Virus record (IMG/VR): IMGVR_UViG_3300021399_004731
DNA length: 64,000 nt
Source of the DNA: a virus
Taxonomy: Duplodnaviria; Heunggongvirae; Uroviricota; Caudoviricetes
Direction: 5' to 3' (one strand)
This document shows, one piece after another, positions 1 through 64,000 of the stretch. The position numbers and the translations under genes are program-made. The notes beneath the pieces were generated by a model. That model was not told where the DNA came from and did no database searches. It saw nothing but the letters and a program-made list of their open reading frames with translations. How positions within the stretch are numbered: the stretch's first letter is position 1; every line of letters starts with the position of its first letter.

Positions 1-459
1 CCAGATTCTCTTCAGCTCGTTACCAATATGCGTAATTGGCGTGCCGATGATAATGAACTGCAGCATCATCTGAAGCCAGCCTAATCCTGCATTGTTCATG
101 GTCTGACCAGTAGAAAGACCAAGAGATACTCCAAGAGTATTTGCATCAATGCCATTCAGCTTGGAGACAACAAAATAGAGCCCGACAAGCGTAATGGAAT
201 AAATGAACAGGTTCCTCTTGAGAGCTACCATGCAGGCATCCCTGCCAGCAGGTGCAAGATACCAGGCTGTCAATGAAGCTGCAATACTGGCAATAACAAG
301 ATAGGCAACAATCCTTCCAAGATAGGAATAAAGATTGATAGCCCAGCAAATCAGGAAAAAGCTAAGAAGATAGAATCCTCCAGTTTTCAGGAGAGCACCG
401 AGCTTAACCATCCCCGTGCCAGCTTTCAGCCTTGGAGCATCATAATCATAGTTCTGCAT
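1..459 (-). CDS. Multi-pass membrane protein, partial (runs off the left edge)
   Basis: Not in ORF track. Hand translation from ATG at 459 (RBS AGGAGG upstream) gives MQNYDYDAPRLKAGTGMVKLGALLKTGGFYLLSFFLICWAINLYSYLGRIVAYLVIASIAASLTAWYL..., open to position 1, with several hydrophobic stretches. Confidence 0.7.
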   Translation of the reverse strand, partial: MQNYDYDAPRLKAGTGMVKLGALLKTGGFYLLSFFLICWAINLYSYLGRIVAYLVIASIAASLTAWYLAPAGRDACMVALKRNLFIYSITLVGLYFVVSKLNGIDANTLGVSLGLSTGQTMNNAGLGWLQMMLQFIIIGTPITHIGNELKRIW

Positions 460-482
460 AAGAATTCCTCACCTCCTGACAA

Positions 483-662
483 TTAAACCAGCTTTCTTTC
501 ATCATCAACGCCCTTCACATCAACAACATGAGCATATTCAATACCTGCCGCAATGATGAGAAGCACGAGAATAATCATCTGTACAGCATACATCTGACAG
601 TAGAAGAAGAACGATATGAATCCATTGCCAAGCACCGTTGTCAATGTATTGAACAGTTCCAT
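483..662 (-). CDS. Small 59-aa membrane protein
   Basis: Hand translation MELFNTLTTVLGNGFISFFFYCQMYAVQMIILVLLIIAAGIEYAHVVDVKGVDDERKLV. AGGAGGTG RBS at 671-678; promoter-like motif at 757-770. Confidence 0.6.
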   Translation of the reverse strand: MELFNTLTTVLGNGFISFFFYCQMYAVQMIILVLLIIAAGIEYAHVVDVKGVDDERKLV

Positions 663-790
663 AGAATAAACACCTCCTGCGATGGAATGCTGATTTTTCT
701 TATTGGATGTCCACGCACCTGCTAAGATGCACAGGCATCATTTTCAGTCGTTCTAATATAATTAATCATATTAATGCTTCATATATTTAC

Positions 791-816
791 AAAAAAAGAG
801 CAGATGGAATATCTGC
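791..816 (-). terminator. Intrinsic terminator downstream of 1046..2740
   Basis: GCAGAT-ggaat-ATCTGC hairpin followed on the minus strand by a T-run (A7 at 791-797 on +). Confidence 0.55.
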
Positions 817-820
817 CCTA

Positions 821-1072
821 TATCTGTCATCAGCATCAATTGAATGCATCAACTATCCTATTATCGTCACTGAATGTGTGATGGCTTTGGCATCACACAC
901 TGCGTCCTATCAGATAACAATCCTATTATCATCAGTACCAATTGCATGCGTCTATCTAAATAGATATCCTATTGTCATCAGCATCAATTGAATGCGTCCT
1001 ATTAGATAACAATCCTATTGTCGTCAGCACACGTAGAACAGTTCGTTATATCACTATTCGGTTATCGTCACT
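821..1072. repeat. Iteron-like direct repeat cluster TCCTATTRTCRTCA x4, with longer duplicated blocks
   Basis: 14-mers at 856-869, 921-934, 967-980 and 1013-1026. GTCATCAGCATCAATTGAATGC at 826-847 and 974-995. GCGTCCTATYAGATAACAATCCTATTRTCRTCAG at 902-935 and 994-1027. Confidence 0.8.
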
Positions 1073-2740
1073 AAAGTATTTCCTATTAATTAAATCCTGC
1101 AGCGTCCCCACATAAACCACCAGCTTAAGGCCACTGCTGGCATATCTTGCTCTTGCCTTGAACACCTGGTCCCTGAGCTTGTCCACATTGTCCTTCTTGT
1201 CCGTTACGACATAGACAGTGCTTGTGACCTTGGCCGCTTTTGCCAGCTTGTCTGCCATATCCTCATCATGATGATGAGCCAGCTCAATTTCCCAGTATGT
1301 CTTGGCATTGTTGACATCGACAGCCGTCACGTCTGGCACGTACATCAGGCCGTTGCCAAGTGACACACCATTTGCCTTGGAATTCATGGAGATGGATGTG
1401 TAGCCCAGGCTCTTGAGCGTGGTGGCTGTATCCTTGATATGATAGCCGTGTCTGAGCGTTGCATGCATCTGCTTGATTTTTTCAGGCTCCGACATAGGAG
1501 CTACATTGCCAGTCAGCTGATAGAAGACGGCATGTCCTAATTCTGAAAGTGTAAAGAGCGAGAAGTTAGGACGCTTTGATGTGCTCATCTTCGTGCTCCT
1601 GATGATATGCATATCAATGAGCTTCTTAATCATGCTTCTCAGGTCTGTCTGATTCGTCACGCATGGATTATCCATCTTTGAAATATAGCCAAAGATATCA
1701 TCTGTCTCAGCCTTTCCTGATGTGCCGATGGCAATGAGCAGCTGTTCCTGATTGGATGTCATGGACTTAATAGTCTCTGCTACGTCATAAGGATGGCCAT
1801 CAATATAAGCCATATCAGATTTTGCATATTTACGGGCATCCTTGACTGTTGGAATATCACTGTCATTGTCAGATGACTGAGCCTGAGGTGACAGGAATGC
1901 CTGATTGCCTGGACGCTGCTGATTGCTGTTTGCCTGGCCGTTTGCCTTGCCACCGCCAGGCCTGTACTGCTGCTTGTTTCCATGCTGCCTGTACTGACCA
2001 TTCTGCTGACGCTGATTATTCTGATTGTGCTGATTGCTCTGATTGCCCTGACGATTGTTACGGTTGCTGTTGTATTCCTTTTTCGTCATGACAGTCATCT
2101 TCTCATTATCATAGCCCTCAAGCCTGTAGCTGTTCTGCTCCTCATTGCGCATGAGGGATGATGGCCTGGCAGGCTGTGGCGTCTGCACTGGAGCAGGCTC
2201 AGCAGGCTCCTGAGGCGGCAAGTCTGAAAAATTCATATTGTCAGGAATGTCGAATTCTGCATCTGATGTGCTGCTGTCATCTGGCGCGTTGAATGCATTG
2301 CCGCCAAACGATGAGGACGGCATCGTCCCCATGCCTGCCGCACTGAGTGCCTGATTCTGTCTGAGCATCTGTATCTCGTGCTCAAGCTCCTCGTTTTTCT
2401 TCTTTTCAGCAATATACTGGCGTGAGATGCTGTCCCTGTCATTCTTTGTCGTAATCAGCTCATTCTGCATGTCCACGATTGCATCAAGGAATCCCTGCAC
2501 CTGTCTGTTGACATCATCGATGATGAAGTCTCTCATTTCCCTGTCACTCATGCCAAGGACGTTGCCGTGCGCTCCGAGCTGTCCCTTGGAATAGGACTCC
2601 GAACACACTGTCTTGGCGATATCCTTCATGTAGCCACGAGCCTTCTTGAGGTCATCCTTGGCCTTGGACAGCTCCTGCTTGACGTTGGCTGACTGTTCAT
2701 AATTCTGCTTGTTAATGACGCCGTTAAAGTTTAAAGCCAT
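1046..2740 (-). CDS. Coiled-coil + Q/N-rich linker + C-terminal wHTH/PD-(D/E)xK-like domain resembling the replication-relaxation family
   Basis: 564 aa. C-terminal ...FTLSELG...YVPDVTAV...YWEIEL... pattern is reminiscent of Replic_Relax proteins. Central NQ-rich low-complexity region. Confidence 0.45.
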   Translation of the reverse strand: MALNFNGVINKQNYEQSANVKQELSKAKDDLKKARGYMKDIAKTVCSESYSKGQLGAHGNVLGMSDREMRDFIIDDVNRQVQGFLDAIVDMQNELITTKNDRDSISRQYIAEKKKNEELEHEIQMLRQNQALSAAGMGTMPSSSFGGNAFNAPDDSSTSDAEFDIPDNMNFSDLPPQEPAEPAPVQTPQPARPSSLMRNEEQNSYRLEGYDNEKMTVMTKKEYNSNRNNRQGNQSNQHNQNNQRQQNGQYRQHGNKQQYRPGGGKANGQANSNQQRPGNQAFLSPQAQSSDNDSDIPTVKDARKYAKSDMAYIDGHPYDVAETIKSMTSNQEQLLIAIGTSGKAETDDIFGYISKMDNPCVTNQTDLRSMIKKLIDMHIIRSTKMSTSKRPNFSLFTLSELGHAVFYQLTGNVAPMSEPEKIKQMHATLRHGYHIKDTATTLKSLGYTSISMNSKANGVSLGNGLMYVPDVTAVDVNNAKTYWEIELAHHHDEDMADKLAKAAKVTSTVYVVTDKKDNVDKLRDQVFKARARYASSGLKLVVYVGTLQDLINRKYFSDDNRIVI

Positions 2741-2751
2741 GGTATCACCTC

Positions 2752-4332
2752 CTACATTCCCATGCCTGCGGCCATATTGCCACCCATTGCATCATTGACG
2801 GCTGTGTTGTTTGTATTTGTCATGTCCAGGGCACTCTGCGTATTGGATGCTACCGCATCGCTGGCAGCCTGTGCCTGTTCGCCAAATGATGGCGTACGGC
2901 TGTTGCTGTTTGCATTGCTGTTGCTTGCATTGTTATTGGCATTATTGCTCTTCTTGCTGTTTCCATTTCCAGAAGAGCCTCCTGAAGAGGAGGCTGAGGA
3001 ATTATAGGAACTGTAAGGACTGGTAATCTGTTCGCCTGTCTTCTGGACATTTGAAGTGGCCTGTGCTCCATTGGCATTGTCAGCATCCTCTCTGGAGTAG
3101 GCATTAATGTTAGGAATCTCCGTGACGGCTGATGAGCCAGTCGTACCAGATGCATTGCCACTGCCATTAGACTGACTGCCACTGGAATTTGCACTGTTGT
3201 TGCTGCCAGAGCCTGAATTGCTGCTGCCTGAGCCGTCAGTCGTTGTACGTGCTCCTGATGCCGTTGAATCATCATTGGCAGTAGAGCCTGTATCAGAGCC
3301 TGTTGTCAGTCCGCTTGTATCAGCAGAGCCGTCAATGTTTCTATGAATCAGCGAATTAATCTGCACACGAAGCGTATGGATGTCAGCGAGAGCATTAGTG
3401 AAGTCGCTGTATCCTGATTCCGCAAATGCCATGTAGTCACTATGCGTATAGTTGTCCAGCAGATTCTGCAGATATTCCTGCGTCAGAATGCTGAGATTCA
3501 GCAGCTTGCTGTGATAGGCATTCAGCGTCTTAGGCACGTTCGTATATCGGCTGAGCTTGTCCGTCTTGCTTTTAAGCGTATCCTTTTCATCCTGAATCTT
3601 ATTGGATATGGAAATGTAGTCATTAGGAAGAGCCTGTGCCTGTTCTGGAAGCTCATCTGCCAACTTCATCAGGTAGTCATAGACATCATCACTCCTGTTG
3701 ATATATTCCCTTTCATAGTGCACGTCAAGAGGGACGATATAGGCATGTCCATTCCTGAAGTCCGTATTGAATACGCCAAGCCCAATGATGATGGCCGCAA
3801 AGGCTGTTACGCCGATGGCTATCAGCTTTTTAACAGGCATCCTGTACATGCCGTAAGGCTCATCATCATCCTCATCATGTTCCAGTTCTGCACCTGGCTC
3901 ATGCAGGTAGTCCCTGCCAAGCATGTCAGATGTATCATAGACTGGCTGCTCGTCATCATCATCTTCTTCATTCATCTCATCGTCAGGCTTTCTTTTCCTA
4001 AATCTGGAAAACAGCCCTTTCTTCTTCTTTTCTCCAAGCAGCTTTTCCTTTTCTTCCATGGAGTTTATCAGTCCTGTTGATTCCGTATCGCCGTCTACGA
4101 CATGGGCAACATCCTGATAGTATGCCTGACCTGAAGTCATGGCATCATGAGGGACAGGAGGCACTGACTGATGCACAGGCTGTGCAGGCTGTGGGCTTCC
4201 ATAGTACTGGGAAGGAGGAATCGGTGATTGCGTCTGTACAGGACTGGCATCAGTCATGTCCGTATAGTCATCATCCACGATTTCCCATGCGTCATCATCA
4301 TGCTTTTTCTTCTTTCCAAACATCTTCATCAC
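2752..4332 (-). CDS. Single-pass membrane protein with acidic N-terminus and S/G/N-rich C-terminal tail
   Basis: 526 aa. One TM segment (LIAIGVTAFAAIIIGLGVF), helical domain, long low-complexity tail. Confidence 0.8.
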   Translation of the reverse strand: MMKMFGKKKKHDDDAWEIVDDDYTDMTDASPVQTQSPIPPSQYYGSPQPAQPVHQSVPPVPHDAMTSGQAYYQDVAHVVDGDTESTGLINSMEEKEKLLGEKKKKGLFSRFRKRKPDDEMNEEDDDDEQPVYDTSDMLGRDYLHEPGAELEHDEDDDEPYGMYRMPVKKLIAIGVTAFAAIIIGLGVFNTDFRNGHAYIVPLDVHYEREYINRSDDVYDYLMKLADELPEQAQALPNDYISISNKIQDEKDTLKSKTDKLSRYTNVPKTLNAYHSKLLNLSILTQEYLQNLLDNYTHSDYMAFAESGYSDFTNALADIHTLRVQINSLIHRNIDGSADTSGLTTGSDTGSTANDDSTASGARTTTDGSGSSNSGSGSNNSANSSGSQSNGSGNASGTTGSSAVTEIPNINAYSREDADNANGAQATSNVQKTGEQITSPYSSYNSSASSSGGSSGNGNSKKSNNANNNASNSNANSNSRTPSFGEQAQAASDAVASNTQSALDMTNTNNTAVNDAMGGNMAAGMGM

Positions 4333-4390
4333 CTCCTCCTTCTGAAAAATTAAATAATCGAGATAACATGATTAGTCTCCGTTTTCTGTA

Positions 4391-5293
4391 TTAGATATCA
4401 ATTTCATAGTCTTCAGGATTGATGGATGCCTGTGCCTGGGCTTCCTCGTCATTTTGTACGTCACCCTGTGAATTTTCTGCATTCTCTGCAGTCTCTGTTT
4501 CGTCTTCTGGCCTGTAGATGCCAAGTTCCTTGTCCATCTCGATGAATTCATCCTTCTTCTTTTCCTGCAGGTACTTGACGGTACGTGTGATGATTTCCCT
4601 TGTTGAGCCAGTCGTTACGCCGATAGCCTCAAGACCGCATTCACTGCATGTGAATGGCAGGCTGATGCGGAAGCGTCTTTCCTGAATGCTGCCTTCCACA
4701 AGAATCCTGTCATTGGTATGCAGGTGCAGATTGGCATTGTCAGCTTCCTTGCCGATGGAGACAGCCCAAGGATAATCAGCCCTCTCAGGATTGTCATCAT
4801 CCTGATTGATGGCCATCTTGAACTTGATGACGTTATAGCGAGGGTCTTTTGTACTTTCCCTGTAGGTCAGGGCTGAAGCAATGTTGCCAAGCAGATAGCA
4901 TTTGTTGATGCCTGATGGCAGCATGGATGCGTCATCAACATCAAGCCCTTCTGGCTCGTCAAAGACATCAAATTCCTTGACGACAACAAAGAGCTCCTCT
5001 CCCCTTCTCTGCTCGACATGCACGGCATGGCAGACAGGGCAGATGACCTTATGTCTCTTCCTGATGGTCTTTGTTACGATTTCTGCATCAAGTGCAAGAA
5101 AGAACTTGCCCTCCTTGACTGTATCAAGTGCCTTTGCCTGAAGTTCCTGTTCCCCGATGCTGATGAGAATATCCTCTATCTTCTTGATGTCCTGTCTGAC
5201 AATCCTGATAGGAAACTGCAGATAGCTTCCATCATTGTTGAATTCTGGTTCACTGACGACAGTGCCGCCAATGACAACTCTATTGAAACTCAT
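4391..5293 (-). CDS. SSB-like protein with two tandem OB folds, each carrying a CxxC insertion
   Basis: Two SSB-type starts (MSFNRVVIGGTVVSEPE; GINKCYLLGNIA), RILVEGSIQER strand, CPVC and CSEC motifs, acidic C-terminus EDYEIDI. Confidence 0.7.
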   Translation of the reverse strand: MSFNRVVIGGTVVSEPEFNNDGSYLQFPIRIVRQDIKKIEDILISIGEQELQAKALDTVKEGKFFLALDAEIVTKTIRKRHKVICPVCHAVHVEQRRGEELFVVVKEFDVFDEPEGLDVDDASMLPSGINKCYLLGNIASALTYRESTKDPRYNVIKFKMAINQDDDNPERADYPWAVSIGKEADNANLHLHTNDRILVEGSIQERRFRISLPFTCSECGLEAIGVTTGSTREIITRTVKYLQEKKKDEFIEMDKELGIYRPEDETETAENAENSQGDVQNDEEAQAQASINPEDYEIDI

Positions 5294-5443
5294 ATGTTTC
5301 CTCCTTTCTGTTGCTGTGCCTCATGTGCACGCAATCTTTTTTGTTCTGTTTTTGTAAAATTTATAGAATAAAGAATATAGAAAAATCGTGATAATGGAAG
5401 CTCACGAAAATGGATTTCGTGAGTCTCTAAATGCTATCCGCCA

Positions 5444-5938
5444 TTAGTTGTTCAGGGTAGAGCTGTCTGACTGCATGGCTGATATCATTGTCTGATAGTT
5501 TCCATAAGCCTGAGTCAGGGCATTCTTGTCCCTGTTCCTGCATGCTACGACAATATCCTGCAGGACGCTCTTGAAGTTCTTGGCATCGGATAATGCCAGT
5601 TCCTTCTTCGTCTGCAGTACAGATGCGACATTCTGTCCATCTATATATTCAATATTCAGGCTCGTATCCGTGATGACGTTCTGCGTCTGCTCACTGAGAG
5701 CATCATACTGTGAAGCCGTAGGCGTGACCTGTGGCTGAATCATTTCCGTCAGCATCGCATCAAGAGATGATGTTGACTGCATGATTGTATTCAGGTATTT
5801 CGATATGGCAAGACCGCTGTCTGGCTGACTCATGCTGATGGATGATGTAACATCCTTTGAAGAAGCTACGCCATTGTATCCGCATCCGACAAGCAGCAGT
5901 GACATGCCAGCCATGACTGCTATGTGTGATAGTTTCAA
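5444..5938 (-). CDS. Lipoprotein
   Basis: Probable TTG start at 5938 after AGGAGGTG. Lipobox LLVG-C; helical body. Confidence 0.7.
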   Translation of the reverse strand: MKLSHIAVMAGMSLLLVGCGYNGVASSKDVTSSISMSQPDSGLAISKYLNTIMQSTSSLDAMLTEMIQPQVTPTASQYDALSEQTQNVITDTSLNIEYIDGQNVASVLQTKKELALSDAKNFKSVLQDIVVACRNRDKNALTQAYGNYQTMISAMQSDSSTLNN

Positions 5939-6139
5939 GATTATCACCTCCTGCGTTGGTTTTTTAGCATTCGCATTATATTAAATCATATTAATTTGCT
6001 TTTTGCCTGCATATGATTAAATAGAATATGCTGATTATGATTGCTGATTTTTTTGCCCTGATTTCCAGACAGTTAAAAAATGACAGCAACAAAAAAAACA
6101 ACAGCAAAAAAGACACAGACAGACACTGGAGGTGACGCT

Positions 6140-6505
6140 ATGACCAGTCACGATATTTACAGCATTACATTCAGGGACGGCCTCATTGAAGTGGATGAAG
6201 GAATCATGGACAGGCAGTCCTATATAGAAGACATCATCAGGATATGCCTGAAGCATCTCAGCCCTATTCTGAAAGATGTCCTGATTTCAAGGCTCAATCA
6301 GGCAGAAGAACAGCCTGCAAGATTCAGGGAAGAAGAAAAGGCACATCCTCATGAATATGACGTGCCAGATGCCAAACTGGTGCTCTCCGTACCAGAAACA
6401 GCTGAGGATGATGACGATATCATCATGCACGAGGAAGCCTCCACGCTCAGTGAGGTGCATTACTACCTGCTGGCACTCTTCCTCATCACAAAGCTAGATA
6501 TATAG
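6140..6505 (+). CDS. Hypothetical protein
   Basis: GGAGGTG RBS before ATG 6140 (in frame with track ORF 6080..6505). Promoter-like motif at 6012-6025; bidirectional terminator at about 6557-6592. Confidence 0.65.
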   Translation: MTSHDIYSITFRDGLIEVDEGIMDRQSYIEDIIRICLKHLSPILKDVLISRLNQAEEQPARFREEEKAHPHEYDVPDAKLVLSVPETAEDDDDIIMHEEASTLSEVHYYLLALFLITKLDI

Positions 6506-6790
6506 TTGCACTTTTTGTAGCAATAGATACAATCATGCATAAATAGTGCAATACAGCAAAAAAAGAGACTGCAATATAGTCTCTCTTTTTTTATATATCG
6601 TTTATTAGAATTTAAGGATACATCTTCTGACAGCTTCTAGTTTGTTGATTTCCATTTTGGTAAGCTGCGTCGATGCGTTAAATATTTATGGCATACTAGA
6701 ATTTAAGTATGCATCGACTGGTAGCGTCATACCATTCGTCAATTTCCTAAATATTAAGCTCTGACGGAGCATTTCAATAAATGAAGAGCA

Positions 6791-8314
6791 CTAAAACTTA
6801 AGAATGCTACGTCTAAAGGTATCTCTCAGCCCAATTCCAAAGCTTAGCGTGATGCCCATGGAAGCGTCAGGAATTCTGACTTCACTGAAAGGATTAATCT
6901 CTCCTGACTGCTGCTTGGCCATCCTGTTCAGCACCTTAAGAATCTTCTTTACAGGCATCATCTGAATATTGAAGTGAGCGGCGTAGCCCTTGCCTGGATG
7001 TGCTTCCTTCATTTCATACATATGGATGATGGAATAGCCCATCAGGCTCTCAAAGATGATGTCTGGCATCGTTGATGAGACATCCTTCCTGAAGCCCTCA
7101 TCCTCTTCATACTTCTTTCTGTAGATAGGCGTCAGCTTGGCAACCAGTGCCTCCCTGAACTTCAGGTAGTCACTGCCCCATAGTGAGCTTGGGTGGCGTG
7201 GCTGATAGTACTTGACACCGTTATAAGTGAAATAGCCAATATCCTCCTCAACTTCAGCAAATTCCTCTGGAGACAGCATCATGACCTCTCTCAGTTCCTC
7301 CATGGTATCCATGTCATGGATGGAAGAAGCGTTGAAGTCATCACAGAAGACTTTCTCCAGGCTATCAAATGTCACGATATCATCTTCCAGCAGCGTGAGT
7401 CTGCCCTCAGCAATCATGGCATCCACATTCTCTTTCTTATACTGCTTGACAAAAAGATGCACATGCGAGCGAGGCACTCTGTTCTTCCTTCTGAAGTATT
7501 CTATGTTCTTCATGACAAACTCATGTTCCATCTGCATGAAGTACTTCTCGCATTCATTCAGTCTGAATCTGATAAATGAGTTGAACTTGTAGTAAGGCAT
7601 GTTCGGATGCTTGTCAATGACAAACGTGATGATGATAGGCATCACCTTGAGTGTTGCATAAACGGTATTGGCAGACATGAGAGGATAAATGGTCTTTGTA
7701 GCTCTGCCGTTGACATGAGCACTGTTATAGACTTCAAGGGCATTGGAAAATCTCATCATGATGCGATTCCTCTTGTCGCCTGGCTTCTTGTACTTGATGA
7801 ACTCAGCGACCTTGCTCTCATCATTGCCTGAGCAGATGAAGGCTGATGATGCCTCATGTTCAATGCATCCCATGAATTGTGCTTTTGGGAATAATGCGTC
7901 ATCATTTTCCCTGATTTCCGTTGCCACCCTTCCTGCACCGTATGTTGCTCTTGTGCGTCTGTCAAGCAGGTAAAGAGCCTTTTCTATCTTGTCCCTGAGA
8001 CCGTCAGACACGATTTCCTCGCTCTTTCCGTTTCCCAGGTCCTTCATTATTGTGCATGGGGCATTGCTGCCATCGTACTTGCCATGCAGGTATTCAAGAG
8101 CCTTGATATCAAAACGAGATAGAGTAATTGCATCCATGTGATAAATCTGGTCAGGAGTCAGCTTCTTGCCTACTGATGCTGGCCATGCAGAAATCGTTAT
8201 AGCCTTCTGTCTGTCAAAAAATTCACCTGTGTATTCATGAAATTCATCTTCTGTTGATAATAATACGTCATAATAGACGTTGCTGCTAATCTGGTTTGCC
8301 ATATGCTTATCCAT
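6791..8314 (-). CDS. Hypothetical protein (~507 aa)
   Basis: Track ORF 6791..8440. Start placed at 8314 because it follows the GAAAGG + hairpin leader at 8316-8340. No family recognised. Confidence 0.75.
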   Translation of the reverse strand: MDKHMANQISSNVYYDVLLSTEDEFHEYTGEFFDRQKAITISAWPASVGKKLTPDQIYHMDAITLSRFDIKALEYLHGKYDGSNAPCTIMKDLGNGKSEEIVSDGLRDKIEKALYLLDRRTRATYGAGRVATEIRENDDALFPKAQFMGCIEHEASSAFICSGNDESKVAEFIKYKKPGDKRNRIMMRFSNALEVYNSAHVNGRATKTIYPLMSANTVYATLKVMPIIITFVIDKHPNMPYYKFNSFIRFRLNECEKYFMQMEHEFVMKNIEYFRRKNRVPRSHVHLFVKQYKKENVDAMIAEGRLTLLEDDIVTFDSLEKVFCDDFNASSIHDMDTMEELREVMMLSPEEFAEVEEDIGYFTYNGVKYYQPRHPSSLWGSDYLKFREALVAKLTPIYRKKYEEDEGFRKDVSSTMPDIIFESLMGYSIIHMYEMKEAHPGKGYAAHFNIQMMPVKKILKVLNRMAKQQSGEINPFSEVRIPDASMGITLSFGIGLRDTFRRSILKF

Positions 8315-8992
8315 CACACGCCCCATTGGCGTGCCCTTTCTTTTTTTATAGTTTTCTGTTCGTTTTTTACTTATTCTGTCTGTTGCTTGTACATGTGTTA
8401 CAATTATATGATATCTATCTGCATGCATATTATATGACAAATCATTACAATTGAAAAGTTAAAAATGAAATATTATGACATTGATATCATATGTTATTAA
8501 TGAATGGACGGCATATGAAGAAACTGCAGATATCAAGTCTCGTTATCATATGCTGCTTGTATGTATCCCATGACAGCACCACCTCCTTTCATCGCTATGC
8601 CCATGGTCATGAGATTTCAGGAATTCCTCTTTCTTATTACAAATATATTATATCATGATATGCAGATATTGCAAAAAAATAGGCATGTAAAATGTAGCTG
8701 ACAGCAACTTTTTTTATGATGGCAAGAAAATGCAAAAAAATACAAAAAATATGATTCAATATAGATAGACATAGCCAGTGTACACTATGTCCGTGCAGGA
8801 CTGCCCGACCCAGCAGCCCTGCTTTTTTTGCTGATATGTCAATTTCCTGCACAGATATTGATAAAAAACAAGCATATAATAATTTTTCTTACACACAGAA
8901 AAAGACCACAGGAATAGAATATTCCCGTGGTCTTTTTTTATGCAATATGGTAGCTGTATCCATCATTACTAGTTGTTAAACCGCTACGGATA

Positions 8993-11900
8993 TTACCAGA
9001 AGTAATGCTTATTGCCATTGATTGTCGTGTAGTAAGGAAGTGCTCTGTCTGCAATCCTATTTTCATGAATACCATACACAAGATAGTGAACATAATACTT
9101 CTTCATATCATCGCCGTATGCTTTAGCAAGGTCGCTGTAGTTTGACTTGTAGATGGATGGATTGAATTTAGCATTGCCCTGACGTCCTTCAAACATGCCA
9201 TGTTCCAAGAAGTGGATAGCATATCTCATGCTGTCGCCACCGAATGCATTCTTCAGGTCTGTATACTTGTTCTTGTAGTAGCTTTCATCATAGATTTCTG
9301 ACAGGTCTCCAACCTTGTCAAAGTACCATCTCTGGTTCTGACCATTATGGCTTGTATGAATCGTGACATTTGTACCAGGAGCATCACTAGCACCGCTGAC
9401 ATCAAGAGCAAGACTGGAATCCGTGAATGGAGAAATCTTAAACTGATTGTCACCAGTTGCCGTAATCTGCCACTTCTGGTTGTTGGAGCCATTATTGGTG
9501 TAAACATGAACATTTGTGCCAGACTTGATTGTTGCATCCATGTCAAGTGCTAGATACTGGTGTGTATCATACATGCTTTTGTAGTTGATGAACGTGTAAG
9601 AGCCATCGCTGTTCTTCCAGATGAGCCAGTATCTGTCATCGGTATAGAATGATGATTCATGCGTTAAATTATCAACATCAGCAATATCGACATTCAGTCT
9701 TGGGTTAAGCTTGTCTCCAATACCTGCTACGATATCAAGCTCACGTCTTGTGTTCAAGGCAGACTTGATAGAGTACAATGCAGGCTTGCTGAAGTCATTG
9801 ACGGAAGAAACATAGGAATACATCTGATTGTTCTTCTGCCAGTTGATATAGAGCGTCTCGCTGCAGTCCTCTTTTGCGATTGAGCATCCAAGCAGGTTGG
9901 CTACATCCTGAGTAGTGTTAAGATGTGCATCATCATCGACTACCTTTGTGGCCCTTTTTGAGTCGCCTGAACCTACCAGCCATGCCACATCATCGCTGAC
10001 AAAGTATCCGCTCTTCTGGTATCTGAAGAATGGACTAGGACTCTGCGTAGTAATGGAAGGATTTGGAAGCCCGTATCCTTTTTCTACAACAGGTGTTATG
10101 TTGTTGTCCTTATAATAGCTTGTGTCATAGGAATCATCGTAATAGAGAGTCTGAGTATAAGGCATCTTGTTTGGACCGTTGACATAGGTTCCGCCATTTG
10201 CATCAAATGTAATGGTAAGCTTAGTCTTCCTCATGTAGATGTTCATACTGAGGCCAGCTTTCTTTGGAGTGAAAAATCTAGGACTTTGTTTATAATCGTT
10301 TCCAAGTCCCAAGAGATGATATTCAGCATCGTTTGAATTGATGGAGTCGAAATATTCGTCCGTTCTGTCAGAGTCAAATATTTCACCTGTTTTTGAAGCT
10401 GTATAATCTTCAATACTATATGTTGTACCATAAGGCTGAATTGTAATTGGACTATAAGGATTCGTTGTCTTTGATTCATTGGAAACCGTCTGAGAAGAAT
10501 TGGTCTTGCCGTTATCAATTCCAAATGTAACAGTACCGCCATTCTGCTGTCCATCAGCTGAGAAGATGTTCAAATCAGTCCAAGCCCAGAAGTATCTGTA
10601 GGCTGTGACATCGCTATTGACTTTAACAGAACCAGATGAGCCGTGATAAGCATAATAGCTGTAGTACTTGCTCAATGTCGTGTCGGAACCAATATCAGTG
10701 CCATTTGCCGTAGAGCCTTCTTCCTTGCTGCGTGTCGTAGAGCCAAGCTTTACCTTGCGGTTGTTGTTTGCATCAACGAACCAGTCTTCATAGGTGACTG
10801 TGTAGAGCTTTGCAAAACCAGCTTCAAAAGTCTTATCTCCAGTTGAACCATGCTTGATTGTTACAGGAGGAGAAATAAATTGTGGAGGGTTATGTACTGG
10901 AATATTTACTCCATCACTAGTAGTATATGGAGGAATAATCCAAGATTTAAAAACATATCCAGCTTTCGTTGGAGACTTGAGTGTAATATCAGGACTCTCA
11001 ATCGTATAGGTTGTAGGGTTGCCTGGGTCTGTTCCGCCATGATAATCGTAAGTAATCTTATAAGTATGAGGCTTCCACTTAGCATAGAGCGTTACCGTTC
11101 CATTCTTCGTGCTCGTCAAATTCTTGACACTCTGTCCGTCACTATAGACCACATTACCGTTGGCACTTGTAGCCCATCCAGCAAAGTCGTAGCCATTCTT
11201 TGTGAAGGCATTAGCTGTCAGAGGCTTTGACGTATCAAACGTCATGGCTTCGTTAGCCATTGTACCGCTTCCGCCGTTGGCGTTGAAGTGAATGCTGTAG
11301 GCATTGGATGACCAGTTAGCTGTATAGCTTCTGTTGCCAGTTGAGCCCTTAGCAATTGTGACAGTTGTGTTGCCACTGCCAGTCAGACCCGTTCCAGACC
11401 ATCCAGTGAACGTGTAGCCATTCCTTGCAGGATTATTGAGGGTAATGGTGTTGCTTTCAATCGTATAGGTTGTAGGATTGCCGATTGCCGTACCACCGTT
11501 CAGGTTATAGGAAATCGTGTAAGTGACAGGCTTCCATTGTGCATAGAGCGTGATGTTCCTGTTATATGTCCACGTCCAGCTCTTCGTGCCGTTGCCGTTT
11601 TCATATACGCCTGCACTTGTCAGGTTCCATGCCGTGCCCGTTCCGTCTGCCTTTTCGTTCCAGCCGTTGAAGACGTAGCCATTTCTTGTGAAGGCGTTCT
11701 GTCTTGTCACAAAGCCGTGAGCGTAGGTAGCCGTCTGAGCTGCCATTGAACCGCTTCCGCCGTTAGCATTGTAGCTGACTGTGTTCGTATGATAGAGAAC
11801 AAATCTGATGTCAGTCAGTCCAGATGAAGGAACAGTGCCATTGACTGCTGATGAGCCAGATGCTAATCCGCCATAGTAATATCCTGCTTTTGCTTTGATG

Positions 11901-14900
11901 TTTCTCAGCTCATAAGATGAGCCTGGCTTGATGTATGTGAAGATATCGTTGTCATAGTTGTTCCAGTGTAATCCAGCACTGTTCATGTTGCCGACATACT
12001 TTCCACCAACATAGAGGTCAGCTGATAAAGGAATATCATGAGTGATATATTGGCTGTCAGCAGTGCCGTCTATAAAGCCGTTGATATCAAAGTTATTGGT
12101 ATTGAATCTGATGTTGACCTGATAATCGTATCCAGGCATCGTTCCTGATAATGGAACGTTTGAGCCTGTCATTGTATATTTGACAGGATAAGATGGGTCA
12201 TTAGGATTCATTTTCAGCTTGATGTTCTTGATTTCATACTTCATGCCAACTCTGACCTTCTCGTAGAAATCCGTCACACCACTTGCAACCAGCTTGCCGT
12301 CAAGATAGACATCTGCTGTTGCAGCGTCTGCAATGTTTCCTTTTGTTACGCCATCAATGATGCCGTTCAGGTCAAGATAGTATTCATTGGCTCTCCAGTT
12401 TGCTGTATAGCTCCTGTTGCCTGTTGAACCCTTGGCAATCGTGACAGTCATGTTATCGCTACCAGTCAGGCCTGTTCCAGACCAGCCAGTGAATGTGTAG
12501 CCGTTCCTTGTAGGATTCTTGAGCGTAATGGTATTGCTTTCAATTGTATATGATGATGGATTGCCCGTTACACTGCCTCCATTCAGGTTGTAGGAGATAG
12601 TATAGTTGACAGGAGTCCATCTTGCAATCAGATAGTAGTTCTTAGTGACAGGCGTTGAAGCACTTAACTTGCCGCCAGCATCATCGTACCAGCCAGTTAA
12701 TGCATATCCGTTCTTAGTAGGAACAGGAAGCGTGACAATGGCTGTGCCTGGTGCAACTTCGACTGGGTCAAGTGCACTGCCTCCGTTGCTGTCAAACTCT
12801 ATCGTGTAGCAGTTGTTCTCCCAAGCCGCGTAAAGCGTCATGCCAGAATCTTTGACAATATCATTCTTCATGACAACCGTAGAAGGGTCATTCTTGACTT
12901 TTGTCCAGCCAAGGAAGATATGTGAATCGTTCCATGTAGGTCTAGGGAGCGTGCCAATTTCTTCACCGTATTTTCTTGCAACTGTAGATGTTGAAACCTT
13001 GCCTCCATTAGCATCAAGCGTAATGTTGTAGGTATTCTCTGTCCAGTGAGCAAAATAGGTAACGTCAGTAGATGGCATTGTCGTATCAGGCGTGACTTTT
13101 GTACCACCTTCGGTTTCTGTATACCATCCAGCAAATGTATGATGTGGCTTTGATGACTTAGGTGAAGGCAATGTGCCGAGCTTCTCGCCTGGCATCCTTG
13201 TGATGGCATTGCCATCTCCTCCTCCTGCACCGTTGAATGATGCTGTCGTTCCCTTGCCACTCCATATTGCATAGAGGATAACCGTTTCATTGGCTTTCTT
13301 GCCGACTGCATAGACAGTCTGGGAATCATTATAGGACTTGCTGCCGTTGCGTGATTTTGACCATCCTGCAAAGACATAGCCGCCATCCTTCGTGAAGGCG
13401 TTAGGTCTGAGCTGATAGCTTTCGACTGATGAAAGTCCATTCATGGATTCCATTGTGCCTTTTCCGCCATTGGCATCAAAGGCAATGTTATAATTATAGA
13501 CAGCCATTGCTGACAGTCCGTCAATCGTAACAGGATACTTGGAATAGTTCATTTCCACATGGTTGCCAGGAGTTACGATATAGCTAATGTTCGTGCCGTC
13601 CGTGACAGTCGTGCTGTCGCTGACGTGCTTGACAAGCTTGCCGTCATTTCCAAGGTAGTAGGCTGTCGTTGTTGCCGTAACGCCTCCTTCACCTTTTGTT
13701 GGCACGTTGAGGATGAGCCATCCAGTGTGCATGTGACCATACTGGTCAAAGTAGTAGGTTGAGCCATTGATGGTGCTGAAGCCATCGATGTAACCATTGG
13801 CTGCATCTGTAGCCTTGTACATCTGGCCGTTATTGTCAAAGTAGTAGATGTTGCCGTTGATAGCCTTGAAGCCAAATGCTGAAGTACCGTTTTCAAGCTG
13901 ATAGCCTCCCTTTCCGTCAAAGGCGGATTCTACAGCATAGCCTGAACTATCGAAGACATAGGCACTGGATGTGTCTGTCTTGCTGCTGACGGTCTTCTTT
14001 TCTGCATCATCCACATACTTTGTTGTGTTCTTGAGTGGTGAGCCATCAATGACAAACTGCCATTTTGATGTGCCATCTGCATTATCCACACGCTTCCATG
14101 AGGCATCTGCCTTTGTCTTGTCAGCTAACCTTGTACCCGTTTCCAGGCTGGCACTGCTGTTGGACTTGTAGGCCTCCTTGAAAGCTTTAGCCTGCTTGTC
14201 TGTATAGGAATAAGACAGGTAGGAGTGGCTTGTGATGGTATCGCTCTTACTTGTGCTGACAGTCTCTGATGCAGAATCGCTGATTCTCAGCGTCCTGTTC
14301 AGAATCTTTCTCAGTGAGATGCTGTCATACCACTTGCTTGAGCTCTTGAGCGTATCAATCTTGTCTGATGAAATGAAGCGGATGCCGTCATCCTTGATGA
14401 GAGTGCCTTTATTGCCTGATGTCTCGCCTTTCTTGATGACGTGGACATTGACAGCCACTGTTGCAGTGACTTTTCTTTCATCCAGGTTGCCTCCGCTGGC
14501 ATTCTTGTTCGTCATGCCTGTTGCCTTGACAACGTAGTCGCCTACCTTATAGGCCTTTCCTGTGCCGTTCGTCACCTTTCTGATGTCGTCTGCATCATAC
14601 TGAAGATGATTCTTCATGTCTGAAGTCAGCTTGCTGTTGTCCAGCTTTGAAGAAATTACGGATGTATCGAATACATCGCCTTCGTAGATGTAGATGTCAG
14701 ATTTGATGTCATAAGTGTGAGAAATGGTATAGTTTGGAGGATATACAGGGAAACCCGTCGTCCTGAATTTCTGAGAATAGCTTCCGCTGACGTTTCCTCT
14801 CGTGTCAATTGTCCTCGTTGTAACCGTATAGTCCGTATTAGGTCTCAGGTTGATGAACGTGACCGTATCGGAAGTGTTGCTGTTGAACCATCCCTTTGTC

Positions 14901-17900
14901 TCAGTCTTATTCGTGTCTGGGTTAGAGTAGGTAATCTGCCATTCATGATGGTCAAGACCGCCCTGTGAGGATGTCTCCTTGAAGTTTGCATCTTCCTTTG
15001 CTGCTACCCAGTCATATTTCTGAATCTTCAGTTTGTGATAGCTTTCACCCTTGTCCACCGTCAGCTGTCTCAGCTTGCCTGGTGTAGGCAGTCTGTGCCA
15101 TCTGGCTGTGAAGTGCTTGTCGCCAGATGAACCATTGCGTATGTACATGGTTGTCGTTGGCGTATTGGAGCCTCCGCTTTCCACCCATCCGACAAACTCA
15201 TAGCCATCCCTTGTAGGATTGTTCAGCCTGATGTCTGGCGATTTGATGGTATAGGTTGAAGGGTTGCCTCCTGGGTCCTTGCCACCAGCATAGTCGTAAG
15301 TGATGGTGTAATTGTGCAGCTTCATGTAGATGTTCACATCATTGCTGTTATTGGCATAGAATTCATGATTTCCGTTGACATTGCTGCTGAAATTGCTAAA
15401 TTCATAGCCTTTCAGTCCCCTGACGTTGGAAATCGTGCCTTTCGTATCCTTGACAATATGCCAGCTTTCTGATGGCTCATTATTGATGTTGCTCCAGCTT
15501 TTTGCCCCATAGCCGTCTTTGGCATCGTATTTCAAATCAAAGAGGCCAATTGATGGGTCTTCTTTGCCATACTCATTCATGATGTTGATGTTCTGGTTGA
15601 CATAGGTACGTGTGTCACTCAGCGCAATGATAATCTCAGTTGTGCTGCCAGTTAATCTTGAACCGCCAGAAGTACACCCTCTCAGACCAGTCGTCCAGCC
15701 ACGGCATGCACCAGCAAGCAGAATATAGTGTGTTCTTCCAGAACCGTCAGTATAAATCTTGGAATTCATGCCGTCTGCATCAGATGCATAGATTCTTTCA
15801 ATGGTGTGATAAGCAGGGACGCTTGTGATAGTGATATCAAGAACAGGCGTGTGATTCGTAAAGTTGCCAGAAACGGTGTATGTATTATTGCCGTCGGCGG
15901 ATTGTGAAATGTATCCTGAATAATTTGTTGCACTTCTGTACTGACTCAGGTCGTCCCAGCTCCAGCCGCTTTTTCTGAAGGTCTCCTTATCGTACAGTAT
16001 CTTGAATGTGGCTGTGTAGCCAACACCATTGTTTCTGACATGATAATGATAAGTCTTCCATACAGCCGCACTCAGCAGGTCAAGAGAGTCTTCATTGATG
16101 CTAACGATGGGTTCCTTTTCAGACTCTTCCTTTTCATCTGTTTGCTCAGATTCATGATTTTTATCATTATCCTCAGATGATGGCTGTTTTGTGTCTGCAT
16201 CATTATCAGTGCTCTTGATGCTGTTTTTGATGAAATCAAGATTCACGCCTGATGACGTGCTGCTCATGTAAGGAATCAGTTCAAATGGATGCTCTGACGT
16301 GCCTGTCGTGTCCTCATGACCGACAAAATACCACCAGAGGGCATTCTTCTTGGAATTGACTAGCTGAGCATTCCTGAATCCTGCAAACGTCTCGCCAGAC
16401 TTGAGTGTCTCAGGCTCTGGCTGCTCGATTTCAAGATAAGGCGTCACATGGGAGAATCTGCCTGTAATGGAAAGCTTCACTGTGCCATCGACAGTGCCAC
16501 TGATGACATTGACTGCATAGGAGCCGTCCATGTCTCTTGAATGCTTTCTGATGGCATTCTCTGATGCATCCGTCAGGTCTGCATCGTTCACGAGCTTCCA
16601 TCTGAAGGCATAGCTCTTGAAGCCTTCTGAATGAAGGTTATACCAGTAGGAACGTACCGTGTCCATGGCTCTGACTTTCAGTTCTACGCTCTTCTCTTCC
16701 TTGGAGAATGAGGAACGAGCAACGCTGTCCAGGTCTGTAATGCCAAACTCATCACCGATGAGCTTTCTCATGGATGCCTCTAATGTAGCATCACCATTGA
16801 GTGCCTTATCGATGTTCTCATTGAGCTTCTCGACATTGACCAATCCAAGTCCGAATGTGTCATCCCTGCCTGCATCACCGATATCATCGACAGAAGCCTG
16901 CATGACAGCATCTGAATAGAGCGTGCCAAGCCTTGCACCAGCCGTTGCTTCATAAGCCGCAATCTTTGCCGCTGCAACGGAAGTGCCCTGATAATGCTGG
17001 CCGTTTTCTGAATCATAGGAGCTGTCTGCTACATAATCAACAGATTTGCCTGCATTGGCATAGGATGGCTTGATATAGCTTTCCTTGCCGTCATCGTCCT
17101 GCACCTTCTGTGCTGAGCCTGCAACAATGACATGATTGAGGTTGGCTGGCGTATAGTCGTCAGTCTTCTCGCCCTTGTTGCCTGCTGCGGCAATGACCTG
17201 TATGCCTTTGGCATTGGCATTGTCTACAGCCTTCTGAAGCAGTGCTGACTTGCCTTTGCCTGCAAATGACAGCAGGATGTAGTCTGCGTTCTTGTCTGTA
17301 GCATCCTTGATGCCATAGTAAGCTGAAGCTGTTGAAGCCTCGCCACTGTCGCTGAATGCCTTGACAGGATAGATGTAGACATTGGAAGATGTATTCCTGG
17401 CAATGATTTCTGCCATGGCTGTTCCGTGTCCAGTGCTGTCCGTACTTGTCAGTTTAGGCTGATTATCAGATTTATCCTTTTTGGTGCTGTCTGCATCAGG
17501 ATAGGCAATTTCGTCATCCCTGATGACAGTGAAGCCCTTCCTACTCTCATCATAGCGGACTAGACGTCCCCTGAGAGCTTCATTCGTGTAGTCAATGCCC
17601 GTATCAACGACTGCAACGACTACTGGCGAGCTTCCAGCACTCTTGTACTCTGCAGTGCCGTCCTTTTTGACAGATGTCGTGCTTACCTTATCCGTAATGG
17701 CTGAAGTGTCAGTGGAGGCCATCTGGTCATAGACAGCTGAAGTGACATCCTTGTTGTAGTCCGTCACTAGTCCTGCCTTTGTGAAGGCATCATAGGCTTT
17801 GTCAGCCTCCTGGCTGTCCCTATAGGTCAGATAATGCACACCGCCCTTGGTCTCATCACTGAGTGCTCCATAGGAGTCGTCAAGTGCCTTGTCGGACAGT

Positions 17901-18244
17901 ACAAGCAATACAGCATTGCTGTCCTGCACAATCGTCTGCATATCTTTCTTGCTGTCAAGAATCTTCTGAGCCGTCAAGTCCACCTTGCCTTTTTCAATCT
18001 TTGTGACTGACCCGTCTTTGGATACGACATACTGGGCATCACTGCCTTTCGCCTGCTCGGATGATTTCAGCGTTGCTGATTCGTCATCCTGCTGCTTTGT
18101 CGTCTGCTCAGAGACGTCCTCGGCATGGACAGGGCTCATAATGAAGGCTGCCTGCGTTGTCAGGCCTGAAGTCATGGAAATGGATACTGCTGCGGCAATA
18201 GCCTTCTGCATGTATCTTTTCATGCTTTTCAAATTGTAATTCAC
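8993..18244 (-). CDS. 3083-aa secreted multidomain protein: S8 subtilase, FN3-like, cell-wall-binding-type repeats, many InlB B-repeat-like (Listeria-Bacteroides) domains, ricin-B lectin, C-terminal YxDLxxAFG..H...G..E.R repeats
   Basis: Signal-like N-terminus. S8 triad motifs VVDTG / GHGT / GTSVA. YYFDxxGxM repeats; repeated ITYDxxGG..P.R.GY.F.GW...A.W units; ricin QxW motifs (NQKWQI, NQRWYF). Confidence 0.85.
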   Translation of the reverse strand: MNYNLKSMKRYMQKAIAAAVSISMTSGLTTQAAFIMSPVHAEDVSEQTTKQQDDESATLKSSEQAKGSDAQYVVSKDGSVTKIEKGKVDLTAQKILDSKKDMQTIVQDSNAVLLVLSDKALDDSYGALSDETKGGVHYLTYRDSQEADKAYDAFTKAGLVTDYNKDVTSAVYDQMASTDTSAITDKVSTTSVKKDGTAEYKSAGSSPVVVAVVDTGIDYTNEALRGRLVRYDESRKGFTVIRDDEIAYPDADSTKKDKSDNQPKLTSTDSTGHGTAMAEIIARNTSSNVYIYPVKAFSDSGEASTASAYYGIKDATDKNADYILLSFAGKGKSALLQKAVDNANAKGIQVIAAAGNKGEKTDDYTPANLNHVIVAGSAQKVQDDDGKESYIKPSYANAGKSVDYVADSSYDSENGQHYQGTSVAAAKIAAYEATAGARLGTLYSDAVMQASVDDIGDAGRDDTFGLGLVNVEKLNENIDKALNGDATLEASMRKLIGDEFGITDLDSVARSSFSKEEKSVELKVRAMDTVRSYWYNLHSEGFKSYAFRWKLVNDADLTDASENAIRKHSRDMDGSYAVNVISGTVDGTVKLSITGRFSHVTPYLEIEQPEPETLKSGETFAGFRNAQLVNSKKNALWWYFVGHEDTTGTSEHPFELIPYMSSTSSGVNLDFIKNSIKSTDNDADTKQPSSEDNDKNHESEQTDEKEESEKEPIVSINEDSLDLLSAAVWKTYHYHVRNNGVGYTATFKILYDKETFRKSGWSWDDLSQYRSATNYSGYISQSADGNNTYTVSGNFTNHTPVLDITITSVPAYHTIERIYASDADGMNSKIYTDGSGRTHYILLAGACRGWTTGLRGCTSGGSRLTGSTTEIIIALSDTRTYVNQNINIMNEYGKEDPSIGLFDLKYDAKDGYGAKSWSNINNEPSESWHIVKDTKGTISNVRGLKGYEFSNFSSNVNGNHEFYANNSNDVNIYMKLHNYTITYDYAGGKDPGGNPSTYTIKSPDIRLNNPTRDGYEFVGWVESGGSNTPTTTMYIRNGSSGDKHFTARWHRLPTPGKLRQLTVDKGESYHKLKIQKYDWVAAKEDANFKETSSQGGLDHHEWQITYSNPDTNKTETKGWFNSNTSDTVTFINLRPNTDYTVTTRTIDTRGNVSGSYSQKFRTTGFPVYPPNYTISHTYDIKSDIYIYEGDVFDTSVISSKLDNSKLTSDMKNHLQYDADDIRKVTNGTGKAYKVGDYVVKATGMTNKNASGGNLDERKVTATVAVNVHVIKKGETSGNKGTLIKDDGIRFISSDKIDTLKSSSKWYDSISLRKILNRTLRISDSASETVSTSKSDTITSHSYLSYSYTDKQAKAFKEAYKSNSSASLETGTRLADKTKADASWKRVDNADGTSKWQFVIDGSPLKNTTKYVDDAEKKTVSSKTDTSSAYVFDSSGYAVESAFDGKGGYQLENGTSAFGFKAINGNIYYFDNNGQMYKATDAANGYIDGFSTINGSTYYFDQYGHMHTGWLILNVPTKGEGGVTATTTAYYLGNDGKLVKHVSDSTTVTDGTNISYIVTPGNHVEMNYSKYPVTIDGLSAMAVYNYNIAFDANGGKGTMESMNGLSSVESYQLRPNAFTKDGGYVFAGWSKSRNGSKSYNDSQTVYAVGKKANETVILYAIWSGKGTTASFNGAGGGDGNAITRMPGEKLGTLPSPKSSKPHHTFAGWYTETEGGTKVTPDTTMPSTDVTYFAHWTENTYNITLDANGGKVSTSTVARKYGEEIGTLPRPTWNDSHIFLGWTKVKNDPSTVVMKNDIVKDSGMTLYAAWENNCYTIEFDSNGGSALDPVEVAPGTAIVTLPVPTKNGYALTGWYDDAGGKLSASTPVTKNYYLIARWTPVNYTISYNLNGGSVTGNPSSYTIESNTITLKNPTRNGYTFTGWSGTGLTGSDNMTVTIAKGSTGNRSYTANWRANEYYLDLNGIIDGVTKGNIADAATADVYLDGKLVASGVTDFYEKVRVGMKYEIKNIKLKMNPNDPSYPVKYTMTGSNVPLSGTMPGYDYQVNIRFNTNNFDINGFIDGTADSQYITHDIPLSADLYVGGKYVGNMNSAGLHWNNYDNDIFTYIKPGSSYELRNIKAKAGYYYGGLASGSSAVNGTVPSSGLTDIRFVLYHTNTVSYNANGGSGSMAAQTATYAHGFVTRQNAFTRNGYVFNGWNEKADGTGTAWNLTSAGVYENGNGTKSWTWTYNRNITLYAQWKPVTYTISYNLNGGTAIGNPTTYTIESNTITLNNPARNGYTFTGWSGTGLTGSGNTTVTIAKGSTGNRSYTANWSSNAYSIHFNANGGSGTMANEAMTFDTSKPLTANAFTKNGYDFAGWATSANGNVVYSDGQSVKNLTSTKNGTVTLYAKWKPHTYKITYDYHGGTDPGNPTTYTIESPDITLKSPTKAGYVFKSWIIPPYTTSDGVNIPVHNPPQFISPPVTIKHGSTGDKTFEAGFAKLYTVTYEDWFVDANNNRKVKLGSTTRSKEEGSTANGTDIGSDTTLSKYYSYYAYHGSSGSVKVNSDVTAYRYFWAWTDLNIFSADGQQNGGTVTFGIDNGKTNSSQTVSNESKTTNPYSPITIQPYGTTYSIEDYTASKTGEIFDSDRTDEYFDSINSNDAEYHLLGLGNDYKQSPRFFTPKKAGLSMNIYMRKTKLTITFDANGGTYVNGPNKMPYTQTLYYDDSYDTSYYKDNNITPVVEKGYGLPNPSITTQSPSPFFRYQKSGYFVSDDVAWLVGSGDSKRATKVVDDDAHLNTTQDVANLLGCSIAKEDCSETLYINWQKNNQMYSYVSSVNDFSKPALYSIKSALNTRRELDIVAGIGDKLNPRLNVDIADVDNLTHESSFYTDDRYWLIWKNSDGSYTFINYKSMYDTHQYLALDMDATIKSGTNVHVYTNNGSNNQKWQITATGDNQFKISPFTDSSLALDVSGASDAPGTNVTIHTSHNGQNQRWYFDKVGDLSEIYDESYYKNKYTDLKNAFGGDSMRYAIHFLEHGMFEGRQGNAKFNPSIYKSNYSDLAKAYGDDMKKYYVHYLVYGIHENRIADRALPYYTTINGNKHYFW

Positions 18245-19007
18245 CTCCTGAATGCCATAAAGCCTCAGGAGAAAGAAAATGGCAGAATGCGTGACAGAAA
18301 ATGATGACAGCCTCCATAGGAATAACGGATGCTCTTACCTATCCGTCACCGCTGCTCTCACCCAGCGTCCCATGTGGTCATGTCTCCACATTCTGCTATT
18401 GCAATGCCTGTCTTTTCATCTCTCCTTCTTCTCTATTGCATTTCATGTATATTATATCATATTTATTCTCTATATGTGCAATTCTGACAAAAGAAATTGT
18501 AGAAATTATCCTGAATGCAGTTTTGCGGGTGGATAATGTAATAAACATGATAATGATTGCTAGCAACAGGAATGCATGAAACTGGATTGCTGTCATAAGG
18601 ATTGCATTACATTGATTGCTAATAATAGGAGTGCTATTTAATGGTTGCTGATAAAAGGATTGTTTTAAGTTTGATTGCTGGCATAAGGATAGATAAGGAA
18701 TAATACATGCAATCATTTAGATTGTCACTGGAACTGAGATTGTCAGCTTTAATGATGCTCAACGGAATATGCTCAGTAAGACCAGACATCATGTACTACG
18801 ATAGAATACCATCATCCAGTCTCTTCCTGTAACGATGATGAGCTAGAGAAGATAAAATACGCATTGTTCTCATCGTCTGATATCGCTTAGCCATTAAGCG
18901 AGCCTACTACACAGAGGCGATATCTAACAATGATGAGGAGCAGCTACGCTACTCCTCATTAGACCATATGTTGTGTGAGATTTCTAGTGCTCTATATAAC
19001 ATATGTT

Positions 19008-19299
19008 CTAGTGGACAAAATTCCCCAGCCCTATCCGTATACTATATATCGTAATGCTATACTATGTTGTGCACTTAACATAAAGGGAATTTTGCCACTA
19101 GGCATGACTGAGCGTATTATACTTAGTGCTTAAAACAGTCATGGCTAGTGTTACAGAAATTCCCCACCCTAATTCGTATACTATGTTTCATAGTACTATA
19201 CTTAGTTGTGCACCGACTTTAAAGGAAGTTTTGCTCACACAATTCCCCATCTCTATTACTGTACAATCTATAATATTGCTATATATTAGAAATTCCCCA
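19008..19299. repeat. Two degenerate ~90-bp direct repeats with internal inverted repeats and four AATTCCCCA 9-mers
   Basis: Units at 19008-19098 and 19145-19238. AATTCCCCA at 19019, 19158, 19241 and 19291. IR CTAGTGG(A)CAAAATTCCC 19008-19025 / GGGAATTTTGCCACTAG 19085-19101. IR CATGACTG 19103-19110 / CAGTCATG 19136-19143. Confidence 0.75.
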
Positions 19300-19437
19300 C
19301 CTCTATCTCTATGTATTCCATCATATTACTATACATTACCTTCCAGCCTCATCAGGCTATGCTTTTTTCTTTTTCTTTTCCAGACGTAAAAAAACAGTCA
19401 CCGCAAATGCAGTGGCTGCTTTTTTTAGAACTGATTG

Positions 19438-20040
19438 CTATTTTTTGAAAGTAGTCGTCACCTTAGGTGCAGACTCAGTGACATAGACACCTTCAGCATG
19501 CTTGCCAGTTTCTTTCATTACCTGGTCGTCATACTTGAAGTATGCCTCTTGATTCACATCAAGCAAATCAAGCTTGCCTTCATCCACTAATTTCTGAATG
19601 ATGGCGGCCTTGAGCACCTGAGAGTCGGTTAGCACCTTTTCTCTCTTTTCAACGACTTTCAATGTGCCATAGCCTGGAATGCTTCGTCTAATTTCCACGC
19701 TCATGTCATCAGGACCGATGACACCCTGAGATAACGCATCTTTGTGTGCTACCTCAGCCATGGCCTTTTTTACAAGGTCCATGTTGTCCTTGTTTGCTTT
19801 TTTATCAGCAGATATAGACTTGTTAATATCCGTCTCTGCCTGTACATACGCCTTCAGGAATGGCATGAAGTTCTCCCCCAAGGCATTGACAGCATCTGGC
19901 TGAGAAAAGCTCAGCGTTACTGCCACCTCATCGTTGAGGGCTTTCTTCCTTTCCTCAATCTTCTTCTTTTCATCATTCAGCTCCTTGAGCGATGCAAATA
20001 AGTCGATTAATTCCTGTTCAGTTTGAAAGTTTTTTGTCAT
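19438..20040 (-). CDS. Coiled-coil hypothetical protein (phage/plasmid-like)
   Basis: GGAGAGGAG RBS before ATG 20040. Promoter-like motif 20095-20108; hairpin terminator at about 19389-19425. Confidence 0.75.
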   Translation of the reverse strand: MTKNFQTEQELIDLFASLKELNDEKKKIEERKKALNDEVAVTLSFSQPDAVNALGENFMPFLKAYVQAETDINKSISADKKANKDNMDLVKKAMAEVAHKDALSQGVIGPDDMSVEIRRSIPGYGTLKVVEKREKVLTDSQVLKAAIIQKLVDEGKLDLLDVNQEAYFKYDDQVMKETGKHAEGVYVTESAPKVTTTFKK

Positions 20041-20108
20041 TTTATATCTCCTCTCCGCATATCTGATTATGATATGCATTAAAAAACTTACACTGATATA
20101 TAATCATA

Positions 20109-20486
20109 TTAATGTTGATGTTTGACAATTTCTATGCGGGCAGGAGCAATTGCAAATCTATGATGCATGCTGATTTCCTTGAAGATGGCTTTTCTGAGGT
20201 CTGTCTCGATATCGAAGGCATCATAGGATGTTCTGGCGGCTATCACCGTCCTGATGACGGCTCCATTGCTTTTCAGCCTCACGCATGACACATCGAAGTC
20301 ATCCCTGTCCAGCACACGCTCATCGCTTTTCAGTCTTTCCTTGATGAAGCTCATGGCATAGTCGATGTCAGAATCATAGGATATGGTGATTTCAAAGTAG
20401 CTGGATTTCCTGGGGTCTATGAGATTCTCATTGATGATGGGATTTCTGATGATGTAGGAATTAGGGACAGCAATGTAGACGTTCTG
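20109..20486 (-). pseudogene. C-terminal half of an MscS-family mechanosensitive channel gene, truncated at the IS right end
   Basis: QNVYIAVPNSYIIRNPIIN...YFEITISYDSDIDYAMSFIKE...DLRKAIFKE...FAIAPARIEIV resembles the MscS beta and alpha/beta domains. No TM N-terminus; the frame begins at the IS TCAA end. Confidence 0.65.
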
Positions 20487-20700
20487 TTGACACTCCACAC
20501 GACTAAAGTCGTGGGATTCTTTATTCCACGCCTGGCATCTAGGCCCTTCCACGGCAGTCACGGCAACACCGTGCTCTGCCTCCAGGTCCCCGATGGAGCA
20601 GGCTCCCAAAGCTTTGATTATCCTGTTCGGGCGTGCCCCGCCCTACAGCTGTATTTCATGTATGTGCTAGGCTCCAAGCATGCTGAGCCCTTCATTCATT
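20467..20700 (-). ncRNA. Putative TnpB omega/reRNA (right-end scaffold plus ~16-20 nt flank-derived guide)
   Basis: Established TnpB biology places the RNA over the tnpB 3' end and right end; the guide would be CAGAACGTCTACATTGCTGT. Boundaries approximate. Confidence 0.55.
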
Positions 20701-21972
20701 ATGTTAATGGCGGCATTGAGGTCACGGTCCATCACGTTTCCGCATCCGCATCTCATGGTGCGCATGCTCAGGTCCTTCATCTCAGGATGGATGGCACCGC
20801 ACACGGAGCACGTCTGGCTTGACGGGAACCACCTGCTGACCTTGACGAGGCGTCCTCCACGTTCATCGAGCTTGTAGGCAAGCATGTTTAAAAGCATGCC
20901 GTACCCGTTGTCAAGCGTTGCCTTTCCGTTGCCGAACCTTTTATTGGACATGGCCTTCATGTCAAGGTCCTCCACGCACACGGTGTCATACTGATTGGCT
21001 ATCTCAGTTGACAGCTTGTGCAGGAAGTCCTTTCTCTGGCATGAGACCTTCTCGTACAGGGCGGCGACCTTTCTCTTCTGCTTCAGGAATGAGGCCGATG
21101 GCTTCTCGCCCTTGCGGAAGCCCTGCTTCTTCGAGAGCATCCTCTGCTGGTGCGCAAGCCTCCTCTCTGTCTTCCTGTAGTACTTAGGCGAGCCTGCCGT
21201 CACGCCGTCTGACGATACGAACAGCCCGTCCGACTTGTAGTCCAGCCCTACGGCCGTGCCTCTGTCAACGGGCGTCTCTGGTACTTCGGCTGTGACCTCG
21301 CATGCAACCGATGCAAAGACCTTGCCCGTCCTCGTGACGGAGACGGTCACGGATAGCTGCTGCCATGACGCAGGAACCTCCCTTGAGACCTTCGCCTTCA
21401 CGATTCCTATCTTTGGGAGCTTCACGCCGTTCTCAAGGAGGCCAGCACTGCCTCTATTGCAGGGCGTCGTGTAGGAGAGGCGAGACTTCTTCCTTGAGTG
21501 GAGCATGGGCCATCCGAAGTGCTTCGGATTGCTGAAGTGCATGTCGTAGGCCCTGCTCAGGTCACGCACTGTTCTCTGAAGGGCTGTTGAGTCGCTTTCA
21601 CCGAGCCATGGGAGCTTCTTCTTGAGCTCTGGCAGCATGGCACTCATTTCCATGAACGAAAGCACCCTGTGGCCTTCCCTGCAGTACGTGACCATGTAGT
21701 TGTGCACGAATCGGCAGCACCCTATGTTGCCCATGATGGCCGCCATCTGGCGGTCTGTGGGATAGAGCCTTACCTTGATGGCCCTGTTGAGTTTCTTCTG
21801 CATATGCTCCTCACCTCCTGTTCACATGTACATTATAGCACTATAGTGCAAGGTGCTCAAATTATAGGGCACTGAATTTAAAAAAATGCTCTGTGAACTA
21901 TACTTCACAGAGCTACGCCTCGTTCAGCCTTATATCCTCACTGCTAAAGCGGTGGGTTTTACGGTTGTCATT
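20487..21972 (-). mobile_element. IS200/IS605-family (IS1341-type, tnpB only) insertion sequence
   Basis: Right end GAATCCCACGACTTTAGTCGTGTGGAGTGTCAA ending TCAA at 20487. Left-end hairpin CCCACCGCTTTAGCAGTGAG at 21936-21957, preceded on the minus strand by TTAT at 21976-21973. No tnpA. Left boundary is inferred. Confidence 0.8.
20667..21803 (-). CDS. tnpB: RNA-guided endonuclease TnpB (IS605 OrfB)
   Basis: N-terminal AIKVRLYPT...GCCRFVHN. RuvC motifs GLD, VED and RDLNAA intact; Zn ribbon CSVC..CGC. Confidence 0.95.
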   Translation of the reverse strand: MQKKLNRAIKVRLYPTDRQMAAIMGNIGCCRFVHNYMVTYCREGHRVLSFMEMSAMLPELKKKLPWLGESDSTALQRTVRDLSRAYDMHFSNPKHFGWPMLHSRKKSRLSYTTPCNRGSAGLLENGVKLPKIGIVKAKVSREVPASWQQLSVTVSVTRTGKVFASVACEVTAEVPETPVDRGTAVGLDYKSDGLFVSSDGVTAGSPKYYRKTERRLAHQQRMLSKKQGFRKGEKPSASFLKQKRKVAALYEKVSCQRKDFLHKLSTEIANQYDTVCVEDLDMKAMSNKRFGNGKATLDNGYGMLLNMLAYKLDERGGRLVKVSRWFPSSQTCSVCGAIHPEMKDLSMRTMRCGCGNVMDRDLNAAINIMNEGLSMLGA

Positions 21973-22641
21973 ATAAGATTGTGTTATTTCTCTTGCATAA
22001 TAAGCAGGATTGACATAAGTAATCTTCATAGTTACAGTGCTTCCATAAGGAACTGGAAAAGTAGCATCGGTATTATGAGCAACTTCATTGCCATCAACAT
22101 AAGCTGTAAATATAACAAGTGTTGTATTTCCATAATATTCAATTCCTTTAGATGCATCATAGCCTCCCCAATAGTTGTATTTTTCGGTATTATCTTTTAA
22201 ATGAATTGTCTCATTGACATCAAAATTAGGATAAAAATAACGATAAACAACATTGTTGGATTTTGTCACTTTAGCAGACGTATCTTTTATATAATAATAC
22301 CATTGGATTTCACCATTTTGTGCCGTATTTCCACCAATATCGCTACCGTGTGCATATTCCCCTATTCTCTTATTGACAGTCTTTGAACCAAGCTTAGCTC
22401 TCCTGTTGCCATACTTGTCTATTACCCAGTCTTCATAGGTCACTGGTGCCATGAACCTGTCTTTTGTGTCAATATCTTTGCTTTTCTTCTCTACAGCATT
22501 GACGCCTTTCCATGCTTCACTGTTTGTGCTGGTACTCTTGCTGCCATTGTTTTTCAGCAGGTAAGCCGTCGCCATGAAGACCAGTGCAACCACCAGCATA
22601 GCAATCAGCACCTCAAGAGCATGCTTTAAACTAAAATCCAT
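21913..22641 (-). CDS. N-terminally anchored surface protein, probably truncated by the IS; shares a domain with the 3083-aa protein
   Basis: GGAGGTG RBS before ATG 22641; TM LEVLIAMLVVALVFMATAYLL. VTYEDW..D..GNR..KLGS.T motif. The last ~20 codons are IS left-end sequence. Confidence 0.7.
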   Translation of the reverse strand: MDFSLKHALEVLIAMLVVALVFMATAYLLKNNGSKSTSTNSEAWKGVNAVEKKSKDIDTKDRFMAPVTYEDWVIDKYGNRRAKLGSKTVNKRIGEYAHGSDIGGNTAQNGEIQWYYYIKDTSAKVTKSNNVVYRYFYPNFDVNETIHLKDNTEKYNYWGGYDASKGIEYYGNTTLVIFTAYVDGNEVAHNTDATFPVPYGSTVTMKITYVNPAYYAREITQSYNDNRKTHRFSSEDIRLNEA

Positions 22642-22995
22642 ATAATCACCTCCACACTTCCGTGTGATATTATTGCAAATGACATAAAAAGGATATTTAA
22701 TCATAAATAAAAGCAGAATGAGACGAGTGGCAGAATATCATAATTAGACATGATAGAGACGCATTAAAAAACAGTCATCAGGACATACAGAAAGGCATAA
22801 AAACGGCTCCAGCATCCCATATCACGCTCATTTAGGCATACAATGCAGTCACAGGTACAGAATAAATATCAGACCGCCATGACATAATACTACAGAAATG
22901 TAGTATACACAAACAGGCATAAATTAACACAAATCAGCATAAGAAAAGAGGATGCCATTACGACATCCTCAGGAATTCTGTTTTCTAATCTGTTT

Positions 22996-25900
22996 CTAAT
23001 TTTCCTTTTTCTTCATTTTAGCAGTTGCAAATGCAGCACCAGCTGAAGCAATCAATGCCATCATCCATCCTGCCATTTCTGTAGGGTCGGATGTTTCAGG
23101 TTTCTTCTCAGATGTGTTTTTAGCACTAGCACTCTTGCTTGCTTGAGCGTTCTGACCTGCCTGAACAGTCTGACTGCCTGCTTTATTGTCAGCGTCACCG
23201 TTGACTACCTGTACAGGTGCATCAGTATAGGATACCATGAAGGCTGAGTATTTGTTGTTTGTGAAGACGATATGTCCTTTGTCATATGTGAATGGCAATT
23301 CTTCAATGTCGCCATCATGGAGACGGCTGACATGATACTGTCTGCCTTTGACATCCTGCACATCAAATGAGTAAGTGACGGATGCTGGCACCTCCTTGAC
23401 AGGAGTCACTGTGCCATCGTTATCAATAGCTACACCTAAGTCAAAGAAGTCAACAGGAGTGAAGCCTTTTACTGATGCATAAGCCTTGAGCTTAATAATA
23501 GAATCAGCATCTGCATCCTTGTCATAGACGTGTGTGAACTTTGTATTCTTGCCGTCCTTGAGTCCTTTATAGAAGTCCTGCTTATTAAGTAATGCTTCAA
23601 CAGCTTCCTTGAATCCTTTTACAGTCAGGTCTACATTCTGGTCATCAATGACAGCAGAGTCAGTTGTCTCTTCTTCTGTTTCGATTGTGCTTGCTAATGC
23701 ATCCAATGCCTTGTTGAAGGCTTCCTGAGCATTAGCTTCGTTATCCTTAGCTTTTGTAAGAGCCTTTTCTGCATCTTCATAGTCTGCCTGGGCTTTTTCT
23801 GCTTCTTTCTGTGTCTGAGCTTCAGCATTAACTGCTTCAGCTAAGTCCTTGTATGCTGATGGCTTGCCACCCTTGGCATTCTTATAGTCCTGCTGAGCCT
23901 GAGTGTAAACAGCTTTGGCATTGTCAGCATTTGTCTTTGCAGTTTCCATTTTTGCCTTTTTATCTGCTGTTGCCTTTTCAGCATCGCTTAAGGCCTGTTC
24001 AGCTTTTTTGACATCTGCTTGCTTCTTGCTAAGGTTATCCTTGGCACTTGCAATAGCGTTCTTGTAGCCATTTAATGTAGCAATCTGATGAACTGCAGCA
24101 GTAGCATCTTTAGATGCCTTATCATAAACAGCCTTCTTGTCTGCTTCATGAGTCTTGGCTTCATTAAGCTTATCTGTAGCTTCTTTGAACTTCTTGTCGG
24201 CATCATGCTGAGCTTTAAGGGCATCAGCTAAAGCTTTGTCAGCGTTTGCCTTATCGGTGTTAGCCTTAGCAAGTGCATTCTTAGCATCTGCAAATTCCTT
24301 TTCTGCCTGTGCCTTGTTCGTATTGAAGTTGTTCAACGCGGCCTTCTTGCTATTCAATGCATTCTGAGCATTAGTGACATTGACTTGAGCATTATCAAGA
24401 GCAGTCTTGGCAGTATTGACAGCATTGTCAGCGGCTGTCTTGGTTTCCTGTGCCTGCTTGACCGCATTCTTAGCCGTATTGACATCATCATGCTTGCTTG
24501 TAACGGCACTCTGATTGTCTGTTACGCTCTTTTGTGCCTGAGTGACATCATCATTTGCCTGATTGAATGCTGTCTGTGCATTTGTTACAGCTGTTTCTGC
24601 ATTCTTGACAGTCTGATTGGCGGCATCAAGCTTAGTCTTTGCATCTGCAACATCCTTGTCTGATACGTTCGTGAGCTTTGACTTCATGTCATTGAGCTTA
24701 GCAAGTTCCTGTTTATAGATTTCTGGAGCATTCTTGAGGCTATCAATATAAGACTGCAATTGCTGTTTGTATTCAGCAATGGTCATTGTTGCTAAATCTA
24801 CTGTGCCAAGCATGTCTGAAGCACTGTCACTAAATGCCTGTTCCCAACGAGGATATAAGCCTAAACCTTCTGGAGATAATGACATAGCAACTTGCTTTCC
24901 TTTTGGGTTGACAATGTTAAGATAATGACCTGTTTTGAAAGATTCTTTCGTATATTTCTTTTGAAAATCAATAAGATTGTTTTTGTAATATTCCTTGGTA
25001 TTTGTATCATCAGCATCAAGTTTAAAGTTATCAAATTCTTCTTTTTCGCTGTAGAATAAATCAATAGCATCTGAAGATGTTGTAGGACCCCAGGCAAGGT
25101 TTTCTGATGAAGAATAGACATTATACACTGGATGACCGTTGATAATAAAAGCAACATCAGACTTAACCATGCTTTCTGCAATTAAGGCATAGTTTGTGTC
25201 AAGCGCAGGTAATCCATTCTGTTTTCTTAACTCATTGGTGCGTTCAAGACCAGCAATGGATGCCATCGCATTGTCAAGATTCTGTGCTGTATTTATTTTA
25301 TCGTATTGTGCCAGATGCTCTGTAATCTCCTTGCCTTCAATCTGTGTCGTTGTCTCAAAATTGCCATGTTCATCAGAATGAGCCTCATACAAGCCAGTCT
25401 TTTCATTGAGAGTGAATTTGATTGTGCCAACCTTGCCAGTCAGCATCTCAAGAGCCTTGTCGATGGTTGTCTTTGTTTTTTCATCAGTAGTCTTGAGTTT
25501 CATTTCCTCAAGGAATCCCTTGAATCCTTTTTCATACTGAGCCTGGGCATTATCAGCTTTAGCTTTAGCTGCATCAACAATCTTCTGCTGTGCATTAATC
25601 TGAGCCTGAGCCTGTTCATAAGCCTTGGCAGCATCAGTGTTTGCTTTTACAGCATCATCATAAGCTTTCTGAGCTGTTGTCTGTGCAGTTTCAGCAGCTT
25701 TCTTATCTGCATTGGCTTTGTCTAAAGCAGCCTGTGCATCAGTCTTTGCCTTGTTTGCATTATCTAAGTTGGTTTGAGCGGTCTTTAGCTGATTTAGAGC
25801 TGTTGTGAGGGCCTGATTGGCAGTATCAAGTGCAGAATTGGCATTTGCTAGAGTTTTGTTAGCATCCTTCTGGATATTCTGCTTAGCTGTTAAGTCTGCT

Positions 25901-26754
25901 TCGGCTTTTGTCTGTGTATCCTGAGCTTTGCTTAAGTCAGCCTGTGCTTGCTTGATGGCTTCATTCAATGCATCTTCAGACTTGAATTCGTCAGCTTTCT
26001 TCTGAGCTTCTGTTACCTTGGCTGTTGCTTCATCAACGGCTTTCTGTGCTTTTGTGACTTCATTATTAGCTGCTGTGGCTTTAGCCTTGGCATTGTCTGT
26101 GTCAGTCTTGGCGGTATCTGCTGCTGACTGAGCTTTTGTCACCGCATCCTGAGCATTCTTGTAGTCTGTCTGTGCTTTTGCCAGTGCATCGTCTGCATTC
26201 TTCTTGGCATCTGCTGCTTCCTTGACTTTTGCATCTGTCACTTCATCTGCGTGCTGATTAGCCTTGTCAAGGGCAGTCTTGGCGTTGTTCAATGCATTCT
26301 TGGCTTCATTATTATTCTTTTCTGCTTCTGCTTTAGCACCGTTAGCATCATTCAGAGCATTGACTGCTGTATCAAATGCCTGTTGTGCCTGTGTGGCTGC
26401 TTCTTTCTTGGCATTCACGTCATTGAGTGCTTTTTCGTCAGCAACAGCTGTCTTTCTCATGGCGTCTGTATACTTTTCTGCTGCCTCATGGGCTGTCTTG
26501 TCAGCTTCGCTGACTGTTTTTTCTTCCGCCTTTACCTGAGATGATGCTTTATTAAGTTGTGATTCAGCATCTGTGGCATCAGCAAATGCCTGTTGCTGTG
26601 CTGCATTCTGGGTTGCTGTTTCATGCTTGATAGATGCTGTATTATCTGCATCTGTTTCAGTATGATTTTCAGCATGAATGGATGTAGCCGCACCGCCTGT
26701 CATGGCCATGCCGACTGCTAATCCTGTGATAATTTGTGATTTGATGTTCTTCAC
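22996..26754 (-). CDS. Sortase-anchored coiled-coil surface protein with a CAP/SCP-like domain (PgrA/SEC10 surface-exclusion-like architecture)
   Basis: Signal peptide; long Ala/Lys coiled coils; TNELRKQNGLPAL...SSENLAWG...GHYLNI CAP motifs; C-terminal PETSD + hydrophobic + KMKKKEN. Confidence 0.75.
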   Translation of the reverse strand: MKNIKSQIITGLAVGMAMTGGAATSIHAENHTETDADNTASIKHETATQNAAQQQAFADATDAESQLNKASSQVKAEEKTVSEADKTAHEAAEKYTDAMRKTAVADEKALNDVNAKKEAATQAQQAFDTAVNALNDANGAKAEAEKNNNEAKNALNNAKTALDKANQHADEVTDAKVKEAADAKKNADDALAKAQTDYKNAQDAVTKAQSAADTAKTDTDNAKAKATAANNEVTKAQKAVDEATAKVTEAQKKADEFKSEDALNEAIKQAQADLSKAQDTQTKAEADLTAKQNIQKDANKTLANANSALDTANQALTTALNQLKTAQTNLDNANKAKTDAQAALDKANADKKAAETAQTTAQKAYDDAVKANTDAAKAYEQAQAQINAQQKIVDAAKAKADNAQAQYEKGFKGFLEEMKLKTTDEKTKTTIDKALEMLTGKVGTIKFTLNEKTGLYEAHSDEHGNFETTTQIEGKEITEHLAQYDKINTAQNLDNAMASIAGLERTNELRKQNGLPALDTNYALIAESMVKSDVAFIINGHPVYNVYSSSENLAWGPTTSSDAIDLFYSEKEEFDNFKLDADDTNTKEYYKNNLIDFQKKYTKESFKTGHYLNIVNPKGKQVAMSLSPEGLGLYPRWEQAFSDSASDMLGTVDLATMTIAEYKQQLQSYIDSLKNAPEIYKQELAKLNDMKSKLTNVSDKDVADAKTKLDAANQTVKNAETAVTNAQTAFNQANDDVTQAQKSVTDNQSAVTSKHDDVNTAKNAVKQAQETKTAADNAVNTAKTALDNAQVNVTNAQNALNSKKAALNNFNTNKAQAEKEFADAKNALAKANTDKANADKALADALKAQHDADKKFKEATDKLNEAKTHEADKKAVYDKASKDATAAVHQIATLNGYKNAIASAKDNLSKKQADVKKAEQALSDAEKATADKKAKMETAKTNADNAKAVYTQAQQDYKNAKGGKPSAYKDLAEAVNAEAQTQKEAEKAQADYEDAEKALTKAKDNEANAQEAFNKALDALASTIETEEETTDSAVIDDQNVDLTVKGFKEAVEALLNKQDFYKGLKDGKNTKFTHVYDKDADADSIIKLKAYASVKGFTPVDFFDLGVAIDNDGTVTPVKEVPASVTYSFDVQDVKGRQYHVSRLHDGDIEELPFTYDKGHIVFTNNKYSAFMVSYTDAPVQVVNGDADNKAGSQTVQAGQNAQASKSASAKNTSEKKPETSDPTEMAGWMMALIASAGAAFATAKMKKKEN

Positions 26755-26952
26755 GTTTTCTTACCTCTCTGTTAATTTTCTTGCTATGTGCAGTTTTTTT
26801 ATCTCTGTTACATACGTATAATACACCATTATGTCAATGGTAGCAAATTATTGGAAGATGAATTTATCTTTTTTTATTATTTTTTACAATACAAAAAATG
26901 GCAGCACATCAGACTGTCTGCGTGTTGCCTTTTCTTTCTGCTTTTTCGCTTT

Positions 26953-28056
26953 TTAGGCTACAGCAATCTTCATTGTGCTTCGTGCTAGCTGTCCGTTGAC
27001 CATGCCAGTCATGGTGATGGTTGTCACGCCAGCCTTTCTGGCAGTCACGTTGCCATTGCTGTCCACTGTTGCTACGCCGTCATCAGATGAGGTGAACTGC
27101 ACGTCCGTATAGGCATTGCCATGCTTGAGCATGTCTGCTACGCTCTTGCTCTGCCCAGTCCTGATGGCATCATCAGCTCCTGCATTGGCCTTTGCATTCT
27201 CCAATGCCTGTGCCTCTGCTTCAGCTTTTGCTTTCGCATCCGCCTCAGCCTTTGCCTTAGCTTGTGCCTCAGCTTCCTGCATAGCCTTGCGTGTTGCCTC
27301 AGCCTGTTTCATAGCTTCTTCCTGAGCTTTCTTGGCAGCCTCAGCCTGTGCCTGAGCGGCCTTTGCTTTTTCTTCCTCTTCCTTAGCTTTTGCCTGAGCT
27401 TCAGCAATAGCCTTCTGCTTAGCTTCTTCTTCCTGCTGTTTCTTTGCAGCATCTTCCTGAGCCTTCTTCTCTAGGCTGGCATCTGGAAAGAGTGAGCCAT
27501 CAATGGTCTCGTTGCCGTCATTCTCATAGTCATCTGCCAGTTGCCCTTTCATTTTCTTCTTGTCCTTCTTTTCTGATGTCTTGGAGCCTTTATCCTCACT
27601 TGCCAGTTTCTTTTCCAGCATGTAGGATTCCAGCTGTGACTGATGACCTAGCATGAAGGAGATGCCGTATCCAGCTCCTCCTATAAGAGCTGCAATAATC
27701 AGTCCGATGCCGATATTTCTGCCATATCTTGAGAAGAAGAGTCTTGCATTCATGGCAGCATCCTGTCCAGCACTTACTGGAGCACCGTGGCGAGGATGAT
27801 ATTCATCTTCGTCATCATCATCTTCGTCTTCTGCTTCGTCTGCTTTGTCTGCTTCGTATTCAGCTTCGGCATCATCTGCTGTATCTTCTACTTCGTATTC
27901 GTCAGTTTCAGCCTCTTCTGTTCCTGATTCTGCCTCTTCCATATCTGTATCTGCATCCATTTCTTCATCGTCATCATCGACAATGACATATTCTGCTGAT
28001 TCTGAGTCTGATTTTGAGTATTCTGTTTCTTGATAATCGTCTTTTCTCTTTTTCAA
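26953..28056 (-). CDS. Membrane protein: acidic N-terminus, one TM, Ala/Lys/Glu coiled coil, C-terminal Ig-like (Big_2) domain
   Basis: Probable TTG start at 28056 after AGGAGG. TM IGIGLIIAALIGGAGYGI; FTSSDDGVATVDSNGNVTARKAGVTTIT. Confidence 0.75.
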   Translation of the reverse strand: MKKRKDDYQETEYSKSDSESAEYVIVDDDDEEMDADTDMEEAESGTEEAETDEYEVEDTADDAEAEYEADKADEAEDEDDDDEDEYHPRHGAPVSAGQDAAMNARLFFSRYGRNIGIGLIIAALIGGAGYGISFMLGHQSQLESYMLEKKLASEDKGSKTSEKKDKKKMKGQLADDYENDGNETIDGSLFPDASLEKKAQEDAAKKQQEEEAKQKAIAEAQAKAKEEEEKAKAAQAQAEAAKKAQEEAMKQAEATRKAMQEAEAQAKAKAEADAKAKAEAEAQALENAKANAGADDAIRTGQSKSVADMLKHGNAYTDVQFTSSDDGVATVDSNGNVTARKAGVTTITMTGMVNGQLARSTMKIAVA

Positions 28057-28078
28057 AATGTTTCCCTCCTGAGTAATG

Positions 28079-28354
28079 CTAGATGAGTGCGGCTGACATG
28101 GCAATCAGTCCGAATGGATTGGATGGCAGCTGTCCTTTAGCAACGTAATAGAAATAGAACAGGAATGCCGCCAGTGCAATCAGCAGAATAGAGAAGACGA
28201 CCTGAGAAATAGCATAGTCGTTCTCCCTTCCTGTTGAAGAGTTCAGGGCTGTAAGTCCTCTGGAAAAGGCATACACACCAACTATGAATAAAAAGATAAT
28301 AAAGATGAGCAATGGCCATCCATCCAGGCCAACGCCCTTAAATCCAACTCCCAT
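28079..28354 (-). CDS. Small two-TM membrane protein
   Basis: 91 aa, two hydrophobic helices, AGGAGG RBS. Confidence 0.7.
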   Translation of the reverse strand: MGVGFKGVGLDGWPLLIFIIFLFIVGVYAFSRGLTALNSSTGRENDYAISQVVFSILLIALAAFLFYFYYVAKGQLPSNPFGLIAMSAALI

Positions 28355-28373
28355 ATAGAGTACCTCCTGTGCG

Positions 28374-28880
28374 TCAATTACTCTGACTCAGCGTTTCACG
28401 CAGATAGTCATGGATGACGATATCGACATCCTTGAGACGCTTTCTTTCCTTTTTGTCAATTTCAAAGAAGCTGATGTAGCCAGCAATGCGTCCGTTTTCC
28501 GTGTAGATGATGCATTGGTTGATGAACCGCCTGTCCTTGAGCTTGTCACTGATGCCTTCTACGTTATAGTAGATATCGCTCTGAATCAGCTTTGGTTCCT
28601 TGCCATAGCAGTCATCCCACGTTCGGCATTCCTTGAATATCTCCATGAATGGCGACAGGTCTACAGTCTTTTCCAGCTCTTCGATTGTGTCAATCCAGTC
28701 CATGTCAGACGTCCTGTCAAGAAAGTCCTTCTGGATTTCATAGAATTTCCTGCGTATGTAGAAAGTCCCGAATCTTTCAGGGACGGAATCACATCGCAGA
28801 AACACTTCTGCTATATACAAATCAGCGTCCTCCATTTTTCTTGTTGTTATATTTCTGCATGCGTTCCATGCATAATTCAT
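28374..28880 (-). CDS. Hypothetical protein
   Basis: 168-aa ORF in operon orientation with the downstream genes. Confidence 0.6.
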   Translation of the reverse strand: MNYAWNACRNITTRKMEDADLYIAEVFLRCDSVPERFGTFYIRRKFYEIQKDFLDRTSDMDWIDTIEELEKTVDLSPFMEIFKECRTWDDCYGKEPKLIQSDIYYNVEGISDKLKDRRFINQCIIYTENGRIAGYISFFEIDKKERKRLKDVDIVIHDYLRETLSQSN

Positions 28881-29031
28881 ATTATATCACAAAAATGCAC
28901 AAAAGGCGAATGATGGGAGGGTCAATTTTAAAAAATGATATGATTAATTATAGGTGTATTTTTTTAGGTGTGATTTCTGACGGCTTTTACTCGGCTGTCT
29001 GATTTAGTGAATTGCACAGAAAGGAGAAACT

Positions 29032-29187
29032 ATGAAAAATACAATTAAGGGCGGATATGACGCTTACCGTCACGTGCCTAATCCAGAGCATGTGGCAAAC
29101 TTCCTTCAAGGCAGCCGAAAGGTAAAGCCTAAAAAAGGAAAAGGCTCTTATTCACGTAAGAGCAAGCATAGAGGAAATGACTATTAA
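29032..29187 (+). CDS. arfA: ArfA-like alternative ribosome-rescue factor (51 aa)
   Basis: Not in ORF track. GAAAGGAG RBS; MKNTIKGGYDAYRHVPNPEHVANFLQGSRKVKPKKGKGSYSRKSKHRGNDY. KKGKGSYxRKxKH at residues 34-46 matches the ArfA signature. Promoter-like motif 28939-28952; terminator at about 29192-29216. Confidence 0.65.
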   Translation: MKNTIKGGYDAYRHVPNPEHVANFLQGSRKVKPKKGKGSYSRKSKHRGNDY

Positions 29188-29254
29188 AATAGGCATTCTT
29201 CTCTATGCCTTTTTTGTGCATTTTTTTAAAATAGATATGATTAAATATAGACGT

Positions 29255-29575
29255 TATTTAAGATTCCATATGAGAGCTTTTCCCAGAGGCAGTTACATGC
29301 CCCTGATGTAAGCTGAATTTATCCATATGGGTGAGATATATTTTATCTCACAGAAAGGAGAATTATTGTCAATCTTAATATGACGAACCAGATGATATGA
29401 TGACAGGAATGCTAGCTGTCTAGACGCTTGCAGATGTCATGCTGGGATATTGTTTATAATAGGATGCAGGTGTTCAGGTTACCCTATTCTCCGACCTGAA
29501 TGCTGAGCATTGTGCATATGTTGAATGCACGACTCCAACACCGTATCATGTGTTGGAGATTTTTTTGCAAAAATT
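29255..29575 (+). ncRNA. Candidate structured RNA (or decayed gene) bounded by the promoter motif and a terminator
   Basis: Motif 29236-29249; stems CCATATG/CATATGG, GTGAGAT/ATCTCAC, TTCAGGT/ACCTGAA; terminator CTCCAACAC/GTGTTGGAG + T7. No ORF longer than about 10 codons after the GAAAGGAG at 29353. Confidence 0.35.
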
Positions 29576-29604
29576 TCAAAAAAATATGATTAAATAATAT
29601 ATGT

Positions 29605-29906
29605 ATTTTGGATATATCATGGCAGGCAATGAAGGAAAGTCACATTTCCTACGTCATGCCTCTTATGTCGTGATGCTCGTAAAAATGTGCAATTAAGTCC
29701 AGAATAATGAAACCAGTGATGCCGTCAGTCAAGGAATGCCGATAACTAGGAATTGGATTTCTCTGACGCTGGGAAAGCTTTCACAGACACAATAGGAACG
29801 GGAATGCAGATTATTCTTTCTCCGTCTGCAATTCCTAAGTTCAGCAGGACCTTTATGTAATTAACCTGCACCACTACAGTAGCATCTGCTGTAGTGTTGT
29901 TTTTTT
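29605..29906 (+). ncRNA. Candidate ~300-nt structured ncRNA
   Basis: Motif 29585-29598. Nested stem ATCATGGCA/TGTCGTGAT enclosing AGGAAA/TTTCCT; AGGAATTG/CAATTCCT; GCAGG/CCTGC; 11-bp terminator 29872-29896 + T-run. Confidence 0.5.
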
Positions 29907-29941
29907 AATATAGAATCATTTGCATGGGGAGGACAAAAAAG

Positions 29942-30193
29942 ATGCAATATAATCTCGACTTTGCCAAGTACGTTGCCAGGCGTGCAGCCAGGGCATTTCC
30001 AGGCGTGCATGAGGCAGACATGGCATCCGTCATACTCTATGAAGACAGGGCAATTGTCATCAGAATCAATGGCATGGACGGCTATGTCAATTACACTCTG
30101 ACGTACAAGAAGACAGGACGTTCCGAATGTCACAGGACGCTTGATGGCATCTATACGGCTGTTGAAAGAGAATATGCAAAAGAGACCGCTTAA
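29942..30193 (+). CDS. Small hypothetical protein
   Basis: GGGAGG RBS before ATG 29942 (in frame with track ORF 29924..30193); terminator follows. Confidence 0.6.
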   Translation: MQYNLDFAKYVARRAARAFPGVHEADMASVILYEDRAIVIRINGMDGYVNYTLTYKKTGRSECHRTLDGIYTAVEREYAKETA

Positions 30194-30288
30194 GCTGAAA
30201 CAATCATCAGCTCTGGCGGTCTCTCTTTTTGTGCAAAAAAAGACTGACGACAAAATGTCATCAGTCATATAGCCAACATAATTAGAAT

Positions 30289-32691
30289 TTATTCAGTCAT
30301 GATTTTCTTGAGAATGCCTAACAGCTCTTCAGGAAGCTCATCAACGTCAGGCACGATACTATAAGCATCATAAATAAGAGGAATGTGCTCTGTATCGTCA
30401 CCGATACCTACGCCAATGGCTGAAATGTTCTTTTTTACCTTGAAGTAATTAATGAAGCCTTTCAAGTCATTCAACGCAGGCTGACCATAATAGTCATCAT
30501 CAGCAGGTGAACCGTCTGAGATGACAATCATGACAAGCTTCTCATCCTTCTTCGCATGCTTTGCTAAATCAATAGCTGCATGGAAGTAAGCAAGAGAGTC
30601 ACGGTTACCTCCGCTGGCTCTTTCCACCAGATTCAAGTTATCTCTATATTTTAAGTATCCATCGAATGGAATATATTTATAGAGATTACAATCATAATTT
30701 GGTGAATTGAAGCCATAGACAGCACATGGCACCTTGATTCTGCTACATGCCTGAGCAAGCAGCATTGAAGCTAAGGCAGCATCATACGCCTTCTGACCAT
30801 GCATTGAGCCAGACTGGTCAACAAGTACACAGATGCGGGCAGAAACTTTCTTCCCCTGTGTTACTTGTTTAAAGACACGACCATCTGTCTTCGCACGGAA
30901 GAGCTGAGGTGTGTTGATTTTACCACTCTTTTGTCCAAAGAGCTTTGTATCGTTTGCACGATACATCAACACTCTCTTTAGCTGATTAGCAAACTGTGCA
31001 GAACGGCGAGATATTTTCTGTATATCGCTATCCCTTACGCCAGCATATCTGCCGACATATTTTGCACATTCGTCAGGACTGAAAAACTGTAGTCCAACGC
31101 CATCGTGCATATGCGACAAACTGCCTGGCACTTTTGACGTGCCTTCGTAATTAGGAGAGTGTCCAGAACCATTGCTACCAAATATCTCCTTTTCAAGAGA
31201 TTTTTCAGCAGCCTTGTCTGCTTGTTTTTCAAGCGTCTTGACATCAGATTCAACAGCAGCAGCAGCTTTGATGGCTTCTGACTTGCCAATCTTCTTGACA
31301 TCTGACACGCTCTTTGAAGGCTTGCCTGCATGCTTATCTGATACAGCAGCAGTGTCACCTTCATTTCCTGCACTGTTGCCTGATTCAGACTGGCTAGCAC
31401 CATCACTACCTGATTCAGCACTGCTTGAATCAGACGCTTCATCAGCTCCAACAGAGCTTCCAGACTGACCAGCATCAGAACTGCTATCTGTGCCTTTTCC
31501 TGATTCAGACTGACTGCCGTCAGCATTATCAGAGCCATCGGCACCTGACTTGCTATCTGTACTATCCTGACTACCCTGAGCAGCTTTCTGAGCAGCTTTC
31601 TGAGCAGCTTCTTGAGCTGCTGCAGTTTCCTTCTTGGCATCATCTAATGCCTGCTGATTCTTTTCATCTAAATCGATGTTGAATTCAGAAGGTCTAGAAG
31701 CACCCTGGCCTCCAGCTTCCTTTTTATGAGAAGCTATTGACAATTCTGAAGCCATGTCATCCATCTGAGGCTGACCAGCAGTCTCAGTGTCACCAGCTTC
31801 AAGAGCCTTGATGAATCCGTTGAAAAATTCATCAGTCTTAACTGTAATTCTATCCTTAAGATATGTATTAAGAATAGCTTTTGCTGTGGCATAGACATCC
31901 CATGAATTTTCACATGAAAATCTTGCGTAATAGCAAAGCTGACGTAATTCATCAACCTTGTCATTCAGATTTTCATCTGCATCAAGATAAGGTGTCTCGA
32001 CTTCCTGGCGGTAGTCAATAACAGCAAGATGTCTGATATCTGCAATCAGACTGTGAATCCATTCTGATGAGTCATGACTCATGCTGGTGTTAGCACCTGT
32101 AACTTCCATTCTTGTGATAGAATCACGAGAGGCTACCACGCCTGCATAAGTCTGAGGCTTGTAGCTTGGACCAATGTTTTCAATCCAGGCGTCCTCAAGG
32201 GAGTTGTCAAGCTCCTTGAGGTAGTTTGCTTCTACATAATCATAGAGAGCTTTCTTTGCCTTTTCCTCTACAACTTTCTTTTCAGCTTCATTTTTACATT
32301 TTTGCCATTTCTTAGCCAGCTTTGGCATTTGTGCCTGGCCTTCAGCACCTTTCTTGCAGATTTCAACCATAGGGCCGAAATCTGTATAGAGAAGGTGAAA
32401 GGCTTCATGAGACATAACGCCTCTCAAACGAAGAATTGCGTCTTCCAATGAGACATCTTTCTTAAGGCATATTTCTTCAAGAACTGCCATGGCAACATCC
32501 ACATGGATATATTTTTCTTTATCATCCACGTGAGAATATGCTACTGGCTTATCCTCATTCACAACGTCAATTCTGACATCATGAATTTCTGGGAAAAGCA
32601 CGCCCTTCCCATATGCCGCAAATGGTCTATCCATTGTTGCTAATTTTTTTATTGCTTCATCAACAGTTATTACTTTCATTTTTTTTACCAA
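30289..32691 (-). CDS. VWA-domain protein with N-terminal HExxH region (CobT-like partner of a MoxR AAA+ ATPase)
   Basis: SHEAFH motif; Ser/Gly/Asp low-complexity linker; MIDAS DQSGS...ISDG in the C-terminal VWA domain. Confidence 0.85.
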   Translation of the reverse strand: MVKKMKVITVDEAIKKLATMDRPFAAYGKGVLFPEIHDVRIDVVNEDKPVAYSHVDDKEKYIHVDVAMAVLEEICLKKDVSLEDAILRLRGVMSHEAFHLLYTDFGPMVEICKKGAEGQAQMPKLAKKWQKCKNEAEKKVVEEKAKKALYDYVEANYLKELDNSLEDAWIENIGPSYKPQTYAGVVASRDSITRMEVTGANTSMSHDSSEWIHSLIADIRHLAVIDYRQEVETPYLDADENLNDKVDELRQLCYYARFSCENSWDVYATAKAILNTYLKDRITVKTDEFFNGFIKALEAGDTETAGQPQMDDMASELSIASHKKEAGGQGASRPSEFNIDLDEKNQQALDDAKKETAAAQEAAQKAAQKAAQGSQDSTDSKSGADGSDNADGSQSESGKGTDSSSDAGQSGSSVGADEASDSSSAESGSDGASQSESGNSAGNEGDTAAVSDKHAGKPSKSVSDVKKIGKSEAIKAAAAVESDVKTLEKQADKAAEKSLEKEIFGSNGSGHSPNYEGTSKVPGSLSHMHDGVGLQFFSPDECAKYVGRYAGVRDSDIQKISRRSAQFANQLKRVLMYRANDTKLFGQKSGKINTPQLFRAKTDGRVFKQVTQGKKVSARICVLVDQSGSMHGQKAYDAALASMLLAQACSRIKVPCAVYGFNSPNYDCNLYKYIPFDGYLKYRDNLNLVERASGGNRDSLAYFHAAIDLAKHAKKDEKLVMIVISDGSPADDDYYGQPALNDLKGFINYFKVKKNISAIGVGIGDDTEHIPLIYDAYSIVPDVDELPEELLGILKKIMTE

Positions 32692-32867
32692 TGGCGTGCC
32701 TTATGGCACACCCCTTTCTTTCTTTTTTTCTTCTTTTGTTTTTCTTTAAAAGGATTGGAGATGATGGTGTTGCCACCATCTCTACTCCACAGCAGTGTTG
32801 TTATTCGTCCTCATCGTCCAACTCATGGTGTGACATCGGCTATGCCGATGCCACAAATGAATGTGCA

Positions 32868-34589
32868 CTATCCTTCATCATCTTCCAGCTCATTGACGTA
32901 TTCAGTATCCTCAAAGATGTACTGAATATCCTGCATGATGACAGGGACAAATGCGTCCACCTGGTCAGCCATGAATGCGTCAACGGTGTATGCTGTCACT
33001 GCCCCATCGGAGCATAAATCAGGCATAATCGTTGAGCAGGCTGAACGAATGAATTCACCAGTCATGCTGGCCCTGTTCACCCATGCGATGATTCTTCTAA
33101 CTGAAGACACCTGAGACAATGGGTCACCATCAGTATTGATGTAGTGTTCAGCTTTCGCTTCCACTGACCACATCTTCTTTACGATATCGAAATTCTTGAA
33201 CCCACACTTCTCCTCAACAATGCTAGCAATTTTTTCATCGCTGAATCTTGCAAGCATCATCTTAGACTCAAGTCTATCCTTGAACGATGGGGACAACTGG
33301 TTGGTGCCAGTGTAGCCATTATTCCAGGCACAGATGAATCTGAAATTAGGATGCTGGTGGAAGACTTTATCACCAAAAGTGAAGCTTCCATTGCCGTCAA
33401 GAATGGAATTCAGCACGTTCAGCACACCTGATGAGACTGTGTTGACCTCATCAAAGAACACAAGTCCGCCCTGCTCGTAAGCCTTGAGCAAAGGACGTGC
33501 CTTGTATTCCGTGATGGAAACACCGCCATCGTTGACAAGCTCCATGGAACCTACGATGTCTGACTCAAGAAGGTTCTCTGAGCCATGCACCACGACCATA
33601 GGCAAGCCACATGCCGCCGCAATCTGCGAAGCTAGCTTAGTCTTGCCAGTCCCAGCAGGACCAACCAAGCCTAATGACTTAATCCAGCCTTTAGCCATGC
33701 CGTAAGCCGTATCCAGCTCGGCATTGTCTAATAGACCTAGAGAGCCTAGCTCAGTAGCAGCCTTCTCATATCCATCTTTAAGAGTTTCATCCCAAGATGG
33801 ATTAGGCACTTTGTTGATACGCAATTCACCAGAAATGACTTTCTCATTTCTTTTGGTTTGCTTATCATTCTTTGCCTTTTTTACGGCTAACAGATTGTCA
33901 ATAGAAGCAGCATCAAGACCTAGCTTTTTGCAAGCTTCAGTGTCTAGATTCGTCTCTGCACCGATGTAAGAATCAATAGCAGTTGCATCCTTGATGCCTG
34001 CTTTTAATTCATCTATGGTACTTTTTGTGCTGCCTTCGGCAACAACCACAGAATCGTGAGCCATCTGCTTAGCTACGCAGACTAAATTGTCTGATAGCTT
34101 TAAGAAAGGCTCTTCCTGACTCTTATCAATTTTGCCACCAGAAACCTCAATTCTATTAAAGGTTTCCTTGGCTTCAGGATTGCTCATCACTCTCATGACA
34201 AGCATAGCCAAGAAAATGTCATAGTGCTGAGCGTTGTTTGTAACAACTCCAGTCACTGTGCCACTGTCCTTATAGCTGACCACTGTATAGTTGATTTTTC
34301 CATCAACTTCATGGGCCAAAAGGATAGCTTTCTGCTCTTTATACTGGCACTTGAAAACATTCTTTGTGCCATCATAAAGCCCCTTTGCATCAGCAATAGC
34401 CTTGCCCGTCTTGTCTGACAGGTAACCAAGAATTTTTCCAGTCACAACATTCTTGAAGGTGTTGTGAGTAGAATGGATTTCTGAAGTTGTCATAGAGACA
34501 AAATCAGTTCCTGGGATGGTCAAAGACTTTAGTGTCTCGTTCACCATATTGAACGAGAAAATCTTTTCCTTAAATTTCTTTGTTGGCAT
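32868..34589 (-). CDS. MoxR/CbbQ/NorQ-type AAA+ ATPase (paralogue 1)
   Basis: Walker A GPAGTGKT, Walker B LVFFDEVN, HPNFRFICAWN, LSPSFKDR, SSVRR. Confidence 0.9.
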   Translation of the reverse strand: MPTKKFKEKIFSFNMVNETLKSLTIPGTDFVSMTTSEIHSTHNTFKNVVTGKILGYLSDKTGKAIADAKGLYDGTKNVFKCQYKEQKAILLAHEVDGKINYTVVSYKDSGTVTGVVTNNAQHYDIFLAMLVMRVMSNPEAKETFNRIEVSGGKIDKSQEEPFLKLSDNLVCVAKQMAHDSVVVAEGSTKSTIDELKAGIKDATAIDSYIGAETNLDTEACKKLGLDAASIDNLLAVKKAKNDKQTKRNEKVISGELRINKVPNPSWDETLKDGYEKAATELGSLGLLDNAELDTAYGMAKGWIKSLGLVGPAGTGKTKLASQIAAACGLPMVVVHGSENLLESDIVGSMELVNDGGVSITEYKARPLLKAYEQGGLVFFDEVNTVSSGVLNVLNSILDGNGSFTFGDKVFHQHPNFRFICAWNNGYTGTNQLSPSFKDRLESKMMLARFSDEKIASIVEEKCGFKNFDIVKKMWSVEAKAEHYINTDGDPLSQVSSVRRIIAWVNRASMTGEFIRSACSTIMPDLCSDGAVTAYTVDAFMADQVDAFVPVIMQDIQYIFEDTEYVNELEDDEG

Positions 34590-34756
34590 TTTATATATCT
34601 CCTCTCTGCTCCAGCAGCCAAAATGCTGAAGACTTTAAAATTCTTATATATTAAATCATAATAACTATCATAGAAAATTGCAACCTGAATATGATATAAT
34701 AAATACGTATCCATACGATATGCTTATTATATTGGGCAAGAAAGGAGAATGAAAGT

Positions 34757-35950
34757 ATGGCAAGATTTAATAAGGAATTCAAGGCGGCATGTAGCCTTGA
34801 AAATTATGAAAATTTCAAGAGCATAGAGAACATTAATACTTTATGTCCAGAAGGAGCAGACTGGAGATGGAGATGCTTTAAAAAGGTTCTCATTCAGGGA
34901 CAAGACAATGAAGTTCCTGGAAATGATGCCATCACTGTTGGTGAAGACATTTATGCAAAAGTGACAGGAGACTTGCTCAAGATATGGTCCCCTGAAATCA
35001 TTGAATTTGAAGATGATTCAATATGCATATTTACATACATGGAGAGGGTTGAAGAAGTTATCATGACAGACGGATTGTCATTTGAGCATGTAACAAGCTT
35101 TATGCAGACTTTTGCTGATAGCCAGAAACTATTGCATGTCAAGATGAAGGCAGACTGCAAGAATATTTATGATTTTAACAGTATGTTTTCTTGGTGCTCT
35201 AATCTTGAAAATGCAGAGCTTGATTTTTCCAATACAGGAAGTGTAAAGGAAATGAGGAAAACGTTCTTAAAATGCTATAAGCTTACAAAAATTACATGCG
35301 AAAACTGGGATGTGTCGCATGTAAAAAGCATGAAAAGCATGTTTGAGGAGTGTCAAAACTTGAAAAATATTCCTATTCAAGAATGGAACACAAGCAGTCT
35401 TGAAAATATGAGTCGTATGTTTAAATGCTGTCTGGCCTTAAAAAAGAATCCCACTGAAAAATGGGATGTATCAAAAGTCAGAGATGTTAAATATCTGTTC
35501 TCTGAATGTTGGAACTTGAAGGAAATAGACCTTTCAAGTTGGGACACATCAAGACTTGAGGACACATCCTATATGTTCTATGTTTGCAAGGAAATGAAAA
35601 AAGTCAACCTAGACAACTGGGACGGCTTTAATATCAAGAATGTCTCATCTATGTTTAAAGAATGCAAAAGCCTTGAAGATGTCTCAATGAAATGGAAAAG
35701 AGAGGCATTTATCGAAAACGCAGAATATGCTTTTTCAGGATGCACAAGCCTGAAAATAATTGATATCAGTTCTTTTGATTTCTCCAGATGTAGAAATACA
35801 GTGAGAATGTTTGAAGAATGTGAAGAATTGTTCTGGGTGGAAAATGCATGGAATCTCAATCCATCGCTTTGGAACACAAAAGGCATGTTTATGATGTGCT
35901 CAAGCCTCATGTTTCCTGATATTTCAGCATGGAAGCAAAAGGACCTTTGA
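34757..35950 (+). CDS. DUF285/BspA-type LRR protein 1 (no export signal)
   Basis: 25-26-aa WDVSxVxxMxxMFxxCxxL repeats; starts MARF; no hydrophobic signal or anchor. Confidence 0.9.
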   Translation: MARFNKEFKAACSLENYENFKSIENINTLCPEGADWRWRCFKKVLIQGQDNEVPGNDAITVGEDIYAKVTGDLLKIWSPEIIEFEDDSICIFTYMERVEEVIMTDGLSFEHVTSFMQTFADSQKLLHVKMKADCKNIYDFNSMFSWCSNLENAELDFSNTGSVKEMRKTFLKCYKLTKITCENWDVSHVKSMKSMFEECQNLKNIPIQEWNTSSLENMSRMFKCCLALKKNPTEKWDVSKVRDVKYLFSECWNLKEIDLSSWDTSRLEDTSYMFYVCKEMKKVNLDNWDGFNIKNVSSMFKECKSLEDVSMKWKREAFIENAEYAFSGCTSLKIIDISSFDFSRCRNTVRMFEECEELFWVENAWNLNPSLWNTKGMFMMCSSLMFPDISAWKQKDL

Positions 35951-36106
35951 TTTCTAGTGATGATTTTATTGCAATGTTTCTTATCTTGCTGGGAGGCACC
36001 TATTAAGGTGTCTTTCTTTTTGCTTATTTTTGTCGTAGAAGATATTATGATAAAATATAAATGCCATATAGTAGTCCTGATGAGGACAGAAAGGAGAATA
36101 TTATAT

Positions 36107-37330
36107 ATGAGCAAAATAGTAAAGTTTAATGATTTCTTTAAAAGGAATTTTTGTCTTGATGATTATTCATCAGTCAAGAACATAGAACTGATAAGCCCGT
36201 TCTTTCCAAAAGGCATAAGAGGAAAAAATTCCTTCAAGAAAATCATCATTGCAGGATGTGATAATGACGTTGCTGATGATAAGTCAATTATTGTTGGCGA
36301 AGACATCTACGCCAGCATCAGAAAAGGCAACTTGAAAATCTGGTCTCCGTATCAGATTGAATTTGATGATGAAACAATAGGAATGTTTTATCAGATGATG
36401 AGGATTAAAGAGGTCATTATGAATGATGCTATTGTCTTCAATTTGACCAGCTTCGTGGATACGTTTGCAAACAGCAAGAGACTGAAATATGTAGAAATGC
36501 ATGCTGACTGCACGAAAGCGAACAGCTTTCAGAGAATGTTCTTTAATGACAACGCCCTGGAAAATGTTATACTTGATTTCAAGAATACGGGGAATGTCAG
36601 AGATATGTCTCTCATGTTCAAGGGATGCATCAGCCTAAAGCATATCGGTGACATAGAGACATGGGATGCATCTCATGTTACAAAAACTGATGAGATGTTC
36701 AATGAATGTACCAGCCTGAAAAGCATTCCAATACAAGACTGGAAAACCAGCAGTTTAAGGAGCATGAGGTATATGTTTTCATCCTGCTACAGACTTGAAG
36801 AGAATCCAACAGAAAAATGGGATACTTCAAGCCTCGTGGATGCATCAGGGGTATTTGAACTATGCACCAGTCTGACATCAATCAACCTGTCTGGCTGGAA
36901 CACAGAAAGACTTGAGACAGCTGCTGACATGTTTGATAGCTGCAGTTTTCTCAGATATGTCAATTTAGACAACTGGGACGGTTTTAACATCATAAACATG
37001 GATTTCATGTTTAGACATTGCACTCAGCTTGAAGATGTCTCAATGAAGAATTGGCAAAATAAAGCCAGCGTTGAGAGGGCTGAAGGAGCATTCATGTCAT
37101 GTGAAAACCTTACGGTGCTTGACTTATCTAATGTCAGCTTAGAAAAATGCAAAAATATGGCAAATATGTTCACATACTGCAAAAATCTTTTGTGGATTGA
37201 AAACGAGTGGAACATTTATCCAGGTATTGAGCTTTCAGTAAGCATGTTTTATGATTGTGTCAGTCTGGTATTGCCTGATACATCTTCCTGGCCTTGTCAT
37301 AACATGTTCGATGCTAGCTTTTATATTTGA
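36107..37330 (+). CDS. DUF285/BspA-type LRR protein 2
   Basis: True start at 36107 (MSKIVKF, GAAAGGAG RBS); closest to member 1. Confidence 0.9.
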   Translation: MSKIVKFNDFFKRNFCLDDYSSVKNIELISPFFPKGIRGKNSFKKIIIAGCDNDVADDKSIIVGEDIYASIRKGNLKIWSPYQIEFDDETIGMFYQMMRIKEVIMNDAIVFNLTSFVDTFANSKRLKYVEMHADCTKANSFQRMFFNDNALENVILDFKNTGNVRDMSLMFKGCISLKHIGDIETWDASHVTKTDEMFNECTSLKSIPIQDWKTSSLRSMRYMFSSCYRLEENPTEKWDTSSLVDASGVFELCTSLTSINLSGWNTERLETAADMFDSCSFLRYVNLDNWDGFNIINMDFMFRHCTQLEDVSMKNWQNKASVERAEGAFMSCENLTVLDLSNVSLEKCKNMANMFTYCKNLLWIENEWNIYPGIELSVSMFYDCVSLVLPDTSSWPCHNMFDASFYI

Positions 37331-37337
37331 CAGCTGT

Positions 37338-37370
37338 AAAGCCCCCCTACTTTAGTTGTATGGAGTTCAA
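37338..37370 (+). mobile_element. Solo IS200/IS605 right-end remnant
   Basis: AAAGCCCCCCTACTTTAGTTGTATGGAGTTCAA aligns with the tnpB element right end AGAATCCCACGACTTTAGTCGTGTGGAGTGTCAA. Confidence 0.55.
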
Positions 37371-37488
37371 TGAGTCACCAGTTTTGGTGTCTCATTTTTT
37401 GTTTATAAACCACTAATATGATAAAATATAAATGCTATATGAATAAGGTCTATAGATAAATATCTACAGACACAGAAAGGAGAATATT

Positions 37489-38406
37489 ATGAAAATAGCA
37501 AGATTTAGTAAATCATTAGGCGACATGCTCAAAACATATCACATGTTATCTAATCCAGGAGACATGTATAGGAAAGCTGAAAATGACTTACTGGAAGCAT
37601 TTGTCCCAAAAAAAGAATGGGGACTTTCATGTACCTACATCAGCATTTATTGCATGATGCCCTTTGTCCAGCCAGATGATGCAAAGACGACAGTCAGGAT
37701 GGATGATGGTAAATACCCTATCTACGCTATAGTCAGAAGCGGCGGATTGGAAGTTGTGGCTGAGGCAGACTATATCGAATGGACGGACACATTACAATCC
37801 ATTCGTATGCTTTCATATTCAACAGGCATCAAGACAATGGAAATAGATGACATTGATTTTAGCAAATGCACTAGCTTTTCATACATGTTTGCTCATAATC
37901 GGGATGTTGAGGAAATTCATTTCCATAACATTAAAGGCATGGAAAATGTAAGAAATACATATTCTATGTTTTCGTGCTGCTGCAAGCTTGCATCACTCAA
38001 TATGAGCTGTTTTCAAGGCTTGCATCCAGAATATGCAGAAAGCATGTTTAGTGCCTGCTATAGTCTCAAGAGAATTGATGACATATTCCAGGTTGATGCT
38101 AAATGCTATAACACGAGTGCAATGTTCAGGGACTGCCTTAGTCTTGAAGAGCTTGACCTGAATGGCTGGAATGTTTCAGGCGTTTCAAGCATGGCATTGA
38201 TGTTCTATTCATGCAATAGCCTGAAAGCACTTGATGTCCATCAGTTTGACCCAAGTCATTGTAAGGATATGAGACTCATGTTCGCACACTGTAGCAGCCT
38301 GATGATACTTGATACATCGGGATGGAAGATTAGCAAAGAATGCAATACTGAAGACATAATAGAGGAATGCGAAAGCTTGGTATTTGTTGATGAAATACTG
38401 CAATAG
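37489..38406 (+). CDS. DUF285/BspA-type LRR protein 3 (short, fewer repeats)
   Basis: MKIARF start; CMMPFVQPDDAKTTVR shared with member 7; 305 aa. Confidence 0.9.
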   Translation: MKIARFSKSLGDMLKTYHMLSNPGDMYRKAENDLLEAFVPKKEWGLSCTYISIYCMMPFVQPDDAKTTVRMDDGKYPIYAIVRSGGLEVVAEADYIEWTDTLQSIRMLSYSTGIKTMEIDDIDFSKCTSFSYMFAHNRDVEEIHFHNIKGMENVRNTYSMFSCCCKLASLNMSCFQGLHPEYAESMFSACYSLKRIDDIFQVDAKCYNTSAMFRDCLSLEELDLNGWNVSGVSSMALMFYSCNSLKALDVHQFDPSHCKDMRLMFAHCSSLMILDTSGWKISKECNTEDIIEECESLVFVDEILQ

Positions 38407-38420
38407 AAAGAGAGGATAAT

Positions 38421-39716
38421 ATGAAAGTAGCAAAATTTTGTAACGATTTAGGAAAAATCTTAGACAAAAAGGAGACAGAAATGCACTGGAAGCCAAATGA
38501 CGGCTTTAGGATAAGAAACCGTCTTTTGCCAGCCTTTCTGCCAGCAGAGAGAATACCTGACATCAAGACAATCAATGTTAGATGCATATCCGATTATACG
38601 CCTGACAGCAAGGCAGTACGTCTTGATAATGGTTATCTGCCTATCTATGTTGAGATAACAGATGATACAGTCAGCATCATCAGTACTGCCGACTACATAG
38701 AATGGTGCGAAGAGGCAGGAAATTTCTTTTATAGGCTGGAACATGTTGAGCATATCAGCATGCATGACATAGACTTTAAAGATGCCCAGAAAGTCAATTC
38801 TCTTTTCAACAGCGACAAGTCATTAAAGGATGTAGATTTCAAGAATCTTATCAACACTGAAGACATCTACAGCATGACCTACATGTTTGCTGGGTGCCAG
38901 AGTATTGAAGAAATCGATATGTCTGCATTCAAGTCAGAGTGGCAGCATGTTGCGAGGGCCTTTATTGGATGCCTTTCATTGAAGACTGTCAAGGGCATGC
39001 ATATCACTCATGCATGTTTCAGCCTGTCTGCAATGTTCAGAAATTGCGAATCATTGCAAGAAATTGAAGGCATTTCCAATTGGGATGTTTCCCATGTAAG
39101 GGAAATGAACAATATGTTCACCTATTGCAAAGGTCTTAAGGCTCTTGACCTGTCTGGATGGAACACAGAAAGACTCGAAGAAGTGATAAAGATGTTTTAC
39201 GAGTGCTTTGACTTAAAGGAAGTCAAAGGCATCAAAGACTGGAATGTCAGCAGCCTTAAGTTTACAGGAGGCATGTTTGGACAATGTGTTTCGCTCGAAG
39301 CTATAGACTTGAGCGGCTGGAACACCAAGTCACTTAAGAAGACAGACAGCATGTTTTACGGATGCGAACAAGTCAAATCCATTAATTTGAATGGATGGAA
39401 AACATCAAGAGTCACATCAATGTCTTGCATGTTTGAAAACTGCAAGTCTATGGAGGAAATTGACATCAGCACATTCAGTACGGGAGCTGTATCAGACATG
39501 AGTAGCATGTTCAAAGGCTGTGAATCACTAAAGGCATTAGACCTGTCAAGATTCAAGCTCAAGAAATGCATGTACATAAATGAAATGTTTGCTGGCTGTC
39601 GAAGCCTCAATATTCTTGACCTGACAGGATGGGAACTGGACAGATGCTGTCAAAAGGGCTACGTTCTTAACAACTGTGACAGTCTTGTATTCGTTGATAT
39701 ATCCGTCTTTCATTAA
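38421..39716 (+). CDS. DUF285/BspA-type LRR protein 4
   Basis: MKVAKF start, LPIYV..ADYIEW N-domain, LRR repeats, C-terminal cap. Confidence 0.9.
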   Translation: MKVAKFCNDLGKILDKKETEMHWKPNDGFRIRNRLLPAFLPAERIPDIKTINVRCISDYTPDSKAVRLDNGYLPIYVEITDDTVSIISTADYIEWCEEAGNFFYRLEHVEHISMHDIDFKDAQKVNSLFNSDKSLKDVDFKNLINTEDIYSMTYMFAGCQSIEEIDMSAFKSEWQHVARAFIGCLSLKTVKGMHITHACFSLSAMFRNCESLQEIEGISNWDVSHVREMNNMFTYCKGLKALDLSGWNTERLEEVIKMFYECFDLKEVKGIKDWNVSSLKFTGGMFGQCVSLEAIDLSGWNTKSLKKTDSMFYGCEQVKSINLNGWKTSRVTSMSCMFENCKSMEEIDISTFSTGAVSDMSSMFKGCESLKALDLSRFKLKKCMYINEMFAGCRSLNILDLTGWELDRCCQKGYVLNNCDSLVFVDISVFH

Positions 39717-39783
39717 TAATATTTCTTATCTTGCTGATAAAGACACCTATTTAGGTGCCTTTATTTTTGCCTTATAAGCATAT

Positions 39784-39946
39784 TATGATAAAATATATAT
39801 GCTATTTAGGATGCAAAAACCTTATCAGCTTGAATCTTTCTGGATGGAAACTTAGTCCTGATACGGACGCTTATCAATGTCTCGATGGATGCGAGAATCT
39901 CGTGTTCGTGGACATGAGCGTTTTTGATGGATTGATGAGACTGTGA
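39784..39946 (+). pseudogene. Deleted LRR gene relic: promoter joined directly to the last ~46 codons
   Basis: Promoter motif 39784-39797, then LGCKNLISLNLSGWKLSPDTDAYQCLDGCENLVFVDMSVFDGLMRL*, which closely matches the C-terminus and terminator of member 8. Confidence 0.8.
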
Positions 39947-40072
39947 GATATTGCTATTGAATGGATGGGCATTTTGTCCGTCCTCTTTTTTTATTTTTTG
40001 CATACATCCCTAATATGATAAAATATATATGCTATATTTATGTCCCATTGAGGACGGAGAGGAGAATAAAAT

Positions 40073-41611
40073 ATGAAAATAGCAAAATTTAACAAAGATA
40101 TCTTAGACATAATGAATGAAAAAAGCAGAAAAAATTCTGGGGAGTCTCTTAAAAGATTCAATAACGGCCTCATCCAGGCATTTGCAAGTGAAGATGATGC
40201 CAAGACGATTGAAATCAAATGTCAGGCGCCTGCCGACATTCCAGATGATGCGGAGACATTAAGGATAGATGACTATGCATCATATCCTATCTATGTCATC
40301 GCAACAAAGGAAAAAGTTTCAGTAGTAGCTGAAGCTGACAAGATAGAATGGAGGGATGACCTCAGCCAGTTACACCTTCTGGACAGAGCACGAAAAGTAA
40401 AACACATCATAGTGCATGATGTGGATTTCAGCAAGTGTAAAAGCCTGTCCGAAATCTTTTACTCCGATAGGGGTGTAATTGATTTTGATTTTCAAAATCT
40501 GTCAGGCTTTGAAAACGTGGAAGAGGCAGAAAGCATGTTTTCAATGTGCGAGAATATAAGAACAATAGACATGGCAGAATTCAGAGGGATGTTGCCAAAA
40601 TGCACAACCAACATGTTTAGCTGTTGCTGCTATCTTACAGAAATCAAAAATATCTTGCAGATAAGTAGCAATTGCGTGGAAACAGGAGGAATGTTTTCAC
40701 ATTGCTACAAAATAAGGACACTGGACCTGAATGATTGGGACATGTCCAATGTCAGATGCATGAATGGCATGTTCGAGCAATGCAATAATCTAAAGGAATT
40801 ACACATTGAAGACTGGAACACAAAAAATATGGTGGACGCTTCCTACATGTTCTCTCAATGTGGCATTGAAAAAATGCCTGTTGAAAGATGGGATGTTTCT
40901 AATCTTTTGAATGCCAAAGCTATGTTCTGCTATTGTGATAACATGATTTCGCTGGATTTGTCTCAGTGGAACACAGAAAACTTACAATATACTGATAGTA
41001 TGTTCGGTGGATGTGAAAATCTTGAACATGTGAATCTCAAGAACTGGAAGACATCAAAGGTCTTGAACGTGTCGGGCATGTTCGAGAGGTGCAAGAATCT
41101 AAAGGAATTGCACATTGAAGGCTGGGATGTTTCTAGTCTTAGGGATGCCAGATACATGTTCTGCAATTGCAAGAGCATGGGTTCACTGGATTTGTTTCAG
41201 TGGAATACCAAGGAATTGCGATACACCGACAATATGTTCAGTGGATGTGAAAACCTTGAATATCTGAGTCTTCTTGGCTGGAGAACGTCAAAGACCTTGA
41301 GCATGTTTGGCATGTTCAGAAGCTGTAAGAAACTGAAGGAATTAGATTTGTCATCTTTCAGAACATCAGCTGTGTCTAACATGGGCTACATGTTTAGTGA
41401 TTGCTGTGAGCTTAAAACACTGGACTTGCATCAGTTTGCTCTAGGCAAATGTATAAACATGGGGAGCATGTTTGAGGATTGCAACAGTCTCATGGTGCTG
41501 GATACATCAGGCTGGAAGATTCGTAACGATTGTCATACACGCGACATGCTTTTCGGATGCACGAGTCTTGTATATATTGATGAAAATGTATACAAAGCAC
41601 ATTCCATTTAA
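40073..41611 (+). CDS. DUF285/BspA-type LRR protein 5 (longest; internal 78-aa duplication)
   Basis: MKIAKF start; duplicated three-repeat block starting at 40889 and 41123. Confidence 0.9.
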   Translation: MKIAKFNKDILDIMNEKSRKNSGESLKRFNNGLIQAFASEDDAKTIEIKCQAPADIPDDAETLRIDDYASYPIYVIATKEKVSVVAEADKIEWRDDLSQLHLLDRARKVKHIIVHDVDFSKCKSLSEIFYSDRGVIDFDFQNLSGFENVEEAESMFSMCENIRTIDMAEFRGMLPKCTTNMFSCCCYLTEIKNILQISSNCVETGGMFSHCYKIRTLDLNDWDMSNVRCMNGMFEQCNNLKELHIEDWNTKNMVDASYMFSQCGIEKMPVERWDVSNLLNAKAMFCYCDNMISLDLSQWNTENLQYTDSMFGGCENLEHVNLKNWKTSKVLNVSGMFERCKNLKELHIEGWDVSSLRDARYMFCNCKSMGSLDLFQWNTKELRYTDNMFSGCENLEYLSLLGWRTSKTLSMFGMFRSCKKLKELDLSSFRTSAVSNMGYMFSDCCELKTLDLHQFALGKCINMGSMFEDCNSLMVLDTSGWKIRNDCHTRDMLFGCTSLVYIDENVYKAHSI

Positions 41612-41666
41612 TAGAAAAAAGAAAAGAAATGGGGCGTGCCACAAGGCACGCCATTGGTAAAGAAAA

Positions 41667-42959
41667 ATGAAAATAGCAAGATTTGCAGAAAATCAAAACG
41701 ACATTCTTCGGAAAAATCAGAAAAGTGTCAATATCCTTTTGGATTATGACAATGAAAATCCGTTGATGTCGGCTTTTGTTGAGGATAGAAAATGGTATCT
41801 GATAAAGCGCATTCATGTAAGATGCCAGAAAGGCTATATTCCATCCCCAGAAAGCATCAGAATGGATGATGGTAAATATCCTATCTATGTTGAGACTACA
41901 AAGGATAGCCTCAACATTATAGGAGACGCTGACTATATCGAATGGTCTGGAAAGCAGAATCTGTTTTTCCAGAATATCAAAAAAGGTGTGGAAGACATCA
42001 TTTTTGAGGACGTTTCTCTTTCTGGAGGGTTAATTGAATGTATGTTCTATAGAGACGAGTTTATAAAAAGCGTCAAAATGAAAAATATCATCAATCTAGA
42101 TGCAATAAATAGCACAAGAATGATGTTCTTTTGCTGCTACTCGTTAGAACATATCGAAATGCCAGATTTCAAAGATATGCCTAATCTACAAAACGTGGGA
42201 TACATGTTTGAGAATTGCGAAAATTTGAAAGAAATTGATGGCCTCCCTGTCATCACAAGCCAATGCTTAAACATGAAGAATATGTTTTATAAGTGTCAGG
42301 CAATAACGAGTCTTGATTTGTCAGACTGGGATGTCTCTAATGTCAAATTCATGCAAAACATGTTTAGAGAATGCACTCATCTTGAATCCATCAAGACAGG
42401 AGACTGGCACTGTGAACATGTCCTTGACATGACTTCTATGTTTGAAAACTGTGAAAAACTGAAAGACATCGATGATGTCGGAAAATGGCATGTAAGGGAC
42501 ATTAGAAATACGACAGAAATGCTAGCAGGCTGCCGAAGTCTGAAACATATTGATTTGTCTGGATGGTCTACAAAAGGCCTGAAAACAACAGAGTCCATGT
42601 TTTACGACTGCATCAGCATAGAGAGCATTAACCTGCATAGCTGGATAACAACCAGCGTCAATAATATGCAACTCATGTTCGCTAGGTGTCGCATGCTGAA
42701 GGAGCTTGACATCAGCACATTCAGAACATCAGCTGTTTCTAATATGGCTCACATGTTCAAGGACTGTGAATCCATCCAGTCATTGGATGTATCCAATTTC
42801 TCAGTAGGCAAAGTCAGATATATGTATGGCATGTTTAAAGGCTGTCAAAGTCTTATCTGGCTGAATATATCAGATTGGAAAATCCGAAACGACTGTAACA
42901 CGAATGGCATGTTTGAGAGGTGCGTGCATCTGGCATATCTTGATGGAGATATCTTTTAA
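41667..42959 (+). CDS. DUF285/BspA-type LRR protein 6
   Basis: MKIARF start; hairpin leader at 41633-41652; closest to member 8. Confidence 0.9.
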   Translation: MKIARFAENQNDILRKNQKSVNILLDYDNENPLMSAFVEDRKWYLIKRIHVRCQKGYIPSPESIRMDDGKYPIYVETTKDSLNIIGDADYIEWSGKQNLFFQNIKKGVEDIIFEDVSLSGGLIECMFYRDEFIKSVKMKNIINLDAINSTRMMFFCCYSLEHIEMPDFKDMPNLQNVGYMFENCENLKEIDGLPVITSQCLNMKNMFYKCQAITSLDLSDWDVSNVKFMQNMFRECTHLESIKTGDWHCEHVLDMTSMFENCEKLKDIDDVGKWHVRDIRNTTEMLAGCRSLKHIDLSGWSTKGLKTTESMFYDCISIESINLHSWITTSVNNMQLMFARCRMLKELDISTFRTSAVSNMAHMFKDCESIQSLDVSNFSVGKVRYMYGMFKGCQSLIWLNISDWKIRNDCNTNGMFERCVHLAYLDGDIF

Positions 42960-43084
42960 ATGAAATATTTGCTTGCTTATGGAGGATGATTTCCATCCTC
43001 TTTTTCTTTGTCTAAGACTTAATATGATAAAATATACATGCCATATAAATAGTGCTGCTTAGCACGGAGAGGAGAATGATATAT

Positions 43085-44407
43085 ATGAGCAAAATAGCAA
43101 AATTCAATGAAAGCCTTGGAGAAATGCTGAGGGTATATTGTGCGGCGTTGAATCCATATGAAGTGAATAGAAGTGTAAATGGACTGCTGAAAGCATTTAT
43201 CCAAAAAAAAGAATGGGCTTCATACACCTACATAAACGTAAGATGCATGATGCCTTTTGTCCAGCCTGATGATGCCAAGACGACAGTCAGACTAGATGAC
43301 GGGAAGTCATACCCTATCTATGCTGTTGTCAGAAGCGACGGCATAGAAATCATAGGCGAAGCTGACTATATTGAATGGACGGACGAATTACTATCCATTC
43401 ATATGCTGTCAGAAGCAACTTACGTGAAGTTAATGGAAATATCAGACATTGATTTTAGTCAATGCACTTATTTGTCAAACATGTTTTGTCAAGACGGAAA
43501 GGTAGAAAGGATAACGTTTAAAAACCTTATAGGGTTGGAAAGCAATATAAGATGGACAGCATCTATGTTTAGTGGATGCGCCAATCTGATAGAGCTTGAC
43601 ATGGAATGCTTTAGGAACCTGCGTCCTTTCATAACGATGGGCATGTTCTATGGGTGCAAGAATATGAGAACTATTGAAAATATGTTTTCAATAGATGAAA
43701 GATGCATAGACACTTCCAGCATGTTTTGTAACTGTTACAGACTTGAGCAGCTCGACCTGAACAGCTGGGACGTGTCGCATGTAAGCGAAATGGACAACAT
43801 GTTCCTTAAGTGCAAAGGACTGAAGACCTTGCATATTAGCAAGTGGAATACTGTAGGTTTGGAAACTACTCAATACATGTTTAGAGAATGTCGGAGTCTG
43901 AGAAAGGCAGAAGTTGCAGATTGGGACGTTTCTAATCTTGAGGATACCTATGGGATGTTTTCACTTTGTGAAAACCTCACATCTCTTGACCTTTCAAAGT
44001 GGGATACAAGAAAAGTCGGAACGATGGGTTACATGTTTTACCAGTGCAAAAACCTGGCGTGTCTTAATCTGCATGGATGGAGAACCGCCAATGTGGACAA
44101 CATGGAATGCATGTTCAAGGGATGTGCTAGTCTAAATGAACTAGACCTATCAACATTCAGAACATCGTCTGTCATTACTATGAAAGAGATGTTCTATGGA
44201 TGCAGAAGCCTGAAGGCACTCGATGTCCATCAGTTTGCCTTTGGTCATTGCAGGGATATGAGATGTATGTTCGAGTACTGCAGAGACCTGATGGTACTGG
44301 ATACATCAGGATGGAAGCTCAGCAAGGAGTGCAAAGCTAATAAAGCCAACATCATAGCGGGCTGCCAAAGCCTTGTGCTTGCTGATATTGCTTTGTTGAA
44401 ATCATAA
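43085..44407 (+). CDS. DUF285/BspA-type LRR protein 7
   Basis: True start at 43085 (MSKIAKF, GGAGAGGAG RBS); promoter motif 43023-43036. Confidence 0.9.
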   Translation: MSKIAKFNESLGEMLRVYCAALNPYEVNRSVNGLLKAFIQKKEWASYTYINVRCMMPFVQPDDAKTTVRLDDGKSYPIYAVVRSDGIEIIGEADYIEWTDELLSIHMLSEATYVKLMEISDIDFSQCTYLSNMFCQDGKVERITFKNLIGLESNIRWTASMFSGCANLIELDMECFRNLRPFITMGMFYGCKNMRTIENMFSIDERCIDTSSMFCNCYRLEQLDLNSWDVSHVSEMDNMFLKCKGLKTLHISKWNTVGLETTQYMFRECRSLRKAEVADWDVSNLEDTYGMFSLCENLTSLDLSKWDTRKVGTMGYMFYQCKNLACLNLHGWRTANVDNMECMFKGCASLNELDLSTFRTSSVITMKEMFYGCRSLKALDVHQFAFGHCRDMRCMFEYCRDLMVLDTSGWKLSKECKANKANIIAGCQSLVLADIALLKS

Positions 44408-44448
44408 AGAAACAAAAAAAGAAAGGAAGTGTGCCCTATGGCACGCCA

Positions 44449-45768
44449 TTGGTAAAGAAAATGAGAATAGCAAAATTTTCTGAAGAATTAATAAATATCA
44501 TGGAAGATTCTCAAAAGAAGCTAAACGGCGGATATGGTTTCTATAATGAAAATCTTCTTCTAAGTTCGTTTGTAGAAGTCGGGAAATGGGGTGATATCAA
44601 ATCCATTAGAATATTTTGTGAAGATGGCTTTGAACCATCTGGAAGATGGATGAGGGTGGATGATGGTGCATCATATCCCATCTATGTTGATGTGTTAAGT
44701 GACAGAATTCAGATAGTCGCTGATGCTGACTATATTGAATGGTCTGACAAATGCTATTTCTTAAGTTCTCTAAAGATGAGTGTGTATCATATATCCATAA
44801 AAAATGTATCGTTTAAGAATATCAGCAATCTCAATTGCATGTTCTATGATGATAAAGCTGTTGAGAATATTGAATTCCTTGACATCATTCATCTTGATAA
44901 CATCAAAGAATGCAGGCAGATGTTTCTGGCCTGTCATGGACTTAAGACAATCAGCATGCCTGATTTTAGGAATCTGCCATCTCTGGATGATGCCAGTGCA
45001 ATGTTTCGTGAATGCCAAAATCTTAAGAGCATTGATGGCCTGCCAGTCATTACAGACAGATGCACAATGCTGGAGTGCATGTTCGATGACTGTGAGAGTC
45101 TGACAAATCTTGACCTGTCAGGCTGGGACGTATCCAGTGTCAAGAGCATGGCCTTTATGTTCTGCGACTGCGGTAAGCTTTCATCACTGAACCTATCAGG
45201 ATGGAATACGAGCAGTATGGAATCAGCTGATTCCGTGTTCAGAGATTGTGTAGAATTAAACACAATTGATGTTGAAGGCTGGAATACAGCATGCCTGAAA
45301 AATGCAAGCCATATGTTTATGGGATGCTCAAAACTGGAACGGCTTGACCTCTCAAGGTGGAACACAAGGTCATTAAAAAGTGCAAAAGATATGTTTGCAC
45401 TCTGTATGAATATGCAGGAAATTAACCTGCATGGATGGATGACATCAAATATCAATAACATGGGATACATGTTTTTTGGTTGCGAGAACTTAAAAACGCT
45501 TGATATCAGTACCTTCAGAACATCAGCTGTATCAAATATGAACAGCATGTTCATGAACTGCGAGTCTCTAAAAAGCGTTGATGTGTCGCACTTTTCTATG
45601 GGCAAGTGCAGATATATAAGCAGCATGTTTGAACGATGCAAAAGCCTGACATTTATTGATGTATCTGGATGGAAGCTTCGCCGTGACATTGACGCTTATC
45701 GATGCCTCAACGGATGTGAGAATCTCGTGTTCGTGGACATGAGTGTCTTTAATGGATTGAGAATGTGA
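44449..45768 (+). CDS. DUF285/BspA-type LRR protein 8
   Basis: Start is TTG 44449 or ATG 44461 (MRIAKF); GAAAGG + hairpin leader at 44421-44446. Confidence 0.9.
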   Translation: MVKKMRIAKFSEELINIMEDSQKKLNGGYGFYNENLLLSSFVEVGKWGDIKSIRIFCEDGFEPSGRWMRVDDGASYPIYVDVLSDRIQIVADADYIEWSDKCYFLSSLKMSVYHISIKNVSFKNISNLNCMFYDDKAVENIEFLDIIHLDNIKECRQMFLACHGLKTISMPDFRNLPSLDDASAMFRECQNLKSIDGLPVITDRCTMLECMFDDCESLTNLDLSGWDVSSVKSMAFMFCDCGKLSSLNLSGWNTSSMESADSVFRDCVELNTIDVEGWNTACLKNASHMFMGCSKLERLDLSRWNTRSLKSAKDMFALCMNMQEINLHGWMTSNINNMGYMFFGCENLKTLDISTFRTSAVSNMNSMFMNCESLKSVDVSHFSMGKCRYISSMFERCKSLTFIDVSGWKLRRDIDAYRCLNGCENLVFVDMSVFNGLRM

Positions 45769-45887
45769 GAAATTGCTATTTTAATGCTAGAAATGGGATG
45801 GACATTTTATCCATCCTCTTTTTTTGCGCAAAAAAAAGGACAGGTGAAATACATCACCTGTTCTTTTCTGCCAATTTTTTCTCTCCT

Positions 45888-47642
45888 TTAGTCATCCTCC
45901 TCTTCTTCAAACTCTGCATCATCAAAATTATCGATGATGTCCTGCATGATGATAGGAACAAATTCATCAACACTATCAGCTAAAAAAGCATCAGTAGTGT
46001 AAGATGTTACTGCCCCATCAGAGCATAAGTCAGGCATGATTGTCGAACAAGCGGAACGTACAAATTCGCCTGTAATACGTGCACGCTTAACCCATGCAAT
46101 GACACGTCTTACAGAAGAAAGCTGTTCACTTCCATCTCCAACATCATTGATGAAGGCTTCGGCTTTCGCCTCGATAGCCCACATCTTCTTGATGATATCA
46201 AGATTCTTGAATCCACATTCCTTTTCAATGATTGCAGCCACCTTTTCATCGCTGAAACGGCTGATAATCATCTTTTCAGGAAGTCTGTCTTTGAATTCTG
46301 GAGACAACTGGTTAGTACCAGTGTACCCATCATTCCATGCACAGATAAATCTGAAATTTGGATGCTGATGGAATACTTTGTCACCAAAAGTGAAGCTTCC
46401 ATTGCCATCCAGAATTGAATTGAGGATTTTAAGAACCCCAGTTGAGACTGTGTTTACTTCATCGAAGAAACACAATCCACCTTGCTCATAGGCCTTGACG
46501 AGAGGACGTTCCTTGTATCCTGTTACGGATACACCATCCTGGTTCATCAATTCCATTGAGCCAACAATGTCAGATTCCAATAGATTCTCTGAGCCATGTA
46601 CCACAACCATTGGAAGACCGATGCAGCCCGAAATAGTTTCTGCAAACTTCGTCTTACCAGTACCTGCTGGTCCATGCAATCCTAATGATGTCGTCAGTCC
46701 CTTAGACATCATGGCAATGACTTCAGCCTCATCCTGAGTCAGATGGCTGAGGTCAGAAGAGTCAAAGTTCTTCTGAGCTTTCTTATAGCCATCCTGGAGT
46801 GTTTCATCCCAGGATGTGTCAATGGCATCATTCAGCTTGAACTTACCATCACCGATGGCTTTTACAAGGGCCTTGCCAGTAACTTTCTTGCTGGCTTTCT
46901 TTTTTGGAAGTGGCATTTCCTCAATGTTGTCATCGATGCCTAATAATGCAGCACCAACAGAAGCTTCAACACCTTCATCAGGAGTCGTGTTGTCAAGATA
47001 TTTATGAATTCCTCTTACAGAATCCATATTTATCTTATCTTGCAACTCCTTGACGACCAGCTTGGTGTCACCAGCAGTGAAGGTTACACCATCCATCTGC
47101 TTTGTAAGCTGATGAATGTTATCAACAGTAATAAAGAATTCCTTCTTCACGTTGCTGTCAACAACCCCTTCACATTCATGGATAGTGCTCCAGCACTTAG
47201 TAGCCTCCTTGTCCTTAGTTACTAGTCTGAAACCAAGCAATGCCTTGTATAATGTATGGCTATACAAGTTGTTGGTGATGCCACCAACAATTTTCTTGTC
47301 CTTGTCATACTCAACCAAGGCGTAGGTTGAGCCAACAGATGTGCCGTCAGCTACGACCAATACAGCCTCATTTCCATCCTGCATCAGGCAATGATAGAAA
47401 TTTTGTCTGTCGTCATAGACGCAAGATTCAACGACTGCCTGACCAATCTTGTATGGAATGACAGCCAAGACCTTCTTGACTACAGGATTCTTTTCTGAGT
47501 TCAATTTTGAATGGAACTCAGTGGATGTCTCATTCCCAGAAAATGCAGAATGCGAAATCTGGGCATTCGCATTTGTCTTAGGGAATACCATATCTGCAGC
47601 AAATTTTACAGATTCTAAAGATTTAATTTTCAACTTTGGCAT
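45888..47642 (-). CDS. MoxR/CbbQ/NorQ-type AAA+ ATPase (paralogue 2)
   Basis: True start at 47642 (MPKLK, AGGAGA RBS). GPAGTGKT, FFDEVN and HPNFRFICAWN; the core is nearly identical to paralogue 1. Confidence 0.9.
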   Translation of the reverse strand: MPKLKIKSLESVKFAADMVFPKTNANAQISHSAFSGNETSTEFHSKLNSEKNPVVKKVLAVIPYKIGQAVVESCVYDDRQNFYHCLMQDGNEAVLVVADGTSVGSTYALVEYDKDKKIVGGITNNLYSHTLYKALLGFRLVTKDKEATKCWSTIHECEGVVDSNVKKEFFITVDNIHQLTKQMDGVTFTAGDTKLVVKELQDKINMDSVRGIHKYLDNTTPDEGVEASVGAALLGIDDNIEEMPLPKKKASKKVTGKALVKAIGDGKFKLNDAIDTSWDETLQDGYKKAQKNFDSSDLSHLTQDEAEVIAMMSKGLTTSLGLHGPAGTGKTKFAETISGCIGLPMVVVHGSENLLESDIVGSMELMNQDGVSVTGYKERPLVKAYEQGGLCFFDEVNTVSTGVLKILNSILDGNGSFTFGDKVFHQHPNFRFICAWNDGYTGTNQLSPEFKDRLPEKMIISRFSDEKVAAIIEKECGFKNLDIIKKMWAIEAKAEAFINDVGDGSEQLSSVRRVIAWVKRARITGEFVRSACSTIMPDLCSDGAVTSYTTDAFLADSVDEFVPIIMQDIIDNFDDAEFEEEEDD

Positions 47643-47843
47643 AACAATTATTTCTCCTCTCTGCTCCAGCGTGCCAAAAATGCTGAAGACTTTAAAAATA
47701 CACAAATATATAATCATATTAACGAGCAAATGAGACACGAATGCAGAAAATTGAAATTGACTGTACAATAATTTGATTTCATGTCATTAATATACTATAA
47801 TAAATACGTAAGCAAAAAGCAAAGAAAAACAACAGGAGGGACT

Positions 47844-50800
47844 ATGATACAGCTGAATGTAAAAACAGAATATTCATTACTGAACTCCATTGCCAAGCTG
47901 GATGATATCATTGCAACAGCAAAACGTAATGGAGCCAATGCTGTTGGCATGTGTGACATTAACACATTGCATGGCATTCGTACATTTCAGGAATCCTGCA
48001 AAAAGGCAGGCATCAAGCCTATCATGGGCGAGACAATGTTCTATCACAGGGACGACAGCCTCAGTGGCTATCACCTTGAACTCTATGCCATGAATGATGA
48101 AGGCTTTGTCTCTCTTATGAATCTGTCAACAGATGCCAATATAGGAGATGCCAATGTGCCTATTGACAGCAAGAATACCGTTTCCATTACAACATTTGAG
48201 AAAATCAAGAAGCATACAAAGGGACTTATCTGTCTTACTGGCGGTGTGGTTGGCGAACTCTATGACCTTGTTATTCATGAACGCTTTGAAGAAGCAGACC
48301 AGCTCATGGCTGAGCTTGACGAGATGTATGGCAGAGAGAATGTCTATATTGAAATCACTTTTCATAATATTCCCGAAGAACGCAAGTTCTATCAGTCAGA
48401 CTATATCAAAAAGCTTGCAAAGACACACAAGGTGGTCGGAACAAATCATATCTACTATATCCACAAGGAACATGCCCTGCACCGTTCCCTTGCTGTTGAA
48501 ATGTCCCCTAACCCTGAACGCATCAGCATCTACAGTGGCTATGTCAACTACAACAGCGAATTCTATTACAAGACAGACAAGATGATGGAAAAGGTCTTTC
48601 GTGAGGCTATTCTTTATTATCCTGATATCATGACAAACACACAGGAGATTGCAGACAGATGCAATGCCCATGTCCATGAAAACAAGACATTGCCATCCTT
48701 CCCTCTTCCTGAAGGCGAAACATCAGCTGGCTATCTGAAAAAGCTGGCATGGAAAGGATTAAGAGAAAGATGTTTCAGCGTGATTGAAGAAAGTCAGAAA
48801 GAAGAATATGAGAAGAGACTTGCCTATGAATTTGACATTATCAATCGCATGGGCTTTACAGATTATTTCCTTATCGTGCAGGACTTCATCAATTGGGGCA
48901 AGGATGACAAAGTTTACGAACATCCAGAAATCTACTTCCCTAACATGGACCTATCCAAGCTTGACCCAATGGTCGTCAATAAGGACTTCTCCATTGAATT
49001 TGGACCAGGCAGAGGAAGTGCTGCTGGCTCACTGCTTGCTTATTGCCTTTACATCACCAACATGGACCCTATCAAATATGACTTGCTCTTTGAACGTTTC
49101 CTGAATATCGAACGTGTCAGCATGCCTGATATTGATACAGATATGTCCAATGCTGACAGAGAAAAGGTCATCAGATACTGCCAGAACAAGTACGGCTTTG
49201 AATGCGTCTCCATGATAGCAACCTATCAGGGACTCAACCTCAAATCCATCATCAAGGCACTTGCAAAAGCCATAGGCATGTCCTATGCCAAGAGTGATGC
49301 CATCACAAAGAACATTCCTAACAAGATTACGGTTGAAAAGGTCAATGATGATGGAGAAATCGAAAAGAAGGAAAAGAAGCCAGAGCTGCTTGACGAAATC
49401 AGAAACATTGACTACTTCAAGAACCTGATTGCAAAGGACAGCGATGTCAGACAGATATTCAACATGGGCAAGATTCTGGAAGGACTGCCTAAGGCAACGG
49501 GAAAGCATGCCTGTGGTGTCATCATTGGTTCAAGTCCTATCAAGAACCTGCTCCCACTCAAGGAAGTTGATGGCGTGCTGGTCTCTCAGTACGAGAAGAA
49601 CAATTCAGAAGCTGTCGGCGCATTGAAGATGGACTTCCTTGGACTCCAGACACTTGATATTGAACAGAATACAAAGGATTTGGTCAGAGAAAACTATGGA
49701 ACAGAGCTAGACCTGCTCAAGATTCCTGTTGATGACCAGCAGACATACAAGCTGTTTCAGGATGGCGAGACAGGATGTATCTTCCAGTTTGAATCGGCTG
49801 GCATGAAGAAAATGCTCAAGCAGCTGCATCCAACAAGCCTGGAACATCTGACTGCGGCCAATGCACTCTATCGTCCTGGACCTATGGAATTCATTCCAGA
49901 CTACATCAAGGGAAGAAAGGATGCTGACAGCGTAAACTATCCTCATGAAATCTTCAAGGAAGTCACAGAAGAGACATACGGCATACTTGTCTATCAGGAA
50001 CAGATTATGTCATTGGTACAGAAAATGGCAGGCTTCACGCTTGGACAGGCAGATGTGCTCAGACGTGGCATTGGTAAGAAGATTGCACACTATCTTGTTG
50101 AAGGACGTCAGCAGTTCATTGACGGAGCAGAAAAGGAGCATGGCGTAGATAGACAGCTGTCAAGCGACATCTATGACACCATTGTCAAGTTTGCCAACTA
50201 TGGCTTCAACAAATCACACGCATGTGCCTATGCCTTTGTCGCCTATCAGACAGCATGGCTCAAGGCTCACTACCCAGAATGCTTCATGGCTGCCAATCTG
50301 ACAGTAGCATCACAGAATACAGACAAGCTGCCTGTCATCTTTGCCGAATGCAAGAAGATGGGCATCAAGATACTGCCTCCTGAACTTGGCAAGTCCGAAG
50401 CTAGATTTACGGTTGAAAAACAGGAAGACGGCTCACTTGCCATCAGATATGGACTTGCGGCCATTACTGGCATCAGCGATGACTATGCCAACGCCGTATC
50501 ATCAATTGGCGATGCTGACAGCCTGCCAGATGCCATCAGAAAGCTTCCAGATGAATGCATCGTCACAAAGAAGCTCACAGTGCTTTCAGATGCTGGCGTA
50601 TTTGACAAGTTTGGGGCAAGAAAGGCCATTGACCTGACCATTCCAGCCATCGTTGACTTTGAGAAAAAGCAGAAGGAAATCAAGGGACACGGCTTTGCAA
50701 GCTGGCTGGATGTACTGCCACAGAAGCATGAGGTCGAAGGCTATGAATACCCTGCTGACAAAAAGGCTGCATTAGAAAGAGATATGCTCCACACAACGCT

Positions 50801-51362
50801 GACAGGTCACATCCTCGAAGCCTACAGAGCCATGAAGAAGTATCAGAACACGGATATTCTCAGTGACATCCTTGCAGATGAGGACTATGATGGCGTCAAT
50901 GTCAGTTTCCTGGCACTCGTCAAGCATATCCAGCGCATCACGACACGCAAGGGTGATGACATGGCTTTCATTTCTGTAGAAGACGAAACATCAGACATTG
51001 AAGGTGTCATTTTCCCAAGAGACTATGAACGCTTAAGAGATGCTCTTGATACATTTGAAGGCAAGCCTGTCATGATAACAGGACGCTATAAGATGGAACG
51101 CAGTCTGAATTCAGATGGCGAGGAAGAAGTCAAGAAGAGCATCATGGTCTCAAAAATTGTCTCTATCGAAAACAAATCTGTCCTCTATCTCAACAGCACC
51201 AACTACACAACAGCAGAGCTGGCTGCCATTGCCAGATACAATGGACTGACAGCCGTCATGCTGGTAGATGAAGAATCCATGACCATGCAGACATTGCCTT
51301 TCAGCGTCAATGCTGACAAATGTGCAGGCATGCTCAAAAAAGGCACTTATATCATTGGATAA
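47844..51362 (+). CDS. dnaE: DNA polymerase III alpha subunit (DnaE type)
   Basis: PHP N-terminus (KTEYSLLNSI...), GPGRGSAAGS, catalytic RVSMPDIDTD, YGFNKSHACAY, OB-fold DDMAFISVEDE. AGGAGG RBS before 47844. Confidence 0.95.
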   Translation: MIQLNVKTEYSLLNSIAKLDDIIATAKRNGANAVGMCDINTLHGIRTFQESCKKAGIKPIMGETMFYHRDDSLSGYHLELYAMNDEGFVSLMNLSTDANIGDANVPIDSKNTVSITTFEKIKKHTKGLICLTGGVVGELYDLVIHERFEEADQLMAELDEMYGRENVYIEITFHNIPEERKFYQSDYIKKLAKTHKVVGTNHIYYIHKEHALHRSLAVEMSPNPERISIYSGYVNYNSEFYYKTDKMMEKVFREAILYYPDIMTNTQEIADRCNAHVHENKTLPSFPLPEGETSAGYLKKLAWKGLRERCFSVIEESQKEEYEKRLAYEFDIINRMGFTDYFLIVQDFINWGKDDKVYEHPEIYFPNMDLSKLDPMVVNKDFSIEFGPGRGSAAGSLLAYCLYITNMDPIKYDLLFERFLNIERVSMPDIDTDMSNADREKVIRYCQNKYGFECVSMIATYQGLNLKSIIKALAKAIGMSYAKSDAITKNIPNKITVEKVNDDGEIEKKEKKPELLDEIRNIDYFKNLIAKDSDVRQIFNMGKILEGLPKATGKHACGVIIGSSPIKNLLPLKEVDGVLVSQYEKNNSEAVGALKMDFLGLQTLDIEQNTKDLVRENYGTELDLLKIPVDDQQTYKLFQDGETGCIFQFESAGMKKMLKQLHPTSLEHLTAANALYRPGPMEFIPDYIKGRKDADSVNYPHEIFKEVTEETYGILVYQEQIMSLVQKMAGFTLGQADVLRRGIGKKIAHYLVEGRQQFIDGAEKEHGVDRQLSSDIYDTIVKFANYGFNKSHACAYAFVAYQTAWLKAHYPECFMAANLTVASQNTDKLPVIFAECKKMGIKILPPELGKSEARFTVEKQEDGSLAIRYGLAAITGISDDYANAVSSIGDADSLPDAIRKLPDECIVTKKLTVLSDAGVFDKFGARKAIDLTIPAIVDFEKKQKEIKGHGFASWLDVLPQKHEVEGYEYPADKKAALERDMLHTTLTGHILEAYRAMKKYQNTDILSDILADEDYDGVNVSFLALVKHIQRITTRKGDDMAFISVEDETSDIEGVIFPRDYERLRDALDTFEGKPVMITGRYKMERSLNSDGEEEVKKSIMVSKIVSIENKSVLYLNSTNYTTAELAAIARYNGLTAVMLVDEESMTMQTLPFSVNADKCAGMLKKGTYIIG

Positions 51363-51590
51363 CATAAAAATGGAGACTGCAATAAGGCAGTCTCCACATT
51401 CTTTTAAAAAAATATAAAATGAAGATTTTTTTGTAAAAATATATGATTAAATATAGATGAGCCTTAAAACAGCTCAAGAAATTTCGCTACTTCAGGACAG
51501 TGCTGACAGCAATATAGTTGTCAGCATTTGTTTTGGATAAGTGCATAAAAAAATATTGCACTATTAACATTATAAGTATATAATATATGT

Positions 51591-51732
51591 GTAGTCATTA
51601 GCGTGGCTATATCAGTGTCATCATTCTGTGCTGGATGGCGAAAACGGCAATTTTATTTCGTGTATCAACAAATGGAATGGATGGTTCTGTATTTACCTTT
51701 TAAATAGCATAGCTATCTCTATAGCTGTTTGA
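51591..51732 (+). ncRNA. Putative antisense antitoxin RNA
   Basis: TTGCAC(51556-61)-17 nt-TATAAT(51579-84) promoter. The transcript is convergent on the 26-aa ORF. Hairpin ATAGCTAT-ctct-ATAGCTGT-TT at about 51709-51730. Confidence 0.45.
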
Positions 51733-51773
51733 ACTACAAGCAAAAACAAATATATCATTTCAAACATACTCAT
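51693..51773 (-). CDS. Putative type I toxin (26-aa hydrophobic peptide)
   Basis: Not in ORF track. GGAGGTGAGG RBS; MSMFEMIYLFLLVVQTAIEIAMLFKR. The ORF is enclosed by a 16-nt complementary pair (51670-51685 / 51880-51895). Confidence 0.6.
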   Translation of the reverse strand: MSMFEMIYLFLLVVQTAIEIAMLFKR

Positions 51774-52005
51774 ATGCCTCACCTCCACATAAGTGCAGGC
51801 GCACAGTACCTCACAATTAATCTTAAATCAATTGAATGAGCACAGTACATTCAGCTTTTGAGCACAGTCAAAATTTATGACCGTCCATTCCATTTCTCAG
51901 TATACAAGAAATGATTCATATTGACCACAAAAAAGAGACCTCTCATTAAGAGGCCTCCTTTTTTTTATTTTTTTGTGTCCGATAAAATTGTATACAATCT
52001 GCTAG

Positions 52006-52689
52006 TTATTTCTTTGCAGTATCAGTTGTCTTTTTGCTGTCTTTACTGTCGTCTTGCACGATTTCTGTAATCTTGTCCTTCTTGACAGTGAACTTGTATC
52101 TGACTGTCTTGGATTTTGCTTTGCCAAGTTCCTTCTTTACGTTCTCTGCATATGCATTATAGAGCGTTTCTCCTGACTTCTTGATATACTGTCCCTGAGT
52201 TATCTTGCCTGCTGTCAGTTCCTGATTATATTTCTCAAGCTTTTCTGAGACAGCCTGCTGAGTCTTTGCTGCAACATCATTGTCATTGAGGACTGAATCA
52301 TCCTTGCAGGTAACATCATAGATATATTCAGTACCATCCTTGATGGTCTTCTTTGAGATTTTCTTATAGGAAATGTCTTCAGATGTCAGATAGGTACTGA
52401 TGAAGTTATCTACGGAATCCTTTGCTTCTGGATAGGATGCCAGCAGATTTCTGTAATTCAGATAGAGATTGCTGGTAAATCCGATAGTATCTGTGATGTC
52501 TTCATTCTTGACATAATCCATGGAGCCATTGATGTCTCCTTTGTCCAATGTTGACAGGTATTTCTCTGGAACCGTCTTGCCTGTCACTATGATGCATGCA
52601 GCAATGGCTGCTATAAGCAGCACACTCACTACGATTCCGATGACGGTTTTCTCTTTGCTAGCAATTTTTGGTTTGGATGTATTGTCCAT
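52006..52689 (-). CDS. Single-TM membrane-anchored hypothetical protein
   Basis: N-terminal TM IGIVVSVLLIAAIAACIIV; AGGAGG RBS. Confidence 0.75.
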   Translation of the reverse strand: MDNTSKPKIASKEKTVIGIVVSVLLIAAIAACIIVTGKTVPEKYLSTLDKGDINGSMDYVKNEDITDTIGFTSNLYLNYRNLLASYPEAKDSVDNFISTYLTSEDISYKKISKKTIKDGTEYIYDVTCKDDSVLNDNDVAAKTQQAVSEKLEKYNQELTAGKITQGQYIKKSGETLYNAYAENVKKELGKAKSKTVRYKFTVKKDKITEIVQDDSKDSKKTTDTAKK

Positions 52690-52724
52690 TACGTTTTTCC
52701 TCCTGAAATTCTTAATATCAATTG

Positions 52725-53591
52725 TTATCTGTTATAACTGTTGTTGTTTGGATTGCTGTTGCCATAGCCATAACCCTGATAGGGCTGATTGCCATAGGAA
52801 GGTATATTGCCATATCCGTTGTTATAGCCATAAGGCTCCTGCTCTTGCTGTTCTGCCTCAAGAACGTTATGCGTCACAGCACTGGCAAACTCTGACTGAG
52901 GCTGCATGGACTGCTTAGGATGCAGAGCACCTGTATCATAGGCAATCATGCCTTTTTCAATATTGATGGTGCGTGCTGGATACTTCTGCACGAGGCTGAT
53001 GTCATGCGTGACAATCAGCACGGTGGAGCCAAGAGCATTGATACGGTGGAATATCTGCATGATGGCATCACTTGTCTCTGGGTCAAGGTTGCCAGTAGGT
53101 TCGTCTGCAATCACAAGTGATGGCCTGTTAGCCAGTGCCCTGGCAATGGCCACTCTCTGCTGCTGCCCGCCTGACAGCTCGCTAGGATAGAAGGATGCCT
53201 TCTCCGTCAGTCCTACAAGCTCAAGACAGTCCCATGCTCTCTGCTTGGCTTCCTTAGTGTCGGTCTCTGTCACCTCAAGAGCAAACAGCACATTCTCAAA
53301 GGCTGTCTTCTTAGGCAGAAGCTGATAGTTCTGGAAGATGACGCCAATGGTACGCCTGTAGAAAGGAATATCCTTGTCCTTCACTTCGGAAAGGTTGATG
53401 TTGTTCACATAGACCTCTCCATAGGTTGGCTTGATTTCCCTGTCCAGCAGCTTGATAAGTGTAGACTTGCCAGCACCAGTCGTACCGATGATGTAGACCA
53501 GCTCTCCATCATTGATTTGCAGGCTGACATTGGACAAGGCATAAGCATTGTCATTGTTATAGTAATGAGAGACATTAGCCAATGTAATCAT
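52725..53591 (-). CDS. ftsE: FtsE-like ABC ATPase with a Y/G/N/Q-rich C-terminal extension
   Basis: GTTGAGKS, IFQNYQLL, LSGGQQQRVAIARA, ADEPTGNLDP, VTHD; FtsE-like RRTIGVIFQ..LLPKKT. Confidence 0.75.
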   Translation of the reverse strand: MITLANVSHYYNNDNAYALSNVSLQINDGELVYIIGTTGAGKSTLIKLLDREIKPTYGEVYVNNINLSEVKDKDIPFYRRTIGVIFQNYQLLPKKTAFENVLFALEVTETDTKEAKQRAWDCLELVGLTEKASFYPSELSGGQQQRVAIARALANRPSLVIADEPTGNLDPETSDAIMQIFHRINALGSTVLIVTHDISLVQKYPARTINIEKGMIAYDTGALHPKQSMQPQSEFASAVTHNVLEAEQQEQEPYGYNNGYGNIPSYGNQPYQGYGYGNSNPNNNSYNR

Positions 53592-53782
53592 GATGACATC
53601 CCTCCTCTACTTTCTTTGCAGTGTGCCACTTCAGCACCACCTCCTATATGATATTCTCTTATTATGCACATGCATCAACATGTTACTCTTATATATAATC
53701 ACAATAATGACATATGTTGCCTGGCTGATGCAAAAAAGGCAAAAATATAGACGCCAGAAATGGCGTCTATATTATTTTAGGA

Positions 53783-54421
53783 TTAATTTCTGTATGTGTC
53801 AGTATCCTTTGAATCGGAGTCATCAATCATGAGAAGCCCATTCAAGGCATACTTACGGGCATAGCTTGAAGCAGAGCCTGTAATCTGAGCAGGGTCAAAG
53901 CCCTTCTTCTCAGTAGCTTCTCTTGCGAAGGCTGATGCAGAAATGCTTTCGTCAGACTTTGTATCGTCAAGACGAGCAGTTGTCTTGACATAGAATCTGT
54001 CACCAACAACGACAATATCATCAGTAATGGTTAAGACAACATGATACTTGAAGCACAAAGGCTTTGCAGCTTCAATGATATCTTCTGTCGTGCGGTAGCT
54101 GTAGTTAGAGAACGAATTATACTTGCTCTTAGGAGCATTCAATTCATTCTGAAGACAAGCCACTCTCATCTTGAATGGCAACTTGCCAATGGCTTCAGGC
54201 GTTACCTTTGACATATCAGGCTTGGCTACAGCTGAGGCGTGAGATGCCGCTGCTTTAGGACGCTGGACCTGAGGCTTAACTGCTGGCTTCACAGCAGGTC
54301 TGACAGCAGGCTTTGTTGCTGGCTTTACTGCTGGCTGTGATGCTGAAGCTTGTGCCTGAGGCTGAGGAGCAGCTGCTCCATTGTTGTTGCTATTTGTTTC
54401 CTTTAAATTCATTTTCATCAT
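53783..54421 (-). CDS. ERF-family single-strand annealing protein
   Basis: LQNELNAPKSKYNSFSNYSYR..EDI..ARE..AQITGSASSYARKYAL; Pro/Ala/Lys N-terminal extension. Confidence 0.9.
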   Translation of the reverse strand: MMKMNLKETNSNNNGAAAPQPQAQASASQPAVKPATKPAVRPAVKPAVKPQVQRPKAAASHASAVAKPDMSKVTPEAIGKLPFKMRVACLQNELNAPKSKYNSFSNYSYRTTEDIIEAAKPLCFKYHVVLTITDDIVVVGDRFYVKTTARLDDTKSDESISASAFAREATEKKGFDPAQITGSASSYARKYALNGLLMIDDSDSKDTDTYRN

Positions 54422-54503
54422 TTATCTTTCCTCTTTTTTTCATTACATGTACATTATAGCATTATGATGTTTTCGTGGCAAATTATTACACAACGAATTT
54501 TAA

Positions 54504-54692
54504 TTATTTGCCACTTTTTTCTAATTCCTTAGTCAGCATCATGATGGAACGATTCATATCTTCCATCATTTTCTGCTGAGCTTCAATGACTTTCACTAAT
54601 GAATTAACATTATCATTGAGTCTTTCTACCTCATTTACAAGTCTTTCGACATTGTTTGAAAAACGATAATCTCCTACTGTTTCTAATAGCAT
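54504..54692 (-). CDS. Small coiled-coil protein
   Basis: 62 aa heptad pattern; GAAAGGAAAGG RBS. Confidence 0.6.
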   Translation of the reverse strand: MLLETVGDYRFSNNVERLVNEVERLNDNVNSLVKVIEAQQKMMEDMNRSIMMLTKELEKSGK

Positions 54693-54725
54693 AACTTAAT
54701 ACCTTTCCTTTCTTTTTTCTTTTCT

Positions 54726-54851
54726 TTAAAACAGTAATCTGCCTGTCAGCAATGAGCCGACAATAATAGCAGCAAATGATATCAGGCCACCAAACACAAC
54801 AGCCAGAAGCATCAATGCAAGAGTATCCTTGAATATCTGAAATATTCTCAC
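54726..54851 (-). CDS. Small 41-aa hydrophobic protein
   Basis: Not in ORF track. GTG start overlaps the upstream ATGTGA stop; MRIFQIFKDTLALMLLAVVFGGLISFAAIIVGSLLTGRLLF. Confidence 0.5.
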   Translation of the reverse strand: MRIFQIFKDTLALMLLAVVFGGLISFAAIIVGSLLTGRLLF

Positions 54852-55150
54852 ATCTTTACAACCTTGCCGCCTTTCTGGCTGAATTCTTCAATCCTGATGT
54901 CCTTGCAGGTCTTGACGCCAATGGCGTTATCCTTGCAGAAGAACACCCAGTCCTGAATGATATCCTTCTGCCATGTTTCATCATCCTGCTGATAGAAATC
55001 AATAATGAATTCAGCAAAATCTGAATGTCCTGACTCATCAGTGAAATCAATGATGACATCATAGCATCCATAGACATCAAAGCCGTAGAGCGGATGGCTC
55101 TTGTCCTTGATAGGATTAGCCATACCTGAAACTAATTCTTCAATTGTCAT
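54848..55150 (-). CDS. Hypothetical protein
   Basis: GAAAGGAG RBS before ATG 55150; promoter motif 55209-55222. Confidence 0.65.
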   Translation of the reverse strand: MTIEELVSGMANPIKDKSHPLYGFDVYGCYDVIIDFTDESGHSDFAEFIIDFYQQDDETWQKDIIQDWVFFCKDNAIGVKTCKDIRIEEFSQKGGKVVKM

Positions 55151-55281
55151 ATTTTCATCTCCTTTCCAGTGCATGCAAATAAAACAATATGCACATATTC
55201 ATGACATCTATAATTAATCATAATGAGACACGAAATTAATAGACATGAAAAAAAGAGACAGAAAATCTGCCTCTCTGTATA

Positions 55282-55743
55282 TTATTGCTGACTGCTATCT
55301 GCTTTTCCTGCATAGTCTTCAGGCACCTGACCATCTTTCTTAACAGACTGCAGGGAAATCTTCTTCATCCTGTTATCTTTAAACTCTGGACATCTTGTCA
55401 GGTTGGAGCATTCGATTCTGTGATATTCATAGAAGTCTTCAATCTTCACTGTCTCGATGTATCTCAGTCTGATGCTTTCATCATGCATTCTGAAATAAGC
55501 AGAAAAGCCTTCAAGCGTATTATGCTCCTCAATATACTTGTTCATCAAATCCATAGCCTTGAGATGCAAATCAGCAGGAAACCTGTTCTTGCATTCAGGA
55601 TTCGTGCATCTGTAGTAGACTTGCCTGAATTCCGTGATGAATTCAAAGTCATAGGGCTTGTCAGGAGCACCGCCACATGGACACACTAGGTCTATCTGCC
55701 CCCACTGGTCAATCTTCTTCATTTTCTTGGACTTATAGCTCAT
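55282..55743 (-). CDS. Hypothetical Zn-finger-like protein
   Basis: CPC...CTNPEC and CSNLTRC motifs; AGGAGG RBS. Confidence 0.6.
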   Translation of the reverse strand: MSYKSKKMKKIDQWGQIDLVCPCGGAPDKPYDFEFITEFRQVYYRCTNPECKNRFPADLHLKAMDLMNKYIEEHNTLEGFSAYFRMHDESIRLRYIETVKIEDFYEYHRIECSNLTRCPEFKDNRMKKISLQSVKKDGQVPEDYAGKADSSQQ

Positions 55744-55767
55744 TGTCTTGACCTCCTGATGCGCCGA

Positions 55768-56079
55768 TTAAATCAAATGCACAACAAATGTCGTAATGAC
55801 GGCATCCAGCTCTTCGCCGTTCATGCCTGTCAGCTTTGTATTCCTGTAGGCAAACTTGTCAGCCGTAATGATGCGTCCATGCTGTGATGCAATCTGTGAT
55901 GCATGCACGACTGCCTTGACGGCATTGCTGACAGCTGTCCTGCCCATTGCTGAGACTTCGACATCACTGTCTGTCTCTAACAGCTTGTAAAGAGAACTGC
56001 CTGCTCTTGCTACATAGCTGTATTCTGTCCTGCCATCGCTTGTTTCAGTCTTTCCTGAACTGATTCTGATTGTTTTCAT
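55768..56079 (-). CDS. SpoVS-like (Alba-fold) protein
   Basis: VEVSAMGRTAVSNAVKAVVHA resembles SpoVS AEIQAIGAGALNQAVKAVAIA; similar C-terminal ..GEELDAVITTFVV strand. Confidence 0.55.
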   Translation of the reverse strand: MKTIRISSGKTETSDGRTEYSYVARAGSSLYKLLETDSDVEVSAMGRTAVSNAVKAVVHASQIASQHGRIITADKFAYRNTKLTGMNGEELDAVITTFVVHLI

Positions 56080-56216
56080 AATTTATTTACCTCACTTGTT
56101 TATTATTTTTTAGAAAAATAGGCGGAGCCACAATCTGCAGCTCTGTCTGATATTTAATCATATTCTAATACTAAAAATGCGAATGCTGCACAGGAGGAAA
56201 AGAGAGCATACAGACC

Positions 56217-57299
56217 CTACCTGCGTCTGACAGTGCTCTTGTCTCTTGCACCTCTCAGTCCCCCACTCTGCTGTGGCTGTGTCTGCTGATACTGTGGTGG
56301 ATTATTATAGGATGTCTGTCCGTTATACTGCTGCTGATACTGGGACTGCTGATAATTATTCTGCTGGTACTGAGGCATTTGAGGCTGATACTGTGTCTGC
56401 TGTAACTGCTGATACTGAGGCTGCTGATACTGATTCTGCTGATTGCTGGCATAGGCAGGAGCCTGCGTCTGCTGTGGCTGATACTGTGTACGAGGCTGCT
56501 GCATGGACTGCATATCCATGTTGTCTACATCAGAATCAATGAAGACACAGATGAGTGAGGCATTGTCCACCTTGCTGTCACTCTCGTCCACCTTTCTGAT
56601 GACCTTTTCCACGCCTCCCTGCACGGATGCATTGTCGCCGTCCTCTGCAAAGCTGTTGAGCACGTCATTAGGCGTAAGCTGGGCAAACAGTCCATCCGTT
56701 GCCAGAAACATGATATCCTTCTCAAATGCCTGCTCCACCCTGACATCCATCATGAACTGCTCCATCAGGCCAAGGCAGCTGGTCACTACGCCTCTTTTTG
56801 GATGAGCATAGAATTCCGATTCCTGAATCTTGCCTGCCTTGAGGTCATTAAAGGCTTCAGAAAAGACAGTGTTGATTCTCTTGAACTCTCCTGAACGGAA
56901 GGTCTGAATCTCCGTGTTGCCGACAGAGCCATAGAGGCACTGCAATGTCATCCTGTTGATGATGACGACTGAAGCAGAGACATAGACACCTGCATATCTG
57001 TCTGAGATGGCGTTGATGGACAGCACTGCCCTTGAAGCCATATAGAGAGCATCCTCCATCATAGGTCTCAGTATATTCATATCATTCACCATTGCTGTCA
57101 TAGGTGTCAGCTTTCTGATGAAGTAGTCATTGATGATGTTGCTGACTAGCTTGCCGACATTGACCATGCCTTTAGTGCATCCATTGCCGTCAAAGATGCT
57201 GATGATGACAAAATCATTGATTTCATGAATGTCAAGAGCATCGCCGTTATAGTCCAGACCGCCAGCTGTCGTCTGTCCATAGGCATATATACGTGCCAT
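56217..57299 (-). CDS. PP2C/PPM-family phosphatase-like protein with a Gln/Tyr-rich tail
   Basis: IFDGNG, FLATDGL and VDNAS motifs; GSVGNT replaces the usual GDS; QQPQYQQ tail. Confidence 0.8.
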   Translation of the reverse strand: MARIYAYGQTTAGGLDYNGDALDIHEINDFVIISIFDGNGCTKGMVNVGKLVSNIINDYFIRKLTPMTAMVNDMNILRPMMEDALYMASRAVLSINAISDRYAGVYVSASVVIINRMTLQCLYGSVGNTEIQTFRSGEFKRINTVFSEAFNDLKAGKIQESEFYAHPKRGVVTSCLGLMEQFMMDVRVEQAFEKDIMFLATDGLFAQLTPNDVLNSFAEDGDNASVQGGVEKVIRKVDESDSKVDNASLICVFIDSDVDNMDMQSMQQPRTQYQPQQTQAPAYASNQQNQYQQPQYQQLQQTQYQPQMPQYQQNNYQQSQYQQQYNGQTSYNNPPQYQQTQPQQSGGLRGARDKSTVRRR

Positions 57300-57457
57300 A
57301 TAGCACACCTCCTTGTGATATTATCTATCTATGCATTTCATTAATATTATTATTGTTTCTTATATATTTAAGCATACAGACAGCTTGTTTGCATGATTAT
57401 TATAAAATTTGTATGTTGAATTTTCATCATTTTTAGGATTAATATGATATAATATCT

Positions 57458-58170
57458 GTAGAGGTTGCTGGATGCCTGAAATTCCAGAAAGCTATGCAAA
57501 AACCTAATCAGCTGGTTTGTCCTAAAGAAATTGGATGCAGACTTTACGGAATGCTTGTATAACCACACGAAGAGTAGTTGCGTGTATAAAGAAAAAGCTA
57601 AGTTTAGCGGAGCTTAACTGAGAAAATTCGCTCGGAACTCGCCTGTCTAAATTGCCATGGTGTCTGACGTTAGCGGCTGGAGAATCTACATGGCCGTTGC
57701 CTAAATGCATGTTATATTAATATAATAAAATATGCACAGGGTTAAAAGTAGGGATTGGAGGCTGAGTGTAAGCTCGTCCAGTCTGACAAGGAATCTAGAA
57801 AACGGATGCTTTATCAGATTGGATAATCTAGTGGAGCGTAAATAACCCACTGGGGACATATCAAGCACTGGAAACGGTGTGGCGGTAGATGCGAACAGAA
57901 GTGAGACGCCGCTTAAGGATATGGCATGTGACAGGATGCTGAAATGCATCTGGAATCACGTGGGCGTGAATCATTATGATATCGTAATGAGACACGTGTG
58001 CATATTGGCAATAAACGGGTGACGGCCGACGAAAGGGCGACGGGGGTCAAAAGACCTCTCACCAGAAGACGCATTCCCTCTCCCCCTAGCGATAGGGGGA
58101 GTACGTCCTCAAGCTCAAACACTCCTCTGAAGCTCTGGGGGTCTTGTTAGGAGCGTAGCAAATAATGTTG
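57458..58170 (+). ncRNA. Candidate large (~710 nt) highly structured ncRNA (ROOL/GOLLD-like size class)
   Basis: Promoter motif 57443-57456. No credible ORF. Dense stems, e.g. TCCAGTCTGA/TCAGATTGGA, TCATTATG/CGTAATGA, GGGGGTC/GACCTCT and CTCCCCCTA-GCGA-TAGGGGGAG. Confidence 0.6.
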
Positions 58171-59975
58171 CACAATATGATGAAAAGCTCTCTAACAGTA
58201 TGTGCAATTCGTCTAATGTTGCATATTCGTGTAACCATTGAAGCAGAATGGATATTTCAAGGCATTCAGAATTGCAGTACCACCAGAGCTGCTCATTAGC
58301 AGGACACAGCGTCACACTAAAAATCAGTCATATATCATCAGAGACACAGGAGTGGATAGCGTTCCTGTGTCTATTGCATTATGCTGGCAATCATGAGGAC
58401 AGCTGTGTCAGCTCATTGAAAGAGGAGTGATGGAGAGAGACGGAATGGCAAGAGCGTCCTGGAAAAGAAGAAGAACCTGAAAAGGAAGAAGCAAAGGCAA
58501 TCAGCTCCCATGCATACAGCGTCTTAAAAGCAAAAGAACAGAGAGTCATCAGCGTCTGCAGACAGTCAGAGACATCACCAGTCCAGCCTCTCCATCAGAC
58601 AGGAGAAGAGCGGCATGAGCGTTTGCGGATGACAGAGGACGGAGTGATGAGGTGGATAGAGAGCGGTTATCATAATGACAGGAGTACATAATATCAGAGA
58701 ATACATACAGACAGCTCTCACACGTACAGCAGTCATGAGTGACAGTCAGACAGTCATGAATGTCATGGGGAAGCCTCATCACGACATAAAGAAATGTGCA
58801 GGCATGGAGAGGAAATAGAGCACTGTAACCTCCATGCATGCACAGAATAATGGCATGTCCGTTTAGTAGAGGGAGGAAGGCTAAAAGGGACAAGAGGACA
58901 TGCATCCTTATTAATATATAGATAGTATTAGTATTAATAGATAGTGTGTATAGTACTTACAGTATTTATAGTGCTTATTTATAGCAACAGTACTGATTAG
59001 TATTTATAGTACTGCTATCCATTCTATTCTCCCCTATCCTGTTCCATTTCCCTATGCATTCTTCCTTAGTTCTATTCAGTTTCCTTATGCCTCTTATCGT
59101 TATCCTATTCCGATACCTCATGAATCATCAATCCACCTATTTCCCTATTCATTCAGACAGCCAGCAGCGACAGACTGCTGGCATTATACGTTTACTGACG
59201 GTAAACAGGCTATCGCATAGCCAGTAATCATTCATCAGGAATCCTATAAGACAGCCCAGCAGAATGCATCAGACAGCAGGACAGACAGTTTTATGTAATG
59301 CATTCCATATAGCATTACACACTATTCAAGTCCATCATTGCAATGCTAGTATGCATTAATGATATTCTATATAATTGCCATGATATCATTACACAGTCAA
59401 CAAATCTCATTGATATGTATTACTGTACAACAATACATTCAATTATTTACATGCTTCTATTATCGTGATAGAGCATGTCTGAGCCGTTTTTATCAAAAGA
59501 GATACAGCAATACCAGAAAGTACAAATACAGCTGTAGCAGATTGTTATGAGTTACAATAGAGACAGCGGACATGATTGCAGGAATTGCAGTGAGGAATAC
59601 TGTAATGAAGCAGATGAGGCTCCTGCTTTTGGAATTCATGCTGGATGCTTATTAGAGTACGAGAAATAAAAACGAAAAAGGCGTAGATAATTTCTACAAA
59701 ACAAGGTTTGATGAATTAGCTGGGAAATAAAAACGCAAAAACCGTTTTTATTAGGATTTAGACGGAAGACATCATCATGACATTTCCTCTGTACTTTCTG
59801 CAGTAGTCATCATCCTCTTGTTTCTGTTTCTTTCTGTCCTTAAAAGTTGCACAATATAGCATTATACGCAACATTATGAAAATAATATAAAAGACATAGA
59901 GTTACAAAATATAGCTATATATGCAACTATACAGCAAATAAAAAGAGACAGCAATCACTGTCTCATGATGATGTA

Positions 59976-60680
59976 TTAATTGTCTGATGGCGTCTTTTTG
60001 TCGTTACTGTTATCGACATCAGTATGGTCGTCAGACATCTGCGCAGGCTTGACGGTCACAGGCTGGATGTTGATAGGCTCAACAGGCTTGACAGGCTTGA
60101 CAGTCACATGGTTGTAATTCACTGATGACTGAGCAGGCTGTGATGGCTGAGCAGGACGCTGATTGCCCTGAGCATCAGCATTTCTTGCACCGTTCTTGCT
60201 CTTCTTGTTAGCATGCTGCTGGTTTAAATAGGCAATCGTGGCTTCATCAGGTTCCCATTTATCATCAAATCCAGCAACAATCCACATCACGTATGGGAAG
60301 AAGAGGAAGAGCCAAGCATAGTTGACTGACTGTCCAAGCTGGTCACAGATGTTCTGATAAGCATGGAAGGCAATGACAATATAGACGATATAGAGTACCA
60401 TGGATGCAATAAAGAAAAGCAGTGCAAAGATGGCAACAAATCCTGAGACATCGGCGTCAGTTGATGCAGCTACCATGAATACGAACATTCCCATGATGAA
60501 TGAGAAGTATCCTGCAAATCCCAGAAGGAATGCCCATGGATTCTTTTTCCCGACCTTCAGAACCGTAAAGGAATTGACGAGAGGAATGATGGCCTTCCAT
60601 CCATCCTCTCCAAGTTTTTCAAACACCTTGTACATTCCTACGATTTCAAGAATGATTAAGGCAAACGAAATAAAATTCAT
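59976..60680 (-). CDS. DUF5684-like membrane protein with a Pro/Gln-rich tail
   Basis: GMYKVFEKLGEDGWKAIIPLVNSF...KKNPWAFLL pattern; GGAGGTG RBS; promoter motif 60717-60730. Confidence 0.7.
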   Translation of the reverse strand: MNFISFALIILEIVGMYKVFEKLGEDGWKAIIPLVNSFTVLKVGKKNPWAFLLGFAGYFSFIMGMFVFMVAASTDADVSGFVAIFALLFFIASMVLYIVYIVIAFHAYQNICDQLGQSVNYAWLFLFFPYVMWIVAGFDDKWEPDEATIAYLNQQHANKKSKNGARNADAQGNQRPAQPSQPAQSSVNYNHVTVKPVKPVEPINIQPVTVKPAQMSDDHTDVDNSNDKKTPSDN

Positions 60681-60850
60681 GCAAATTCACCTCCATTATG
60701 CTGAAAAATGCATGATGATATTTAATCATATTGTGCATTGAGAGACTGTATGGCAACTTCTATTTTTCTCTATTTCGTTGTCTAATATTTTGCAATATTT
60801 GCCTTTTTGTAATATAATATCTATGTACTAAATAATAGGAGGTGTGCATT

Positions 60851-61456
60851 ATGGTAAGACTCAACATTGGAAGCAACAGGGCAGCACAAAAAAAGACACA
60901 ATCATCATCAGGCGTTACATTGAAAATAAACAGCAATATGCAGACAACAAATGAGCCATCTCAGCCTCCTGTCCGCCATCTTGCCGAGAGACGTGCAACA
61001 CTGATTCCAGAAGTCACATCCAGGGTGCTCTTCCAGCTCTATATGCAGTCCTTTATCAAGTGGCTCTTCACTCAGAATAAGGATATCCGCAGGCATGTCA
61101 GTGATGACGAGCTGTTCAACTACTTCATTCACGGCTTCCATCACCCCTACTGGTTCACTGTGGAATACCTGAATGACCACAGATTTGCCCACATGGCAGA
61201 AATCAATCAGTACCTGTCAAAATACGGAACGGACAGCAAGGCGGCTTCCAACTATGCCTACATCATCCCTGTCCACCCTGCTGCTGATGCCGCCTATACA
61301 AAGCTCAGACTGGCAGATGATGACAGATGCGCCCCTCCTGACATTGAACAGGTGAATACATTAGAGGCACATGCACTGGATATTCCTGACACAGCTGTAG
61401 AAGCAAAATACATGGTCAAGCATTATGCCAATGACGAAGATGATATTGAATTCTAG
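60851..61456 (+). CDS. Hypothetical protein
   Basis: AGGAGGTG RBS before ATG 60851; acidic C-terminus DEDDIEF. Confidence 0.7.
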   Translation: MVRLNIGSNRAAQKKTQSSSGVTLKINSNMQTTNEPSQPPVRHLAERRATLIPEVTSRVLFQLYMQSFIKWLFTQNKDIRRHVSDDELFNYFIHGFHHPYWFTVEYLNDHRFAHMAEINQYLSKYGTDSKAASNYAYIIPVHPAADAAYTKLRLADDDRCAPPDIEQVNTLEAHALDIPDTAVEAKYMVKHYANDEDDIEF

Positions 61457-61484
61457 CCTAAAAAGCAGCAAAGGAGGACAATGA

Positions 61485-62519
61485 ATGGATAAGAAGTTTT
61501 ATAAACCTCTCAGAGAGGCTGTCATACTTGACAGAGACAAGGAACATACAGCTGTCAGGCTGAACTATGACGGCTTCGAGATTGTTAATGAGCACTTCAC
61601 GCTTCACTGGAGCGTACCAGTTGACACAACAGAAATGGATAAGCCATACACGCTTGACTACCTGATGTTCCTCAATGCCATCAATAATGTCAAGCACACA
61701 TCCAGTCTCATACTGAGAAACGGACATCTGCTTGAATACACCAAGGATGGCAGCCTGGTCAGCGACCAGAAGGTCAGAAGCACCAGAGGAAATGCCATCA
61801 CACTTCCTAGCAACAAGCCTTTCTATCAGTCGGCACCATTAAGTCGCAGTGCAGTCATGAACCTCAAGACGCATGATGCCATCAGGACGGACATTGAACT
61901 GTATCCAGAACTGAACGGCATCATCATCGAGACGGATGGCAGCAGAATCACCTTTTCTTCTACGAACGGATACGCATCGCTCCAGAGCGTCTATAATGGA
62001 CTACAGGACAGCACATCACAGACAGATGACTGCAATTATCATTACAGCATGCCACAGACCTATATCAGAAATGTTGATTTCATCAAGCTTTTTGGCAAGA
62101 ATGGCACAGACGATATGCTATTCATTGCATTATGGCAGGAGGATGACCATGCCATCATCAGAATAGGCAATGAAGATGACTACATACTTTTAAGAGCTGA
62201 AGCATCAGAGCTGTCTTTCATAATGAAGGAGTCCTATAAAAAGCTTTCTGACCTGTCATGCAGCATTGACAAAAAAGCCATGAAGAAGGTAGCCGCTACG
62301 CTTCGAGGAAACGGAACACGGGATGACGCATGTATCAGCGTGCAGGACGGTCAGGCATTGAGCAATGGTGAAGAGATGTTTGCTATCAATCTGCCTGATG
62401 GCGTGTACAATGCCTATGACATAGCTGAAGTCATGAGTGAGGATGCCTGCATTTATGTCAGTGACAAGGCTATAGCCATCGGCAATGATATGCAGAAGCT
62501 GGCTGTGAGAAATGCATAG
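61485..62519 (+). CDS. Divergent DNA polymerase III beta-clamp-like protein
   Basis: 344 aa. DIELYPELNGIIIETDGSRITFSSTNGY resembles the clamp middle-domain ..RPxLxGv....vaTDGhRL motif; size fits a three-domain clamp. Confidence 0.5.
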   Translation: MDKKFYKPLREAVILDRDKEHTAVRLNYDGFEIVNEHFTLHWSVPVDTTEMDKPYTLDYLMFLNAINNVKHTSSLILRNGHLLEYTKDGSLVSDQKVRSTRGNAITLPSNKPFYQSAPLSRSAVMNLKTHDAIRTDIELYPELNGIIIETDGSRITFSSTNGYASLQSVYNGLQDSTSQTDDCNYHYSMPQTYIRNVDFIKLFGKNGTDDMLFIALWQEDDHAIIRIGNEDDYILLRAEASELSFIMKESYKKLSDLSCSIDKKAMKKVAATLRGNGTRDDACISVQDGQALSNGEEMFAINLPDGVYNAYDIAEVMSEDACIYVSDKAIAIGNDMQKLAVRNA

Positions 62520-62584
62520 CCTAGCTATAAAATTCCAATAATAGAAAAAGCCGAGGCCACTTTAGGTCTCGGTTTTCTTTCATA

Positions 62585-63166
62585 CTATTTAACAGAATTC
62601 TTGGCTTCCTGTATCTTCTGCACAGGAACATCAATCTTATTATAGCTGTTATCGGCAATCTTGGCTGACAGGATAAACGATTTCATCTCGGAAATATCTG
62701 CCGTGCTCTTGCCATCAAGAATGGCTTCAATCGTAGGTTTGTCCTTCTTATAGGCTTTTGCATAAGCCTTCATGAGTGCAAGGTGGTCAAGATAATCATT
62801 ATCAAACTTATCAAGATATTTCTCATCAGCCTTCAGTCTTTCTGTAGCAATGTCATTGATATCATTCATGAAATAGTAGTATGCAATGGCAAAGGCTGCA
62901 CTCTGTTCCAAGGTCAGTTCCGTATTGCTGGCACTATTATTTGTAATATCAAGACCTACTGAAGATAGTCTTGACTGAAGCAGTTCCCTTTTTTTCCATA
63001 TCATCATGTAGTCATTCAATGCATTCTGCTTTTCATAGTTTCTGACATCTTCCCTGCTCATGGCTTCATTCTTAGGCTTAGAGCATCCTGTCATGCCAAT
63101 CACCATAAAGCATGCCATAAAGATGATGCCCAGCTTTTTAAATATATTCATATTAATTTTCTTCAT
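62585..63166 (-). CDS. Lipoprotein
   Basis: Signal peptide with lipobox MTG-C. Confidence 0.75.
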   Translation of the reverse strand: MKKINMNIFKKLGIIFMACFMVIGMTGCSKPKNEAMSREDVRNYEKQNALNDYMMIWKKRELLQSRLSSVGLDITNNSASNTELTLEQSAAFAIAYYYFMNDINDIATERLKADEKYLDKFDNDYLDHLALMKAYAKAYKKDKPTIEAILDGKSTADISEMKSFILSAKIADNSYNKIDVPVQKIQEAKNSVK

Positions 63167-63168
63167 AT

Positions 63169-63357
63169 TTATTCACCAGAGGATGAAGATGAATCATTAT
63201 CAAGATTAGATGAAGCCTCCCACATCTCCTTCTGTACGTTTTTGGTTTCTTTTGTATTGTCTCTGCCGATGGCTGCCGTCACCATGATGATGAGAGCTGC
63301 TGCAAATATGATAATCATGACACTGAAAGCCTGCTTTGCTGTAAAATCCATATACAT
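63169..63357 (-). CDS. Small single-TM protein
   Basis: AGGAGG RBS; one hydrophobic helix; promoter motif 63419-63432. Confidence 0.65.
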   Translation of the reverse strand: MYMDFTAKQAFSVMIIIFAAALIIMVTAAIGRDNTKETKNVQKEMWEASSNLDNDSSSSSGE

Positions 63358-63446
63358 ACCTCCTGTATTCTTGTTGCTGTATAGTTATTGATGGGGAGCG
63401 ATTATTCCCCGTCACAGTGATATTTAATCATATAAATGCTTAAAAA

Positions 63447-63633
63447 CAAAAAAGGACTGGCAGGATTTACAGAGATGCCAGTCCATGTGAATCTAGTTGC
63501 CTTGAGCTATTGAAAAAGGTGAATCTATTAGAACCTATTAAAGGTAAGAAAGGTGGTATTGTTAGCACTCACCCAGTCTTCCAGTGTGACAAGTCACATA
63601 GGCGTGGGTGATGTCAAGTTTTTAGCTCTTGGC
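63447..63633 (-). ncRNA. Candidate ~185-nt small RNA
   Basis: Promoter motif 63638-63651. End-to-end stem GCCAAGAGCTA/TAGCTCAAGGC; CACCCA/TGGGTG; terminator GGACTGGCA/TGCCAGTCC + T7. Confidence 0.45.
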
Positions 63634-63736
63634 TGATTATAATAAATCATATTTTTTAGAAAAATGTGAAATTTTTTAAAAATAAAAAAGCACGGCGGTC
63701 AACATATGTTGCCGCCGCTAATTATCTAAAGAATTA

Positions 63737-64000
63737 TTAATCAAAAAGATTGATGGTGAGATGCACGAATCTCCTTACTTTCATGATTGGTCCAGGACAT
63801 TCATTAGGAACGACACAAACTCGTTCATCTTTTCTCCATTGTGCAGTAATTGTATCCGTGCCTGTCATAAATGTATATTTATTGCCAGAAAGAATACCGT
63901 TTGGAGGATTTGGAGTGATAGTCCATCCAGTAAATGAATAACCATCTCTCACAGGTGTCTTGACATCATAGATTGTACTAGATTTTCCAGTTTTAGTCAC
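63737..64000 (-). CDS. 3' end of an InlB B-repeat-type surface protein (starts outside the window)
   Basis: TPVRDGYSFTGW...TITAQW repeat motif. Confidence 0.55.
   Translation of the reverse strand: MTKTGKSSTIYDVKTPVRDGYSFTGWTITPNPPNGILSGNKYTFMTGTDTITAQWRKDERVCVVPNECPGPIMKVRRFVHLTINLFD

Follow-up and report, generated by a model that had tools for sequence, protein, structure and literature searches.

The window, meaning the whole stretch of 64,000 nucleotides that was analysed, contains a short open reading frame (ORF) of 51 codons on the plus strand. The first-pass annotation had described this ORF as equipped with its own promoter motif, ribosome-binding site and terminator, and all of these were found around positions 29032-29187. 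The locus is a predicted self-contained transcription unit composed of an element promoter, a Shine-Dalgarno (SD) sequence, the 51-codon ORF and an intrinsic terminator. Its features are arranged as follows.

28937-28953, plus strand: element-type promoter motif GATATGATTAATTATAG, with the start codon 79 nt downstream
28979-28999, plus strand: possible small 5'-UTR hairpin (GACGGC...GCTGTC), read from the sequence
29020-29026, plus strand: SD sequence AAAGGAG, 5 nt 5' of the ATG
29032-29187, plus strand: ArfA-family ORF of 51 aa, with the stop codon TAA at 29185-29187
29131-29169, plus strand: codons for KKGKGSYSRKSKH (residues 34-46), corresponding by match to the ArfA decoding-centre/mRNA-channel segment
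29166-29208, plus strand: terminator hairpin, from the minimum-energy fold and allele comparison
29166-29184, 29185-29188 and 29189-29208, plus strand: 5' arm (coding), apical loop and 3' arm of this hairpin
29210-29215, plus strand: intrinsic-terminator T-run, from the sequence, a terminator scan and the fold
29234-29250, plus strand: second copy of the promoter motif, just 3' of the terminator, opening the next transcription unit and lying outside the gene

The promoter motif is strongly over-represented. With up to three mismatches allowed, GATATGATTAATTATAG has 15 matches in the window where 0.6 would be expected, all of them between genes. Its strict form TATGATWWAWTATA occurs 14 times, is present too in the syntenic relatives L001 and L037, and is absent from the unrelated loci carrying family members. 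The copy at 28937-28953 is invariant in 11 relatives, and the SD sequence AAAGGAG is kept in all relatives compared. The 5'-UTR hairpin is a weak candidate for a real structure; compared with the window, L037 carries a G-to-A substitution there that turns a G-U pair into an A-U pair. The ArfA-like ORF itself is present in a single copy in the window. Downstream of the second promoter motif, a near-copy of the SD context, CACAGAAAGGAGAA (29349-29362), precedes only a 5-codon ORF running from TTG 29366 to TGA 29383. The unit 29234-29383 may form a leader for the ORF-poor stretch that reaches ~29900.

The window further encodes DnaE, ERF, an SSB-like protein, two MoxR-type ATPases together with a VWA protein, a BspA/DUF285 LRR array (34757-45768), a 3083-aa repeat protein and an IS605-type TnpB. 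Ten neighbouring proteins gave no match in PHROGs, and Pfam and PHROGs searches of the neighbour genes returned few or no matches, with no phage structural or conjugation genes among them. Scans of the window with ARAGORN and Rfam were negative for tRNAs, tmRNA and known RNA families, and megablast of positions 28000-31000 against PLSDB plasmids and INPHARED phages gave no match. The gene and the gene order around it recur in syntenic contigs of up to 233 kb. The carrier is a large plasmid-like mobile element, as the first-pass annotation had proposed a mobile element.

The best tblastn matches of DnaE have 31-35% identity and are spread over many phyla, which does not resolve the host. The best PLSDB matches of TnpB come from Finegoldia and Bacillus (42-47%), a weak pointer to Firmicutes. 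On indirect evidence, namely these TnpB matches, the SD usage and the Spo0A-positive genomes with sister genes described below, the host is probably a member of the Firmicutes. Other short relatives of the ORF adjoin NlpC/P60, RRXRR-HNH, LPD1 and DUF3945 genes, in surroundings that resemble mobile elements. On two contigs unrelated to each other, the short ArfA-like gene is followed directly, or within ~2 kb downstream, by a gene for a BspA-type LRR_5 protein (L043:8158-8679 and L050:9324-13427).

Conservation and family assignment of the ORF

The very short length of the ORF, together with the lack of a match to the peptide in NCBIfam, would be expected of a chance ORF, or of an untranslated sequence conserved only for RNA or DNA signals. 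Such an origin is highly improbable in view of the substitution pattern between the window allele and the L036 allele, which gave pN 0.109 against pS 0.794 (pN/pS ~0.14). Synonymous sites are saturated between the two, and the changes include codon-family switches such as Ser AGC/TCA and Arg CGT/AGA. In addition, the ORF has a strong SD sequence, its product scores above the Pfam cut-off, and its relatives number in the hundreds. By these measures, the 51-codon ORF is a real gene under purifying selection.

Identical or near-identical ORFs have been gene-called in other metagenome assemblies, with 98% and 85% protein identity, and represent two alleles. Compared with the 85% allele, the window allele is 75% identical in the DNA of the ORF and 94% in the upstream flank (28880-29330 compared with L036-L039). 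This contrast would reflect either strong regulatory constraint on the flanks or cassette replacement of the small gene. An apparent enrichment of TAG stops in the short subfamily (four of five lineages; L036-L039, L040, L041 and L043) is at most marginal and unconvincing, because TAG also ends ~30% of the long ORFs in the window. The window allele, unlike these four lineages, ends with TAA.

ArfA is a back-up factor that frees stalled ribosomes. Its KGKGS loop, Tyr and RK-KH segment bind the decoding centre and the mRNA channel, and residues Q27-E30 of the E. coli protein add a β-strand to RF2. E. coli ArfA (YhdL) is represented by PF03889 and by PDB entries 5MDV, 5MGP, 5H5U and 5U4I. On the ribosome, only 46-48 residues of ArfA are ordered (PMC8012679). 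Residues 1-20 of the E. coli protein, including A18, activate RF2, and A18 is needed for this activation (PMC8012679).

A search of Pfam with the peptide, as the first-pass annotation had proposed, returned ArfA as the only family (PF03889; 28.8 bits, E 8.5e-7, curated cut-off 25.5 bits), with the alignment covering residues 28-46 only. Moreover, the family profile matched ArfA chains when compared with all PDB chains (E 5e-10). The segment KKGKGSYSRKSKH at residues 34-46 corresponds to KKGKGSYMRKGKH at residues 33-45 of E. coli ArfA (numbering from the 72-aa PDB chain 5h5u_3), with 11 of 13 residues identical and an offset of one residue. The motif thus lies, as had been claimed, at nearly the same distance from the N-terminus as in E. 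coli ArfA. Nine of the 13 positions (K34, K35, G36, K37, G38, S39, Y40, R42 and K45) are invariant in the clade alignment A4.

Profile-profile comparison carries the similarity further towards the N-terminus. Using hhalign, residues 21-49 were aligned with gammaproteobacterial ArfA from chromosomal loci (probability 97.8%, E 9e-13), and within residues 21-33, L25, R29 and V31 of the L..R.V segment before the motif coincide with L, R and V positions that are conserved in the Vibrio-type ArfA profile. The N-terminal 25 residues alone show no similarity to gammaproteobacterial ArfA N-termini (hhalign probability 0.15%, E 0.4), and in an ungapped alignment the position equivalent to E. coli A18 is a variable residue. 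The matches thus extend over residues 28-46 (Pfam) and 21-49 (profile-profile) only, and leave out the N-terminal third. By sequence, the gene is a genuine ArfA-family member whose putative ribosome-binding two thirds are ArfA-like, and the part equivalent to the RF2-activating region of E. coli ArfA is not, its ~20 N-terminal residues being unrelated to those of the E. coli protein.

B. subtilis BrfA (YqkK; PDB 6SZS) has no detectable sequence relationship with the window family, as the PDB profile search at E up to 1 returned ArfA chains only and the BrfA chain of 6SZS was not among them. In the literature (PMC8012679), BrfA is described as a short rescue factor that depends on RF2, has a KH motif, is encoded by an ORF with an internal terminator and belongs to a Firmicutes host, and in these traits it resembles the ArfA-like system. 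Unlike the product of the window gene, it is made from a non-stop mRNA.

Relatives and chromosomal long forms

An exhaustive profile search of 1.84 billion representative proteins identified 13 relatives at E up to 0.001. A word-seeded profile search identified 540, most of them metagenomic ORFs without a name, 34-80 aa long and belonging to several N-terminal types. The type of the window peptide is characterised by [KR]H-x-P-N-[PE]-x-H-[VM] and FLQG. From IKGGY through KH it aligns without gaps with a sister type, IKGGY..K..NIHEHLQ.IN.G.G, in which alignment H20 is nearly invariant and G27 invariant. Short members of the sister type end at an aromatic residue 4-6 positions after KH, and long members (64-77 aa) run on into a hydrophobic tail, for example DSNDTSCFYAFL.

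The N-terminal 20 residues of the window peptide align without gaps with longer, chromosomal ArfA-like genes. Three of these long forms, P0010, P0023 and P0024 (L052-L054), show full-length homology to the window peptide (profile E 1e-15 to 5e-17), and their hairpins, like that of the window gene, start at the KH codons. Unlike the window gene, they encode 68-72 aa including a hydrophobic tail, contain the hairpin and U-run inside the ORF, and lie among housekeeping-type neighbours. Particularly, P0024 is flanked by genes for an ABC transporter, Crp and TetR regulators and a glyoxalase, an ordinary chromosomal setting. In the long forms of 68-72 aa (L052-L054, and also L047 and L048), a hairpin of up to 24 perfect bp begins at the KH codons. 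The U-run is located inside the ORF or at its very end, which is the classical arfA/brfA non-stop design.

The 3.6-Mb genome of P0024 and two close relatives (G003-G005) each contain a strong copy of the long form. Spo0A was found in all three, and among the control genomes in B. subtilis only; tmRNA and RF2 are present in the long-form genomes. Long forms are rare, occurring in 3 of the 401 genomes sampled from their phylum, with the centre genome G003 counted. A genome scan with a 7-row alignment showed only gammaproteobacterial arfA among the matches listed (the first 600 pattern matches). According to reviews and a survey of >15,000 genomes, ArfA is confined to beta/gamma-proteobacteria and BrfA, treated as an independent invention, to the B. 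subtilis group (PMC8012679, PMC11633108). The window gene, located on a mobile element and outside the beta/gamma-proteobacteria, looks like a member of a Firmicutes-associated ArfA clade outside this published distribution. The locus and its relatives point to an ArfA-related clade with a self-limiting layout in the chromosomes of spore-forming Firmicutes.

The shared N-terminus bears on what the peptide would do on the ribosome. Only the putative ribosome-binding two thirds of the window peptide resemble ArfA, the RF2-activating N-terminus of the proteobacterial proteins is not conserved in it, and ArfA(A18T) demonstrates that binding without activation is possible (PMC8012679). These features would suit a ribosome-binding mimic lacking release activity, which occupies the empty mRNA channel or the A site of ribosomes, whether stalled or free, and thereby competes with tmRNA-SmpB or a host rescue factor, or modulates translation. 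We consider such a mimic unlikely. The N-terminus is conserved in the clade and is common to the self-limiting chromosomal long forms in genomes that have tmRNA and RF2, which is more readily explained by a working rescue factor adapted to a different release factor than by an inhibitor.

Stop codon and terminator hairpin

The hairpin at 29166-29208 comprises ~18 bp, with a minimum free energy of -23.4 kcal/mol and a z of -3.85. Its 5' arm consists of codons K45-Y51, so that it starts at the KH codons, as the hairpin of E. coli arfA follows its KH codons. The apical loop UAAA opens with the stop codon TAA, and the U-run follows the 3' arm. The first-pass annotation had placed the stop upstream of the terminator; the fold and the allele comparison instead locate it in the apical loop of the terminator hairpin itself. 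The 85% allele forms the same hairpin shape from another sequence, with TAG at its apex. Three base pairs are changed on both sides between the two alleles with pairing kept, that is, by compensatory changes.

Past the stop, both alleles have another 12-13 open codons in frame, most of them for hydrophobic residues, so a single stop codon is all that parts the ORF from an arfA-like tail. The hydrophobic tail that is reached through the hairpin in ArfA is not present in the window ORF, where TAA lies in the loop and the E. coli ORF would continue. Truncated E. coli ArfA of 53-55 aa is fully active (PMC3989591), and the window peptide, with 51 aa and KH at 45-46, is close to this form in size and exceeds the 46-48 residues seen ordered on the ribosome. 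The description of the gene as 'pre-truncated' is accordingly a fair one, because the peptide has no hydrophobic tail and the chromosomal relatives keep both the tail and the non-stop layout. It is plausible that synthesis of the 51-aa peptide is largely free of tmRNA control.

The stop-in-hairpin layout is also found in chromosomes. Among 12 folded chromosomal arfA genes from Vibrio, Pseudoalteromonas and allied genera, eight have the stop within the hairpin, so the layout alone is no proof of lost tmRNA control. The gene in the window could still act through a non-stop mRNA: an RNase III-type cut in the 5' arm of the hairpin would remove the stop loop, most rounds of translation would finish on a message that lacks a stop and is subject to tmRNA control, and the stop in the loop would serve only as a safeguard for uncut transcripts. 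The hairpin of E. coli arfA is an RNase III target (PMC3989591, PMC8012679), the window hairpin has precisely the starting point of those in the chromosomal long forms, the KH codons, its pairing is preserved by the compensatory changes, and gammaproteobacterial arfA genes have the same stop-in-loop arrangement. This regulated alternative is nevertheless improbable in our assessment. With ~18 bp, the stem falls short of the perfect 24-bp stems of the long forms and has more interruptions, and an uncut mRNA would in any case give a peptide of active length without the destabilising tail. Moreover, short relatives conserve the residues that the 5' arm encodes, as far as the terminal Tyr. The majority of short relatives stop at the conserved aromatic residue 4-6 positions after KH, or within 2-3 residues beyond it, which suggests that selection has kept the complete C-terminus as encoded. 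In addition, the short relatives L041 and L043 have no hairpin at all, and the next gene begins 1-7 nt past their stops.

The chromosomal genes with the stop in the hairpin (L008, L009, L011, L016-L018, L020 and L022) come from Vibrio, Pseudoalteromonas, Psychromonas and an Alteromonadaceae MAG. Their ORFs end in SKAA (e.g. EPYSKAA), LKAA, QIAA, LMAA or SKVA, which resemble the end of the ssrA tag. In sister species (L007, L010 and L012), arfA reads through the hairpin into a hydrophobic tail.

Proposed action and related peptides

The best explanation of the locus, which we hold to be about as likely as not, is a tail-less ArfA-family rescue peptide made by normal termination and largely outside tmRNA control. 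In ribosomes that have stalled at the 3' end of a truncated mRNA, the C-terminal two thirds of the peptide (KKGKGSY-RK-KH and the terminal aromatic residue) would bind the empty decoding centre and the mRNA entry channel. Residues ~21-31 and the clade-specific N-terminus would recruit a class-I release factor, most likely RF2, which would then hydrolyse the peptidyl-tRNA. In the chromosomal members of the clade, the hairpin and U-run lie within the ORF, so their mRNA would have no stop codon; these members would be self-limiting, with their product under tmRNA control. The window gene has its stop in the apical loop, so that translation of the intact transcript would terminate normally and give a peptide of active length without the tail, whose synthesis should largely escape tmRNA.

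Ribosome binding, release-factor recruitment, tmRNA independence and a benefit to the element are all steps that we infer. RF2 as the partner is a tentative proposal, because the N-terminal third has no similarity to proteobacterial ArfA and the A18-equivalent position is variable. A complex prediction of the peptide family with B. subtilis RF2 gave a score of 0.00, which, coming without controls, is evidence neither way.

A broader scenario is put forward tentatively. The clade would be an unrecognised Firmicutes ArfA clade whose chromosomal copies are under tmRNA control, and elements and phages would have repeatedly taken up ArfA-type peptides, removing the control by a stop in or before the hairpin. 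An element of this kind would then supply tmRNA-independent rescue. If so, such rescue could keep translation going when host defences, or the very long genes of the element, break many messages. Tail-less ArfA-type versions with ordinary stops do occur on large mobile elements, and activity of these versions would mean that mobile elements manipulate ribosome rescue. The pair of a long chromosomal form and a short element form would in that case offer a naturally occurring test of why the synthesis of ArfA is coupled to tmRNA. The peptide also offers a defined small molecule for asking whether ArfA-type factors work with Firmicutes release factors.

Literature searches turned up no account of an ArfA gene on a phage or mobile element. 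Phage-type ArfA-like mini-peptides match PHROG 37108 and PHROG 2701. The mini-peptides from IMG/VR (L027-L035) resemble the window peptide in having 36-55 aa, the KKGKGSY motif and, in most cases, an ordinary stop soon after the motif, and in some of them the stop lies inside or at the end of a hairpin. Unlike the window peptide, they have different N-terminal types, and several are located in the tRNA arrays of large phages.

Two of these short ArfA-like ORFs, L027:5962-6129 and L029:5977-6117, are encoded on viral contigs of 121 kb and 96 kb, within tRNA arrays that contain 28 and 22 genes per 12 kb, respectively. The arrays include suppressor-type tRNAs with the anticodons UCA (L027) and CUA (L029). 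Another viral ArfA-like ORF, L031:5977-6123, contains an intrinsic terminator (GCAGGAGGAA...TTCCTCCTG and a T-run) inside the ORF and before its stop, which is the classical non-stop layout on a phage contig.

Follow-up and report, generated by a model that had tools for sequence, protein, structure and literature searches.

Giant viruses and jumbo phages are known to carry multigene families of repeat proteins. The Aureococcus virus (A. anophagefferens; Kratosvirus quantuckense) encodes 38 DUF285 proteins (PMC10720644), and jumbo-phage records show DUF285 matches at multiple places per record. MoxR-vWA pairs, for their part, are known to act with a third, diversifying component (PMC7159879). 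The locus described here lies in a 64-kb stretch of DNA, analysed as a whole and hereafter called the window. It carries, on the + strand, eight intact DUF285/BspA-type LRR genes in tandem plus one 3' relic, flanked by two AAA_5 (MoxR/CobS-like) ATPase paralogues and a HExxH-VWA gene. This arrangement, put forward in an initial annotation, is borne out by the open reading frames and by PF03382 matches in all eight genes; no further family member was found elsewhere in the window. We consider it somewhat probable that the array, inserted into a core ATPase module that had been duplicated, encodes a repertoire, specific to this lineage, of cytoplasmic proteins that bind those of the host or of competitors.

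The LRR genes, assigned by Pfam and alignment, form six transcription units of their own, equipped with the promoter motif of the element and with terminators, on the strand opposite to the AAA and VWA genes. L1 (34757-35950, 397 aa) and L2 (36107-37330, 407 aa; promoter at 36046) have variant N-domains, and each has its own promoter and terminator. L3 (37489-38406, 305 aa; promoter at 37417) and L4 (38421-39716, 431 aa) make up a bicistronic unit (37489..39716) with an intergenic gap of 14 nt and a terminator behind L4. The relic follows (39810..39946, +; E 9e-13), immediately downstream of a promoter motif (39784). It corresponds to the last 45 codons of an LRR gene, with 77% nucleotide identity to the 3' end of L8. 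Two further bicistronic units complete the array, L5/L6 (40073..42959) and L7/L8 (43085..45768). Their first cistrons are L5 (40073-41611, 512 aa; promoter at 40014) and L7 (43085-44407, 440 aa; promoter at 43023). The second cistrons, L6 (41667-42959, 430 aa) and L8 (44461-45768, 435 aa), are each preceded by a hairpin leader and followed by a terminator.

All eight proteins match PF03382 (DUF285) with E values from 2e-18 to 2e-79 and scores of 66.7-263.8 bits (gathering cut-off 25). Their alignment shows a common N-domain, a variable middle and a conserved C-terminal cap, as had been proposed. The expected MKIAKF start holds in part: L3-L8 fit M[KR][IV]A[KR]F (L7 after an extra Ser), and L1 (MARFNKEF) and L2 (MSKIVKF) are variants. 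The small alpha/beta N-domain (105 aa) is followed by a solenoid of 6-14 repeats, then by the cap. In total, 217 repeats share a 26-residue register in which M1, F2, C5 and L8 are fixed. The AF2 model of L7 (pLDDT 93, pTM 0.90) displays the alpha/beta N-domain, then a 26-residue LRR solenoid with one short strand per repeat, and Foldseek matches it to the BspA-like LRR structures 4fs7, 4h09 and 4gt6.

The carrier is best explained as a large self-replicating element of plasmid-like character, from Bacillota of the rumen and gut, with a contig of at least 155 kb. In the window, three ORFs reach 1000 aa or more; they encode DnaE, a Flg_new/ricin protein and an AAA_15-like protein. ParAB is encoded in a relative. 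The array is contained in a hypervariable island (29575-47768), which is 67-77% identical to a relative or unalignable, versus about 96% in the flanks. Its borders are sharp. On the left, identity to L001, a relative, drops at 29573/29575 from 96.1% to 74%; on the right, identity to L022, another relative, climbs at 47767/47768 from 71% to 95.6%. The left edge (29575..30288, -) contains a 135-aa ORF (29861-30268) that had no Pfam, PHROG or PADLOC match. The right edge (47643..47768) is an insertion site in relatives, where a 1.9-kb insert encodes a 504-aa, weakly OrfB_IS605-like gene. Synonymous divergence (dS) is saturated within the island, versus 0.18 for the backbone. Only two deep alleles of the island were seen, so a single recombination event could account for it.

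AAA1 (32868..34589, -; 573 aa; PF07728 1.5e-20) is the first gene of an AAA1-VWA operon, and RNA-library contigs span the AAA1/VWA junction. It is an ATPase of the MoxR/CobS/NorQ/midasin type, with PDB matches to midasin (9e-37) and CobS (2e-13) as well as to NorQ and CbbQ; its 270-aa N-terminal domain has no Pfam match. AAA1 belongs to the MoxR group in the broad sense (AAA_5 domain, adjoining VWA partner), and neither ATPase matched MoxR proper (PF07726 AAA_3) at E <=0.01. AAA2 (45888..47642, -; 584 aa; PF07728 1.3e-19) is a paralogue of AAA1, divergent from DnaE, with no VWA gene behind it; VWA follows AAA1 only. The Walker A (GPAGTGKT) and Walker B (FFDEVN) motifs are invariant in the ATPase alignment. 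The cores had been called near-identical, which was overstated: amino acid identity is 71% in the core and 29% in the N-domain. Between AAA2 and its counterpart in relative L005, dS is saturated in the N-domain and 0.29 in the core. The N-domain is thus a swapped, deeply allelic module. PADLOC returned only short Walker-A-region matches to the IetA/RtcR models for the ATPases, and none for the VWA or LRR proteins. The location of the array exactly between the duplicated ATPase genes may be no accident.

The VWA protein (30289..32679, -; 796 aa counted from the ATG) has the architecture of a metallopeptidase-vWA cochaperone: an N-terminal HExxH zincin-like, metallopeptidase-like domain, an acidic low-complexity linker and a C-terminal, CobT-like VWA domain with a MIDAS (DQSGS). 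It matches PF11775 CobT_C (8e-12), VWA weakly, CobT in the PDB (1e-7) and phrog_1576 (1.2e-24). The motifs GxxxHExxHxxxxD, NSxEDxxxE and DxSGS are invariant in seven homologues (26-31% identity), the residues concerned being H91, E92, H95, D100, N159, S160, E162, D163 and E167, and, in the MIDAS region, D621, S623, G624 and S625. The VWA leader (32677..32712, -) consists of an 8-bp GC hairpin followed by CCATTGGTAAAGAAAATG, common to L6 and L8. The identity of the three leaders, noticed in the initial annotation, was confirmed: GGCACGCCATTGGTAAAGAAAATG has exactly three matches in 64 kb (VWA, L6, L8), against 0 expected. A specific AAA/VWA-LRR link through this leader was rejected; the three genes are all second cistrons, which the leader marks.

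The LRR proteins had been proposed to act as sensors or adaptors of the MoxR-VWA machine. They would then be a working third component (sensors, substrate receptors or clients) presenting captured proteins for ATP-driven remodelling or cleavage. All parts do lie in one sharp-edged island that diverges as a block, which leaves room for coupling; this lineage shows the ATPase duplication along with the array; VWA, L6 and L8 share the leader; and third components of MoxR-vWA pairs have a precedent (PMC7159879). However, six distant loci with homologues of the ATPase, N-domain included, all keep a protease-VWA partner of about 790-910 aa (two lie beside DnaE) but lack any DUF285/LRR gene within 10 kb. 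The proposal had been staked beforehand on synteny, and LRR arrays were found beside the AAA-VWA pair in one rumen lineage only, which goes largely against it. Moreover, the LRR genes have their own units on the other strand, the co-occurrence amounts to one evolutionary event, and the part that is swapped and deeply allelic is the ATPase N-domain, which between the window and L005 changed while the LRRs did not. Coupling is therefore unlikely. A fuller version, which joins the LRR repertoire, the peptidase-VWA protein and two ATPases with swappable heads in one cytoplasmic recognition-and-proteolysis system, kept as ancient alleles by frequency-dependent selection, appears quite unlikely. There, the LRRs would hand captured variable host, phage or rival-plasmid proteins to the ATP-driven peptidase machine, in the manner of substrate-receptor families such as F-box/LRR proteins.

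Where the LRR proteins reside bears on another reading. Hydropathy analysis revealed no hydrophobic N-terminus or TM segment in any of the eight (max KD19 <=1.42), and no lipobox, sorting motif or cell-wall anchor was found. No usable upstream start exists either, as in-frame upstream extensions of the ORFs cross terminators and promoters; the reported lack of export signals therefore stands. By comparison, the 3083-aa and 1252-aa proteins of the element have classic Sec signal peptides, and its exported proteins contain 0-0.2% Cys versus 3.4-5.2% in the LRR proteins. The high Cys content pointed out earlier is real; it is no oddity but a family trait, due to the one invariant Cys per 26-residue repeat. 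Cysteine ladders are also present in exported LRRs, e.g. internalin J, so that Cys content alone is no proof of location. Together with the missing signals, it supports the cytoplasmic location first suggested, and on these sequence features the proteins are very probably cytoplasmic. That they follow a non-classical route out of the cell or onto a particle or pilus, with the N-domain as docking or export module and the LRR as adhesin or receptor-binding head, is thus very unlikely. DUF285 is, it is true, typical of surface proteins and phage fibre heads, and the LRR PHROG matches fall within profiles, 1700-1850 positions in length, that represent long phage proteins. Multi-receptor-binding-protein phages likewise pair a conserved N-module with a variable head, and the element encodes both a T2SSE ATPase and a prepilin peptidase. 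Nevertheless, besides the lack of signals, the array is surrounded by replication genes, about 85 kb showed no phage structural gene, and the N-domain matched none of the known anchors.

The array varies between strains. Eight LRR genes are present in the window versus 10 or more in L001 and L022, and one gene is split in L005. In run X3, an extra 2.56 kb is inserted at the relic site (39808/39809), and L5 is short by 234 nt, i.e. three repeats (deletion 40880-41115). The omega values of LRR orthologues (0.13-0.40) are raised compared with those of the backbone (0.03-0.09). With gene and repeat numbers varying between strains and the island hypervariable, these values support the earlier description of a diversifying repertoire. 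The corresponding idea of diversification on the concave LRR face was not upheld: no omega >1 was found among LRR orthologues, and the changes are not at the beta-strand x positions. They are concentrated next to the MFxxC motif, in a variable stripe (repeat positions 25, 26, 3, 4, 6 and 7, chosen post hoc) with an omega of 0.53 versus 0.13-0.24 elsewhere. Judging from these ratios, the orthologues are under purifying selection. The relic, the variable gene number, the split gene in L005 and the confinement of the family and its N-domain to this lineage could suggest passenger DNA, a recombination-prone repeat family growing and shrinking without selected function and placed by the accident of one insertion, but with eight of nine copies intact, omega at 0.13-0.40, promoters, ribosome-binding sites and terminators all retained and arrays kept in 3/3 deep relatives, this is highly improbable.

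The favoured reading, a repertoire of cytoplasmic binders, can be put as follows. An old two-gene machine, present in many related big elements and as a rule next to DnaE, would pair an AAA_5 (MoxR/CobS-like) ATPase, whose N-terminal head varies, with a zinc-peptidase-like/VWA protein. In this lineage, the ATPase gene would have been duplicated, and a family of genes for cytoplasmic DUF285-type LRR proteins would have established itself between the copies, on the other strand. The family may then have grown through tandem duplication, recombination adding and removing LRR genes and 26-residue repeats. We infer that its products form a panel of intracellular binders against variable host, phage or rival-element proteins, with putative roles in host adaptation, counter-defence or exclusion. 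If so, a bacterial mobile element would carry a panel of protein-recognition modules that arose naturally and keeps evolving, and the giant-virus and jumbo-phage pattern would extend to plasmid-like rumen elements. The sharp-edged, deeply allelic island marks where the strongest diversifying pressure acts on such elements. The ATPase/peptidase-VWA pair is itself a widespread mobile-element module, whose 'porphyrin biosynthesis' annotation is putative; its variable, exchangeable ATPase head suggests a machine that carries specificity and not a metabolic enzyme. If hand-over from the LRRs to the machine were demonstrated, the conflict system would be of a new kind; otherwise, the locus is a well-documented variant of known things. 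New here are the island borders, the strain variation in gene and repeat number, and the purifying selection with changes beside MFxxC.

The closest parallels to the LRR array are found in giant viruses and jumbo phages, with their multigene families of repeat proteins. As in the Aureococcus virus family and jumbo phages, many tandem, signal-less paralogues are found in a repetitive, variable region of a large mobile genome, with duplication dynamics. Unlike those, the carrier is a plasmid-like bacterial element and no known virus, the LRR family has its own 105-aa N-domain, and the array is embedded in an AAA/VWA-peptidase module that has undergone duplication, within a sharp-edged allelic island. 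BspA-type surface LRRs of gut bacteria (4fs7, 4h09, 4gt6) share the repeat family and fold, but are exported, whereas the present proteins have no export or anchoring signal. For the ATPase and VWA proteins, CobS/CobT, NorQ/NorD and CbbQ/CbbO are the best matches among solved structures, and the PHROG labels read 'porphyrin biosynthesis' and CobT. However, identity is low and does not extend beyond the AAA core and VWA, no CobN, client enzyme or cobalamin-pathway gene was seen in the window, and CobT and NorD have no HExxH domain. The MoxR-vWA ternary conflict systems (Kaur et al., 2020, PMC7159879) likewise combine the pair with adjoining fast-diversifying components, a peptidase domain and a mobile variable locus. 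They differ in that LRR arrays are not among the partners described. Of their defining third components, VMAP, iSTAND, FtsH and beta-propeller, none gave a Pfam or PADLOC match in the island, VMAP domains being possibly absent from these libraries. Judged by domain layout, the pair resembles the MoxR/metallopeptidase-vWA pair of group 2.2 jumbo phages (Iyer et al., 2021, PMC7824862), where an ATPase is also followed by a HExxH-vWA protein in large mobile genomes. Here, however, the ATPase is duplicated and has a 270-aa variable N-domain. As it lies in a replication setting (DnaE, with ParAB in a relative) and not among virion genes, the virion-assembly role proposed for the jumbo-phage pair is not obviously applicable to the element described here.

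Thirteen features were counted in the studied region. On the minus strand, the gene of a 796-aa HExxH peptidase-like protein with a VWA domain (hereafter VWA; 30289-32679) and that of the 573-aa ATPase AAA1 (32868-34589) lie ahead of eight tandem plus-strand genes, L1 (34757-35950), L2 (36107-37330), L3 (37489-38406), L4 (38421-39716), L5 (40073-41611), L6 (41667-42959), L7 (43085-44407) and L8 (44461-45768). The gene of a second, 584-aa ATPase, AAA2 (45888-47642, minus strand), closes the array, and a DnaE-type polymerase gene (47781-51362) diverges from it. L4 and L5 are separated by 356 nt, in which a promoter motif is immediately followed by a relic, namely the terminal 45 codons of an L8-like gene with stop and terminator. 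Pfam searches match the eight plus-strand proteins to PF03382 (DUF285; E 2e-18 to 2e-79) and most of them to LRR_5. The array of eight genes and a relic that the initial annotation had placed between AAA1/VWA and AAA2 is confirmed. No further member of the LRR family is found elsewhere in the 64-kb window.

Alignment of L1-L8 shows a common N-domain of about 105 aa, repeats variable in number and a conserved C-terminal cap. The AlphaFold2 model of L7, obtained with a 24-sequence family alignment (pLDDT 93, pTM 0.90), consists of a small N-domain of alpha/beta type, with three helices and five strands, and a solenoid having one short strand per repeat. Foldseek relates this model to LRR structures, with the top superpositions on the gut-bacterial BspA-like proteins 4fs7, 4h09 and 4gt6. 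The 217 repeats of 22 family members keep a strict 26-residue register where M1, F2, C5 and L8 are nearly or fully invariant. Because C5 is invariant in this register, the cysteine content of the proteins (3.4-5.2%) corresponds to one structural Cys per repeat and is no anomaly. The N-domain was also modelled alone (pLDDT 91). It has no convincing relative in the PDB (best Z 3.1), and in AFDB it weakly resembles pre-LRR parts of other BspA-family proteins; ESM Atlas feature searches returned nothing usable, and sequence searches retrieve the domain only in the present lineage.

By hydropathy, none of the eight LRR proteins shows a membrane segment or a hydrophobic N-terminus, and the longer reading frames upstream of their genes cross terminators and promoters. 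In contrast, two other proteins of the same element, of 3083 and 1252 aa, have textbook Sec signal peptides and 0-0.2% Cys. Taken together, these features make a cytoplasmic location of the LRR proteins very probable. The 3083-aa protein (8993-18244, minus strand) combines a ricin lectin domain with ten Listeria-Bacteroides repeats, and the 1252-aa protein (22996-26754, minus strand) gives weak SMC/LmuB-like coiled-coil matches; the host of the element probably displays or secretes both.

The element-wide promoter motif TATGATWWAWTATA is found upstream of L2, L3, the relic, L5 and L7. L1 is preceded by a variant of it, and AAA1 by one on the opposite strand. Hairpins resembling terminators are located behind L1, L2, L4, the relic, L6 and L8. 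From these positions, the array can be divided into the units L1, L2, L3-L4, relic, L5-L6 and L7-L8. A leader made of a GC hairpin and CCATTGGTAAAGAAAATG has exactly three matches in the window (0 expected), upstream of VWA (32677-32712, minus strand), L6 (41633-41668, plus) and L8 (44425-44463, plus), all of which are second in units of two genes. This intercistronic module comprises an SD-like GAAAGG or GGGG, an 8-bp GC hairpin and then CCATTGGTAAAGAAA-ATG, and the stem survives a C-to-T change by which a G-C pair becomes G-U. It is possible that this leader is a translational-coupling device, or a device that moves the SD nearer to the start codon. A functional tie between VWA and the LRR genes was rejected as its meaning, since in all three bicistronic units the leader simply precedes the second cistron. 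RNA-library contigs from two source-sample runs cover VWA, AAA1 and AAA2, and small pieces of the LRR genes (for instance 39056-39341); such contigs cannot rank expression and the uncovered LRR stretches carry no meaning.

Sequences related to the window give access to the evolution of the array. The stretch is present in animal-gut and rumen runs from ten studies; the element L024 is identical to it, L005 is related, and L001 and L022 derive from one contig. These elements share the order VWA-AAA1, LRR array, AAA2, DnaE. Nucleotide identity to L001/L022 is 96.1% up to window position 29573 and 95.6% from 47767 onward, and between these positions it falls to 67-77% or no match is found. Inside this island dS is saturated (1.7 for VWA, 1.9 for AAA2), as compared with 0.18 in the DnaE, ABC and Erf genes, which argues for ancient alleles swapped by recombination rather than for mere fast evolution. 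LRR genes number 8 in the window and 10 in L001/L022, and a 95-99% similar strain (run X3) has an additional 2.56 kb at the relic site and an L5 with three repeats fewer. Thus, the view of a cytoplasmic, diversifying LRR repertoire stands: export features are absent, gene and repeat numbers vary, and the island is hypervariable.

Several observations were made at the island edges and in the related arrays. A 1.9-kb insertion between AAA2 and DnaE in L022, L023 and X3 lies exactly at the right edge (47767/47768); its gene (L022:8208-9722) encodes a 504-aa protein with a weak OrfB_IS605 match. In L005 (11882-13200), the L8 orthologue is broken into two ORFs of 173 and 270 aa and is probably a frameshifted pseudogene. 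A 52-aa ORF adjoining the island (L001:16024-16182; orthologue at about 29032-29216 in the window) has a precomputed Pfam ArfA match (PF03889), which backs the earlier proposal of an ArfA-like ribosome-rescue peptide.

Between the window and L005, the LRR orthologues (87-94% aa identity) have omega values of 0.13-0.40, as against 0.03-0.09 for backbone genes. Amino acid changes cluster at repeat positions 25, 26, 3, 4, 6 and 7, around MFxxC and leading into the beta-strand. Omega is 0.53 at these positions (bootstrap 0.35-0.84) and 0.13-0.24 in the other classes, the former value being a description and not a test since the positions were picked from the same data. No class of repeat positions reaches omega 1. 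Hypervariability of the concave face was rejected (omega 0.18 at the beta-strand x positions). Purifying selection acts on the LRR genes, apart from one stripe that is relaxed or diversifying.

Both ATPases belong to AAA_5 (PF07728), their nearest solved relatives being the midasin AAA units, CobS, NorQ and CbbQ; neither matches AAA_3, the model of MoxR proper. Their cores, initially described as near-identical, are 71% identical, and their 270-aa N-domains 29%. Pfam assigns no family to these N-domains or to the N-terminal third of VWA, a protein that matches CobT_C/VWA and solved CobT. Among AAA1 orthologues, identity is 44% in the N-domain and 81% in the core. When AAA2 is compared with L005:10001-11755, dS is saturated over the 270-codon N-domain and is 0.29, like the backbone, in the core, indicating that the N-terminal head circulates as deeply divergent alleles. 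A recombination breakpoint is located within the AAA2 gene in this comparison, and dS in the neighboring LRR genes is unsaturated (0.16-0.29). The N-domain of the ATPase behaves as a specificity module in its own right. The exact boundaries of the island, the deep allelism and this modular head are new and are considered as the most useful facts.

This raises the question of whether the LRR proteins serve the MoxR-VWA machine as adaptors or sensors, as initially proposed. The array and the ATPase/VWA genes share an island, duplication of the ATPase coincides with the array, and a general precedent exists in MoxR-vWA systems, whose third part diversifies (PMC7159879). However, an HMMER search with the ATPase alignment gave about 30 distant full-length homologues, N-domain included, and in the six contexts that were read a CobT_C/VWA protein (about 790-910 aa) is always found downstream, directly or after three small genes, whereas LRR genes are found within 10 kb in none. 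In five of these loci, the HMM of the window LRRs has no match in six frames (seven matches in the positive control); the sixth, P0010, has no DUF285 in its gene table, by which alone it was checked. No other LRR type is found by Pfam among the neighbors. Moreover, with its own variable head, the machine does not need LRR adaptors. The proposal is thus without support from deep synteny and is considered unlikely. Complex prediction combining the VWA domain with the N-domains of AAA1 and of the LRR proteins scored 0.00, which is evidence neither way. The conservation of VWA and the absence of LRR genes in these six loci indicate that the ATPase/VWA pair is an old core module shared by large Bacillota elements of a broad family, and that the LRR array and the ATPase duplication represent a single lineage-specific event.

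VWA and its six distant homologues (26-31% identity) retain GxxxHExxHxxxxD, NSxEDxxxE and the MIDAS DxSGS as invariant motifs, amid which lies an acidic low-complexity linker. DnaE adjoins the pair in two of the six loci, one having an AAA2/DnaE-like divergent layout beside ParA/ParB; others are near SecA, a prepilin peptidase and giant Listeria-Bacteroides-repeat proteins. A distantly related form of the pair, represented by L030 and L031 (147-kb and 53-kb contigs) and the P0019 cluster, has three small genes between its members and is very common in gut metagenomes (346 blocks). Its cluster is named in assemblies of Faecalibacillus intestinalis and Coprobacillus, where it adjoins a giant Flg_new protein that bears a Gp10_C domain.

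The element, of which the contig measures at least 155 kb, encodes DnaE, SSB, Erf, an ABC ATPase, the ArfA-like peptide, giant signal-bearing repeat proteins and an IS605-type transposase; the latter, TnpB-like and of IS200/IS605 type (20667-21803, minus strand; phrog_506, E 2e-97), lies in a stretch where GC is higher (0.51). A T2SSE ATPase and a prepilin peptidase are encoded just outside the window. No structural hallmark of phages is found in about 85 kb, PADLOC detects no defence system, and the element is putatively called plasmid-like. INPHARED contains no relative by DNA; the IMG/VR search for relatives returned one unrelated high-GC CobS-like phage, and that of GTDB genomes only generic AAA_5 of Actinomycetota. 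By protein, PLSDB and INPHARED give only CobT/NorD-like and DnaE matches (at most 35%), with the DnaE of the element about 31-35% identical to everything in both. The same protein searches show that CobS/CobT-like pairs are common on plasmids and SSU5-like phage-plasmids. The AAA1-VWA pair corresponds to the "MoxR AAA+ plus metallopeptidase-vWA" pair named by Iyer et al. (2021) in group 2.2 jumbo phages, for which a role in virion assembly was proposed (PMC7824862). For the LRR array, the closest precedents are the DUF285 multigene family of the Aureococcus virus (PMC10720644) and the DUF285 genes that jumbo phages carry in multiple copies.

What the first reader, a model, noticed from the sequence alone, without database searches (positions are those of the whole stretch)
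57458..58170. ~710-nt ORF-free, densely base-paired RNA candidate
Seen: starts right after the element promoter motif (57443-57456). Stems include ACACG/CGTGT (57565/57581), AGTTTAGC/GCTTAACT (57601/57612), a 10-bp TCCAGTCTGA/TCAGATTGGA (57777/57814), GTGGCG/CGCCGC, GATGC/GCATC, CACGTG enclosing TCATTATG/CGTAATGA (57971/57983), GGGGGTC-AAAA-GACCTCT (58042-58059), and a 9-bp stem with a GCGA (GNRA) tetraloop (58080-58101). Many G-U pairs argue for RNA structure. Known: ROOL and GOLLD RNAs are of this size and occur on Firmicutes phages and megaplasmids. Inference: a member of such a class or a new large RNA.
Basis: partly seen in the sequence, partly recalled or inferred. Interest (0 to 1): 0.8.

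Follow-up and report, generated by a model that had tools for sequence, protein, structure and literature searches.

The report
New kilobase structured RNA gene
A gene-free stretch on a plasmid-like DNA element of rumen bacteria encodes an intricately folded non-coding RNA of about 0.9-1.0 kb that appears in sheep and cattle rumen RNA libraries, keeps its base pairs through 16 compensating double mutations and matches no catalogued RNA family, which makes it one of the largest bacterial non-coding RNAs outside the ribosome.

Summary
Window 57459 to about 58372-58462 (+ strand) is a stand-alone gene for a large structured RNA. It is longer than the 710 nt first flagged.

- **Promoter:** an invariant extended -10 box (TGATATAAT, 57445-57453) sits just upstream.
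- **Coding:** no reading frame inside it survives in relatives.
- **Folding:** it folds far better than shuffled sequence (z -4.1 for 713 nt, -5.4 for 961 nt).
- **Conservation:** eleven distinct versions from syntenic rumen contigs are 91.5-99.9% identical and differ in length by at most 2 nt.
- **Covariation:** the consensus fold has 286 pairs. Sixteen of them, in 12 helices, keep pairing through changes on both sides. A null that moves the same substitutions to other columns gives 2.5 +/- 1.4 (max 6).
- **Strand:** 41 G-U pairs and one-sided transitions fit only the + strand.
- **Expression:** metatranscriptome contigs from four studies cover 57470-58350.
- **Known families:** Rfam 15 gives no match to ROOL, GOLLD, OLE, HEARO, introns or cow-rumen-1. 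The same scan did find HEARO beside IscB in relatives.

No homologue was found outside this element family, and the function is unknown. My working guess is a trans-acting, compactly folded scaffold RNA of the ROOL/GOLLD kind.

The scan has noted other large orphan RNAs on other DNA, but nothing resembling this sequence.

The parts
57445..57457 (+). Promoter. Extended -10 box TGATATAAT (57445-57453) inside a 13-nt block that is invariant in all 11 versions. The inferred start is about 57459-57461.
   Evidence: alignment A1 columns 16-28 are invariant while the upstream columns vary; the 13-mer with up to 2 mismatches occurs 11 times in the window against 3.7 expected; the bovine RNA contig starts at 57470 with no loose end.
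57459..58462 (+). The RNA gene at its largest likely extent, about 1.0 kb. RNA-library contigs cover 57470-58350. The 3' end is undetermined and lies between about 58372 and 58462.
57459..58129 (+). Domain 1, about 670 nt. It is closed by the long-range helix 57459-57464 / 58124-58129 plus 57466-57467 / 58120-58121. The 5' 100 nt (57459-57557) are invariant.
   Evidence: The helix never varies, so it is predicted but not tested by covariation.
57565..57997 (+). Variable periphery. It holds 15 of the 16 covarying pairs, including 57568/57582, 57606/57632, 57609/57629, 57765/57774, 57783/57817, 57830-57833/57848-57851 (four in a row), 57860/57920, 57883/57911, 57929/57958 and 57975/57986. GNRA loops are at 57768-57771 (GUAA or GAAA) and 57871-57874 (GAAA).
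   Evidence: The bovine RNA contig shows the same changes independently (57568/57582, 57765/57774, 57783/57817).
58014..58150 (+). Nearly invariant G+C-rich core. It holds the hairpins 58042-58059 (loop AAAA or GAAA) and 58080-58101 (loop GCGA).
58131..58290 (+). Domain 2, closed by helix 58131-58140 / 58280-58290. It is almost invariant.
58293..58419 (+). Domain 3. It has helix 58303-58313 / 58398-58409 and the 11-bp hairpin 58342-58372. The hairpin has one double change (58344/58370) and one-sided changes that stay paired only on the + strand. The U tail is weak, so it may be an internal hairpin or a weak terminator.
58421..58462 (+). Invariant 3' block holding AGAGGAG followed by ATG. It may be the last part of the RNA. 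It can also pair with 58062-58128, or it could serve as the start of a doubtful small basic ORF.
58463..59975 (.). The rest of the gene-free gap, given as context and not part of the RNA. Conserved blocks are separated by indel hot spots. There is no covariation. It holds AGACAGY repeats and AT-rich direct repeats.

Best explanation
**Shown.** This is a stand-alone gene for a non-coding RNA of about 0.9-1.0 kb. It is transcribed rightward from its own extended -10 promoter. The RNA folds into about 45 helices in three domains. An invariant core, made of the 5' 100 nt plus 58014-58150, is clamped by a long-range helix. A variable periphery keeps its helices through compensatory changes. At least five hairpin loops are GNRA-type. 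The RNA belongs to no family in Rfam 15. It has been found only on one family of plasmid-like elements of sheep and cattle rumen bacteria.

**Inferred.** It acts in trans as a compactly folded RNA, either a scaffold or the core of an RNA-protein particle. It may form higher-order RNA assemblies as ROOL and GOLLD do, and it probably serves the element that carries it. Length held to within 2 nt over 8% divergence, together with an invariant core, indicates three-dimensional constraints rather than simple antisense or leader function.
For: **Structure**
- The consensus fold has 286 pairs, and 99.6% of cells are paired.
- Sixteen pairs in 12 helices have changes on both sides.
- Sliding the 3' partners by 1-3 columns gives 0-4 such pairs and 35-42% pairing.
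- I moved the same substitution patterns to random columns with the same reference base and refolded, 40 times. This gave 2.5 +/- 1.4 double changes (max 6), and a consensus energy of -248.6 +/- 8.6 against -293.4 observed.
- The single-sequence fold has z -4.1 and -5.4.

**Strand**
- There are 41 G-U pairs.
- The same pairs read on the - strand are only 86% paired.

**Non-coding**
- Internal ORFs are broken in relatives, and there is no codon-position bias.

**Expression**
- Contigs of four metatranscriptome runs from four studies (sheep and cattle) lie on 57470-58350.
- The bovine contigs are about 92% identical and carry compensated changes.
- Thirteen RNA runs from about nine studies hold words of the stretch.

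**Own gene**
- The promoter block is invariant.
- The flanking genes are on the other strand.

**Not a known family**
- Rfam gave nothing at the gathering score or at E up to 10, on the window and on seven relatives.
- HEARO was found in relatives as a positive control.

**Constraint**
- There are no indels from 57449 to 58446 in 11 versions, whereas the rest of the gap is full of them.
Against: - Function is not shown by any result here.
- All versions are at least 91.5% identical and come from one element lineage. The covariation therefore rests on few lineages: 9 distinct sequence partitions.
- The core helices, including the closing helix, never vary, so they are untested.
- RNA-library contigs cannot give level, strand or ends, and such libraries can contain DNA.
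- No pseudoknot or tetraloop receptor could be demonstrated.
- No tRNA genes are nearby, unlike many ROOL and GOLLD loci.
- An SD-like box and an ATG follow directly, so a leader function is not excluded.
Confidence: 0.72

Rival explanations
1. It is a giant cis-acting leader, or a dual-function RNA. The structured kilobase would be the 5' part of an mRNA. It would control a small, very basic ORF that starts at 58430 (or at the second ATG, 58445) by hiding or freeing its AGAGGAG box.
For: - The block 58398-58462 is invariant and holds AGAGGAG followed by ATG.
- The frame is open for 56 aa in most of the ten relatives examined and 40 aa in L020; L002 carries an internal frameshift.
- The block can pair with the invariant 58062-58128, including a perfect 9-bp match of CACUCCUCU with AGAGGAGUG.
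- That pairing competes with the domain-closing helix.
- Its duplex energy is -35.6 kcal/mol, in the best 1.4% of window-wide backgrounds and 2.5% of shuffles.
Against: - In the window the frame stops after 16 aa, inside an 18-nt insertion.
- In L002 it is frameshifted in the middle.
- Variable sites by codon position are 4, 3, 7. There are 4 synonymous against 9 amino-acid-changing codons, no better than the other two frames.
- The region is purine-rich, so open frames are cheap.
- The first 11 codons are invariant at the nucleotide level, which fits an RNA constraint.
- Gene callers called nothing there in any locus.
- The duplex statistic is only suggestive, and both arms are invariant.
Confidence: 0.12
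2. It is a replication- or maintenance-linked RNA of the element. It would be a pre-primer or a regulator working on the adjacent 1.5-kb non-coding region, which would then be an origin or partition site. This would resemble ColE1 RNA II in principle.
For: - The RNA is transcribed towards a conserved non-coding region.
- That region has 10 same-strand AGACAGY motifs in 1.4 kb, which is 11 of the window's 47.
- It has three AT-rich 15-nt direct repeats at 58943-59013.
- Purine skew flips to pyrimidine skew around 58900-59000.
- The element encodes its own DnaE-type polymerase and an SSB-domain protein.
Against: - No initiator gene is adjacent. The neighbours are a PP2C-like protein and a DUF5684-like protein.
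- The AGACAGY sites are only partly conserved.
- An ornate fold rich in GNRA loops, with an invariant core, is not what primer RNAs look like (general knowledge).
- Another repeat block at 18860-19330 was flagged by the scan as an origin candidate.
Confidence: 0.1
3. It is a very divergent member of a known large RNA or ribozyme class that the covariance models fail to recognise: an ORF-less group II or group I intron, ROOL, GOLLD or OLE.
For: Its size, its many GNRA loops, its mobile-element context and its rumen origin resemble these classes (PMC5737381, PMC12286853).
Against: - No Rfam hit appears even at E up to 10 on a 1-kb search space.
- It is not inserted in a gene, and it has its own promoter.
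- There is no reverse transcriptase or maturase nearby.
- There are no tRNA genes in 64 kb.
- The same scan finds HEARO in relatives, so the method works on this DNA.
Confidence: 0.04
4. It is not a functional RNA. The conservation and pairing would reflect DNA-level hairpins, or recent common descent with chance complementarity.
For: All versions are close relatives. The core never varies.
Against: - The phylogeny-preserving null gives 2.5 double changes against 16 observed.
- G-U pairs and one-sided transitions fit one strand only.
- The stretch is present in RNA libraries of several studies.
- It has no indels, while the neighbouring non-coding DNA has many.
Confidence: 0.02

Closest known systems
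ROOL RNA (Rfam ROOL family; Weinberg et al. 2017, PMC5737381; cryo-EM in PMC12286853)
   Same: Both are large, ornate, stand-alone non-coding RNAs first seen in rumen data and carried by mobile DNA. Both have many stems and junctions, and neither has a known function.
   Different: This RNA does not match the ROOL covariance model. It is about 0.9-1.0 kb, against a ROOL mean of 581 nt. No tRNA genes lie nearby. No pseudoknots were shown here. Its host is a plasmid-like element, not an evident prophage. Its distribution is very narrow.
GOLLD RNA (Rfam GOLLD family; PMC12286853)
   Same: The size class is the same: GOLLD often exceeds 800 nt. Both show multi-domain architecture, a mobile-element context and unknown function.
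   Different: This RNA does not match the GOLLD model. It is not next to tRNAs. There is no evidence for lytic-cycle induction or for a 14-mer cage.
OLE RNA (Rfam OLE family)
   Same: Both are large, highly structured RNAs of anaerobic Firmicutes-type settings.
   Different: This RNA does not match the OLE model. OLE is chromosomal and works with OapA/B/C proteins. Such partners were not looked for here.
HEARO / IscB omega RNA (RF02033)
   Same: HEARO occurs on the same element family, in relatives.
   Different: HEARO lies at other places beside IscB, is about 220 nt, and has no similarity to this RNA. No IscB or TnpB gene adjoins this locus.
Kilobase rumen RNAs built from cow-rumen-1 modules
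   Same: They are rumen-derived, about 1 kb, ORF-free structured RNAs with covariation.
   Different: There is no RF02946 hit in the window at any threshold. This RNA has no internal repeat modules. The scan holds no look-alike by sequence.

Membership tests
ROOL RNA | Match to the family's consensus of sequence and structure (six multistem junctions, three pseudoknots; Rfam covariance model) | tested here: not met
   There is no hit at the gathering score on the 64-kb window or on seven relatives. There is none at E up to 10 on 2.9 kb or 1 kb.
ROOL RNA | Typical context: prophage or phage, often beside tRNA genes | tested here: not met
   ARAGORN finds no tRNA in 64 kb. PHROGs and Pfam show no clear phage structural genes. 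This context is typical of ROOL but is not obligatory.
GOLLD RNA | Match to the Rfam covariance model | tested here: not met
OLE RNA | Match to the Rfam covariance model | tested here: not met
OLE RNA | Association with oapA/oapB/oapC genes | not tested
   The neighbours scanned are a PP2C-like protein, a SpoVS-like protein, ERF and a DUF5684-like protein. I made no dedicated search for Oap proteins.
Group II intron (ORF-less) | Domain V/VI and D1-D4 consensus (Rfam models), and insertion within a host gene | tested here: not met
   No Rfam hit. The RNA has its own promoter and lies between genes.
Group I intron | Match to the Rfam Intron_gpI model | tested here: not met
HEARO / omega RNA | Match to RF02033 and an adjacent IscB gene | tested here: not met
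   There is no hit at this locus, but 94-104-bit hits lie beside IscB in L001, L020 and L022.
Large ornate bacterial ncRNAs (a descriptive kind, not a homologous family) | More than 500 nt, non-coding, many covariation-supported helices and junctions, own transcription unit | tested here: met
Large ornate bacterial ncRNAs (a descriptive kind, not a homologous family) | Ordered tertiary or quaternary structure (an RNA-only assembly) | not testable with these tools
   This needs cryo-EM, SEC-MALS or native gels of the transcript.

The most novel reading that the evidence does not exclude
A previously undescribed class of ornate RNA, about 1 kb long and larger than GOLLD, is carried by an unclassified family of rumen extrachromosomal elements. 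Its invariant core and length-locked periphery would build a defined three-dimensional particle, possibly a multimeric one, or a new ribozyme or ribonucleoprotein. Its function in the element's life cycle would be new.
Probability: 0.35. Interest if true: 0.85.

Novelty: new variant of a known kind. Interest (0 to 1): 0.68.

Why it matters
Very few bacterial non-coding RNAs exceed 500 nt. [quoted passage not shown] Each such class has proved unusual: OLE, ROOL and GOLLD form RNA-only dimers or cages (PMC12286853).

This RNA would be among the largest. It already has covariation-supported helices, evidence of expression in several independent rumen metatranscriptomes, and a defined promoter. 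It could therefore go straight to in vitro transcription, probing and cryo-EM. It also marks an uncharacterised family of large rumen elements whose genes are almost all of unknown function.

Its narrow distribution limits its general reach.

Tried and rejected
**Searches for homologues**
- BLASTN (11-nt words) of 57300-60000 against PLSDB plasmids and INPHARED phages gave no match.
- No whole genome is held for the window.
- Four exact-pattern scans of IMG/VR with conserved 20-21-mers gave nothing.
- One scan each of JGI metagenome contigs and GTDB genomes gave only chance hits of 19-22 nt with no further similarity.
- The search for related loci with the 363-aa neighbour in IMG/VR gave nothing.
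- That protein has only two 90% clusters in 5.8 billion proteins. The DUF5684-like neighbour has eight, all at least 66% identical. More distant relatives of the locus could therefore not be reached.

**RNA libraries**
- The four RNA runs laid no contigs on 56450-57470 or 58360-59970.
- Runs with small word shares that I did not lay are not used for habitat claims.

**Other codes**
- Alternative genetic codes (table 4, TAG=Q) open only frames expected from removing a stop. Non-triplet indels in relatives argue against coding.

**Structure details**
- A pseudoknot search between unpaired segments (5 or more conserved pairs) gave only three weak A/U-rich candidates without covariation.
- A classic 11-nt tetraloop-receptor reading of CCUAAA and UAUGG was dropped, because UAUGG lies in a covarying helix.
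- There are no paralogous copies or internal repeat modules in the window.

**Steps not run**
- I did not run the count of structure pairs. It would have needed a typed structure string of about 1000 characters. Equivalent counts and controls were computed in Python.
- I did not build a covariance model. The RNA exceeds the 400-column limit, and no further collection could be searched with it.

Full report
**What is there.** The flagged stretch lies in a 2.67-kb gap with no ORF of 90 aa or more (57309-59975). On the left is a 363-aa gene on the - strand (56217-57308). On the right is a 234-aa DUF5684-like gene, also on the - strand (59976-60680). A Rfam 15 scan of the whole window at the gathering score found nothing. 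Scans at E up to 10 of 57200-60100 and of 57440-58460 gave only low-scoring noise such as snoRNA and miRNA models. The window has no tRNA genes.

**Folding.** The stretch 57458-58170 folds at -233.5 kcal/mol on the + strand. Shuffles give -199.9 +/- 8.2, so z is -4.1. The - strand reaches only -186.1. The longer 57460-58420 folds at -319.4 kcal/mol with z -5.4.

**Relatives.**
- No match exists in PLSDB or INPHARED.
- No genome is held for the window.
- Pattern scans of IMG/VR, JGI metagenomes and GTDB genomes gave only chance hits.
- Relatives came from the neighbouring proteins. The 363-aa protein and the DUF5684-like protein have a few close homologue clusters. Their contigs come from sheep and cattle rumen assemblies and all keep the same gene order and the same gene-free gap of about 2.7 kb.
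- This gave eleven distinct versions of the RNA region, 91.5-99.9% identical and 991-993 nt long over window 57430-58420.
- Across the gap, 57449-58446 has essentially no indels and 92-100% column identity. From 58447 on, conserved blocks alternate with indel hot spots.

**Covariation.**
- RNAalifold on alignment A1 predicts 286 pairs. Sixteen of them show changes on both sides with pairing kept, and 99.6% of cells are paired.
- The sixteen pairs lie in 12 helices and fall into 9 different sequence partitions.
- The clearest helix is 57830-57834 / 57847-57851. AGUGG/CCACU becomes GACAG/CUGUC in two versions, which is four double changes in a row.
- A GNRA hairpin at 57764-57775 changes its stem from A-U to G-C and its loop from GUAA to GAAA.

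**Controls.**
- Sliding the 3' partners by 1-3 columns gives 0-4 double changes and 35-42% pairing.
- Dealing the 3' letters anew within pairs gives 10.1 +/- 1.6 double changes, and none of 500 shuffles reaches 16.
- I moved each observed substitution pattern to a random column with the same reference base and refolded, 40 times. This gave 2.5 +/- 1.4 double changes (max 6). Consensus energy was -248.6 +/- 8.6 against -293.4 observed. Pairs with a break numbered 15.4 against 9.
- The window's own single-sequence fold is a more independent structure. On it there are 12 double changes against 2-5 in slid controls.
- Covariation is concentrated in 57500-58000. The stretch 58000-58300 is nearly invariant. 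Beyond 58450 there is little predicted structure and no covariation.

**Strand and coding.** Forty-one pairs of the window sequence are G-U. Read on the - strand, the same pairs are only 86% paired. One-sided changes such as G-U to A-U or U-G to C-G occur throughout. Internal + strand ORFs are interrupted in relatives or lack codon-position bias. The signal is therefore that of a + strand RNA. It is not a protein-coding signal and not a DNA hairpin signal.

**Expression.** Thirteen RNA-library runs from about nine studies hold words of 57440-58400. I laid four metatranscriptome runs from four studies on 56200-60700. Their contigs lie on 57470-58350: sheep 57515-58284, two 2017 gut runs 57852-58306, and bovine 57470-58078 plus 58093-58350. 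Two of the runs also cover the DUF5684-like gene. The bovine contigs are about 92% identical and carry the same kind of compensated changes. These are contigs, so they show presence in RNA libraries. They do not show level, strand or ends, and DNA carry-over cannot be formally excluded.

**Anatomy.**
- An extended -10 box (TGATATAAT, 57445-57453) sits in a 13-nt invariant block with variable sequence upstream. Similar boxes recur in the window more often than chance. The start is inferred at about 57459-57461.
- Domain 1 (57459-58129) is closed by an invariant long-range helix. It contains the invariant 5' 100 nt, the covarying periphery, and a G+C-rich invariant core with the AAAA/GAAA and GCGA hairpins.
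- Domain 2 spans 58131-58290.
- Domain 3 spans 58293-58419 and includes the 11-bp hairpin 58342-58372, whose U tail is weak.
- An invariant block continues to 58462.

One is in the wrong register, and one is replaced by a covariation-supported alternative.

**The 3' block and the small ORF.** The block 58421-58462 holds AGAGGAG, then ATG. The frame is open for 56 aa in most relatives and 40 aa in L020. It stops after 16 aa in the window and is frameshifted in L002. It shows no coding signature. When the block is included, the consensus fold pairs it with 58062-58128 in competition with the closing helix. The duplex energy is in the best 1.4-2.5% of controls, which is suggestive only. I keep this as a rival reading (leader or dual function) at about 12%.

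**Context.**
- The element is unclassified. It carries a DnaE-type polymerase at most 35% identical to anything in the phage or plasmid sets.
- It also carries an SSB-domain protein, ERF, MoxR-type ATPases, a TnpB gene and giant ORFs. Clear phage structural hits are absent.
- The left neighbour looks like a PP2C/SpoIIE-type phosphatase with a Q/Y-rich tail. None of this points to a partner for the RNA.
- The downstream 1.5 kb has same-strand AGACAGY repeats and AT-rich direct repeats. This keeps a replication or maintenance link possible at about 10%.

**Comparison with known classes.** In kind, this resembles ROOL, GOLLD and OLE: large, ornate, often on mobile DNA, function unknown (PMC5737381, PMC12286853). 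Membership of each was tested with the Rfam models and not met. The same scan recovered HEARO next to IscB insertions in three relatives, which shows the method works on this DNA. The scan's earlier notes describe other orphan kilobase RNAs, some from rumen and built from cow-rumen-1 modules. This one has no such module and no look-alike among those notes.

**Verdict.** This is a real, expressed, covariation-supported non-coding RNA of about 0.9-1.0 kb, from an uncatalogued family with a very narrow known distribution. Its function is unknown. My working mechanism is a trans-acting, compactly folded scaffold or particle RNA that serves the element. That is an inference from its architecture, not a demonstrated result.

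Noticed in passing
window 56217-57308 (-), and 55768-56079 (-): The 363-aa gene divergent from the RNA has an N-terminal region of about 270 aa that is 98-100% invariant among relatives. It resembles PP2C/SpoIIE phosphatases by language-model features (0.94) but has no Pfam hit. It ends in a Q/Y/P-rich tail of variable length and a basic RRR terminus. The next gene is SpoVS-like. Together they may be a sporulation-signalling module on a mobile element.
   Followed up: partly
L001 13553-15209; L020 and L022 about 1583-3149: Relatives carry IscB genes (RRXRR plus HNH) with HEARO omega RNAs (94-104 bits) at two different sites. The window has neither insertion, so this is an insertion polymorphism of IscB elements within one element family.
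   Followed up: partly
window 20667-21803 (-): A TnpB gene (OrfB_IS605 with a Cas12f1-like TNB domain). I did not look for its omega RNA.
   Followed up: no
window 58560-59963: AGACAGY occurs 10 times on the + strand within 1.4 kb, which with one - strand copy is 11 of the 47 matches in 64 kb (22 expected for the whole window). The sites are only partly conserved in relatives. They may be protein-binding sites or a compositional quirk.
   Followed up: partly
window 58909-59013 and 59016-59160: An AT-rich segment has three copies of a 15-nt direct repeat (AGTATTTATAGTACT-like) and a second 20-nt repeat pair. It is flanked by a purine-rich arm on the left (58400-58900) and a pyrimidine-rich arm on the right. 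The layout looks origin-like or partition-like but is unexplained.
   Followed up: partly
window 58430-58480 (+); 40-56 aa in relatives: A small, very basic ORF (MERDGMARASWK...) follows an AGAGGAG box. It is open in most relatives, truncated in the window, frameshifted in L002, and has no codon-position bias.
   Followed up: yes
window 59726-59752 and 59945-59964: There are two hairpins. AATAAAAACG/CGTTTTTATT gives a weak L17DE-like Rfam hit (E 0.88) and is probably just a terminator-like hairpin. An 8-bp hairpin with a T run is the likely terminator of the DUF5684-like gene.
   Followed up: no
window 8404-8655, 18447, 28877, 34646-34704, 39786-40028, 60810: Boxes of the TGATATAAT-ATCT type recur 11 times against 3.7 expected. 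They look like a shared extended -10 promoter type of the element.
   Followed up: partly
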